A program made the translations under genes and the position numbers. 64,000 nt of DNA from Dimorphilus gyrociliatus. Its lineage: Eukaryota > Animalia > Annelida. The notes beneath the pieces were generated by a model. The model was given only the letters and a program-made list of their open reading frames with translations. It made no database searches and was not told the DNA's origin. This document shows positions 1 to 64,000 of the stretch, piece by piece. The DNA is taken from positions 380,063 to 444,062 of the forward strand of contig CAJFCJ010000030.1 in NCBI GenBank assembly GCA_904063045.1, in the 5' to 3' direction. Within the stretch, counting starts at the first letter, position 1. Each line of letters opens with the position of its first letter.

Positions 1-642
1 AAAATCACGAAAATACGAGTTTATTTCTTAAAGTGTAAGGGTGAATTTATTATCTCCGTTGGTTTATCATTAATTTAAAAAAATTGAATTATAGGAAATA
101 TTTATAGACCATTCAAGGAAAACGATTTATCCAAAATAGGCCAATACAAATCCCTTGCGTCTTTACCAGCTAACGGCTCTATTACGTTACAATACTGTCC
201 TTCTACCTCCTTCTTTCCCTTTCCTGTCATTTCTCTTTTTTTTGTTTTGTTTTACCGCCTTTTTAACACAAATTAGGTACAGATGTTTTTTTTATAGATG
301 TGATCAATCCTTGTGACGTCATAAAGACGTCGTTATAAGCGGCACTTTTTTTTAATTTACACAACATAGTTAAAGAGAGGTAATTGATGCGACGGCGGGA
401 CGCCGTCGTCTTGACGTTTAACCTACTTTTCGTTTTACGGGGAATTGAAAAAGAATGCGTTCGCATAATAAATTGTTCATTGTAACTAATTTTTGGTCAC
501 ACTTGAGATTTTACGATGGCACAATGTATATTGAATAATATATTACGTATAAGCTATAATAATATAACTTGAATTTCATGCTGCAAACAAAGTACAGTCG
601 TTAGTTAACAACACATAGGACAACGAGCTATTAGAAGACAAG

Positions 643-692
<50 letters not shown>
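643..692. repeat. (CA)n(TA)n compound microsatellite
   Basis: About 6 CA units followed by about 19 TA units, read directly. Confidence 0.95.
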
Positions 693-698
<6 letters not shown>

Positions 699-3578
699 CA
701 GCACATCATAATATGTTTATTCTTGTTAATATTATCAATTAGGTCAAAAGGTCGCCGCAAATATGTAATAATCAATTAAATACACTGTAATACTACAATT
801 AAATATGTTAGAAATTGCTTCCATACTTTTTTAATAGTTTAGGTCTGACTATTATCTAAAACAGCCAGATTTCTTGCGGATTTTTGCCAAGTGTTTAGAA
901 AATGCTAGACTCTTCTTCGAAGCTACTCTTTTCATAGTTTTCCATCTTCATAAAACTCTTATTCTATCAAAATCGTTTACGGACCAATAAAAGACCTTAG
1001 TTGGTGCAGAAAAACTCCCAAATCGATGGAAATTACTTGAAAAATGCCCACCAATTTCTATGAATAAAGCGTTCGGTCCGCGGAGGAATGAAACGCCAAG
1101 ATGAAGTATGAAAAGACCATAACTAACTTTCTCTGGAGAATTAATAGAAATTACGTAATATATGCATTAATATTTTTAGAATCCAAAATCAACATGACAT
1201 CGGAATGTTAGCTCCAACGAAAATAAAAAGAAAAGAGAAAACTAACATCTTCTTTTAAATGTTGTCAAAAATAGCGAAAAGGAAAGGACAAAAAGAGAGA
1301 AATCAAAAGGAGCTTAACAGCTGCTAACCACATGTGACTTCCAAGAAAGATCCTAGAACCCAATTAGCATCGAGCCCCTTCAAATCCAAAAGAGATTCTT
1401 TGTACCTCATCACCCCGCAAATTACCCTAATTGATGTTCAATTCATTTCTACTTTTGCCTCAATACATATTACGCATCAACAAGATGAGGGGCGGTGACA
1501 GAAGGCCATCTGTGTAGGTGGTATACATTTTCTTACTATAAACAGGTAAAAATTCCAACAAGTAAAAAGCGTAGATGGAAAAATTCTATCAAATAGAAAA
1601 AAGGATAAAGAAACGTGTTAAAAAGTAAGAAAAGCCGCTTATATTTTCTCACACTATGTTCAAAATGGCGGTATTGTCGACTTTAAATAATAAACTCATA
1701 AACTATAAAAATGATATGGAAAAAAGGGTCAAAGAGAAAAAAATCTGTCGTAAAACGAGACAAAGAGCTGTGTTTTAAAAAGGAAAAAAAACCTGTGCAA
1801 TATGGCTTCACTTACAGGGAAAAAAAGAAAAGGGAAAAGAGAAGGGTAGGAAGGGGGTTAAAAGTGTCCAAAAATCGAAACCCCGGTAGCCTTATAGCCT
1901 AAAAAAATTCCGCTTTGTTCGTAAAAGTTGAATATTGGGTTACGGACGCTGGATCCTATTTACAATGTACTTTTTTTTATAGGTATTAAACATTTTTTCC
2001 TGTTTGAAGTCATGTGTATATAGTAATAGTATACTTTGTTATTATTAGCGCTATGTACCAGTATTGAGTATCACCCATAATTTTTCATCATCTTAATTAC
2101 AGTGTAGACCAAAAAAAGTGTAGAAGAAGGAGAAACGTTTCTCTTCAAGATAAACGTACTCTGTTGGGAAATAAATATACATAGTATATAGATATATGTC
2201 TGTTTATACACAGTGATATATATATATATAACTGTATTTACGGTAGGAAGTCTCATATATACTTTACATGTTTTTCTTTACAATGCGAATAAGAAGGAAA
2301 GGATAGTATTCATAGTATAAAGAAAAAAATCAACAATAACAACAACAAGAACAACAGCTCAAGGGCTATAAATTAATTTGCATATTATTTGTTTATATCT
2401 TATTAATTGTTTACGAAATTTGATAACATTTAATTTAAAATTAATAAAAAAATCAAAGATTTAAAGTAGAAAGCAAAGCAAACAAACGTTGATTGAATCT
2501 AAAGAACAATGTAAAGAAAACAATATAAAGAATAAAGAATTAAAAAAAAATCTTTTAATTGATTTGGCGGGAAAAGATAGAAGTAAAGAGATAAATTTAA
2601 TTGAATGGGATATGAGTAAATAGGTGCAAATTTATGAATGAATTATTAAACGTTTAAGTATAATTTCTCATTCTGTCATCTCGTTTGTTAATTAGCTGCG
2701 ATTCTATAAAAATTGACAGTCAAATGAATTATTCAAAAAAGACGAAAGGTAATTTTTATTCCTTTTATATAATTAGAACACGAGGGTATACTTAAAGCTT
2801 TTGTTATATTATTTGGATAATAGAAGCACTGAGCTTGTATGCAAATTAGCTATTGCGGCGTAAATCACGTTCGTGAACGCCGAAAGAACTTATAAAGGCA
2901 TGAGTCGATTATGTAACGGCAATAGAACACCGGTCGAGTTGTGCAGCATGCACATGCCGTAATCTTGACCATGACGTCATAAAGTGTTAATAACGAGTGT
3001 CCAACACCTTAGCTGAGAACGCCCTCACGGCGGGAATTTTGATTTTTTCTATTCTTTCTAACAGACAGCCGGACGCTCGTTAAAGAATGTAATAACTTCC
3101 TTCGACACTACGCCATCTGTTGATTTTTGTTGACTGGTATTTTCGGTTTACTTGCTTGAAAACGTTAATTAAGCGCTTTTTGAAAGGTGAAGCGTCCTCT
3201 ATATTGAAAGTAAATGAAAATCTTTTCAACCATAAGCGTAATGCCACACGCGCAATCTAAAAATAGATTTTAAAAAGACGCCAAACGACGCCCAAAAATT
3301 CCAAAGGTCTCAGTATCTGATAGTTTATCGCGAGAAAAATACATCATACTCATTTTTAGTACATTTTTTAAAAGAAATCCGACAACCGAGAGAGCGGATT
3401 ATCCTAAATTTAAATATTTAAATTAGACTATGTAAATTAGTATAAACAATAGTCAAGAGTTCAAAATAATCTTTACATTGTTACCCAATTTATAGATTCG
3501 TTGGTATTACATTACTTCGTATTTTATTTGAATATAATAACGTTACGCAAAATATTATAAAAATGATAAAACTCAATT

Positions 3579-4542
3579 ATGATTGTTTATAGAAGCAGTA
3601 AACGTCAATTATTATCGGTTGGTGCATTTCTTTCTATATTAGTGATATATTATGGCGGAAAAAGTATATTAACGACAATACAACGTAACAAATATAGACC
3701 GGATTCCTTAGCTATACATTTGATACTGAATAAATATTTTCATAAACCGGCCTTTGGTCTACCCTTAAACCTTACAAATCCTTATAAGTACGATTATTCT
3801 GAGTATGGTCAATCAATTTACGTTGACGAAATTTTTGATGGGAAAGAAAATGGAACTTATATAGAATGCGGTGCTGGTGATGGAGAAACCTACTCTAATA
3901 GTTTATTTTTTGAAATTAGACGAAAATGGACGGGTGTACTAATTGAAGCAGGTATAAAGACTTATTATTATTATTATTAAGAAATTCCCAAGCTATATAA
4001 GACTTAATTTTTGCTTAAAAAAAGGAAGGAAAAATTACGATTTATTGAAAATGAAAAAAAGGAAAGCCATATTGATTAATGCCGCTTTAGGGAATAAAAC
4101 TGAATTGGTTAAATTCATAGAAGCTGGTTTTACTGGTGGAATTGATAAAAATATGGAGAAATCACATAAAAAATGGATTTTCCAAAATTTTCCTTATAAT
4201 TTGACAAATTCTAAGCAGCTTATTCAATCTTTTAGATTTATTGATATAATTGAAGCGGTTGGAATGAAAGTTGTAGATTATTTGATCTTAGATGTTGAAG
4301 GATCCGAGATAACTATATTGGAAACTATTCCATTAAGCCTATACGTTATAAATATTATACAGGTAGAATTTCTAGTTAAAATGGATGTTGAGAAAACCTC
4401 AAGAAAACTTGATAAGATCAAAGATATAATTCTGTCAACGAATTTATATATATATTTTGATATTATTAAAAATACTGATGCTCTCTTCATCCGAAAAGAT
4501 ATATTCTATGATTTTGAGAAGCGTTCAACCAAACCCTTATAA
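3579..4542 (+). CDS. Star-like type II membrane protein with FkbM/Methyltransf_21 methyltransferase-fold domain (2 exons)
   Basis: Exon 1 3579-3951, GT-AG intron 3952-4024 (73 nt), exon 2 4025-4542; the join is in frame (LIEA-G-RKNYDLLKMKKRKAILINAAL). N-terminal hydrophobic anchor QLLSVGAFLSILVIYYGG. FkbM-type motifs YSEYGQ, YIECGAGDGETYSNSLFFE..W.GVLIEA and VDYLILDVEGSE. Confidence 0.85.
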
Positions 4543-6611
4543 TTTCATTTCTAGCTGAATACTACTTATGTAAAGTACAAAAAATAGTGAAATAAGTTGT
4601 AAATATTGTGTTCTATCAATAGATGGCGTTTTGTTGCTTTAAACAATTTTCCTTTTCAAATATTTAATGGGACAGCCTTTTTACTGCTCCTGCAAAAGCT
4701 GTTGCATAGTTAGATTAAAAACCGAAAATTATACAATGAAGCGATTGTATAATCACCATGGGAACGTAAATTTTGTTCTTTCATCTCATCTAAATGATTG
4801 AAAGGAAAAAGAAGGGAATGCGTAACTACAAAGGTACAAATTATCTTTGGAATGCTACTTATTACAATAAAGCGTTTTAAGTAACAGATAATGAAAATTT
4901 GTTTGGAAAATAAAATAAAATACTATTAAAAGCTACTAATTGAAAGAGGAGAAGCAGAGAGAATGAAGAAAACATTCCTGGAATAGTATTACCATATTAC
5001 GCAATTGCATCAAACTATCTTCCTTTTCTTCTCCTGCAAGTTGAATAGAGCATAATTAATTAAGATGAAATCGTAAAAAAAAAATCAATATCGAAGCTTA
5101 AACTGAACTCAATTTCGATTGAATCTCTTTCATTCGTGCAAGCTATCAAGAATAAGGATTTCTATAGTAATTGAATAACCTTGTGACATGAGCTGACGTA
5201 ATAGTTCTTTAAAAGTATACTTTTATTGGAGATACCGTGACAATAGTTGCTGATTTATTTAAATATTTTTCTATTACAGTCTCCTTCTCTAACTAATCAA
5301 GTTTTGATCATTTTAGAATATTCGTATACTAATTTATTCATAATATTTAAAATTTAAATTCATTATAACGATTTTAAACAGTATAATGAAAATAACCTTC
5401 CTTTGTTCAGTCTCTTTATTTTTTTCGGCTTAGACGTTAAATGATGGAATTAGTCAAACACTGGTCTGATTAGAATAATGAATTATTGCTAAAACGGTAA
5501 TGGTTGAAGACACTGGTTCTTTATATCTGCCAATATGACATCAATAACGGAATACTTCAAACATAAAATCATGATAGAAATAGGTTCTCACTCATAGATA
5601 AACAAACTACAACTATGTGTTAAAATTGTTTGCATCAGTAATATCGAAATTTAAAGAATCCTAATTAAGTGATGTAAATACGCTTATCAGAATGGGAAAA
5701 TATTCTAAAGAAACTTCTTTGCTGTACTACTTTGTTATACGTGAAAAGCGAGTTTACTTTCAATTTTTATATAAGTTAAATATGTAATACGTTTTGAAGC
5801 AAAATCTATAAGTTAATAAAGTTATTCATTAAAAATAACTATATATATAAGGTCAAATGTTAAGTTAAAAAGAAAAAAGAGTCTTTTTTCAGAAATTGCC
5901 CTTTTCTCTTGTCATAAAATCAAGGATTCGTAAAATTTAGTTTCATCAATTTTTTACTGAGAAAAATTTTATAATAAACCCATGTTTCAGCATATTACAG
6001 AATATCTTTAAAATATTGAATTTGCAGTCTTTTCAGAGTCCAATACTTGCATATTTCAATAATGAGTTCAAAAGTTTAATAAAAGTGCTTTATTTGTAAA
6101 TTATATTTTAATTTTTATATTATAGTCTTATATATTACCCAATTTAATCTCTTTTAACATATTTATTATAATCTTCAAATATGTTGTCTGAGATAATACT
6201 TTTTAAGCTATTTTATTTGTACCCTATAACACTCAAGATGGCGTTAGCATACGATTAGTTTGTTATACTAGTTTTGTATTTCAGAACCTTTTTTTTGGAT
6301 TGTTTTTGTATTGTTTTTTTTCTTTCTAGTAAAGTATTTTGTCAACAATTTGTCATACAAAGTTGAAAATATAAAAATAACTTTTTTCAATCAAAATTGT
6401 TTCATATAACCAAAAAAGAATATCAATTATTCACAGATATAAATTTTATACTGTAGCATAAAATCATCAACAGTCTCTTCAATGTCATTAACATTGAAAG
6501 ATAAAATAATCTTTTTTTTATTTAAATAATATGAGAAATGTAAAAAAATAAAAAAAGTCATATAAAAGAAACAAATATAGCAACCATAATTTGCTAATTG
6601 ATTAGTGGTGT

Positions 6612-8353
6612 TCAATGGAAAAGTAGACAAGGGATAGACGATGATATAGCTAGAAGGAAAATGCTAAATTTTGTTTGGGTGCCTGATACTTCTGTGGTTG
6701 TCAAAATGGTTGGTTCAGTGGTTGGTTTAGTAGTTGGTACAGTGATTGGTTCAGTGATCAGAGTGATGGTTGATTTCGCAGTTAGTTCCGTTGTTGGTTT
6801 GGTAGTTGGTTTAGTTGTCGGAGTGATGGTTGTTGGTTCAGGAGCAATGTTAAAAAAGTCTTCGCATTTCGTCATAATCCAGTCGGGAACTTTAAAAAAT
6901 TAGACAAGTCATTAGGTTACAATATCTAATCAAATATGTAGTTAACCCTACTGGAAGGCAATCCGTCACTTGATGTACAAGTTTCTGGGGATTCATTGAG
7001 TTCACTTCGATCTGTAATAAAATCTTTTACTAAGGCTTCTGGAGGAGCTCCGAACTTCATCGCGCATTTGAAGCTATCAAGAACATCATCGGTTACAATA
7101 GCACATGCTCCAATTCTTGAAGCTGGAGCGGAAAAAGTGATCCTTGGCTCGTCAAAGGTTCCAAAGGTTAACGCCTTGTCGTCCTTATCAGTCATAATAC
7201 CTTTAGGTGCCCAGTTTCCGCTGTAGTCGTTAAAGCAAAAAGCAAGATTTTGGTTGTTACCTAAGTTTGCATGAGTTTTTCTTTTACAGTTTGGTATAGC
7301 TATTGAGAAACAAATTAAAGTGAAAATGTGTGTTTTAAAAACATATTGATATATACCCATAGCAACGACAAAAGCCGAATACGAATCAGTTAAATTGCCA
7401 TTTTTAAAACCAGAGCAAGAATATTTGCCGGTAAGGTAAGTTGCTGTTACCAGAACAGTAAGATCAAAAACGTTTGGCGTTGCGAATCGAAAAAGGTGTT
7501 TTAAGAAACTATAGACTTTAAATGAGTCTGAAACAACCACACCTATCCCAGTCTGACTTTGAATAAGTGAATAAATGACGGCGTCGTGATCATTTTCGTT
7601 AATATCGTTGCATCTTAATACTATTGATGTGTTAAGTCTGGCAACAGTATTGGCTAGTCTCGTATTCTTATCGGGAAGTTTTAAAAATTCCAGACAGCAT
7701 TTCTTTAAATAAGCTGGTACATTGGTGTCCCCATTAGCATGATTGTCACAAGTAGTTCCAGAAAATTCTGGAGGCTTAGCATGATAGCTTTTATCATGAA
7801 CAAGATCATATGGGGGAGATTCAAAATCAAAAGCACATTTGAACGACGCGTTCTTATCAATGAGAGCACAGGCTCCTACAGCTAAAATAAATAACAATCA
7901 ATTAGTTAAAACCTTTCTATTAAACTGATTTTATATACTCGAATATTTAGCGTTTGAACGACCAGCATTATCATCATGACTTGTAAATTGAACGAAATTC
8001 ATGAGATTGTCAACTGTCTCTATCTTTACTCTTGGTGCCCAATTTCCAGCATATTACGTATGGCAATAGCGATATCTTTATTTAGTTCATAGTCTTGATT
8101 CGGTACATCAACCTTCGCACACTTAGGAGTTTCATCTTAAAAATGAAAAAGTTTTAAACTTGTCAATACAGAACTGTCTTTGAATACAGCTGTGTTTACT
8201 GGGCGATAGCGCAGTTTAGCCCCATCACATATTACAATAACTGAAAAGCAAAGTTTTTAACTTTCATTTTAAAGTTAGAAATATAATAAAACTTAATAAA
8301 AACTCACTGGAGAAAGTAATAAAAATCCATTGAAATGCTTGGAACTTGAACAT
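6612..8353 (-). pseudogene. Disrupted third copy of the GPI-anchored Ig-superfamily gene
   Basis: Signal-peptide exon 8353-8308 is intact (MFKFQAFQWIFITFS). A 299-bp deletion at about 8170 removes most of the first Ig exon and its donor. A 1-bp deletion near 8068 (caatagcga versus caataagcga in the paralogs) frameshifts the next exon to TAA at about 8026. Downstream exons 7881-7357, 7299-6952 and 6889-6612 remain open. Confidence 0.75.
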
Positions 8354-9444
8354 TTTGTCGAGTTTCGTTCGAAAGTCTAGCTCCTTATGGTGCAACACAA
8401 TAAATTGTGAAAGAATTAGTTAATTTGTAGTTGTTTTTAGTTGGCTTTATATTTACTTCCTAAATTACAACTTAGATTAGATATTTTAATGACCCGATGG
8501 TTAAGATTACTTAAGTAGTGCGAAATAGATACAGTGATGAATAATTTACAATTTTGTATTCTCTTTTTATAAAGACACTTTTAGAACTGATAATAGGGAA
8601 TAATCAAAAAAAAGAAACTAAGTAAAGAAGTATTTATAACTAATTTACGAATAATTGAATACAAAACAATGAAAAAGTCAAGAGAAGGATGAAATTTTAT
8701 TGCAACGTCAAGAGATTTTACTATATTAGTATCATCATCATAATTTAAAAGTAGTTTCGATATAATTTTAAATTATTGTTTAACAAGTCTGTCTATACAG
8801 TAAAATAATAAATTCAATATATATAATGCTAAATGAAAACTGCCAAGGTGAATAAAAAAATAGTATTAGAAGAGAAGGTGTATTTGAAAATATTCTTCTG
8901 AAAGAGATCAATTTAAATTTCGAAGAACCTAAATAATTTTAAAAAGAAGAAATCTCAACCTTTAAGGGGTAACTTTGAAATCAGATAACATTTGAACTTT
9001 TCAAACAGATTTAATATAATCTTCAAATATATTGTCTGAGATAATACTTTTCAAGCTATTTTAATTACACGATAAAAGACTTAAGATTTTGTTAGCATAC
9101 GATTAGTTTTTTATAATATTTAAGAATCTTTTTTCGGATTTATTTTTTTATTTTCTTTTTTCTTTCAAGTAAAGTATTTTGTCAACAATTTGTCATACAG
9201 GAGTTGAAAATATAAAAACAACTTTTTTCAATCAAAATTGTTTCATATAGCCATAAAGGAATATCAATTATTCACAGATATATGGTATAAAGTCACCAAC
9301 AATCTATTCAATGTCATTAATATTGAAAGAGAAAATCATCTTTTTTATATTTAAACAATTTGAGAAATTGTAAAAAAATAAAAATAAGAGTCATGTAAAA
9401 AAAGCAAATATAGCAATCATAATTTGCTAAATAATTAGTTGTTT

Positions 9445-12400
9445 TCAATGGAAAAGTAAACAAGTGACAGAAGAAAATATTGCTAGAACGAAAATACTAA
9501 ATTTTGTTTGGGTAGCTGATGCTTCTGTGGTTGTCGAAATGGTTAGTTCGGTGGTTCCTTTGGTAGATAGTTTGGTGATAGATATGGTTGTTGGTTCGGT
9601 AGTTTGCTTGGTGGTTGGTTTAGAAGGTTGTTTGACAGTTGGTTTGGTAGTCGGTTTCGTAGTCAGAGTGATGGTTGGTTTAGTAGTTGGTACAGTGATT
9701 GGTTCAGTGGTCAGAGTGATGGTTGATTTCGCAGTTAGTTCCGTTGTTGGTTTGGTAGTTGGTTTAGTTGTCGGAGTGATGGTTGTTGGTTCAGGAGCAA
9801 TGTTAAAAAAGTCTTCGCATTTCGTCATAATCCAGTCGGGAACTATAAAAAATTACATAACAAATTAAGTTACAATACTTACTCCAATATGTAGTTAAAC
9901 ATACTTGAAGGCAATCCGTCACTTGATGTACAAGTTTCTGGAGATACATTAGGTTCACTCCTATCTGTAATAAAATCTTTAATTAAGGCTTCTGGAGGGG
10001 CTCCAAATTTCATTGAGCACTTGAAGCTATCAAGAACATCATCAGTTACAATAGCACATGCTCCGATTCTTGAAACTGGAGCGAAACTGCCGATCCTTGG
10101 CTCGTCAAAAGTACCCAAGGTTAACACCTTGTCGTCCTTATCAGTCATAGTAACTTTAGGTGCCCAGTTTCCACTGTAGTCGTTGAAGCAAAAAGCAAGA
10201 TTTTGGTTATTACCCAAGTTTGCATGAGTTTTTCTTTTACAGTTTGGTATAGCTATTGAGAAAAAAATTAAAGTGAAAACGTTGTTTCAATAACATATTG
10301 ATATATACCCATAGCAACGACAAAAGCTGAATAAGAATCAGTTAAATTGCCATTTTTAAAACCAGAGCAAGAATATTTGCCAGTGAGCTGAGTTGTTGTA
10401 TCCAGAACAGTAAGATCAAAAACGTTTGGCGTTTCGAATCGAAATAGGTTTTTTAAGTGATCATAAACTTCAAATGAGTTTGTAAGAATCCAACCTTCAC
10501 CAGTTTGACTTTGAGTAAGTGTATAAGCGCCAGCGTCGTGTTCATTTTCGTTAATATCGTTGCATTTTAATACTGTTGATGCGTCAAGTCTGGCAACAGT
10601 ATTGGTTAGTCTTGTATTCTTATCGGGAAGTTTAAGAAATTCCAGACACTTCTCCTTCAAATAAGCTGGTACATTGGTGTCTACACTAGCAGGATTCTCA
10701 CAAATAGTTCCAGAAAATTCTGGAGGCTCATCATGATAACTTTTGTCAAAAACAAGATCATATGGGGGAGCTTCAAAATCAAAAGCACATTTGAACGACG
10801 CGCCCTTATCAATGAGAGCACAGGCTCCTACAGCTAAAATAAATAACAATCAATTAGTCAAAACCTTTCTATTAAACTTATTTTATATACTCGAATATTT
10901 AGCGTTTGAAGGACCAGCATTATCATCATGACTTGTAAATTGAGCGAAATTCATGAGATTGTTAGCTGTCTCTATCTTTACTCTTGGTGCCCAATTTCCA
11001 GCGTATTCCGTATGGCAATAAGCAATATCTTTATTTTGTACATAGTCTTGATTCGGTACATCAACCTTCGCACACTTAGGAGTTTCATCTTAAAAAAGAA
11101 AAATTTTTAAATTTGTCAATACAGTAGTGAAAAACTGGAAGAATACACACCAATTGCTGAAAGATATGCATGATAGTAAGTGTCTCTGCTGCCATTACGG
11201 AACCCTACACATTCATACAATCCAGTTGTATATTCATCTACTTTTGTATTGAGAAGGTGATAGTTGTCGTCATCCGGTAGTTTAAATCTGCTTTGAAGGT
11301 GTATCAAGATTTCGTAGTTGTTGGCAATAATATAATGATCACTGGTTTGACTTGCTTTAAATACCCAATTTGTATATTCGTAATAACCTGGTGCATCTAT
11401 AGCTGAGCAATTTAAAAGTGCAGAACTGTCTTTGAATACAGCTGTGTTTACTGGGCGATAGCGAAATTTCAGAGGTTGAGTGGTTGGTTTGGTAGTTAGT
11501 TTGGTGGTCGGAGTGATGGTTGTCGATTCATGAGCAATGTTGAAAAAGTCCTCGCATTTCGTCATAATCCAGTCAGGAACTATAAAATATTAGACAAGAA
11601 ATTAAGTTACAATACTTACTCCAATATGTAGTTAAACATACTTGAAGGCAATCCGTCACTTGATGTACAAGTTTCTGGAGCTTCATTAGGTTCACTCCGA
11701 TCAGTAATAAAATCTTTAATTAAGGCTTCTGGAGGGGCTCCAAATTTCATTGAGCACTTGAAGCTATCAAGAACATCATCAGTTACAATAGCACATGCTC
11801 CGATTCTTGAAACTGGAGCGAAACTGCCGATCCTTGGCTCGTCAAAAGTACCCAAGGTTAACACCTTGTCGTCCTTATCAGTCATAGTAACTTTAGGTGC
11901 CCAGTTTCCACTGTAGTCGTTGAAGCAAAAAGCAAGATTTTGGTTATTACCCAAGTTTGCATGCGTTTTTCTTTTACAGTTTGGTGTAGCTATTGAGATA
12001 ATAATTAAAGTGAAAACGTTGTTTCAATAACATATTGATATATATACCCATGGCAACGACAAAAGCTGAATAAGAATCAGTCAAATTGCCGTTTTTAAAA
12101 CCAGAGCAAGAATATTTGCCTGTCAGCTGAGTTGTTGTATCCAGAACAGTAAGATCAAAAATGTTTGGCGTTGCGAATCGAAAGATATTTTTTAAATGCT
12201 CAACAACCTCAAATGAGTTTGTAAGAATCCAACCTTCACCAGTTTGACTTTGAGTAAGAGTATAAACGCCAGCGTCGTGTTCATTTTCGTTAATATCGTT
12301 GCATTTTAATACTGTTGAAGCGTTAAATCTGGCAACAGTGTTGGTTAGTCTCGTATTCTTATCAGGAAGTTTAAGAAATTCCAGACACTTCTCCTTCAAA

Positions 12401-13344
12401 TAAGCTGGTACATTGGTGTCTACACTGGCAGGATTCTCACAAGTAGTTCCAGAAAATTCTGGAGGCTCATCATGATAACTTTTGTCAAAAACAAGATCAT
12501 ATGGGGGAGCTTCAAAATCAAAAGCACATTTGAACGACGCGCCCTTATCAATGAGAGCACAGGCTCCTACAGCTAAAATAAATAACAATCAATTAGTTGA
12601 AATCTTTCTATTAAACTTATTTTACATACTCGAATATTTAGCTTTGGAAGAACCAGGATTATCATCATGACTTGTAAATTGAGCGAAATTCATGAGATTG
12701 TTAGCTGTCTCTATCTTTACACTTGGTGCCCAATTTCCAGCGTATTCCGTATGGCAATAAGCGATATCTTTATTTTGTTCATAATCTTGATTTGGTACAT
12801 CAACCTTCGCACAATTAGGAGTTTCGTCTTAAAAATAAAAAAGTTTTAAACTTGTCAATAGAGAATTAAAAAACTTTAAGAAGACACACCAATTGCTGAA
12901 AGATATGCATGATAGTAAGTGTCTCTGCTGCCATTACGGAACCCTACACATTCATACAATCCAGTTGTATATTCATCTACTTTTGTATTGAGAAGGTGAT
13001 ACGTGTCGTCATCCGGTAGTTTAAATCTGCTTTGATGGTGTGGCAAGATGTCGTAGTTGTTGGCAATAATATAATGATCACTGATTTGACTTGCTTTAAA
13101 TACCCAATTTGTATATTCGTAATAACCTGGTGCATCTATAGCTGAGCAATTTAAAAGTGCAGAACTGTCTTTGAATACAGCTGTGTTTACTGGGCGATAG
13201 CGAAGTTTAGCCCCATCGCATATTACAATAACTGAAAAACAAAGTTTTTAACTTTCATTTTAAAATTAGAAATATAATAAAACTTAATAAAAACTCACTG
13301 GAGAAAGTAATAAAAGCCCATTGAAATGTTTGGAACTTGAACAT
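9445..13344 (-). CDS. GPI-anchored Ig-superfamily cell-surface protein, 8-Ig form (about 1118 aa): SP-(V/I-C2)x4-Thr/Pro/Lys stalk-hydrophobic tail
   Basis: Exons 13344-13299, 13231-12890, 12827-12630, 12572-12048, 11989-11642, 11579-11151, 11088-10891, 10833-10309, 10252-9905, 9842-9445; total 3357 nt, open, all introns phase 1. Ig motifs ALLNC..NWVF..SRFKL..TGLYEC, TVLKC..TGKYSC and C..Y.GNWAP..FKC. Ends in a hydrophobic tail with no cytoplasmic residues (FSIFVLAIFSSVTCLLFH*). Confidence 0.8.
9545..9790 (-). repeat. Coding 12-nt (TTKP-type) degenerate tandem repeat forming a mucin-like stalk
   Basis: Repeated ttggtttggtag/ttggtttagtag units on the + strand encode TTKP/TTEP/TITL. Shorter versions lie at about 6690-6840 and 16450-16550. 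Confidence 0.85.
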
Positions 13345-16300
13345 TTTATCGAGTTCCGTTTGAAAGTCAAGCTGCTTCTGGTCTAACACGACAAGTTGTG
13401 AAAGAATTCCTTAATTTGTAGTTGTTTCTAGGTGGCTATAAATTTACTTCCTAAATTACAACTTAGATTAGATATTTTAATGACCCGATGGTTAAGATTA
13501 CTTAAGTACTGCGAAATAGATAAAGTGATGAATAATTAACAATTTTGTATTCTCTTTTTATAAAATTACTGTTTTAACAGACACATTTATAACTGATAAT
13601 AGGGAATAATCAAAAAGAGAGGCTAAGTAAAGAAGTATTTATAACTAATTTACGAATAATTGAATATAAAACAATGAAAAAGTTAAGAGAAAGATGAAAT
13701 TTTATTGCAACGTCGAGTGATTTTACTACATGAGTGTCATCATAAGAATTTAAAAGTATTTTCTATATATTTTTAACTTATTGTTTAACAAGTCTGTTAT
13801 ACGGTAAAATAATAAATTCAATATTGTTTATGCTAAATGAATACTGCCAAGGTCAATAAAAAAATATTATTAAAAGAGAAGGTGTATTTGAAAATATTCA
13901 TCTTAAAGAGATCAATTTAAATTTCGAAGAGCCTTAATAATTTTAAAAGAAGAAATCTCAACCTTTAAGGGGTAACTTTGAAATCAGATAACATTTGAAT
14001 GTTTCCTCTATAAACAGCTTTTATAGCTAATATTTTAATGTTACCTTTTATCTATTAGATTCCGTTCTTTGGCATTTTATTATAAATATTTAAATTATAT
14101 GTTTTTTAATTAAAATTAAAAAAATTTCGCCAACGATCTAAAAAAAAAGTTTTGATTGCTAACCTTTCAAAAATTACTATCTTATCTACTATTTACTTTC
14201 TTACCAATTGTATGACGAAGAGGTAAATAACATAACGATTATTTAAACAAAGAAGATGGGAGTCTCTCCCCTCTACTTGTTTCCTTTTTTATAAATTCTT
14301 AAGTAACTATTAGCAAAATAATAAAAAGAAGAAGAAGAAAGAGAAGAAAATAAACTAACAGAATGAAGGGAAAAAATGAAAGGATGGATAGGGAATAATA
14401 GAAAGAATGGAATAAGGATATTTTTCCTATCGCCCTCTCCTGTCCGCCTCCAAAACGTTCAAAAGAGACGTCGATGTATGATTGACGTGCAATTTACACT
14501 CGGTTGTTAACACAGATGACAAACGTGTATTTTATATGCAATTATAGGGCCCACCTTATTCCCTATTATTTTCTCAAGGTTCTTTTTGTTGTTCGCCTTG
14601 TTTCCTCAACTTTTAGTCTTGTCCAGTCAATAATTTTACTCTTTTTCTTTAAAGACACGTCTTTGCTATTTATACATTTAAAAAAAAAACAATTCTCGAT
14701 TGGGAATTTATTTTAATGGATCCAAAGTTTCTTTGCTTTGTAAGAACCTTTTAAAACATGAGACCATTTTAACGGGTTTTCATAATTGAGCTATATAGAG
14801 ACAAAACTAAGGATATAGAGGGATAAGGAACAACTTATCTAATCGATTCTCTATAGGGATTTCGTTTTCTCTTTTATAATAATAGACACTTTTAATATGC
14901 CGTAAACTTTTAGTCAATATTTGAAAACAGTATACAATATAGACACATCGAAAAATTAAAGGACCATTAGAATATTCACATACTAATTTATTCATAATCT
15001 TTAAAATTTTAATTCATTATAACGATATTAAATAGTATATTAATAATTATACACAACTTTGCTTTGTTCAATCTTTTTAATTTTTTTTTGGCTTATACGT
15101 TACATGATGGAATAAGTCAAACAGTAGTGATCTTAATAGAATAATGAATCATTACTAACACGGAAATGGTTGAAGCCACTGGTTCTTTATATCTATCAAT
15201 ATGAAATCAATAATGGACTACTTCAAAGATAAAATCATGATAGAAATAGGTTCTCACTCAGAGATAAACAAACTAGAACTCTGCGTTAAAATTGTTGGTA
15301 TCAGTAATATCCAAAATGTAAAGAATCCAACTTAAATGATGTAAATACCCTTATCAGAATGAGAAAATATTTTAAAGAAACTTCTTTGTTATACTTAAAG
15401 TGTTTATTTGACTAGAAATCAAAGAAAAAAGCTTTTTCTATTTCAATTGAATCAAGTTGAAAAGAATTTATTGTTAAAAGCATAGAATTCAACGAGTTCC
15501 TACTATTAGACTGGGTGAAAAGCGAGTTTACTTCCAATTTTTATATAAGTTAAATATGTAATAGTTTTGAAACGAAATCTAAAAGTTAATAAAGTTTAAT
15601 AGTTATTAAAAAAAACTATATATATAAGGTCAAATGCTAAGTTAAAGAGGATAAAGAGTCTTTATTGAGAAATTGCTCTTTTCCTTTTGTCATAAAATCA
15701 AGGATTCGTAAGATTTTGTTTCATCAATTTTTTTCTGAGATAAGTTTAATCATTAATCACCAATGTTTCAGTACATTACAGAATATATTAAAAATATTGT
15801 ATTTGCAGTCTTTTCAGAGTCAAATACTTGCAAATTTCAATAATAAGTAAAAAAGTTTGACAGAAATGTAAATTATCTTTTAATTTTTATATTATACTCT
15901 TATTTTATATCCAATTAAATCTCTTTCAACTTTTCGAACAGATTTATTATAATCTTCAAATATATTGTCCGAGATAATAATTTTCAAGCTCTTTCAATGA
16001 TACCATAAAACACTTAAGATGGCGTTAGCATACGATTAGTTTTTTATAATATTTAAGAATCTTTTTTCGGATTTATTTTTTTATTTTCGTTTTTCTTTCA
16101 AGTAAAGTATTTTGTCAACAATTTGTCATACAAAGTTGAAAATATAAAAACAACTTTTTTCAATCAAAATTGTTTCATATAACCAGAAAAGAATATCAAT
16201 TATTCACAGATATATAGTATAAAATCATCAGCAGTCTATTCAATAGCATTGACAGTGAAAGAGAAAATCATCTTTTTTTTAGTTAAATAACTAGAAAAGT

Positions 16301-16371
16301 AGTAAAAAAAATAAAAGTCATGTAAAAGAAACAAATCTAGCAACCATAATTAGTCAATTAATTAGTTGTGT

Positions 16372-18364
16372 TCAATGGAAAAGTACACATGTGATAGATG
16401 AAAATATAGCAAGTAGGAAAATACTAAATTTTGTTTGGGTAGCTGATGCTTCTGTGGCTGTCAGAGTGGTTGCTTTAGTGGTTGCTTTGGTAGTTGGTTT
16501 GGTGGTTGCTTTGGTAGTTGGTTTAGTTGTCGGAGTGATGGTTGTTGGTTCAGGAGCAATGTTAAAAAAGTCTTCGCATTTCGTCATAATCCAGTCGGGA
16601 ACTATAAAAAATTACATAACAAATTAAGTTACAATACTTACTCCAATATGTAGTTAAACATACTTGAAGGCAATCCGTCACTTGATGTACAAGTTTCTGG
16701 AGATACATTAGGTTCACTCCGATCTGTAATAAAATCTTTAATTAAGGCTTCTGGAGGGGCTCCAAATTTCATTGAGCACTTGAAGCTATCAAGAACATCA
16801 TCAGTTACAATAGCACATGCTCCTATTCTTGAAGCTGGAGCAGAACTGCCGATCATTGGCTCGTCAAAAGTGCCAAAGGTTAACGCCTTGTCGTCCTTAT
16901 CAGTCATATTAACTTTAGGTGCCCAGTTTCCACTGTAGTCGTTGAAGCAAAAAGCGAGATTTTGGTTAATACCTAAGTTTGCATGAGTTTTTCTTTTACA
17001 GTTTGGTATAGCTATTGAGAAACAAATTAAAGTGAAAACGTTGTTTCAATAACATATTGATATATACCCATAGCAACGACAAAAGCTGAATAAGAATCAG
17101 TTAAATTGCCGTTTTTAAAACCAGAGCAAGAATATTTGCCTGTCAGCTGAGTTGTTGTATCCAGAACAGTAAGATCAAAAACGTTTGGCGTTTCGAATCG
17201 AAATAGGCTTTTTAAGTGATCATAAACTTCAAATGAGTTTGTAAGAATCCAACCTTCACCAGTTTGACTTTGAGTAAGTGTATAAGCGCCAGCGTCGTGT
17301 TCATTTTCGTTAATATCGTTGCATTTTAATACTGTTGATGCGTCAAGTCTGGCAACACTATTGGTTAGTCTCGTATTCTTATCGGGAAGTTTAAGAAATT
17401 CCAGACACTTCTCCTTCAAATAAGCTGGTACATTGGTGTCTACACTGGCGGGATTCTCACAAGTAGTTCCAGAAAATTCTGGAGGCTCATCATGATAACT
17501 TTTGTCAAAAACAAGATCATATGGGGGAGCTTCAAAATCAAAAGCACATTTGAACGACTCGCCCTTATCAATGAGAGCACAGGCTCCTACAGCTAAAATA
17601 AATAACAATCAATTAGTTGAAATCTTTCTATTAAACTTATTTTATATACTCGAATATTTAGCGTTTGAAGGACCAGCATTATCATCATGACTTGTAAATT
17701 GAGCGAAATTCATGAGATTGTTAGCTGTCTCTATCTTTACTCTTGGTGCCCAATTTCCAGCGTATTCCGTATGGCAATAAGCAATATCTTTATTTTGTAC
17801 ATAGTCTTGATTCGGTACATCAACCTTCGCACACTTAGGAGTTTCATCTTAAAAAAGAAAAATTTTTAAATTTGTCAATACAGTAGTGAAAAACTGGAAG
17901 AATACACACCAATTGCTGAAAGATATGCATGATAGTAAGTGTCTCTGCTGCCATTACGGAACCCTACACATTCATACAATCCAGTTGTATATTCATCTAC
18001 TTTTGTATTGAGAAGGTGATACGTGTCGTCATCCGGTAGTTTAAATCTGCTTTGAAGGTGTATCAAGATTTCGTAGTTGTTGGCAATAATATAAGTATCA
18101 CTGGTTTGACTTGCTTTAAATACCCAATTTGTATATTCGTAATAACCTGGTGCATCTATAGCTGAGCAATTTAAAAGTGCAGAACTGTCTTTGAATACAG
18201 CTGTGTTTACTGGGCGATAGCGAAATTTAGCCCCATCGCATATTACAATAACTGAAAAACAAAGTTTTTAACTTTCATTTTAAAGTTAGAAATATAATAA
18301 AACTTAATAAAAACTCACTGGAGAAAGTAATAAAAATCCATTGAAATGCTTGGAACTTGAACAT
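16372..18364 (-). CDS. GPI-anchored Ig-superfamily cell-surface protein, 4-Ig form (about 562 aa): SP-V/I-C2-V/I-C2-stalk-hydrophobic tail
   Basis: Exons 18364-18319, 18251-17910, 17847-17650, 17592-17068, 17011-16664, 16601-16372; total 1689 nt, open, five phase-1 GT-AG introns of 56-67 nt. Signal peptide MFKFQAFQWIFITFSIIVICDG. C-terminus EASATQTKFSIFLLAIFSSITCVLFH* fits a GPI-addition signal. Confidence 0.85.
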
Positions 18365-20217
18365 TTTATCGAGTTCCGTTTGAAAGTCAAGCTGCTTCTG
18401 GTCTAACACGACAAATTGTGAAAGAACTGCTTAATTTGTAGTTGTTTCTAGGTGGCTATAAATTTACATCTTAAATTTACAACTTAGATTAGAACCTTTA
18501 ATAACCCTATTGTTAAGATTACTTAGCTACTTCAAAATAGATAAAATGATGAATAATTAACAATTTTGTATTCTCTTTTTATAAAATTACTATTTTTATA
18601 TAGATATTGAAAATTGCCAATAGGCAATAATCAAAAAGAGAGGCTAAGTAAAGAAGTATTTATAACTAAGTCACGAATAAATGAATACAAAACAATGAAA
18701 GAGTTAAGAGAAGGATGAAATTTTATTGCAACTTCAAGTGATGTTACTATGGAAATGTCATCATCATAATTTAAAAGTATTTTCGATATAATTTTAACTT
18801 ATTGTTTAACAAGTATGTCTATACGGTAAAATAAAAAATTCAATATAGTTAAGGTTAAATGAAAACTGCCAAGGTCAATAAAAAAATATTATGAAAGGGG
18901 AGGGGGTTTTTGAAAATGTTCAACTTAAAGAGATCAATTTAAATTTCGAAGAACCTTAAAAATTTTAAAAAGTAGAAATGTGAACCTATAGGTGGTTAGC
19001 TTTGAAATCAGATATCATTTGAATGTTTCCTCTATAAACAGCTTTTATGGCAAAAATTTTAGTGTTACCTTTTATCTATTAGATTCCGTTCTTTTGCATT
19101 TTATTATAAATATTTAAATTAAGTGTTCTAATTATAGATGAACTTCATTCATTGTCTAAAAAAAGATATTTTTTAGCAATGAACTAAAGTTATGATGTCT
19201 AATAGAGCTGTTTTTAACGTTACCTTGGAATTAAGTCATAAAACTTGCATCATATATTTAGATTTTAAATGTCAAGTACTGGATATATAGAAATGATATC
19301 AATTGAAAACTGTTTTTTAAAATATCCTTCTAGTTCTTTCATCAACAAAATTCATATTTATCTGCAAGTGTTTAATTGTTGAATTGTCTTTAGAAGTTAA
19401 GTAATGGACAGTAAGAAATTAATAGAAGTCGGATGAAAGGTTGTTAAAGTTATTTGATTAATAGTTTTTAAAGAAAAACATGGCTCAGCCTGATGAACTG
19501 GAGGCTAGTTAAGCGAGGAAAGTCGTATGACTATTTTGTCTGCAGTAATAATTATAAATATCTATTTAACGTATTTAATTATTAATAAATATATAGATAT
19601 ATAAAATAATAAGGAATTTATCTGGACATATATGGTGTATATATTAATATATACATACAATACATATAACGGAAACATAATGTTCTTAATCAACTACGTA
19701 CAACATTAATAACAACAAGTTATGTTTTTATATGAAATATATATAAATGTATATATAATTTTATATATATTCATAATTTTGTGTCTTGAAAACTGAGGAA
19801 TATTTGCAGATACAAAGAAATAGTAAAAGGAGCTTTTTCCTTTACAGTTGATGTAAAAAAAAATGCAAACGGGAAAAATAAAGAAGAATCAAACACGAGA
19901 TAAAACTTTTGAAAGTCTATTTTATCAATGTTAAAACGAAAAGAGGAAAAATAAGAAACAAGAAGAATAGTTTTATATATATATACATAAAAAAGATTGT
20001 TTGATCGTTCTTTTCAAATACTTTAGTATCTTAAAACAAATTTTTCTCACTTAGTCACCAATGAATGAGTATCTGTTCAATTTAAAAAAAGAAACTGAAC
20101 ATATTTCTTTTAAGAGTAGTCTCTCTTTTAATTGAAAATAAAGAAAAAAAACAAAATATGTAAATAGGAAAAAAAAGAATTTTTGAACGTTGCTACAAGC
20201 ATTTTTTCCCCAATTTT

Positions 20218-23200
20218 TTAAGCATTACTAGCTCCTCCTTGGCTGAGATTAATATAATCATGATTGACATCGTCATGTTTTAAGCTAGGTGGAATTGTAA
20301 TTGACTTTCGTATTCTGTGGGCAATATCAATAAAAGCAGGTCTCTTATCGGGATCGAAATTCCAACATTCTCTCATCAATTCATAACTAAGAATAGAAAA
20401 AATTCATAAGATAATTTCAAATAAAACAGATAAAAATATAAAACTAAAGAAAAGCGGCTGTAAAGAGCCAATTAAATTATAAAGTCATAAAAAATTCTCA
20501 CATATCATTGGGACAGACTTTCGGTCTAGCTAATTGCTTTCCAGTAGCAATATGATCATATAAATTTTTATTCTCTATATCTTTATAAGGTATTTGACCC
20601 CTTTGAAGTACTTCCCATAGTAATACGCCAAAAGACCACTAAAAATATTTCAATTTTAGAGAGTAACCAAAAATAAATAAAGATACTCACAACGTCCGAT
20701 TTCGATGTGAATTCCATACGTTCTAAAACTTCGATGGCCATCCACTTAACAGGTAACTTCAATTCTCCTGACTAGTGATTTTATCAAAAATTATAATTAT
20801 TAATAACTTTTCTTTCAAATTAAAAAACGTAATGTTTCACGCTACCGAATTATCTTTTCTCTTCTTTTTGGGATTCTTATATATTTCTTCAGAAAGACCA
20901 AAATCAGCTACTTTAACTACTTCGTCCATATCAATCCTATAGTATTTTTATAAAATTTTAAATGTTTTAATTAATCATACTATTAAATATTGCTATTTTA
21001 ATTTTACATACATGCAATTTCTAGCTGCTAAATCTCTATGAACAAATCTTAAACTAGAGATATAGGCCATACCATTTGCTATTTGTTCGCCATAGCCTAA
21101 TAATTGGTTTAAATAGAACGTCTGTAAATTAATTTAGAGACTATTAAATTATATTTAACTTTGTTATTTCATAAGCTTACTCGATCTTTATGCTTGATAT
21201 AATTTTTTAAATTTCCTAATTCCATAAAAGGCATAATAATCATTGGTGTATCGTAATCCCAAAAAGATACTCCTATTAAAGACAAAACATTCTGATGATG
21301 AAACTGGCTCATTATGGCTCCTTCTCTCAATAAACTTTGCGATAGTGAATCCTCTTTCTCAAAATCACCAAACAACATTTTTATTGCAACTTTTCTCATC
21401 TTTTTTTCATTATCCTGATCATCTTTATCTTTTAACTCGGCAACGTAGACAACACCGTAGTGACCTCTTCCAATTTCATCTTTTAAATTAATTAATTCTT
21501 TTGGAACTTGTACATTTTTAATCATTTCTTGCATTCGTTTTTGAGAATTAGATATTTCTAAAAAAGAGATGTAAAAAGAATATTATTATTCATTACTTAT
21601 TGTTGGTTTTATTAAGATTAATGTTATTCATGTAGTTTGTACCTTTTAACCCTTTTTAGGGTATGAATAATAAAAGAGTTAAGTGTTTTATGACTCATTT
21701 AGTAAGTATGTTATATACTATATAAATATATACGATATATAATATTTCAATCTTTTTTATGCGCAATTTGATTAAAAAAACACAAAAAAGGGCAAAGAAT
21801 AAAAAGGAAAGAAGAGACAGGAAATACGAAGTTAATATGCTTAGGACGTGTATGTGTGTACTTAGAGATATTCTAACAAAAGAGATTAAGAACGTGTAGG
21901 TGGAAAAAATAAAGATAGGAGAGCACACACAATCAAAAATAGGCGCAGATTATTTAAATAAATATATAAAATATATATAAATATATATATTTTAGTATAT
22001 ATTAGTATATATATATATATATATAAAAAGGCTATCCAAACACTAAATATCAGAAATATTCCAATATCTTTTTTATGGCTTATAAGCTATAAAGATAAGA
22101 AAAAAATAAATCTAATTTACCCGAAATGTAACCTGGATCGTCATCAATATCGTCCATCAAAGGTGGTAATAAGTTAGGTTTCATTAAGGGATGTTGTTGT
22201 TCTGAATAGTTTGGATTTTGAAATCTTGTTTCTCGTCTTGAATTACGATTATAAATATCCAAATCTGCCAAACCAGGTATCTTAGGTTTATTAATATAAT
22301 GTCTCTTTTTCGGAGAAGGTTTCCTGTACGAAGGTCTACGTTTGAATAAAAAACTGATAATTAAAGAGATTTTATATCTACTTTTGACGCTTTCGTAATA
22401 AAATAACAGCAGCTATTACAATAGCTAATATAACTGGAAAACCAACACTTAGACCAACTATTAGACCAATCTTACTTGAACTTTGATTAATAGGCTGTTT
22501 CGTTTGTATTTTTATTACTCTGATAGTTTGTAATTTACTTTTATATCTTCCCCAAGATATCTGCAAATACAGATTTTATATATTCGAAATATTAAGATTT
22601 ATAATAAGAGAAGTAAAATTAAATTACCAAAAAAAAGCAAGCGTTTAAGGCTGTTCTATTTAAAGTATTTTTCTCCAAATCGACAGAACAAAAAGGTAAT
22701 TCTTCGTTGTAATTAAAGTCACAATTTACATCGCAAACTTTAAACTTTACAAGCTTATATTCTTGGTCGGCTTTGAGCATTTTAAGTGAATTACCATCCA
22801 ACTATTTTAATAAATTATTAAATATAACTGCTTTAAAACAAAACATCGTTTTAAACCTACCTTCATATTAAAGTTGAATGATTTTGAAGTATCAGGAATG
22901 TCAAATTCTTGCATATGAAGAGTAGTTTTATTTGCTTTCAGTTGAATTGCTTTTTCTGGAAGTTTATAGAAGCGTAACATAAAATTCTCATTAACAATAA
23001 CTTTTTCATCGAATTTAAGAACGAATTTTAGTTGTTTTATGTCTGATCTTCCTGGTCTTCCGGGCCTTCCTGGTGCTGTAAAAATGATAGAGAAAAAAAT
23101 TGATTATTAATTTTTCAACAGAAATTATACTTCAACAAAAATAGTTTACGTCTAATGTCAAGATTTCTCTTTCCTCTGCTTAAAGGGCTTTTAATACCAC

Positions 23201-26200
23201 CACCAATATCTTTTCTAGAGTCTCTGTCAGGACCACCACGAGGAATCAATATTTTTCTATCGAGTATCGGAGTTTTACATTCAACTAATAGGGATGATTG
23301 TATTTTACATGTCTAAAGAAAAAAATTAAATATTTTTTATTAGACTGTCAGCTATTACAACTGAAAAGAAGATTAACTTACTTCATTGCTTTTAAAATCG
23401 GATGAAAGAGATGAAATAATAATATAAGCTGTTTTATATAAATCGAAATTGTTTCCATGCAATTTAAGGCTTAATCCACCTCTATAGAGAGAAGAAGAAA
23501 AGGAAAAATTAAAACATTTTTCTTTTGCTTATCTACATAAAAAACACTGATAATTACTCAAAGGGTGAATAAAATCCAACTGGAAATTGTAAATCTTTAA
23601 AAGGTCTAACAATCTTTAAAACTTTTTCAAATGAAAGATCAGACTTTACATCAATTTTTATAAAAATTTTGTAATTTCCAGGAACATTAGTATAACCAGT
23701 TTCAAATATTATGCAAGTATTGTTGCGGCTAAGTACATTAACTGAACTACTATTTAAGTAAACTTCAAGAATTGAACCAGTATCTAAATTCTCTCCAAGG
23801 AGAAATACTTTTGAAGGCGCTATAGAGATTTTTTCAGGATATACTGATGTTATTGTAACACTTTTTGGTGAGAGAACGTCCAAATAGATATTACTTTCAG
23901 TATTTCCCGTAATTTTAATCTTTTCCTTAGACGGTCCAAAGCTGCTTATGTTAACCGTACAATTAAATCTAAATAAAACAAAGAAAAAGTTTAATTTAAG
24001 CAAAATTGAAATTCTAATACTTACGAATAGAAATTAATCGAGTTTTGATCAACAATACAACGAAACTGGCCAAATTTAATCGAATTTAACAATTTCATAA
24101 AATTTAATCTGTATCCATGTACTTTTACACTCAGTTTAGTGCTTGCTAATGCCTTAGAAGGTTGGACCTACATATAAGAAAACAAGAGAATTTATAAGTT
24201 AATAAAAACTATTAAAACTTGATAACTTACGCCAGTAATATTATAACTACAATTATAAGATTCATCAAAATCTTCATCAACGCATTCGCTATCTTCCGTC
24301 ATAAAGCATTGTCTTTTTAAACAATTATCGCATCCTTTCATAAATGAACACATGTATAGTTCAACTGTAAAAAAAAAAGAATAATTACTTATTAATTGTG
24401 TTTAAATAATAAAAGATACGAAAACTAAATGACTTACTTATTGACGAAACTTTAAATTCAGTTTTTGAGAAAAAGATTTCCAATTTATAATCAGACATTA
24501 TATCTTCAACATTTGCGTTAATACTCATATAATCTTCCTAATGAGATTTAATGTTGTTAGTCTTGGTTTAAATAATTATTAATAATAAAAATTACCTTAA
24601 TTTTCTTTGAGTTAAATTTGCAACCATTGTGAAAGTCACTTCCAACTTCGCTTCGATAAATGTTAGCTTTAATACTTAATTTGCAAAAGTCGACTACTTG
24701 ATGCTAAATAAGGCAATTATTTTTAAGTTAATAAAAATCTATAGATATATAAACAAACCAAAGCTAAATATAAAGGTATTCGTAAAATATCCTCATTTGG
24801 TTTTAATATGAAGGATTTGTTCTTTAGCATTACAGATTCTTCTAGTATAGGGCAAACTTTTAAATTTGGCTGTTTCTGTTTTATGAATAGAATATTATTA
24901 TACTCGTAAATAATGATAGAAATATTCCTAGCATTAACCTCAGGAACAAGTTGACCTTTAGTACATCCGCGTGAATCTTCAACTTTTCCAATGCAATAAG
25001 ATTTATCAGCATAGGAGCACCAAGAACATAATTCTTGATACTGAATACATTCTTCACATGTTCTATTTAAATGTGAAATTAGATAGTTAGATAGTAAAAA
25101 ATAATTTATACTTCAATATTCCACATGAAAAGATTGGTATATTAAATTTCTTAACAATTTCTCCCGTTTTTGAAATATGCAATGTCAAAGTGAAATTATA
25201 ATAAACTGAAAAAATTAGACAGATTATTAAAACTAAATGTATTTATCATAGTAGTTTAATTATGAATAATACACTTACAAATAGAATTGAACTGAGGTAG
25301 TCTATAAAATTGACTTCTTCTCCTAAATCTACATTTTTGAATATTTTTATCAAAGATAAAAGTTCCATTAAATTCACTTAACCACCAGCTCTTTATATTA
25401 CAGAATATTCCTTTTAAATGATTTTTAGACTTTATCTTAGAAATAAAAATTGGAATAAGTTAGCATTTATTAAAATTTGAAAAATTTAACCTACTTTATA
25501 AATCATTTCCCTCTGTCGACCAAAACTTATTCGAGGTACCCTCAAAGAAATTTCACTTGGTATAACAGCTGCATCTTTAACGCAATCCTTAGGAGATTTT
25601 GCGAAAGTTTTGTCAATTGAGTTTTTCGAAGTTATCCCAACACACTTGTGTCTAAATAAGAAAGGAAATATGGAAAAAAAAACAAACATTGATAATCATA
25701 ATATAAAGAGGCGAGAATGAAAGAGAAAATACTTGTATCTTCTCAATGAAACACTAACTCTGGTGGTACGCTAGGATTATCATTCCAATGGCAAAATGCT
25801 TGTATACAACTTATGCACATTTTTTCTTGTTGACAATCAGGAAATGGTATTATCATTGGCTGAAAATATTTGTATATACAACTAAAGATATTTATAAAGA
25901 TAGTATGTATAGCTTACAGAAAATATACATGGTTCCGATTGACAATCAAATATTGATGCAGACAAGTAAATAGTATTTCTATTGTTAAATACTCTCAAAC
26001 CAGTTGCTTTAAAAGTATGAGTCTTCAAGTTTTTTTTGTATCCTTTGAGTTGCTTTGACTTTCCATTGTAAAGATACTATTAAAAAACAGATGTAGTTTA
26101 TGACAAGTATAAAAAAAAATAAATATATATACTACCATGTTAATAAAGCTCTTTTCATTTGCAATAGCTAAATAGTAGTTATCACGAAATCCAGTTATAT

Positions 26201-27374
26201 TTAAGGCAGCTATAGATGTTGGTCTGAAATTTTCCTCCAGAATGAACACATCATCTGCTTTTTGCTTAGGCAAAAGTAAAAAGTGATTTTTTTTACTAGT
26301 CTTTGCGGTAGCTGATTCAAACATTGCTTCTTTCGTTTTTACCTTTAAAGAAAGATAATAAATCTTATTCGAGTAGAATTTGTGAATCTTTTAACTAATA
26401 CTCACACAATTCTCCTTATCTACCCTTTCAATATGTCTTAATTTTGAAATACTTTCTCCTCGATCACATTTACTATTAGTATCCGTTATTATTTTGAATA
26501 AATCAGATAAATGAAATATGCAAAGGGCCATTGTTCCTGATGAACTTTTTGATACCATAAATACAGTTGCTGAATTCTTTTCCTTGGGAAAGAAGATTTG
26601 TTCAGCAATGATAGCTTCGTTGAAAGTTTCCAATCCATTTATTGTTTCACCTTGACATTCCAATGGCATTTCATTGTAAGAAGTTAAACCGTGGTGGGGT
26701 AATATAGTTGATAAAACTGTAACAGTTCTATTACTGTTATCAATTAAATTTCTATTTATAATAAAATTAATCAAATTCTCCCCAAATTTTCCAGAAAAAA
26801 TGGGATTCAATTTAAATCCTTCGAGATTCTTAGCTGGTCTAATTGAACCACAGTCAGTATAATCAATGGGCGACACAAATGGTATTATATTCTTGATGCA
26901 ATTGATCAACGACTGATTCGTTGATAAAGGAACATAAGATTTATAGTTGTAAACCCTTTCATCATCAGCTTGTAAAAGACTTACAACAGAAACTGAAAAT
27001 CCTTCAGGTGGGACAAAATCCAAATCTCTGCTAAGATTCTTATGTACTTTTTTACAAGACAGATGGTCTAATTTATAAACTATGCAATTTTGTTGACTTT
27101 GATTAGTTTGTGATCGACCACATATTAAAATATAACTGGTACTAAAGACCGTTGCTGTTATAGTTGCTTTTGGTAAATTACTATTTTGTCCTTCACAAAA
27201 GTTATCGCCATAGTTTCTTGCTTCAAAATTGGCTTTACTAAAATATATATCTTTATCGAACACAAAAAGTGTACGATCTTTCTTCGAAATATCGTAAAAG
27301 TTACGAATATAGGTTTTTTGGCAGTAGCAAGTGTGACAGAGAACAATACTTATCCAGAATAATAACTTTATCAT
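20218..27374 (-). CDS. MET/RON(HGFR)-like receptor tyrosine kinase with plexin-type ectodomain (Sema, 3 PSI, about 6 IPT, TM, kinase), about 25 exons
   Basis: ATG at 27374, signal peptide [18 protein letters not shown]. Sema in exon 27374-26406 and the next two exons. PSI-like Cys clusters at about 25830, 25060 and 24350. IPT strands (VQPSKA.., ITSVYPEKI.., [13 protein letters not shown]). [32 protein letters not shown] (22560-22382). Kinase motifs [59 protein letters not shown]. Tail DYINL, stop at 20218-20220. Confidence 0.9.
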
Positions 27375-29977
27375 CCCTATCAAAAGATAAAAATAGTGTA
27401 ATTAGTAATTTAATGCATCAAGTAAGTCTTCACTACAAAAAAATATACTTTGGATAACTTTTTTTGTTCTTAAAACTAAATAAAAAGTAAAATAATATGT
27501 AGTCAGGCGTTCGCACACTGATAAACTCAATAATGTATTTATGAACATTCGATAAGTGTATATAATAGCTGCCAATTAGTCCATTAGACTATGTTGGTCC
27601 ACCTTCATTATGACTCATTGAATGATTCAAGCTTATTCTATATAGCTTAAACAGCAAACACAAGTAAGGAAAAACAAAAGTGGAATTCGACCGTTCTACA
27701 AGCTGTCGGCCAATTTTGTTTGACGGTCGCTGATATCTTATCTCTTAACGGTCAACCGGTACTGTTCTGTTCACGAATTATCAGAACCGCACGAAATTGT
27801 CAAAGAGTTTGTGAATAAGCACTCAATCAAGTAGTATTTACAGTTTTCACTTACCGACTAGCAATATTTTTCAATTCAAAACTATTAAAATATTTTCAAT
27901 CCTCTAAAAAGTTGTTTTCATATCTAAATTAATTATGAATAAGGGTAAAATCGTATTAAAACATGACATCCGCTTTAAAAACACAAAAGATTAAGTTCTA
28001 TATGTCCACTAGATGGCATAAATTATCGTAAATTTTTTAATCCTTGTTTATTTCAATATTTGTTATTGAATTAATCTTTAAAAGTTTTCGATGGATCAGA
28101 ATATAGTTGACATGATAAATTGGTTTAAGAAAATTCAATGCATATACCTAGATTTAAGACAAAGAGCATTAAAAATATTTGCGAGTTGTACCCATATCTT
28201 GGTGGTAGGGTGCTAATAAACATCTCAAAAGTTAATAATAATATCAATTACTCATTTAATATTAGAATAAAATGATATTATGTATGTCATTTATGTTTAA
28301 TAAACAATAAACATTTATTTTGAATAGAAATAAGAAATCTAGATTTTCTTTATGACGGTTTTAAATTCTAGCCGGAAGAGGCGCTGTGTTTTTGCGATAG
28401 TTTTTCACTATTCACCCGACCACAGACAATGTCATTCACAATCTCCTGTCGGCGAAGCCGCAATTACACAGGCTGCTCGTGACGGTTTAAGCGTCGAAAA
28501 TTTCATTTACTCGTACCACCTTGGCCGTTTATTTTCTTATTTACTTTTCTACGGATATTTAGCCTCATTCTTTGAATATTTTGAACTTTTTTTAAAGAAG
28601 AAAGCACTATTATTGGAGATAGAAAACAAGTGGCGTTTTATTTGCCGCTTATATCGTTCAACTTCTTCATTGACAGAAAACTAGGCCATTTTAAGGTCTA
28701 ACTAGAAAATGTTTTACCGTGAGTATAGAATTCTCAAAATATTTCAAATCTTACGTAAGGCCTAGAAATTACGTTTTGACTCACCGGTCCATCTTCAACT
28801 TCGAATTGAATACACCTGTACGATAGTATGCTTTTGGCCTATACTAATATTACGCAAGATCCTTTATTTTTTTATTTTCTTTTTTTAAAAAAAATACATA
28901 GTTGTTAACTGCTTAATCCTTTTTGTATATTGCCCCCTTATCTGTTTAAGGTGACCAGAAGAATTTATAGATGAGCATTTCTCTCATCAAAAGTAGTTTA
29001 TTTACGACGATAACAGCCGTCAAATTGTTTAAATAGCGATTCTGTAATGTGTATTTTGTCTTAAATTTTCTAAAGTTTTTCATCCCTTTTTTTAAATTTT
29101 TTCCAAAAGATAAATATTTCACATTTTTACTTTCAGTTTAAGTTTATATCTTGTTTTTTTAAAAAAAAAAATATTCATGAAATTTGAACAATTTGTAAAT
29201 GGGCGGAGAGGTACGGAAAATTGTTGATAAAATATCTTGAAATTTACATAAGTCAACAGTCTCATAAACTATACGTCGTTTCATTAACTGAATAAACAAG
29301 AGTCGAAATCCATTAGTAAATAATGCGTTTAATAAGATCAAAGAAGGAAATCGTATCGTAAATCTGCCTTTAATCCTGACAAGATTTTTTGTTAATAGTC
29401 TAACAAAGCGAGAACAAGTTATAATAGGAGAGTTTCAATGAAGAATTCGTTTAAAGAGATTTTTAATGCCGTATTCAACGGTTGTTTATATAGTGAGAAC
29501 GCTTCAACATTTTGCATCCTGTCGCTAGATTTCATAAGTAAATAACATATTTCATAGGCCGAGAGGATTAGTATTACACCATATATTTGGGGGCTTGTTT
29601 AATGGGATTTCCTACTAAGTTTCCCGTTTTATCTTTTCGTATGAGCAAGATATCAGTATTTGTATAATGTTAGGAAAACATTGTAACTTTTCTTTTGGCT
29701 TTTGCATCTCTTCCTCCTTAACTTTCGCTCTTCTATTTAGATATTTCCCAGTCCACTAATTAAAGGATTAATCAGTAAACTTTCATTTTTTATCATCAAT
29801 GTTGTGTAGTCTAAAATAAGAAGATGGGTGGACAGGATTGAACTGTCATTAAACACTTCATACTGGTTCCAATTGTGTATATCTTTTTCGTAATTTAAGA
29901 CGGCTATATGTTGGAATTTAGATGAAAATCTCTTTTTTTCAGATCTACAACCGGGCGAGTGCAATCGGCAATAAAAG
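27375..29977. promoter_or_regulatory. Divergent (putative bidirectional) promoter region between the RTK and Plexin-A
   Basis: The two start codons face away from each other 2.6 kb apart. CpG-richer patches lie at about 27680-27830 and 28350-28860. No TSS can be placed from sequence alone. Confidence 0.4.
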
Positions 29978-32900
29978 ATGAAGAAACGTTTTTATATAGG
30001 CCTTTTCTTTCTAATTGAATCGGCTTTCAACGATCAACAACTAAGGGCGCCCTCCTACAATTACGTAAATGGAATCTTCAAAGCCGAAAGTGAAATTGTC
30101 AAACATGTTGTCTACAAAGACAAAATCCTATTGGGCTTGGAAGGTAATATTACAGTCATAGACCAAAAACTACGGTACAGTTATAGCGTCCGATCGAACC
30201 CGGATAGTACATCGTCAGAAGAATGCTATCCGAAAAGCATGATCGTTTATAGTGAAGGGAGAGAATTGATCTTATGTTGTACATCTAATAAGGGTAGTTG
30301 TCACAAGAGGAAATTGAACGGCAGATTGTCGTTGAGCGATGACTACGCTAAGAGCGAGGGTGAAATTGTACCCTGGACTAAAAATAGTAGCTGTTTAATG
30401 GTTATAGCAAAAGGACCTGGTTCACGAACGTACGCTTATGTAGCTAACACGTTACCACAAGATACTGATGTTCAACTCTCAGTTGTCAGCCGTAGGAATT
30501 TGGAAAACTTTCAAATAGTCTCCGGCAGCTTTTTCTTTGATCGCCCCGTTCTGCAAGCAAAGAAATACAATGATCCCAATGCCGATACATTCGAAGAACG
30601 TAATATACACTTCTGGTACATTAAAACCTTTACAGCCTTTAATTTTGTGCATTTTTTGGTTGTGGAACCTCTTCGATTATCTAGCTATAATGTGTTCGTC
30701 ACTAGAATACAAAGGATTTGTATGCAGAATAAAAACTTTAATACACACGCTGAATTGGACTTAAAGTGTTATTATAATGGAACGGAACATAATATTGTAA
30801 CATCTGCCTATATTGGCCGTGGAGGTGAAAAGCTTCAAAAGTATCTAGAACTACCTCATGTAGAACCGTTCTCAGATGATGCCCTTGTATTGTTTGCCAC
30901 ATTTTCTAGAAGTGCACCTTTCTCTGCTGTCGAACAACCTGGTAGTGCCGTTTGTGCCTACAGACTAAGGGATATTCGTAAATCTTTTACAAAAAATATA
31001 AAGGAGTGTTACAATGGGATAGGAACATGGGGTCCTGATTATTTTACAAGTCAACCTCAAAATTGTATAGAGCATCCAGAAAAAATTGACGATACGTCTT
31101 GTCCTAACAAGAACAAGCACATACTTGGAACTCAACCCTTAGTTTCTACTACTCAACTTTACATTCCCAATCACATCGTCTCCTCAATCGCCGTAACAAC
31201 CGTTGACAAACATACAATAGCTTTCATGGGAACTAAAGCTGGCATAATTCTAAAGGTAAGCATATAGTTTCCCAACAGGATTTTCAGCGCATTACTAGTG
31301 TTAGTCAATATAGATATTGATGACTAAAAGCTGATGAGCTTCAACCGTTCTATAAATCCTCATTGACCATAGCGTATAAAAGGGCGTCTAATCTATTTAC
31401 TCTAGCCGACCACTGTTTTTTATTCAATAATTTTTTATACGGTGGCTGTGCAAAGTTTGTCTTTATAAAGAATGTTAGCAATTTTCAAAGTACCGTCCCC
31501 TTTATTACATTCATTGAACACCGGAACTCGGAAAGGTCCGAAGCCGTTATCGACCTCCGAACTTCCGGTACTTATTGTCTCTGCCTTTTGATCGATGAAT
31601 AAAAGAGCGGCTGTCTCCAAAATTTTTTATTTATATAAATATACCAAGTTTTTAATTAGTGGAATAATCTCTACACTTATCGCAGTAGTTAGAGATCTAT
31701 TTTACACTTTGAACGAGGAGAATATCCTAGTTAATCCCTTTCCAACTTAATTAGCTATCCTGTAACTGGTTGCGAACTCTTTTAAATATGTATCAATTAA
31801 CCGTACCCGATTATATTAGTCATAACTTGACTATTACTTTCATTGTTGAAAGGATGTTGTGAGAGGATAAAAAATATAAACGAATCAATCATGCAAAAAA
31901 TGAAAAGAAAAGAATGAATGATAGAGTTATTATCCTCCATGATAGTAGTATATACAGATAAAAAAACATAGAATACACTATAGTTGAAGAAAGTACGAAA
32001 TTTCTCTTATTTCCTTAACTTTTATAGAGCGTCATCTCGAGCAAAAATAGTGGCGAATTATATGAAACGATAATGATGGAAGAGAAGAGGGAGCCTATTC
32101 TCAGCGACGCCTTCTTCTCAGACGATAATCAGTATTATTATGCAGCCAAAGGAAATACGGTGAGTGGTCTTTTTCTTTACTTAACTAATCTCTCTGCTAT
32201 CTGCTTCTTTTTAACCCTTGTCGAAAAAAGGCCTAGAACGTATAAATGTTTTTATCTCCTAGAATGGTTGAAATAGAGAGAATGCGTATATACTTGGCAT
32301 ATGCAGCTCTTTCCAGAGCAGACAAGGCGTTCTCTGGGTGTGTTGTGTATTTAATGGCATCGAGCAGTTGCTTAATGTAAACAACATTTTTAGGTTACTA
32401 AGCCTAAAAGTGAGAAAAAAGGGGGTGAAGGTGTGGGAGGAGTATGTTAGGTAAAAAAAATTAACTGTAAATGAATTCCTACACATTGAATGACAAGGGA
32501 ACAGAAAAAGGTGAATGTAGTTGGCAATGATCTCGTACATGCGTATCGAATGTTTCTCTTAGCACAAAGGAGACTTTTGTTTGTGCAGGCACGTACATCC
32601 TCGTTTTGTCATATTTTTCTAACTCGGTCGTCCAATACATTGTCTCTTCCTTTATTAATACCTATATTAATTGGTTGCTTTCATTCTATAAAGTTCATTG
32701 AGTCATTTCTATAAAATTATGATATATTTCTATAAATCTATTTTGAGATATAGTTCGTTAGCTATAACTCACTTAACAATAAACTCGACTGTAACCGGTA
32801 GTCAATATAGGGCCTATAACGTCTGACCTTGATTGTATACCTATAAAACTCCCTAGCCTTATAGGCCTCATTTAAGGCTTAAGGGAAAATATGCGATGGC

Positions 32901-35900
32901 GTATTGAACTTGTTTGCTAACGTTTATTTTTCTTCTGCGGCTTGTTTTTGTTATATTCCAAGGATTATTGTTTATTCAACGTATCCCTTTGCCCTTATTA
33001 AGTATTCGGCAAGCGTCCCTACTTACGTAAAAATATTGTTTGCTTTATTCCTATTTAAAACATATCGGATAATAGACGCTTTTATTTAAGCGTTTAAAAA
33101 CTTTGAAAAGAGAGGAAGTGGTTGAAGGATGTAGAGAATAACATTTGCATTTTGTCGTATTCCCTAACTCTGTATTCTCAATTGATTTTCTCCGTCCTCA
33201 CTTTATTTTGTTTATTGTTTTTCCTAGTCGTTCATCCTCATTCGTTCTCCTTTCTTATTGAGTGTTTCGTGAAGCGCATAGTTACGTTACTATAGCAACA
33301 CAAAACCAGCCCCCGTACTTAAAGGAAAACTGCCGAAATCTGTCGACATTTTCACACTAGAGACCTTTTATTGACTTGCATATTTTTAACATTGGCGCCA
33401 CTTTTACATTATCTATACATGCACCAAATCATCACAGACAATGAAAAGTATTGTATATCCGTTCATATGTTGAATAATATATCAATAGAAATCCCCCATC
33501 CCAGTTTTTTGCCCATGTTTTGTTGTCCCTTAGCCGCGATCCGTCTGGTAAAAAAGGATTATGTAATACTTAAAAGGGTGAGGGAGACTAAAAGCCATAA
33601 AACACTATACGGGATAAGGAAAAGATCCTCGATTCAAGCGAATGTATAATTAATTAGAGAACGTGCCGAACAGTGTAGAAAACGAGAATGCTGTGCAATT
33701 GTATGTATAAAAACCGTTCTTAGTTAGACAAACAAACGCCGTACGACTTTTAACGTTTGTCAATAGTTGCACGTGCAAAAAATTTTTTTCGGCATTTCCC
33801 CTTGTTCATATTATTGCGGAAGTGAAACAGTAGAAGAATTTCTTAATTAGAAATCTCAACTGTATTTAACACAGTTCCTAAAGTGGTTTTCATGGTTAAG
33901 ATATCAAAGAAATAGCAATTAATAGTACAATGATAAAGAAATATATACTGTATACAGTAGATATAAGTATATACATATATATATAAACAATGTATGTTGT
34001 AAAGTTACATATTTATATAAATATATCAAGATATTGTGTTTATTGTATACAATATATAGATTAGTAAATACATGTATATAAATAATAAAGAGAGATAAAA
34101 ATGTACATTATGATTCACCTGAGAAAAATAGCGCAGTTGTTGAAAAAAAAACAAGAAAACTACAAGAATAAAAGAAGAAAATTGGTTATTCTATACTTCT
34201 TCTATATTTCAACGTGGAAATTTTCTATCGTAGAACTTAAGTATAAACTATTCTATCCGAACTAATGTTACGTATATCGTATTCACTTATATAGTCTTTT
34301 ATGAAAGCCGACTTCTATTATTATTCAACAAGCTAAATTTATTTACAAAACTGAAATAATTATAAGGTATTTTATTAGCTTCATAGAATGACATTTTACG
34401 CTCGATTAATATATCTTAGATGTTTATTATCTTATAGAAAACTTTTGTACGAAATATTCCTACTAATGTTCTTTGAACTATTAGATAATTTCATTTATGA
34501 ATTAACTATAATTCAATTTTTCATTATGAATTTTTCTATTTTTAGAACGATTATTTACTGTGTTATATAAGAGAACTAGACGAAAAAAACAACCTATTTA
34601 CAATGTATATTTGTATATATATATTCAATAATGTTAACTTTAATGATTTTTACAAAAAGTAATAGTTTCTAAAGGGAAACAATACAATATAAATCTAATT
34701 AATTTCAGAATAGAAATCAACAAATGATTTCGCAGTTTAACAGAGCAAAGAGTAACTCTATAGTAGTTTTTATCAATAAACTATAAAAAAAAACCTTACG
34801 TTTCCTGCAACAGTGATTTCTCCTTCTAACAAAGTACTATATATAAATATTAGTATTTATACGCGCACAATCTATAGAATATACCGTACTTTACTTTAGA
34901 ATATATATATAAATGTGTCTAATGATTTCGGAGAAGTAGTTCTTATTATTATCGCTTCGTTTCTTCTTGTACTTATATATAAGAAATATTATGTGCTGTT
35001 TTCTCTTTTTTGTATGGTGAACGACTTACGAGTATAATTATGGAGAGTAAAAAAGATACGTTTAGTCTAGGTTAGCTCTGTTATTTCACCTAGGAATGCG
35101 AAATTTTGAGAAATGAACCGCCAGTTAATGGCATTTTGGCTCCTCCACCTCTCCCAAAAGAAAGATTGTATCCAGAATAGTAAAAGAGGTTACGAGAAGG
35201 AAAGTGAGAGTAGAGTTTTTTTTTGCAGATAATATTAACGCTGTCTGTCTGATTTGGTAAGCCGGCTCGTAAGTTTTCTTAGCTTACTCAATGAGTGGCA
35301 GAGGAGAAGATGAGTTTTAGGGCGTGAAAAAAAAGGAAATGGACGATTTGTTGATCTAAGTTAGTGCTGGGAGATTTTTTCTTCAAGCTTGCTTTCTTTG
35401 AAAGAATTATGAAGCGAAGAAGAGAGAAATCGAGTAAAATCGTTAACGAGAATTTAAACGCTCCAAGTACTCTTCATAAAGAAATAATGTATATAGAACG
35501 TTGAACACCGGAATCGTTCTTAATATGGGCATTGGAATTTCTCGTAGCGTAAAAAATTCCCCCTATCCGCAGCTCGAATAATGTATTAGACGCCCTCCTC
35601 CCCCTTTAACGGCCGGCTAGCTATACAGTAGCAAAGTATAAGAAATCACGTGATCGGTGCTGAAGAAAGTAAGTAACCGATACCCATTAATATCAGTCGT
35701 CACCCAGCTGTTGTATTCGGACAACTGAGCTTGATGAACGGAGTCTGAGAAACTATCCCCAACGCTCAGCGCGATTAGTCTAATGAGTTGAAGCACGACT
35801 TGATAAAGCTAACAAAAACAATACGGAATCTAATTACAAGCCGCTAAAAGATTATTATCGGATTGAGAGGAAAAAACGATTTTAAGGCGAAAAAAGATTT

Positions 35901-38900
35901 TGATTGTCGAAGAAGGCACGTAATTAAACTAATCACTTTTCCGATTTGTGAGGCTTTCCTAATTACGATGATTGCGTCACCGACAGTCATTACTGGCGAT
36001 TGATTGCGTAATGTGCCTAATTCGATCTGCTTCTGAAAGTAAAATATATAAAAAAGAGAAATTTAGAGGAAAGGAAGAAAGACAGGCTGACGTACTCTTC
36101 GTGCGATTCATATCTCGTTTCATCCGGCATAATTACAACAATTATTCATTTGGTTTGAACGTCCTATTGATTTTTACTGATAATTACACAAAACGTATAA
36201 AATTTCGATTCGATATGAGCCGATCTATATAGAAAAGGCACGAAATTTTGCAAGCCGGACATCCGCCTACAAGCTTTGAGCGTCTATCGTCCATTTCCGG
36301 TTGGAACGTTTGATTCTTGAGCCATTTCAGGGTGTTTCTGCCATTTTTTTTACTGTCGTAATCGAAATAGTTGATTCATTGCGGTCGAGCGAGTTTGAAC
36401 TCGTTCGGATTACTTTTCCGAATAAGGGAGGAAAAAAAAGAAGAGTATAGCCGGATCGCGTTTTGTCCGCCTAATTAGCCGTATAAATTTGCTGGTGGGG
36501 TTATTTAGAGTTCATGAGACTCCGTGTTCGATATTACATTATGCAAAGTGTCTCCTAGAATATTTTGTAAAACAGTAACCTCAAAACTTTTCAAAGAGAT
36601 GCTAAATTTACCCCCAAGTCTCTTTCTGACGCATAGTGTTTATAAGCGGAAAAAAAAACACTGTTGTTTTGAAAGAGTCTAGGGAATGTTTCAAAGGGTA
36701 CTTATGAAAGGTATTAAGTGAAAAACCATTGGCTGAGACTTAGGAACAAAATATACCATGGAATAAACATCATATTTTCCCTAGTCGACAAAATTCTTAT
36801 CCTCCTTTTACTGAGCTAAGTGTTAAACGCCTGTGAAATTCGAATTGGGAGAGAAAAAAAAAGGAAAGAAACGCTCACGAATGTTAAAATCAATAAAAAA
36901 TCGGCGTGTACGTGAAGTGATATATACAACAGAGAGAAAAGTTGAACAAGAATCCAATAAAATTCCTTCGCTTGGGAAAAAAACATGACAAGTGCAGAAG
37001 GGAACCCTGTCATAGGCTCGCCTGTTTTTTACACAATATATATACAGTATATATACAGCCGCGGTCATAAATATCTATACATGAAAAAAAAAATTTTTTT
37101 TTTCTATAAAATAATTTTTTTTTGGATTTCTTCAACAAAATTGTTTGTTCTTTTTTTAAATATTTGTTGAAGAATATGTTATAAACCAGAAAATGGATTT
37201 AGTTTACTGAAAAAAATATTCTTATATAAAAAAAAGAATGTTTTTTAATTCTATGTTTATTTATCATTAAAAATAGTCCCAAAAAAAATGGCCAAAAATA
37301 TTTATATAAATTTAATTACATAGTTTGTCAAGGTTTTTTTTCTAAATTTTTGCGTTTTGTCTCAGTCTAAAAACTACTTTTTAATTCTGTTTCCTTTATT
37401 GATAATAACTTGCCAAACTCTCTCCCCGATTCCTCTATATAAATTTTTCACAAAATCTCTATTGCTTGTATTGATTTTGTCCACCTCTTCCTGTATCCTG
37501 TCCCATAAATGGTCAAGGGTTTTTGGTGTTTGAATTTCATACACTTTAATTTTTAAATAACCCCACAAATTCTCTATGGGGTTGAGGTCTGGAGAGTATG
37601 GAGGCCAATCAAGGACTTGAATTCCATTCTCCTCCAGGATATCCATTGTTACTCTGGCAGTGTGTGGGGGTGCATTATCCTGCTGAAAGGTGAAGTTTTC
37701 TCCAAATTTTTCCCTCAAAATTGGGAAAACTGTTCCCTGAAGAAATTCGGCATAAATCTCTCCAGAGATGTTGGAGGGAAGTCTTTGGATAAAAACTTCA
37801 CCATCTGAGGATATACACCCCCACACCATCACTCCTCCTCCACCAACTGGAAGCTTATCTCTAAAGAGCCTTGGCCTGTCATTGAGCTGCCAGGTTAACA
37901 GATGATCGGGACCATCCAGCGAAAACCTGGACTCATCTGTGAAGACCACATTTTTATATTCAACTTGGCTCTGAATCCATCCACCCAGTATATTTAATCA
38001 TGTGGTTTTTGCTCTTGCTGACAAAGGGCATACCTTCAAAATGGGCAGATACTTTGCTCCATTTTTATTTAGAATCCTTCTAATGGTTCTTTCAGAAAGA
38101 TCCAGGCTTAAGTTATCCTTAATTTTTTTAGCAGTTGCCAACTCTCTTTTTTCCTGCAATCTTATGCATTCTCTTTTAATTAGTGACTTCAGTCTTTCAC
38201 TGGCTTTGGATGGTCTTCCCCTTTTGTCAGGTTTTCCTGCTCTTTTGTTCTCACAGATATACTGGAGTGAAGGTTTTGGGATATTTAAGTCCGCCTCAAG
38301 TTCTTTATAGGTCATTTCAGCTTTTTTCGCCCTTGCTAGCTCTCTAATTTGAGAATGATATTTCATTTTGACAAAGAAATGTAAGTAATTATCTGAGGAG
38401 TCAGATTTGTTCTAAATTCAAATGTTCTAAAAACTATTTAGACAAAAAACATGTTTTTATAGATATTTATGGCCATTTTTAAATTATATAATTTAATTGC
38501 AAAAAGCACTTGTTGTCTAAAATTAAAAAAAAAAAGTACTTTTAAAAGCTGAAAAAAACAAATGTTGTATGAAATTACATAAAATACCCTTTAAACAACA
38601 TCATTCTATTTAAGAAAAATAATTTTATTTCTCAAAATTAGAGAAAAATGAGTTTTTAAAAAAAATATTTTCTTTTTTTTCATGTATAAACATTTTTGAC
38701 CGCGGCTGTATATATATATCTTTTTCTCCTCTTTACCCACATTCCCCCAGCGATTATACAAAGAGAAATTTAACTAAATTTGAATGAGTCTGTTTTCATG
38801 GCGAAAGACTGCAAAAATAGAAAACTGTGGAAAATGAAAAAAAAACAGCTATTTAATGGACGGAATCTATCATCAGTTGTTATTTTTTTTTTTGAATTAA

Positions 38901-41900
38901 CTGAACTATATGGCTAGGATACGAGAGAAATTTAGTCCCTATCTATTAATATAATGGAAATAGGCCTAAGATTGTTTGTAATTGATATATAGGAATGTCA
39001 GTAAAAGTCCTGAACAAAGAACAAAATTTATGCATCGGAAAGACAATAGGAATTCTTTTAAAAACTACAGATAATGAAGATAGTATTAATACATAAGAAT
39101 AGTTCTTGTTTCACACTTGACTAATAGAGCACTTGTTCGGTATTTTCAAGGACCAAGCGCAACCAAATACCTCAAGGAAGACATATAGTATACATTTTTT
39201 TGTATAAAATCGTAACAAATCATTTTGCAACTACATTAAGCCCCTCCCATCCACTTACGAATTATTAGCGATCTAAATGATTTTTTTAAAGAACCATGAA
39301 ATACAATACGAAATATAGTGTATGTATTGAAAGGCATCGAGTTGTAAAACAGAGAGAGAGAGAGAGAGAGTAAAGTTGTTCCAACAGCGAAGAATAAAAT
39401 TAAGAGTCAAAGGGAAAGTTTTTAAGTAATGACCCTAAAAGGAAGTATTTAGCGGAAGAGAACTAAAATGAAAGAAAGAATCAGAAAAAATCTTTTACCA
39501 AACGATTAATATCATTTATATAGTTTATTGATTCTGGAAACTAAAATTCTCTTTATCTGGTCGATAACTACTTTTTGTTAGTTTCCTTTTATTCGGGTTA
39601 AAGCTTTTTGACCGAATTTACTTGTTTTTTCCATTTGAACTATGCGGGTAAGCGTCTCTTAGCCTATCTGTATCTCTCACTCCTCACCGAAACAGTTTCT
39701 TATTAGTCGCTCTTTGTGACTGAATCTAGCCAAATAGGGCGGGGGTTGGTGGGAAGAAGGCAACTGAAAGTGAGGCTAAAAAATTCGAGGTGTTTAACGA
39801 ACGTTGCGTGATACCTTGATGGTAGGAAAGGTTATTGATAAATGGCGCAGTTAATAACAGTCATTAACCTGAATTTAAGCGATGCGAAGGTGGCCCAGAA
39901 AGACCCGTAGCCCCCTTCACAATCTGTACCCCCCCCTTCTCTCCCCCTCGATCCGACGTTGCATTTAGTATCCTTCATCGCATCTGTTCCTTTGATCCGT
40001 CTCGCTTCTTTTATTCAGATAAAGTTCGAGTGGCTATACTGGAAGAATTTAATAAATCTAGCGCCTTATTCGTTTATTGTGCAACCGACTTTCCTGACTA
40101 ACTTTTTTTCTTCTACACTTTTCCGCTTAATGGAAAGTTTATCGGCTTAGAAAAAATACGCACGTGGACAAGATGAGGAAAGGCGTAAAAGGGTGGAGAA
40201 GGAGGGGGTAGGAAGTAGAGTAGGGGGTGGTTGCAAATAAGACTGTTGTAAGCTTCATAAGGATCATGGGTTAAAAGTACAGAGGAAGGGATGAATACAA
40301 TTAGAAAAAAACGATAAGGATTCCTTGTACCAACTATGACATTAGCGTGTCGCAGGAGTGAAGGGATCTTACGCATGACTTTGCACGTGTCATAAAATTT
40401 CTCGTTGCAGTCTCGTCTCGAGATATCAGGTCAAAGGTCACGTCACTGAGCTTCTCATTACAGATACTAACGGCGTTCAGGTCGATTAAGGTCGTGTTCC
40501 GATAAGCAGATGGGAAGTGTCTCCTGATTTCTTGTTTGAAATGTAGAAGACTAACAGGTGTTGACCCGATAAAGAAGTTTAGATATTTTGACGTTCTAAG
40601 AAAGAAATGGGTCAGATAAGACGCCCGATCAGAATCTCTAACCTCGTTTTTTTTTGTCCCCCCACCTTTTCTTGTATTCCCTTTCAACCAAGCGCTTTGG
40701 ACAGGACCAGAGAGACCGTCTTTCATCTCATTAAACAAATGGATTGGGGTTAGATCCGCATCGACCTCGAAATTCTCGTTGTTGCCTTTTTCTAGTAAAG
40801 GCTTAAGGGATATTAGCCTATATACTTCCATAATATTCGGGTAGATTAGGACAATAAATTGACGCACCGCCAATTTTTTTACCCGACGGCGATCTTTCGT
40901 TATTTCAATTTTTGTTGCTATTCAGATTTTTGACGACAAGTTTTGTTGCTCTCTGCAAGTTATTGATCCGTCTCGATATTTGTACACTGGTCGCGAAATT
41001 GCTGTTTAATTTGCATAATTCTCTCTGAATTTGACACCCTCCGGAATTACGAGCCTATTGAGGCATTTCATAAACGTCATGTGATCATATATTTGTACAG
41101 TACTTGTACATTGAATATTTCTTTCACGTAATAGCTATTTATAAGCATATTTTATCAATTTTTTTTATAAATAGTCCTTATTACTACAACCAAGTGGGAT
41201 AAATAATCAATGTAGAAGATTCCATAGCCAGAAGCATTTTTGAGGGACAGGAACACGTCATCAGTTTATCGTCGAATTTTAATTGCGTAATAATTTGGTA
41301 GATGGACGGGACGTCGCCATCGGCGTCGCTCTCAATCACGTCCGAGTATCGTTTTGCTACGCATTTCGAGAGTCGAAGCGTGATTTTGACAGCTTTTCTA
41401 CTTCCCTTTCCCCCTAACTGTCCATGTGAAATTAAAAAAAAAAGTGAAAGTTACTCATTAGTGGAGCGTTGCCCCATCCCAACAAGAAAGAAGCGGCGGA
41501 TGCCGTTACGACGAATCCTTCGTCCTCAGGGCATCATTAAGTATGCAAATGACCAATAGGCCTACTTTTCCACGTTCCCTTTCGTGCTCTTGTTTCGTCA
41601 GCCGTAACATTCTATATCAAGGTTTTTATGTCCTTACTTCAATTTTTTACCGTTTCCGAGTTGACCGTTTCGTTGCGTATTGCATAAATAACGATAAAAT
41701 GCTAATCGATTCCGCCCACCGGAGAGCCAGGGAATGTAAGAGAAAAAAGAGGAAAAAAGGAAAAAGAATGAGAAAACAAACATATTTGTGCAAATACAAA
41801 GAGAGTAGACAGATGAAGGGGATGGAGTTAGGAGTAGCAGGGTGGTGAATTTTACGCCTAAAAAAAAGATTGGAATATATGTATGTCAGCGACACTGCCA

Positions 41901-44900
41901 CCTTTATACACACTTGAACAGAGCTGCGCCGCCGGCTAGGCAACTCTATTTCCGCGTCGAATTGCCATTGATGTTGGAAAGACTAGACGACGGCAAGAGA
42001 GGGATAAAAAAAAAATACAAACGAAACAGATTCGCCGCCGATTTGTTGTTATTCCTATTTCTCTTTGTTGTTTTGTTTTTAAGCTTTGTTTTTCTATTCT
42101 GTTTCTTTTCTTTTTGTTTTTTAGTATTTCAAATAGAAAAGTTAAATTTCTATTTGTTCCCTTACCTATTGATTCTCAGTTTTGTATAATCAAAAGAAAA
42201 ATGATTTTTTTAAAGAGAATTTTCTAAATTATTTCTTAATTGATTAAGAAAAAGCTAACTGAAAGTAACTTCGTTAAGAGGCGCCCGTGGTTACTTGAGG
42301 CCACTCGCGAAGACGTCTAAACGAATATAGATACAAAATAGTTGTATGGCAACATCTTTGTTTTTTGTCTTTATATGACATTTACTTTATGCGTCTTATT
42401 ACTTTTATATCCTAAGTCTAATCATAGAAAAGATAATGAATTGAACTTTAAAGAGAGAAAATCAAACTTATTATTGTTGAGTACATTTATAGCAGCTGAA
42501 CACGCCTACATTCTATGTTTTAACGTTGAGAGGGGACAAGAAAGACGGGGAAAACAAACTACAAATAATCGTTATTTAAAAGGTGAAAACTATGTCAAAC
42601 ATTAGCTGGCTAACAAAAATGTATTCTCTCTTTGTATACTATAATTTTTTTATGTACGAGAGTTTTAACTCCCGTCGGGCGATTGTCTCTTGTTTCAGAT
42701 TGATCTTTGTGCAAAAAAAAGGCGTCTAACGTGTACTGCTGTCGATGAACATGAATCGATGCAGCTTGTACCTGCTCCCTACGTCGCATAGTATTAACTC
42801 CAGTTTATCCGTGATTAACTAATCGATACAAGGGAAAGACCGCTAATTTTCCCTAGTAAATTTCATAGGGAATAAAAAGAGTAGTAGTGGGGTCAAGGGT
42901 TCAACTAGCCGCAATTGCGCAACAAAATTGCCTATCGGCTCAAAATACATCTCAATGGTTTGATAATGATGCTTCTTGCTAGTAAAATTGCCTGATCTCA
43001 TTGCTGTTCAAGTGTTTGAATTTGTTTTAGCGATTGCCAATATGCTGCACTCGGAATTTCCAATATGAAACTAATCATTTGTTAATACTATACACACAAT
43101 GTGATCGTATAAAATATACACCATGTATATATTGTATACATAGGAACTCAGTGGTAGCCAGTTAATACAGACTGACAGCCGATCCTTAATTCATTAGCAG
43201 GCGAGCTTGGTATATGCGTAAAAACATCTTTGTAACTGTACTCCATTGTTCTAAGTTTGTATATATAAGAGAGACGGCAAACTGCTTTCGACGCTTCTGT
43301 TATCCGTTTTGATGTTGATTTATAATGTATAACCTAGACACGAACAGGGAACGTTAGTCAACGCTATCGAATCATTTGACGTTGTTTTTTTTACCCCTAC
43401 TCCGTCAATCTATCCCATTCTTTTATTACCTTTAGGGATTAGGAGAGATTAGGACCGGTAGAAAGAATTTAGAGAAAAAAGGGAATATCACCCTAACTCA
43501 TACCCGGTTTTCTGTTTTATTGATAATAGTCAAAAGTAAAAGCAAGCATATAGCTTGTATTATAGGCATGCAATTGACCATTTTTATCTATACTGTCCCT
43601 ACAAAGGCTAAACGTTCGCATGATGGCTTTTTTTGTACGCTTCGTAGAATATCGAGCGTTTGCACGCGCAGCCTTCAATCTTTCTACCCCTGCAGTTTTG
43701 TAATTTGTTTTTGCTTTCCATTCTTTTGTCTGTAGTCGAAAGCAGTTGCTACACACCCGCTAAATGTATAACTCATTGTCCAGTCCCTTCCTCGGGGCCT
43801 TTGACAGCGACCGAATTGCCTCCTGTCAACTGACTAACGGTTGTGATGGATACCCGCCGGTTTCCCCTTTGCCTTCCTTATTTCGCAGTTAGCGATAATT
43901 TTTCTTGGTAGCTTCATATTTTTCTTACTTTTTTTCACCCCCCGTCGTTGTTTTGTTTCATGCATCGCCAACAGCGTTTGTTGATCGATGATGTACGACT
44001 TGTTATCTCTTCTGTATACAACCAGATTTTTTTTTGCTTTCATTCTAAAAAAAATAGGAATTTATCAATTTCTTTCACTCGTGCTAAACTTCCATCCATA
44101 ATTTGGAGTAACAAAGTATATAACTGAATAAGCAACGTACAATTGGAGTTCGCTTGATTGCCTAAATCATTTTTCTCTTCCCAAGACGATTTTTTCTCCT
44201 TCTCTTTTATGCGTTTCTACCCTCCTACTCCAGGCGCCAGAAAGTAGATTAGCGCGCCCTAAAATGTGCAATTCGGCGCCGAGTACTCTACATGTCCGTT
44301 GGGAAATGGTAGGGCAAGTGCGAACTCGTCCCACAACGGTTCACTATTCATCATAAATTGTAGAGTAAAAATATACACAAATATGTTTTATTAGACAATC
44401 TAAGGTTACAATTCCCGGTCCTACTCTAATTTACAATTCTGACACAATTCCTATATACGTCTTTCGTTTCGAGATCGTTAATCGTTAAGTTTCTGATAGA
44501 ATGGGGGTAAAAGAAAGAAAGAAAGACATAGTGAGTGAGTGAGAAAGGGAAAGAGGGAGAATGAAAGAAAGAAAATGGGAGTGAAAGGGATTGATCGATG
44601 TTCATCAACGGCTAGAGGAAAAAGGTCATTCTCTCTAAGCCGATTTGAGAGTTATTTTTTTTTTCATCACTTAACGACCATTTTCCTTAAGTCCTGCGAC
44701 GATAAATTTCCGGTTTTGATCCGTTAGTGTTAATTAAAAGAAGTGAGGGGAAAAAGCTAGTTTTCTTTTTTCACCTAGTTTTCCCTTTCACTAATTAAAC
44801 TGTTAGGGTTCGATTCGAGGGGGCATGATCGCCGACCAGGGTAAACAAATCTTGTTTGCATACTAAACAATTGTTAGACCCGAAAAGAACCTGGTACTGT

Positions 44901-47900
44901 TTTTAACTCAGACTGGCACGAGTTGTATTTCGGCATATGTTTCGTTTAGGCATGCGAACAGGGAAAGGAAGCTGTTATTACTACATCGCTTCTACCCTTA
45001 TAACATTCCCACAGGTTAGAAAATTGAGTAGCATTCATAGTCATGCACGTCATCCTCCTTAAAACTGACAGTATTTGCATTTACTACGGTAGTAGACACT
45101 TGGTCAATCAAATTCCTTATTCTCGGTTCAAACCGACAGGATTTGAAATTGGATATCACATAATTCGAATAAAAAAGTAATATTAAGCTTTTATCGGATA
45201 ATCAAGGTGAAAGGTCATTCCAACCGGTTCTGTCGATGTGAAAATATATTCGACGCTGACTGTATAAGCGTCCTTTGTAACTATACGATCTTATTTTTAT
45301 TCCATCAGTTTGTATAGCTATACATGCTTCCTGAGGGCGAATTGCTTCTATATTATGTCCACTATACGATGCCATTAATTATTTTTCTGCACCTATATAT
45401 CTTGCAATTCCATAACCACCTGTTGCCTTCGGACTTTCCTAAGAAATGTTTCTAATAAACTTTTCTGCGCATTCTCCATTATAACATCTAATAGTTTATT
45501 TATAGTGAGATATTTTTATAATATACACATACATACGTTGCTATAATCTATTAAAATTACGCAAGTTCCCCTTTTTTTTTGTTCCTACAAGTGCCAATTT
45601 TTAAATAATTAATCATGTTCAATTTCCTTATCTTGTCTTATTTCTTATACAGATGTTCAAAATTGAAACGCAAAAGTGCTCACAATACGACAGCTGTCAA
45701 ACTTGTTTGGAATCGAACGATCCTTTTTGCGGCTGGTGTTCATTAGAAAACAAATGTTCTGTTAGATCAAAATGCTTAAACAATGATGATGAAACAAGAT
45801 GGTTAAGCTCTCACGGTGATGCAAGATGTTCGAAAATTATTAGTATGCTACCATCAAAAATCCAGAAGGGTCAAAGTGTAAAGGTAAGTTAAACAACTAA
45901 ACATTATAACTAAAGCTAAAAAGCCTACTGAAAAAAAAAGCAAACGTTATTTCCTAAAAGAAGACCTAGAAAATGTTTAATTAGGCAGAGCGAATATATA
46001 CGATTTTATTCAAAAAAGAGAAAATAAAGAAATAGAAACTCGGATAAATTTCCTCTCTTTTTTAAATAAAAGTTGCTCTTCTACGGTTTTAAATGAACTA
46101 GGAACGAATCTAACATTAACTCTATCTTACTGCAATATTTAAGAGAATCCTTTGAAATAGTTTCTTCCTTTCCGGAAAAATCCGCTTAAGAAGTTTTCTA
46201 GTTTGTTTTTCTTTTTCCCCTTATACTTTCTCTTGTGATAGAATTACATATTTAATCGTAAGGAGAAGGATTATCTTGAAATAATTATCTTATTTAATTT
46301 CTTTCATATAGAAAAATACATCTAAGAAGTAATTATATATATATAAATTTATATATCTATATTAGATATAGATATGGATATATAATTACGTTTAAAAAAG
46401 AAAATAAATGAAAATCCATCTAATTTGACAAGCATGATTTAAAACGAATATAAATTTTTACTGTCGAAACAGGGTTCAATTAGTGTAGTGCACTTCTGGT
46501 GCTATTTTAATTTACATACTTTATATTTGTTTATATACGTATTATGGAAATATAATAGAAATAGAGTACTGGATAATGCAATTATCTATATAATTATTAT
46601 ATAATAATTGTTTTTAGATTTATTATCAATAGATCTATCTATATTATTATATTTTTCCTAACAGATTAAATTGGAAGTTGAAAATCTACCGAATGTTAGA
46701 AATGAAACTTATAAATGTGTATTTAGAGATGCATCCGATCCTAAATCTCCATCCAGACAAACAGTAGCAGAAAAGAATGGTAAAAGCGTCTCTTGCCTTA
46801 CACCAGAACCGAATTTAATGCCCGACTTCCCGACCGGATCTGGTTAGTATCTTTTCATTTTTTTATCCACTGCTACGACGTCTAGTCTTTATTTACTTGT
46901 CTTCCATGTCACTGTCTTCCTACTCAATTTCCATTTTACTAGATTCGAACTGAACGAAATGAATGCTTGTAACTCGAGATAAGCAATTTACTTTTCGATT
47001 TCGACCCCTATAGCATTATTTATATACTCGTCTTTTCTTACTGTTACAGTAAGCCTTAAGGCTCGAATGTTTTCTCCCCGGTTAACAATATTTCTCACTT
47101 TTCCTTAATTTTTCTTTTTCATACTTTCGCTTTTGTCTTTCTTCTATTTTAGCCATTTCTTTTACTTCAGTACCTTTGTTCCCTTTCAACCATTTGTCTA
47201 GTTTATTTATTCAAGTTATTATTCACTATTATACTTTTTCGTAGTCTCGACAGTTTCCATCTCACTCTGTCAAAGGCTAACGACTCAGGTTAAGTGCCGC
47301 ATCTATTTACTGTATAGGGCTTCTGTAATTCGCCCCGTTTATTCTCATTTTACGTAATAAGAGAACGACAAAGTTGAGTGGATGTGACAGTCTGGAAATA
47401 TCGAGTTAGTGCAGCTTTTTGTAGTATTGAGATGTTTTATCAAAGTCACATGACTCCAGACGTATGCTACCCACAATTGTTTTTCTTTTCCCGTTTCTAA
47501 TTCGATATATAGCAAGCCGAACTATTCAACTTACCTATAAGAAATCTCGAGTCATGTGATAAGATTTATCACGTGATATTTGTTTACTATTTCCGTTTCG
47601 TGCTTTCTTTATCAGTTTCCATTTAATTTTAGGAAGCTTACTAGCAAATTACTAATTTAGGTAACAGAATCATTATACAAAGACTAAAGTACATGCAAAG
47701 AAAATACATAATATATATAAACATGTAAAGTATATAGAGTATGTTGCAGTACATTATATATTTATATGGACATGTTTTATACAAAAGTAAATAGTACTTA
47801 TATTTTAATATACGTTATTTTCCATGTTTTAATAGAAATAAGAGTTTAGAACGACATTCTATGTTGTTATTAAGCTTGTTGAATTATATATCAAATATGA

Positions 47901-50900
47901 CAAACGTGATTACTAAGCCAGTCTGAAAGAATACTACCCAAAATCTATATATCTAGAATTCTTCCATACAATATAGTGACAAAATTAATAGGATTGTTTA
48001 ACTATATCTTTCAATTTTTATAGGGATTAACAAAATCTAAATTAAAGCTTTACGTTTTAATATAATAGCTTTTTTCTTCTTTTTTCTAATTCGTCTTTCT
48101 CAGCCGTAATAGAAAAAAAAAGCTTTATTTTATTTTCGATTCAAACAATTTTCTATAAGCTTAACTTGCTTTAGACATAACTATATAAATATGATAAATG
48201 AGAGCTTAGATGTAAGAGAGATATTGCCTCTTGACCGTCTCGAAAATTTACCGATAATAAATCAGTAAAAGCAAAAAAAAAAAGAACCCCCACTGTTCTA
48301 GACAATAAAAATCAATTAGGTAAATAAAATTTTCGGTTGGCCAGGAATGTCAAAATGGATGGAGAGTGTGCATGAGAGAGCCAGAGAGGATTGAATAGAG
48401 AATTTTTTTTTTCGAGCGCGTGTACAGTTGATCGAGGCTTTAGCTATGCTCGACTGCACCGTTCCCATTTCGTTTAGTCATGCGTGACTGCATTGAAAAA
48501 GTTTCGTTCGATGCTTGTTTGCCGTACGGCAGATGATAAAAAAGAAATGAAATTATGGAACGCACGCTTTTTTATTGGTTTTGGACTTATTCCGTTCGCT
48601 CCCCCTCGCTCTTACTCTCTCTTTTATATACTGATAGCTAGGGAGATAAATATATAGATATTTGTATACTATCTGTACTTAATATTTATCCGTATCAATC
48701 TATCCAGCTATTACTCTCTCCCTCCCTCTCTTCATAGTAAGAGTGTTATATACATATCATGTTTTTATCATAAACTGACGCTTTTATGTTAAGAGAGCAG
48801 ATTGACAATGCAAAAATGGGATTATATAATATGGACACCTGGTACAACTTTTCAATGCTTCCTATACATTCATCTTCCTTCCCCAAAAAAAATTGCTCTT
48901 GGTTCGTAATATTATCCCTAAGGAGTATTTTATAAATCTGCTATACGTGTGTCACTTTTGTTCGCCCAACTTTACTAAGCGTATGCAGAGGGCAAGTACG
49001 AGGGAGGGGAAAGTAAAATTACCTTTGAAACTTGTCAATAGAAATTCAAAACGAACCTTTAAAATTGTGCCACTGAGAGGTTAAGGGCTAAGAGCAGTAA
49101 GGTTTTGAACTGTTGATGAAGAATATATATTTTATTTCGTTCTTTTTTTATTTTGACAATAATTGAGTTTAGTTAGGAAAAAGGAGAGGAAAGGACTTGA
49201 TATATTTTTTTTCTTTCTTATTTTAAAACGTCTCAAAAAATTAACTTCCAATAATGAAATATATTATTTTCCCTGCTACTCTTAGTACTACGGCTAATTT
49301 AGAGATTTATAAATTTTTTATATTCTACTATTTGTTGAACTTTTTTCAAGATGATTGATTAAAGTACCCTTGAGATTTTTAGGGTCACCGGCTATGTTTA
49401 CCTTAAAATACTGAACTTTACGCATTGGGATGATCGAGTATAGATAATTTAAAAATACTTAAAATGATATATAAAGGCTTATACATGTTAATATAGAGTT
49501 TGTTGTAAATTTTAATAAGTAGTTTTATTGTTTGATAAATGAGAAGGAAAGAAGTTGTATTACTTTTAATTTTAATATAATTTAAATGTCCTTGTCAAAC
49601 ACTGTAATTTCTACATAGTTTTATTAAAAGGTACAGTCAAAAGCCCATTCATGCTTGTCTGAACATATTGGAAATTTAACCGCATATGCTATCCACCATT
49701 AATAATTCAACCTGAACTGTTCAAGAAAGCATCGTTTTTACCGCCTCTATTATTATTAGAATTATTATTTATTTAATGAAACGAGTTCTTAGTAAACTTT
49801 ATAATTGAAGAATGAAACTATAGTGAACTTTTAGCCTTTTAACTTGAAATATTTAAATAAATGGATAAAAAGCAATAAAAGGACAGAAAAGAGCAATAAA
49901 GCAAAAAAAAAAACACATACATACTGGAAAAAAAGAGTAAAAGAGAAAAGAATAAAAGAAATGAAAGAACTGAAAAAAAATTACAGTATATGAATAGTAA
50001 ATTACATATGAACAGCTTATATTAATGTAATAGATATATTTTAATATAAAACTATTATTTCCAACGGGAATTGCTTTTGACCGTTTAGATAAACTTATAC
50101 AAGCTGCGAAGCCTTTATCTCAATTTAAAAGAAAAAAAAGGTAAAATTGCCTGCGGGGTTGTTTTCTTTATTCCCTTTAGTAGTTTACAACTTTTTAATA
50201 GTTCTTTTTCCATAACAATCTCTAAGGGGGTTTGTTGGAAAAGTTGAAAAGTGTCAATTTGGTCAAAATTCAAAAGAAAGTTATCTAGTATCTAGGTCAA
50301 ATTTGCTTTTTTTTTATTCCCTTCCATTATTCAAATAGTTTTAAATAAAGATTTTTAAATTGCGATAATGTAAAATATTTTACAAAGGTTAAAGGTTATT
50401 GATTAAAGTTTAGCGTTTGTAGTAAAAATAAATATAGTTAAATTTGCAATGTTTTATGTAAATGTACACATGGTCGATATATAATACAATACGCTGCTGT
50501 ATATGGTACTATGCGTTTAAATGGATGGACTTGGCGTGTTGGCGTGTTTGCGTGTGACTAGTTCTATTACCTAGGTAATACGCGAAATATTTTCATAGAA
50601 TTTGACATGGCCCTTGTTTTCTCATGTGTTCCGTCTACGCTTCTGGAAACGTCAATTTTCATTCCTACGCAGACGAGGATAATGAAAGCTTGTCGGCGTG
50701 TGCGTGCGCTTTTAATCATATCCTCTTTGATTACGTGTTCTTGTGCTAACATACTAACATTTGAACTCGGCTTCAACGCGTCGCAGAAATCGTATCTGAT
50801 GTATAATAAAACTTAGATTATTAGAGTAACGCCTCTTTATACTTTATGGTTGTATCTTCTTCTCATTATGCTAACAATCATGGTCAATTTAAATAGTTTG

Positions 50901-53900
50901 TAAGAAAGTTGGTAAGAGAATAAAAGAATATTTTTCTCGACATGGGCGTCGTTAAAAACGCCATATTCACCATCTCGGCATGATGTCGGAAATTCTAAGC
51001 GCGTCATCTCTCTTAACAATAAACGTGACGACCGCTTTATGCCCAAAATTTGCCCGTATTGTACGAAAAATTGTGACAGTTTGTCGGCCCTATGACGCCC
51101 CTTACAAGAGCGTCTATACTCCCCTTCGATTTCCCTATAAATTCATTAAGTTTGTTCAATCAACGGCGGGCTTTACCAGACTCGGCAGGTGCCCGATTAG
51201 TTGCGTGCAAAGACATCAAAGCTGAAAGAGAGGAATGTGACGTAATTCCTTTCTTACGGGATGTCAGCTTCCCACTTTTGTTCCGCTTAATTCTATTACG
51301 CAACCAGGGGGACGTGTGTCATACTAACATTGTTCTTCAAGTTCAACTCCAATTTTTCTGTCTATCCGGTTTAAAGCCATCCCAGCTTAGGCGAATGGAG
51401 CAACTTAGGTGGCATCCATAATTACGGTCATTACTCTTAATCTGACTCGAAGGCTTCATTACCTTAAGAAACGAACACGTGCCGGACGAGAGATAATGTT
51501 GAGTTTGGTGGTTTAAATAAGCTAATTTTTTGTCACAGCTTGGATATAAAGTAACTAAAAATGTCCATATTCGTTAATAAGGGAAAGAATATACTAATAT
51601 ATCAAGTAAACTAAACTGGGTACCTTTATAGAATTGATTTATCTCAATTACTTGCTAAATACTCTAAATTGCCAAATAGAACGGAAGAATAACTTATTAT
51701 AGTAAAATGGAAAATTTATTTCACTAAAAATGTTAACGCTTTTAGTTACATAACAACTATAGTTAATTACGTAACACCGGTAATACATAGTTTTTAACGA
51801 TTGACGATTAGGAAATGGTATTATGTTAAAAATGGATAGTTAATGTACGTAGGTGTGCACGTTGTTTGTATGTACGTGTATCGTATATACTATCACAAAA
51901 TAGACGCTTATTATACCTATTTGTATGTGTATACTATATCTTTCCTCTATTTCTTTTCTTTCTTTTCTTTCTTTATTACTTTTGTTTATATTCACTGAAA
52001 TGGAAGGGGAACAAATAGAAGGAAAATAGGGAAAAAAAAGCAGAGTATATCCACTAAATCTCGATTCAGCTGTCTACTTAGAAAGCTCAAGAGCCATAGC
52101 AATCAAGTGCTTACGAATATTGCCTTAAAGAACCAATGTATGCTTATAAACAAAGAAGTATAGGTTCTGCAAATAGCATGTAAACTATTTTATGTGCATA
52201 TATTAGTGTATATTAGTAAACATTATATGTAAACAAATATATATATGCATATATATATATTTGTTTACATTTAGTGTTTACTTTCAACTAATTATATGAA
52301 TTAGTACTATTTACATAGAAGTAATAATTTGTTTATCTAGCGAATAAGTAAATAACATTTTACAAGGAGTAGAAACGTATTTAAATATTTATTTAAATTA
52401 AGCAAATTCTCAATAAGTCATCCATTAATTTGTGTTTGTTTGTATTTTATTTATTTTTTCCCCCCATTCTATCATTATTTAATAACAATTTTAAATATTA
52501 CTCCTTCCTTATTCCCTTCTCTTGCTGTTTCTAATCTTCACTATTTTCTTTCTTCATTTCTCCCTTTCCTTCCCAGACACATACACATGCACATACGCAC
52601 CATTCTTTTTTTGTTTATAAATACCTTTTCTATGAAATATAATAACATAATAACCCAATATCAGAGATAAAATTTTTCTTACCTGAGAGGTTAGCGGTTT
52701 AGATCTAAAAGAAAAATTATTAAAACTCATCAGTTTTATCTTTTAATTATTTACAATTAAAAGGAAATTTATATAAATTTATACATCATAGATTGCATAA
52801 ATAGATATATATATATATATGCCTAATGTACAGTACACTGTGTACTATACGTAAGCTTATTATATCGATACATAAGGTACATGTTTTTTTAAATGAGAAA
52901 AAACATTACTATAAGTATATATAGTAAGAGGAGAGTATCGGGTTATTATAGTGAATTTATATGGTAATTTAGCTTTTACGTGACTGTCCCATTCATTTCG
53001 TTCACCGCCCAGTATTGGTATAAATGCGAAAATGTCATGAGCGTCTAGTCGATTGTTTTATCTATAATATATGACGTTTCTAGTAATTTCTTGTGCCGAT
53101 GACTTTTTTTATATAATATATTGTATATATATATATATATATTTATAAATATATATTTTTTACCCTAACAGACAGCGTAGTCGTTCGATTGTCAATTCGA
53201 TTACAGGAGAAGGATTTCGTGTCTACGAATTTTACTTTCTACGATTGTTCTGTACATAATTCGTGAGTAGTCTAATTTAATTTATCTTTTAAATAAGTAG
53301 TTGAATTTCTTTATTCTTGTCTTTTATTGTAAAAGAGGAAAGTTAGAGGAAGTTTAGTTTTATAGTTTTATTTAATGAAATATCCTCTTCCTTTCACTTT
53401 CTATCTTTGTTCTTTAAAGATTTATCTTAGATTATGTAGTAGTCTTATTTTCGGCGGGAAGTTAGATTTATGATAAAATTAGCGACTCCTTCCGATAAAG
53501 GAAATTCTAGAAATTGCCCTAGGATTTACCTTCCCTAAGGGATTAGGAATAGAAAATGTTTTTTAGTTTTCTTTCTTGATCAATTCCACTTCTTACATTC
53601 TCCTTCTGTAAACAGATGCACTCAATGTACCACTAGTAGCCATCCGTGTACTTGGTGCGTTAAACAGCATACTTGTACTGGCAGAAGTGAAATTTGTGGT
53701 AGAAATGCTGTTCTTGTTACTGGAAAAGCGGTAAGAAACCATACAATTATTTATTATCATTGATATTTAAAGCCCTTTCATATTTTAAATATAGCTTTTA
53801 AAGTCTACAATTTTAATGTTTTCTTTTTCCTCTTTTTTCTCCAATTATAATCTTTAGATACCCAACTCCGATAGAGAAGGACCAGCAAATTGTCCGAGTT

Positions 53901-56900
53901 TTAAATATACAGGCTCATTAACAAATGGTAATATAATGATAGCGTCTACCCAACAAATCAGAATTGAAGTTGAAGCAAATAAATTATTGGTAAGTTCTAT
54001 AAATAAAATTAAATACAAATATCTAAAACGATGATTTATTATTAATTTTTTTATTTTACCCCTACTAAAACCTTCTACTTAGGATTTTCAAACGGATTTG
54101 CGTTGTGTTTTTATGGAAGAAGGGAGAAATGAGTATTTAAAAGCTCGTAGAAAAGGCAATAAAATCGAATGCGATACCAAAAGAGTATGTATTGCACATT
54201 TAATATATCTATATATACCATGTATTTACAGTATATAAAAATACTCATGTATCAAACGTAGATTGTACTTAAAAATTCTAAGAAGATTTACTGTTTATAG
54301 TAGTTTTAATGTCTGTTACGCAAGAGATTAGGTAACGCTTTGGCGATTGTGTTCGGTTGACTTATCTCTTCGTAAATAACTATTTACTAAGTTAAGTAGA
54401 AAGAAATTGATAAATTCTAACAAAAATACAAAAAATACAAAGACAAAAATCAATAGCAATCATCTTAAAAGAATGTAATATAAACAAGTGTATATTAAAA
54501 AGAATACAGCTTTGCAGTCTCTTGAAATATGAATACATAGCTTAAAGATTAGAACAAGTTGCGTGATGCTCTACTTTTCGCTTTTACAGTTTATATATAG
54601 ACAAACTTTCATAGTTATATAGTTTCTTTTATCTTTTTACCTATAATATCTCTTTCTCCTATTTATTAGTTCTCGTATAAAGAAGTCGTAGCCGAAATGC
54701 ACATTCCTTTCAAAATTGTTTGGGGAAGGGATAAATATCCTATCGACAATCCACAAAATATACAAGGTTAGCATACAAAGATTCTTATCTTTGAGTTATT
54801 AAGCTCCTATATATGAAATTGTTTTCATTCATCAAGTCAATAAATTTCTATCGTATTTTAAATAAATAAATTTTTCAACTTGCTCCTTTTCTCCTACAGT
54901 AACAATATACAAATGTTCATTGTCGGTAAATTGTGGTGAATGTCTCGCTCTATCTTTACAAAACAAATTATGTGGTTGGTGCGTAAGAGAGAAACGTTGT
55001 TCAACTAAAACAAAATGTTCAGAAGGGAGAGGAGAGTTTTTAAACAGCGAACAAACTTGCGACAATCCTAAGGTAAATATAAAAAAATTTGATATATTCG
55101 ATTGTCACTAGATAGTATCCTATTTCGTAAAGTATTAACCTTCGCTAAAGATTATCCTACCGCTTTACTCAATATTTTTCCCCTATACTATCCGTCTTCC
55201 TTTTCATTTTCTATTTATCTCCTTCTGATTTTCTTTCCAACGTCTATCTTAATTTCTATTTATATACTTATAGACTATTAATAATTTTATTCATCTCTTT
55301 TATAGATATTAGACTTTGAGCCAAAATACGGCCCGTTTGGAGGAGATACCAGTATTGTTATAACTGGTATGAATTTGGGTAAAAGCATTGATGAAATAGA
55401 AGTGTTCGTTGCTGGTAAAAGATGCAATGTGATCGATTACAAAAGACCCAGTACGATTACTTGTAAAAATGCTCCTTCAGTTAAGGATAACGAAAGTGGA
55501 CCAGTATTGGTAAAAGTAGCCGGAAAATACAAGGCAAAATCAAAAAATCCCTTCACGTACGTGGTAAGTATTAGCTCCTTTTTTACACTCTTGTAAATAA
55601 CAGAGGTGAAAGGGAAATGAAAAAAAAATTAAAAGTGGAAAGAGAAAAGGGCGGTAGGTAGGAGGGTAGTGGGTGGGTAGATAGGTTGGTTGGTGTGAAA
55701 AAAATTAGGTGTTAAGATATTGACTACTTTATTAGTTACTAACTGTGTTTTTTTCCTAGACACCTACTGTGAATAAAGTGGAACCATCGATTGGGCCTCG
55801 CTCAGGTGGTACGAAAGTAAAAATCTCTGGAGAATACTTAAATATCGGAACAAAGAAGACTGTGAAAATTGGTGATCGTCTTTGCGAAATAATCAGGTAA
55901 GGATCAAACGAATATTTGTTCATTTGTTTACGTGTTTTTACTTAATTCTCTTAAAAGAACCTACAATCCTAAACGTTTTTATGTAAATTAAGCTAGTATA
56001 TTAGATTTATAGGCTTTATTTCTCTTTCTTTATTTTGTTAAGATTGTATTAGATTGCAGTGAAGAGAGAAATTGAAGGAAATTTCAAGGGAAAGCTTTTT
56101 TTTTTAATGTAAAGATCCGAGCGGGGGGAAAGCGGGACAAAATAGACAGGGATTAGGGGAGTTGGATAAGACTCTAGAAGGGTTAAGATAGAGCGAATGA
56201 GAGAGGGGCGTTAGCGTGTTACCAGGATAAAAGAAAAACTATACATTCGCACTGTTTAATTTCTAATGCATTTACTAATGAAAAGTGTCGGAAATTTCAT
56301 ATTATCTTCTTATCCGAGTCTAAAGAGATTTGACTGTGAAAATGCTAACATCTTATTTTTTTCTCTTAATATAATTTAAGGAGTACCTCAACGGAAATGG
56401 TCATCAAAACTGCATCTAGCTCATTCAATGGAACAATACCAACTGAAGGATATCCGCAACGAATAATCGTATCATGGGATTTAAGCTTTAGCGAAGATTT
56501 CGAGTTTAAATACGTAGAGGACCCTACTGTCACTCGAGTATACCCAACAAAGACAATAATGAGGTATATATTACGATAATTGTTATAGATAATATTTTAC
56601 ACGCATCTTTTCGAAGAAAGATCTCATTTTTACGTTTAAATTAACAGTGGCGGCTTCAACATTAATGTGATTGGGAGCAATTTTGATATTATACAAAATC
56701 CACACTTCATCATGATGCTTCATGGCTATAAAGTACAAGCTGTAAGTTATAAGTATTTCAACCATACTTTACTTAAAAATATAATTAGGCAACATTTTCC
56801 ATCTATTTTATCTTTGACTATGTTGTCGCCTTATCTTTCCCTCTCTCTCTCTTTTATTCGATTTTCTAACTATTTCAAATATTTTTTTTTTCTTTCAGCC

Positions 56901-59900
56901 CTGTCCAAAGAAGAATCAAACGGCGATGACATGCATCATTCCCTCTGTAGTGGCTTTACGAAGTCATATGCGAAAAATAAATTATATGGTATTTACCAAT
57001 ATTGAGGCATTTTTATAGAAAATATCACGTGACCTTTTCCCTAACTATTTATAGATTAATGTAGGAGACAGACTGTTTCCATATATATATATTAGTTTTT
57101 AAACATCCAAATACTATCTTTATCTGAGATTTCCTCTTCTTTTTATGTCATTTTCATATCATTTATATGACATGTGGCTAGTATAACATTTTATGAATAA
57201 TCGAAAGCGTCTTCACTCATAAATTGTCGTTTTAAGCAGACAAGTAAGGAAGGAGTTGAGAGGAAATTGGAATAATGTCACGTGATGTTTTCCCTATGTA
57301 TCCCTAACCCAAAAAGGGAATATTAAAAAAAATAGTAGATTTATATCGATTCATTGTGTTTACGTAGCACGTCGAAGAGCTAGCCTATGGTTTTAAGTTG
57401 GCAAATGTGAAATCCGTTGAGAATCTGACAAAATACGACAATTCGAAATTTTTAGTCTACGAAGATCCAACATTCGATCTATTTGAGAATTTTGAGAAGG
57501 TCTACGATGGTAAAAAAGAATTAGCGATCGAGGTTAATAAAAGTTTTATTTAATTATTATCATTATTATTACTTTATAGAGTAATACTAATAGTAATAAC
57601 AGTATATTTTTCGTTATTTCTCTCTTAACTGAAATTAAATACTGTGGTAAGAAATCCGAACTCTTAAATCAAATCAATTTATTTTATAGGGAGAACGAAT
57701 CAACTTGGTACTAGATCAATCCAACTACGAAGTACTGGTTGGCGAAACCAACTGTACAATTACAAAAATTAGTAGTAAGCGTATAGAGTGCATTCTAAAT
57801 CGTATACCAAGCTCCAGGCACCCGAAACTTCTGGTAACTGTAAGTATATTATGATAACTTTCTGTTCGTATTATGCATATGAAATAAGGCAACGCTTGTA
57901 CCCTACTAATAAGATTAATGAGTAAAAGAATCACACGCTTAAAGAGGTTGATTCTCATCTTAATCTATAACCTGATAAATGAGAAAATAATTGTCATGCC
58001 TTTACCATATAAAGTCATATGAAACAGCCAGTTTTCGACCTCTTTCTCTCTCTCCCTCTCTCTCTTTCTCCCCTCCTTTTGCCTTTCCAACTCTCACCTT
58101 TTTCAGTTCCTTTTACTCTTTTACTTTTAATGTAAATCGTTAAAATGGGTTAATTATCAAACAAGTCATTTCTATAGGGGGTAAATGAGAAGATTAATAA
58201 GAATAAAAATTAATAGGTATATATAAAATGAATAGCTCTCTCATACATTTAATTCTTGTTAAAACACGACTAATTGGTCTTAACTACCGTTTGTCGATAG
58301 AAGCCCGTGGCGAGAACGATTAGGTGACGTCGATTTGCGTGTCTACCCCCTGCAAGGTTTCCACCCCAAAACTCTTTTTATTTCTATGACGAAGCGTCAA
58401 ATTCGTACGTGTTTATTACGTACTCGTTCCGACGTTTGCGAATCGTCGCGGGCGATTATTATACCCCGTCTGAACAAAGCGCTGCAGCCCCAGGGTAGGC
58501 AACATCAATCAGCCGATCGAAATCTTTGCAGTTCGCCAACTGCAGCACGCAATTATTAGTCATATCCTCAGCACAGGCGATGCAGACCAGTCACTACGAT
58601 TGATTCATATCTGTTTTGTTTTTCTCGCACGCTCCTTTTTTTTACCCCTCTTTTCTTTTACCCCTCTTTTCTTTTATTGCTTATACATCTTTCCTCTCTC
58701 TCTCTCTCTCACTTTTTTATATTTCCTTTACTTCTCTTTATCAATGATATTAACATTTTCTTATCCATAAAGGTTGGGGGGAATATTTACTCTCTTATAT
58801 ATTTTAATCATTTATGTAAATAGATAATTTCATTGAATGTATTAACTTTTTTATTTATATTCTGTTTCTTATTCTAGGTTCATCTCAAGAATTATCAAGC
58901 AAATAGAACCGAAATAGGTTACTTATTATATAAACCCTATGAGCAGGGTTTTATCTTATCGCTACCAGCTATCGTGGGAATTGCTCTAGCATGTTTGTTC
59001 GTTTTATTCATCTTTTGCTTTATCATCTTCTTTTACCTGAGAACAAAAGCGGAGAAGAGCAGGGCTGTAAGGAAAATTCAAATGCAAATGGACCATTTGG
59101 AAGCCAGAGTGGCTATGGAATGTAAAGAAGGTTAATTTCCCTTTACTATACAGTATTATATTGTTAATAGTAGGATGGTTTAATAATAAATGATGTATTA
59201 TGATAGAATGCTAAATTAAGTACCAAATAACAAGCTATTTTCGTATTTATTTTAATAGCTTTCGCTGAATTACAAACGGAACTACCCCAACTGGTTCCGG
59301 ATCACAGCTATTCTCAAATGCCGTTACGGACCTATCACTCTTTTTGTATGAAGATGCTCTTTCCTAATGGCGAACCGAGGTCTTTCAACAATGTGGCAAT
59401 AGATGTTAGTACAAGAAAATTGACTATATAATGAGATATTTTCTCGTTAACTTCCTAGTCGTCTAATGTAAACCTTTTTCCGAGATCTTTGCTAACGATT
59501 CTTTTTCTATCCTTTTTAGCTTCCAAGAGAACAATATTTTATATTGGCTGGCGTTCTTAAAAGATTTGAATCTCTACTACGTAACAAGACGTTTCTTTTA
59601 ACGTTTATCCGTACTTTGGAAGCTCAACAATCGTTTACAGTCAGAGAAAGGGTTAAAGTTGCTTCTCTTCTATCGATAGTACTACAATCGAAAATGGTTT
59701 ATTACACCGAGTAAGTATTATTTTCCTAGCTGGTGTTCCGAGTAATAAAAAACAGGTTACATAATCAGATGGGTCTAACGAAAAGAGGGTTATAAAAGAG
59801 GGAAGAAAAAATTCTTAAGCCTTTTTTATTAGTTGGCTTTGAGCTATTGAGCTAGTGCTATTACTTCACAGGGATTTTCCACCCCTTATGTTACTCCCCC

Positions 59901-61970
59901 TGAGAGAAATTTCTATTAAACTTTGTTTATTAAACGTTAGTAGTTATGCTACCTCGAGCACTCTACAACTATTTAAAAGTAGAACTAAAATAGAGAGTGA
60001 TATGATTATTACTTCAAGGATGCTTGGCTATCTAAAGCGGCATAATTATATCCCAGCAAGGATAGTTTTGTAATTAAATCTATTTAAATCATCTGCAAAA
60101 TTAGTTATAGAGTCCGTTTAAATCAATACAGTAGTAAATGGTGTTACTAAAATTTCTATAAGTTTTACACGTATAAATTATATATAAAACAATAACAACA
60201 ATAATAATAGTAATAACAATGAAACGATATGAAAATCTATAAGGAAATCATGAGTAGAAGAATTATCTCATCAATCTCTCCAACATTTACGCATGCACAT
60301 CATATTTTTTTCCTTTTTAATTTTCATGATAAATTGCCTTAATATATTTTCAAGTAGCACACGCCCCTTTTCCCTTTCAGCTCTTATATACATTTAATAT
60401 GTAATTTATGAGTTTTTAACTCTCCTCTCTCGCAAATTCTTATATTTTCTTCTCTTTTTCAGTATTGTTAAAACTCTGCTAAGTGATTTAATTGAGAGAA
60501 CTCTGAGTGATCCAAGAAATCATGCAAAACTACTATTACGAAGGTTTGTTATAGCCGTTTTCTAGAATGATATACAGTATATGTACAAGTATAGATATAT
60601 ATATATTTATATATATATACTGCAGAACTGAATCCGTTGCCGAAAAACTGCTCGTTAACTGGTTTACATTCTTATTATACAAGCATTTAAAAGAAGTTGT
60701 TGGGGAACCGCTTTTCCTCCTGTTCAAAGCAATAAAATGGAGAATAGAGAAGGGTCCCGTAGACGCCGTCACGAGCGAAGCAAGATATTCATTAAGCGAC
60801 GATAAATTATTAAGGCAAAGCGTTGATTTCAAAAGCTTGGTAAGACTTCTTAAAATATTCTGGTCACGCCACTCCTCGTTTCTTTCCATATTTATTTAAA
60901 GTCATTTCGTTAAATTATCTAATATCGCATATTTAACGATTTTCTTTGTTATTTTCTCTGTATAGACTATATTTGTTCTGGAAGCAGAAGCCCCCGTTCC
61001 AGGATGCAATCATCTACAAGTCAAAGTTTTGGACTGTGATACAATATCGCAAACAAAGGCGAAAATCTTGGATTCAATATACAAGAACACACCATACTCG
61101 GACAGACCAAAACCTAATGAATTGGATTTAGGTATTTATATTTTAATGTTTCACTTACTAACGCTTTGTTTTGTCTGGCTAATCCGCTTTTCATTTATAA
61201 CACGGATTTAATTATTAACTTGCTAGATTAATAATCTATTTTTCATATAGTTATTAAATAGATTCTATAAGCTATATACAGTATATATACAGTATATATA
61301 TATATATATATATTCTAATTGATCATATTAAATATAACTTAAAAACTAGTAAGACTTCCTTATCGTTTGCTTATTTTTTTTTTCTCGTTTGCCAAAGTAA
61401 TGAAAAAAAAAATACCACTGACTTTCGTATTTCGTTAAACAGTATTTTTCTTATCGAATTGACCTTTTTACGTCTACGTAGTTTTATTTTTATTTCCAAA
61501 ATTTTGCCACCTTTTTTTTATTTGATAAAGGAAGTAAAAACAAATTAAAGCAAACTAAAAGTTGGAAGTTTTTTCCCTATAAATCTATATTATTTAATAT
61601 GAACAAAAAATGAAATGGTAAATATTGTATATACAGAGTATATATAAATATATACATATCTTTTAATCAATTATTAGAAATTATCTGAACACTTGGTATT
61701 TTATGCACATGTTTTTTTTTTTCAAGACAAGCTATAGATATAATAAACTCTTAACTGTTAAAGGAACTATATATATATATATATATATACTATATATACA
61801 GTGTATATATATATATATATATTTATATACAACAAACTTAGATTTTCGCTTATTTCCGCTAAATTTTAGAATGCAAATAGAATAGATAAAAATCCGATAC
61901 AAAGACTGTGGTGGCCCTATCGAAATTCGTTAATTTATTTTTTGATATATTTAACGCGATTTTATCACGA

Positions 61971-62010
<40 letters not shown>

Positions 62011-63475
62011 GGAAAAAAAAGAGACAAAGAAGAAAAGAAAAACAATCATAATAACAATAATAAAAAGACTTCTATACAAAACAATTTATAGATTTCTTAT
62101 AATATTTGTTTTACACCTTTTTTTATTATTTTTGTTTTTTTTTTTACCCTTTTAATATTAAAAAATAATGGAATATTTCTCCTTGTCAACCTCTTTGGAA
62201 ATCCCTTTCTTTCCTTTTTCATTTTAACTATATAAAATGAATATTTCTTTTTTGGTATTATTTTAACTAATTAATTAATTTATTAATTAATTTTTTATTA
62301 AAAAAAAAAACTACAATGGTTTTATTTTTAATATGTAAAGTAGATATGAAAAAAAAATTACAATATAAATTAAAAACAAAAATGAACAGAGTTTTTGTTC
62401 TTTTTCTTTGTTTTTTTTTCGTGTTTTCAATTATCAAGACGAAAAAAAAAACGAAATAACGCCACTTCACTGTCTTTGTGTCATTGCAGTAATGCTCAGT
62501 ATTGACCCAAATATGCCGAAATCAGAGTGGAGAACTGGAATTCACGGTAGACTATTGTTGGCGGATGAAGATAAATCTTCCTTATTGGATGGCGGCTATA
62601 GGAAATTAAATACGCTGGCTCATTATCAGGTAAGTCGGTTGGATTGAATTCTTTTACATTTGTGCCCGGATTGGTTGTTTATTGCTTTTACGTCCACGAA
62701 AAGGTAAACGATGGTGCTGTAATGGCTCTAATGCCTAAACAATCTTCTACATATAATCTATCTCAAACGTCCGATAAATCAGGTTCTTCTCATAGAACTT
62801 ACGGTAAGTTTATCCTCTTGTTTTCTTATTCGTTTATCCAGATAAAGACTAAAAAATCTTAATGGAATCGTCTATAATTTATTAAGAGTTCTTCTCTCTT
62901 CATTTTCCAGAGGTTATCTCATCGTCGCCGTCTTTTGCCCGTTCATTATCACCCACAGATACATTGGAACATCCAAGCCATAATAAAACTTATCATCTTG
63001 TCCATCCGAATGGCACTGGACGCGCGAGATTACAAGCCGATAAAGGCAAAATGGTTTCAGAAGTCTACTTAACAAGACTTTTAGCCACAAAGAAAACTCT
63101 ACAACAGTACATGGACGATTTATTTGAGGCATTGTTCTCAACCTCTCATAGAGGAGAAGTAATGCCTTTGGCTATAAAATATATGTTCGATTTTCTCGAC
63201 GATCAAGCCATTCAACATGCTATTAGAGATCCCGATGTCGTCCATACCTGGAAAAGTAATAGTTTACCACTGAGATTTTGGGTAACGATCGTCAAAAATC
63301 CTGATTTTATATTTGATGTCTTCAAATCGAATACTACCGATTCTTGCCTAAGCGTTGTAGCTCAAACGTTTATGGAAAGTTGTTCAATGAGTGAGCAAAA
63401 ATTGGGTAAAGATTCTCCTGCTACGAAACTGCTATACGCTAAAGAAATACCGAAATATAAGAAATGGGTTGTTAA
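29978..63475 (+). CDS. PlexA: Plexin-A-class semaphorin receptor (3' end beyond the window)
   Basis: Exons 29978-31255, 32028-32159, 45653-45883, 46665-46842, 53172-53262, 53616-53730, 53858-53989, 54083-54184, 54670-54766, 54900-55072, 55306-55563, 55760-55896, 56381-56563, 56648-56741, 56899-56988, 57368-57532, 57690-57839, 58878-59130 (TM), 59259-59404, 59520-59711, 60463-60543, 60626-60839, 60966-61131, 62490 or 62526-62629, 62704-62802, 62911-63475 join with consistent phases. Plexin-A motifs [84 protein letters not shown] (GAP arginines present). No stop is reached. Confidence 0.93.
37056..38708 (-). mobile_element. Full-length Tc1-family (DD34E) DNA transposon, 1653 bp, in plexin intron 2
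   Basis: Imperfect TIRs CAGCCGCGGTCA(T/A)AAAT(A/G)T(C/T)TATACATGAAAAAAAA at both ends. TA target duplication at 37054-37055 and 38709-38710. Internal transposase on the minus strand. Confidence 0.95.
37374..38366 (-). pseudogene. Tc1 transposase (330 codons) interrupted by one in-frame TGA
   Basis: ORFs 37998-38366 (HTH, GRP motif) and 37374-37949 ([28 protein letters not shown]; 34 residues between the second D and E) are in the same frame. They are separated only by TGA at 37998-38000 and 16 open codons. Confidence 0.92.
39351..39370. repeat. (AG)10 microsatellite
   Basis: Read directly. Confidence 0.9.
40428..40440 (+). promoter_or_regulatory. Perfect DR1 nuclear-receptor element (AGGTCA-A-AGGTCA) in a plexin intronic CpG-rich patch
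   Basis: Exact consensus match, overlapped by CGTCA and 40 nt from an E-box (CACGTG at 40384-40389). Function not shown. Confidence 0.4.
61973..62000. repeat. (AG)14 microsatellite
   Basis: Read directly. Confidence 0.9.
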
Positions 63476-64000
63476 GTAAGTAATACGGTACCTTTTGTTT
63501 AGGTGTATACTAACTCCATCTGTCGATGGGAATATATGTTGTTATTCAATGAAACGCAATCGTCATGGGACAAGGTATAGCTAATCCTTTGTATATTATC
63601 GCGAAATGAAGTCAGGGACCGTATCTATGGGACTTTTGTTTATCGATAATTAACTGAAGAGATTCTCTTTGTCAATCTTTTAATCTGTTAATTAATTTTT
63701 TTTTATTGAATATTAAAGGCAGATTTTTGTATTGATGTTTTCAGCCAGCGTTAAGTAAAGCATAAGGGAATTACTCTATATATTTATACGTTACGCTAAT
63801 ATCCTAATTATGTCTTAAGTTATTCGCCCTCCCCCCCGCCAAGCATGACAGGAAGAACATCTCTTAGGCTGTCAAAGTTTTATAATTATGTAATTTACAT
63901 AGCTTTGTCAAATCTCCCATCAATAATCTTAAAAAGAGACGCCGAGAAAGAATCTAGTCATACGATAACCCTGAAATAAATTGTATCATTCCTTTATTAA

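Follow-up and report, generated by a model that had tools for sequence, protein, structure and literature searches.

A probable Met-LP-class receptor tyrosine kinase gene head-to-head with Plexin-A in the annelid Dimorphilus gyrociliatus

Plexin signalling runs through a RasGAP domain in the cytoplasmic part of the receptor. Junqueira Alves et al. (2019) defined a class of receptor kinases, the "Met-like with plexin ectodomain" or Met-LP kinases, and reported it in the annelid Capitella teleta (Ctele Met-LP1, JGI 225337), the mollusc Aplysia (Acali Met-LP1, XP_012936725) and the starfish Acanthaster (Aplan Met-LP1-4) (PMC6374515). The lophotrochozoan members sit beside a lophotrochozoan plexin in the published tree, Plexin-B1 adjoins Met-LP1 in the starfish, two lineages are argued to have gained a Met-LP kinase independently, and semaphorins have been proposed as ligands (PMC6374515). 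Ordinary MET orthologues, with one PSI domain, are held as a separate class, and the published annelid MET, with one PSI and four IPT domains, occurs alongside Met-LP (PMC6374515).

Here we describe a gene of this kind in Dimorphilus gyrociliatus, found in a window of 64,000 nucleotides (contig CAJFCJ010000030.1, positions 380,063 to 444,062, of assembly GCA_904063045.1, which PMC10212961 gives for this species). Placed by its architecture, a whole-plexin-like ectodomain joined to a MET-type kinase, it very probably belongs to the Met-LP class. The initial annotation of this DNA had presented it as a new kind of receptor, a claim overtaken by the 2019 definition of Met-LP from annelid, mollusc and starfish genes (PMC6374515). 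It had also allowed that the architecture might simply be common among invertebrate relatives; the published Met-LPs come close to that case, yet one-PSI MET stands apart as a class, and the Met-LP paper contains no intron map, head-to-head Plexin-A neighbour or missing YY doublet, all of which are seen in Dimorphilus (PMC6374515).

The Dimorphilus gene resembles the published Met-LPs, a class already found in an annelid, in its plexin-length ectodomain, three clusters of PSI-like cysteine pattern, single transmembrane helix, MET-like kinase and lack of a RasGAP domain (PMC6374515); unlike them, it has an ectodomain diverged to the point where Pfam recognises neither Sema nor PSI1 nor PSI3. 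The Plexin-B1/Met-LP1 pair of Acanthaster planci likewise places a Met-LP directly beside a plexin of the class nearest to it in the published tree, but there the plexin is B-type and the species, an echinoderm, has four copies of Met-LP, whereas the Dimorphilus pair is A-type and head-to-head, with a single copy seen. New here are the intron map, the head-to-head linkage with Plexin-A, which a second dinophilid retains, an ectodomain evolving at roughly five times the rate of the kinase or the plexin, and an activation loop without the MET tyrosine doublet.

Gene models and transcript evidence

The two genes and the spacer between them are arranged as follows.

20218..27374, minus strand: probable Met-LP-type receptor tyrosine kinase gene (26 exons, 1,659 aa; ATG at 27374, stop at 20218)
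27375..29977, no strand: spacer of 2,603 nt between the two start codons, which lie head-to-head
29978..32159, plus strand: Plexin-A exons 1-2 (29978-31255, 32028-32159), Sema domain (Pfam Sema, 1.6e-19)
45653..57839, plus strand: Plexin-A exons 3-17, PSI1-IPT1-PSI2-IPT2-PSI3-IPT3-6 (Pfam, canonical splice sites)
58878..63475, plus strand: Plexin-A transmembrane and cytoplasmic RasGAP exons (borders approximate; C-terminus past the window)

The introns of the kinase gene are GT-AG throughout, and the assembled model is a single open frame encoding a type-I receptor with a putatively Sema-like head, three PSI-like clusters, one transmembrane helix and a MET-type kinase. RNA support comes from an assembled contig compared over positions 20201-26200: one spliced transcript contig of 5,980 nt (run X2) spans this interval with no mismatch and omits every modelled intron within it; the intron borders read CT..AC, corresponding to GT..AG on the minus strand. 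Ectodomain, transmembrane, juxtamembrane and kinase exons are joined on this single contig, and a metatranscriptome contig (X1) provides independent support for two of the joints. The initial annotation had proposed that a plexin-style ectodomain and a MET-type kinase form one gene, with separate transcripts for the two parts as the finding that would speak against it; the RNA contig carries both exon sets and crosses the joints while the frame stays open, which bears the proposal out. The 14 exon borders cited there (seven in each gene) are canonical, with AG before and GT after the exon and lengths as given, and the assembled gene models reproduce the exon phases.

The neighbour is a true Plexin-A type, as had been proposed: its PDB matches to Plexin-A1, A4 and A2 and to fly PlexA (1e-22 to 1e-27) lie far beyond that to Plexin-B1 (1.6e-7), and it carries Sema, three PSI, TIG and Plexin_cytopl domains. 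Its exons 1-2 match PDB Plexin-A1 at 6.7e-27 and are 85% identical to the copy in L001, a related contig from a second dinophilid. For exons 3-17 the model is supported by the open frame, the splice sites, Pfam matches and collinearity rather than by RNA; Pfam finds there PSI (1.7e-11), TIG_plexin (9e-10), PSI_PlexinA-B (8e-6) and PSI (3e-6), together with TIG at 7e-14, 4e-7 and 5e-5. Plexin_cytopl is matched at 6e-82, up to position 388 of the 441 in the profile, and at 2.5e-24. The plexin-side half of the spacer is 76-96% identical between species, though open reading frames are not kept there.

Ectodomain architecture and shared introns

At about 1,240 aa, the ectodomain of the kinase gene has the length of a plexin ectodomain; it is divided as follows.

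25918..27374, minus strand: exons 1-3, signal peptide and very divergent, putatively Sema-like head (aa 1-445)
25495..25859, minus strand: exons 4-5, PSI1-like cluster (C454..C502) and start of IPT1 (cysteine pattern, intron position)
25112..25435, minus strand: exons 6-7, IPT1-length spacer, with the first PSI2 Cys in exon 7 (phases, lengths)
24939..25062, minus strand: exon 8, PSI2 with canonical C-x-W-C core (cysteine pattern, sub-threshold Pfam)
24438..24875, minus strand: exons 9-11, IPT2-length spacer (phases 0>0, 0>0, 0>1)
24231..24364, minus strand: exon 12, PSI3-like cluster (C770..C803) (cysteine pattern, intron position)
22628..24167, minus strand: exons 13-18, about 400 aa of IPT3-IPT6 length, with a poorly conserved insert (TIG, length)
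23166..23177, minus strand: candidate furin-like site RGKR at aa 1073-1076, within the membrane-proximal insert (motif)

The head is very divergent. Its 445 aa gave no Pfam, PDB or profile match and had only one relative among 1.84 billion representatives searched; in language-model clusters, the ten best neighbours with a family all belong to Sema-domain families. The motif ALC-x17-C aligns with AVC-x17-C of the plexin, and the hhalign result with two-sequence profiles is weak (E 0.003 to 0.03). An AlphaFold model of exon 1 was unusable (pLDDT 33). We infer from these likenesses that the head is Sema-like.

Each of the three PSI-like clusters opens with C-x5-C-x2-C (aa 454, 611 and 770), and successive clusters are separated by spacers of about 110 aa. 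PSI1 reads C454-x5-C460-x2-C463-x4-C468-x-W, and the intron ahead of it is phase 0 and lies 8 codons upstream of its opening Cys, in precise agreement with plexin 45653. Exons 6-7 agree in phase (0>1 and 1>2) and in length (157 and 94 nt) with plexin exons 46665-46842 (178 nt) and 53172-53262 (91 nt). PSI2 reads C611-x5-C617-x2-C620-x6-C627-x-W-C630, in an exon whose phases (2>0) are those of plexin exon 53616-53730, and the phases of exons 9-11 equal those of plexin exons 53858-53989, 54083-54184 and 54670-54766. PSI3 reads C770-x5-C776-x2-C779-x4-C784, and a phase-1 intron lies five codons upstream of its first Cys, likewise at plexin 54900.

The claim that three PSI-like clusters stand in plexin order is supported by cysteine pattern, spacers, the collinear match to the plexin and shared introns; a domain count by Pfam recovers it in part. 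Scans of single exons found the kinase and one TIG above threshold (exon 14, 2.8e-5, over the cut-off; 1.1e-5 in the L001 orthologue) and PSI2 below it (PSI_integrin 0.0035 in the window and PSI 0.024 in the L001 orthologue, both under the curated cut-off), and left Sema, PSI1 and PSI3 unrecognised. PSI1, PSI3 and five of the six IPT domains are predicted from cysteine pattern, spacing, collinearity and introns, and exons 13-18 would, from their length, hold four of the IPT domains. In MET, which has a single PSI and four IPT domains, the furin site lies within Sema, whereas the RGKR motif of the Dimorphilus protein lies near the membrane; it is retained as KGKR in L001 amid non-conserved surroundings, and cleavage there may be predicted from the motif.

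The ectodomain is 19% identical to the neighbouring plexin, with a collinear blastp match from PSI2 to IPT4/5 (the region of exons 13-18; E 1e-5). In a MAFFT alignment, 7, 10 and 13 of its 18 introns lie within 3, 6 and 12 columns, respectively, of a plexin intron of the same phase, against random expectations of 0.7, 1.3 and 2.4; none of 20,000 permutations reached the observed count. Intron positions agree when counted from flanking cysteines, and the offsets of 4-12 columns can be attributed to alignment slack at 19% identity. The kinase exon structure accordingly tracks that of the plexin, as first proposed, 13 of the 18 ectodomain introns having a plexin counterpart of the same phase and in the same order.

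As evidence from gene structure, these 13 introns suggest that the ectodomain derived from a plexin gene by descent, although they could be ancestral to all plexins and then have no special bearing on the neighbour. The further idea that the kinase gene has been kept beside its plexin sister agrees with the head-to-head arrangement and the shared introns; at 19% identity, the closest plexin relative may be the neighbouring Plexin-A or another plexin. Compared with Plexin-A proteins (human PLXNA1/2/4, fly PlexA), the protein shares the ectodomain domain order and the 13 intron positions and phases; it differs in having none of the cytoplasmic RasGAP domain that the neighbour retains.

Transmembrane, juxtamembrane and kinase regions

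Three features make up the remainder of the protein.

22382..22560, minus strand: exon 19, ectodomain end plus transmembrane helix (about aa 1242-1266; hydrophobicity)
22121..22323, minus strand: exon 20, juxtamembrane segment with NPNY at aa 1307-1310 (transcript, motif)
20218..21557, minus strand: exons 21-26, tyrosine kinase domain and tail (Pfam PK_Tyr_Ser-Thr, 9e-20)

The helix in exon 19 is the strongest hydrophobic stretch of the protein and is followed by RKRQKK. On the transcript contig exon 20 is spliced to both the transmembrane exon and the kinase exon, and its NPxY motif is retained in L001. The cytoplasmic part consists of juxtamembrane segment, kinase and tail; Plexin_cytopl is absent.

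The kinase, by its N-lobe, is closest in PDB to human MET (1.7e-14), then to MER, TYRO3 and RON, and has the full set of catalytic motifs, including PVKWMA within KLPVKWMA. Further likenesses to MET and RON (MST1R) are the Sema-PSI-IPT logic of the ectodomain and a C-terminal YxN docking tyrosine, here YINL at 1648, with Y-[I/V]-N-L conserved. The kinase domain is 86.5% identical to that of L001 and is under strong purifying selection. The activation loop of MET has Y1234/Y1235, where the Dimorphilus protein has PKKKRK: the tandem tyrosines are missing, and the loop holds a single tyrosine, Y1520, which we take to align with MET Y1230, in the same layout in L001. Activation therefore cannot use the MET pair.

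Evolutionary rate, origin and signalling

All 26 exons of the kinase gene are collinear in L001, which keeps 24 of 25 intron positions (intron 16 is missing) and has the same head-to-head kinase/Plexin-A pair in the same order, so the divergent arrangement is present in a related species. The orthologues are 44% identical overall, with 45 of 48 Cys and 5 of 5 Trp kept. Synonymous sites between the window and L001 are near saturation, and dN is 0.45-0.51 for the ectodomain, 0.083 for the kinase and 0.089 for plexin exon 1; the ectodomain, while its Cys and Trp stay fixed, thus evolves some fivefold faster than either the kinase domain or the plexin. This fast change accounts for the failure of Pfam to see Sema, PSI1 and PSI3, and for the few ectodomain matches in searches.

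The explanation we favour is that the ectodomain would have come from an A-type plexin through an old local (inverted) duplication, that the RasGAP exons would then have been replaced by MET-type kinase exons, and that the kinase gene and Plexin-A would have been linked ever since. A recent lineage-specific chimera, one of the two origins initially suggested, is unlikely because of the 19% plexin identity and the presence of the gene, with nearly all its introns, in a second species at near-saturated synonymous distance. More tentatively, the head-to-head pair may be a surviving trace of the event that founded lophotrochozoan Met-LP, with inverted A-type plexin duplication, RasGAP-to-kinase exon swap and linkage held by strongly conserved non-coding DNA between and around the genes; we regard this as possible but doubtful.

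One may postulate instead that a plexin ectodomain and a MET-type kinase were fused independently in annelids or in dinophilids alone, giving a gene non-orthologous to the Met-LP of Capitella and Aplysia and hence a third origin of the architecture. An exhaustive search returned no ectodomain relative except the sister dinophilid, the kinase gene still adjoins a plexin, and the published tree argues for multiple Met-LP origins (PMC6374515). The missing matches are explained by the fast ectodomain rate, however, the 19% plexin identity makes the duplication very old relative to the dinophilid split, and an annelid Met-LP of the same architecture is on record (PMC6374515); we therefore consider such a fusion improbable. 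Far less probable still is that the gene is an ordinary annelid MET/RON orthologue whose extra cysteine clusters are chance or degenerate inserts: the kinase is indeed nearest human MET and Pfam recognises no more than a weak PSI and a single TIG, but the ectodomain has plexin length, its three C-x5-C-x2-C clusters are all kept in the orthologue, its sequence runs collinear with the plexin from PSI2 to IPT4/5, the introns flanking each of the three clusters sit where the plexin has them, and the published annelid MET co-exists with Met-LP (PMC6374515). That transcript assembly misjoined two adjoining genes, a plexin-like membrane protein and a kinase, is hardly credible, since the RNA evidence, although an assembled contig rather than single long reads, passes every joint at canonical sites in one frame through transmembrane, juxtamembrane and kinase parts, with no stop codon or start signal between ectodomain and kinase, and L001 has the same exon order and phases.

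As a Met-LP receptor, the protein would be expected to signal when a ligand at the Sema-like head brings two receptors together; the paired kinases would phosphorylate each other, and adaptors would dock at the conserved Y-[I/V]-N-L near the C-terminus, which is of Grb2 type, and at NPxY in the juxtamembrane segment, which is of PTB type. The semaphorin-activated role initially suggested is weakened, as far as binding of a conserved semaphorin is concerned, by the very fast ectodomain change. Given this rate, with Cys and Trp fixed, a fast-changing or lineage-specific ligand is judged somewhat more likely than not, a conserved semaphorin being a clearly less likely candidate.

Met-LP kinases are a named but unstudied class, and a second adjacency of Met-LP and plexin, in another phylum and with another plexin class, bears on how such receptors arise. 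An ectodomain that escapes Pfam means that domain-based surveys can miss receptors of this kind, and the combination of a fast ectodomain with a frozen kinase and altered activation loop argues against simply assuming semaphorin binding and MET-like activation. The Dimorphilus genome is very small and its introns are short, so the pair should be easy to clone and test. If the pair is indeed a trace of Met-LP founding, then together with the starfish Plexin-B1/Met-LP1 pair it would mean that the same plexin-to-kinase conversion took place twice by the same local route, and would offer a small and tractable animal for testing this.

The kinase gene, its transcript and its neighbour

The kinase gene, a receptor tyrosine kinase of the Met-LP type (Met-like, with a plexin ectodomain), lies on the minus strand at 27374-20218 of a window that is AT-rich (G+C about 30%). 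A plexin exon of this window maps to contig CAJFCJ010000030.1 of assembly GCA_904063045.1, which appears in PMC10212961 under the annelid Dimorphilus gyrociliatus. A 5,980-nt contig from one RNA run (X2) matches the window with 0 mismatches over 20201-26200 and skips every intron in that interval, each bounded by CT..AC (GT..AG when read on the minus strand). The exons across which the ectodomain meets the kinase in this contig are the following:

22382-22560, minus strand, transmembrane exon, joined to the IPT exons in the X2 contig
22121-22323, minus strand, juxtamembrane exon, joint seen in the X2 contig
21181-21557, minus strand, first kinase exon, joint seen in the X2 contig

A coral-reef metatranscriptome contig (X1) gives independent support for two of the joints. 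Because ectodomain and kinase exons are joined on one X2 contig, the possibility that they belong to separate transcripts fails. The exon borders proposed in the initial annotation also hold, as all 14 fall on a canonical AG before and GT after the exon, with the lengths it gave.

The gene model was built on the RNA joints and, towards the 5′ end, on a chainer based on splice sites and codons. Run ab initio, the exon chainer predicted too many small in-frame exons and introns, and exons were retained only if backed by RNA, an orthologue, Pfam or collinearity; its splits of exons 1 and 6 were dropped, both being single exons in L001, a contig of a second dinophilid that carries the orthologous gene. 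The resulting model comprises 26 exons with GT-AG borders throughout; read from the ATG at 27374 to the stop at 20218, they encode 1,659 amino acids in a single open frame. By arithmetic, the length of the X2 contig agrees with this model if the 5′ UTR contributes about 126 nt. The longest intron (21558-22120, phase 1; 563 nt here and 832 nt in L001) separates the juxtamembrane exon from the first kinase exon, and the plexin transmembrane exon likewise ends in phase 1, phases that would be compatible with an exon-shuffling joint.

The N-lobe exon matches Pfam PK_Tyr_Ser-Thr (9e-20), and its closest relative among solved structures is human MET (1.7e-14), followed by MER, TYRO3 and RON; in a language-model search, the kinase exon retrieved generic kinase fragments only. 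All kinase motifs are present, including DVWSFG, and both the juxtamembrane NPxY and the C-terminal YINL (YVNL in the L001 relative) are conserved. The activation loop holds a single tyrosine, Y1520, and no tandem pair. The catalytic loop reads HRDLAARN in the window (exon 22, 21012-21121) and HKDLAARN in L001 (about 13547-13656); this sister-species motif and the absent tyrosine pair hint at regulation unlike that of a classical RD kinase.

Facing this gene head-to-head, with the two start codons 2,603 nt apart, is a plus-strand ORF from 29978 that encodes a Sema domain (Pfam 1.6e-19) and matches Plexin-A1, A4 and A2 and fly Plexin A in PDB at 1e-22 to 7e-27, versus 1.6e-7 for Plexin-B1. Later exons match PSI three times, TIG_plexin, TIG and the Plexin_cytopl RasGAP domain (6e-82); as the last of these matches extends only to profile position 388 of 441, the plexin C-terminus lies outside the window. 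Past exon 2 the plexin model is a prediction from the genomic sequence, with canonical splice sites and positive coding scores throughout, and two of its short exons had no independent homology match. Plexin intron 2 contains a Tc1/mariner-type transposon remnant (37048-38716):

37048-37152 and 38612-38716, inverted repeats of 105 nt
37374-37949, minus strand, DDE_3 transposase ORF (5e-19)
37998-38366, minus strand, weak Tc3-type HTH ORF

A plexin-like ectodomain with shared introns

Pfam searches of single exons recovered one TIG domain above threshold (exon 14, 2.8e-5; 1.1e-5 in the L001 relative) and a sub-threshold PSI at the second of three cysteine clusters, and nothing for the first 323 amino acids or for clusters one and three. 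Each cluster opens with C-x5-C-x2-C (amino acids 454, 611 and 770), and the first two run on to C-x-W. Cluster spacing is about 110 amino acids, with about 400 more up to the transmembrane helix, and we infer the IPT count of the ectodomain. A blastp comparison with the neighbouring plexin finds a single collinear match that spans PSI2 to IPT4/5 (19% identity, E 1e-5; amino acids 605-1042 against plexin 626-1082).

For the head of the protein, the best ten family-bearing neighbours in a language-model search all belonged to Sema families (10/10), and the motif ALC-x17-C aligned with plexin AVC-x17-C. Searched exhaustively with phmmer against 1.84 billion representatives, exon 1 has a sole relative, P0001; with the two-row alignment of exon 1, a PDB profile search returned nothing relevant and AlphaFold reached a pLDDT of 33, and local hhalign of two-sequence profiles gave weak matches (E 0.003 to 0.03). 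From its language-model neighbours and the motif, the head may be Sema-like.

The sharing of intron positions with the plexin, as claimed in the initial annotation, is real and far beyond chance. The ectodomain has 18 introns in the kinase gene and 17 in the plexin, with phases as follows.

Intron phases in order along the two ectodomains; unmatched introns in parentheses
Kinase gene: (0) 0 0 (2) 0 1 2 0 0 0 1 0 (2) 2 0 (1) 0 0
Plexin: 0 0 0 1 2 0 0 0 1 0 (0) (2) 2 0 (0) 0 0

In a MAFFT alignment, same-phase pairs within 3, 6 and 12 columns numbered 7, 10 and 13, where 0.7, 1.3 and 2.4 would be expected at random; in 20,000 permutations the observed count was never reached. The looser pairs agree too when measured from the nearest cysteines; the PSI1 exon of both genes, for instance, starts 8 codons ahead of the first cysteine. 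An alignment gap alone displaces one further pair, the fourteenth, where PSI3 ends. The neighbour may be the closest plexin relative of the kinase-gene ectodomain.

Both RNA runs show intron 16 (23149-23076, phase 1) spliced out; L001 lacks this intron and reads through the two exons in a single open frame. Its position is not common to the plexin, and the difference is a recent gain or loss. The region around it (23076-23177, the end of exon 16 to the start of exon 17) is a poorly conserved membrane-proximal insert with a furin-like motif, RGKR in the window and KGKR in L001, and a run of PGRPGRPGR.

Conservation in a second dinophilid

The exon-1 relative P0001 (324 amino acids, 46% identity) is present on genomic contigs from four runs, the longest of which, L001 (14.7 kb), carries all 26 kinase-gene exons in order and retains 24 of the 25 introns in position and phase, intron 16 being the exception. 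Upstream and head-to-head lies plexin exon 1, 85% identical. Between window and L001, dS is 0.67 for the plexin exon and 1.3-1.6 for the kinase gene; the two genes have therefore stayed paired in two species that differ widely at synonymous sites.

Amino-acid identity between window and L001 is 42-46% along the bulk of the ectodomain, rises to 60% for the short PSI3 cluster and stands at 86.5% for the kinase. The dN of the ectodomain is 0.45-0.51, compared with 0.083 for the kinase and 0.089 for the plexin Sema exon. Even so, the ectodomain retains 45 of its 48 cysteines and every one of its five tryptophans. The fold is preserved as the surface diverges, which accounts for the failure of domain models. 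These rates argue against an unchanged, conserved semaphorin-binding surface.

The non-coding DNA at 28400-33945, which takes in the spacer ahead of the plexin ATG together with intron 1 and the first 1.8 kb of intron 2 of that gene, is 76-96% identical to L001, with no change in an 80-nt block near 28640-28720; in contrast, kinase-gene introns align no better than shuffled DNA does (56% versus 50%), and synonymous sites of plexin exon 1 are 44% different. As the plexin side is 85% identical to L001 and the kinase-gene introns cannot be aligned, the kinase side was considered as a hyper-divergent haplotype or hidden paralogue; this was rejected given the 44% difference at the plexin's own synonymous sites, so what stands out is constraint on the plexin-side non-coding DNA, not unusual divergence of the kinase side. 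An ORF at 28352-28684 in the spacer is broken in L001 and is not a gene, an Rfam scan of the window found no families, and the conserved spacer blocks gave no convincing RNA fold. The interval resembles a densely packed stretch of conserved regulatory DNA, which may be why the plexin retains introns as long as 13.5 and 6.3 kb when those of the adjacent gene measure 49-115 nt.

Relation to known Met-like receptors

A survey of Sema-domain proteins (Junqueira Alves et al. 2019, PMC6374515) described Met-LP receptors, which combine a complete plexin ectodomain with a tyrosine kinase, in the annelid Capitella teleta, in Aplysia and in Acanthaster, alongside ordinary MET. In its tree lophotrochozoan Met-LPs group with a lophotrochozoan plexin, in a branch that also contains Plexin-A proteins; two separate origins were argued, and it was suggested that Met-LPs may still bind semaphorins (PMC6374515). 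A single later paper in the searched collection mentions the class. Word-index searches with plexin exon 1, kinase exon 21 and IPT exon 14 returned solely the proteins of the window itself or of the sister species, or nothing.

The "plexin-kinase" of the initial annotation is confirmed as an observation, and its interpretation is partly supported: it is not a new kind of receptor, since the class was already published, and the functional ideas offered with it were likewise in print (PMC6374515). What this locus adds to that survey is the intron map, an A-type plexin lying head-to-head with a Met-LP gene in a lophotrochozoan, the difference in rate between ectodomain and kinase, the absent YY pair in the activation loop and the furin-like RGKR/KGKR in the membrane-proximal insert. 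The kinase gene is probably orthologous to the published Met-LPs, and its product is a known kind of receptor now found in a further annelid.
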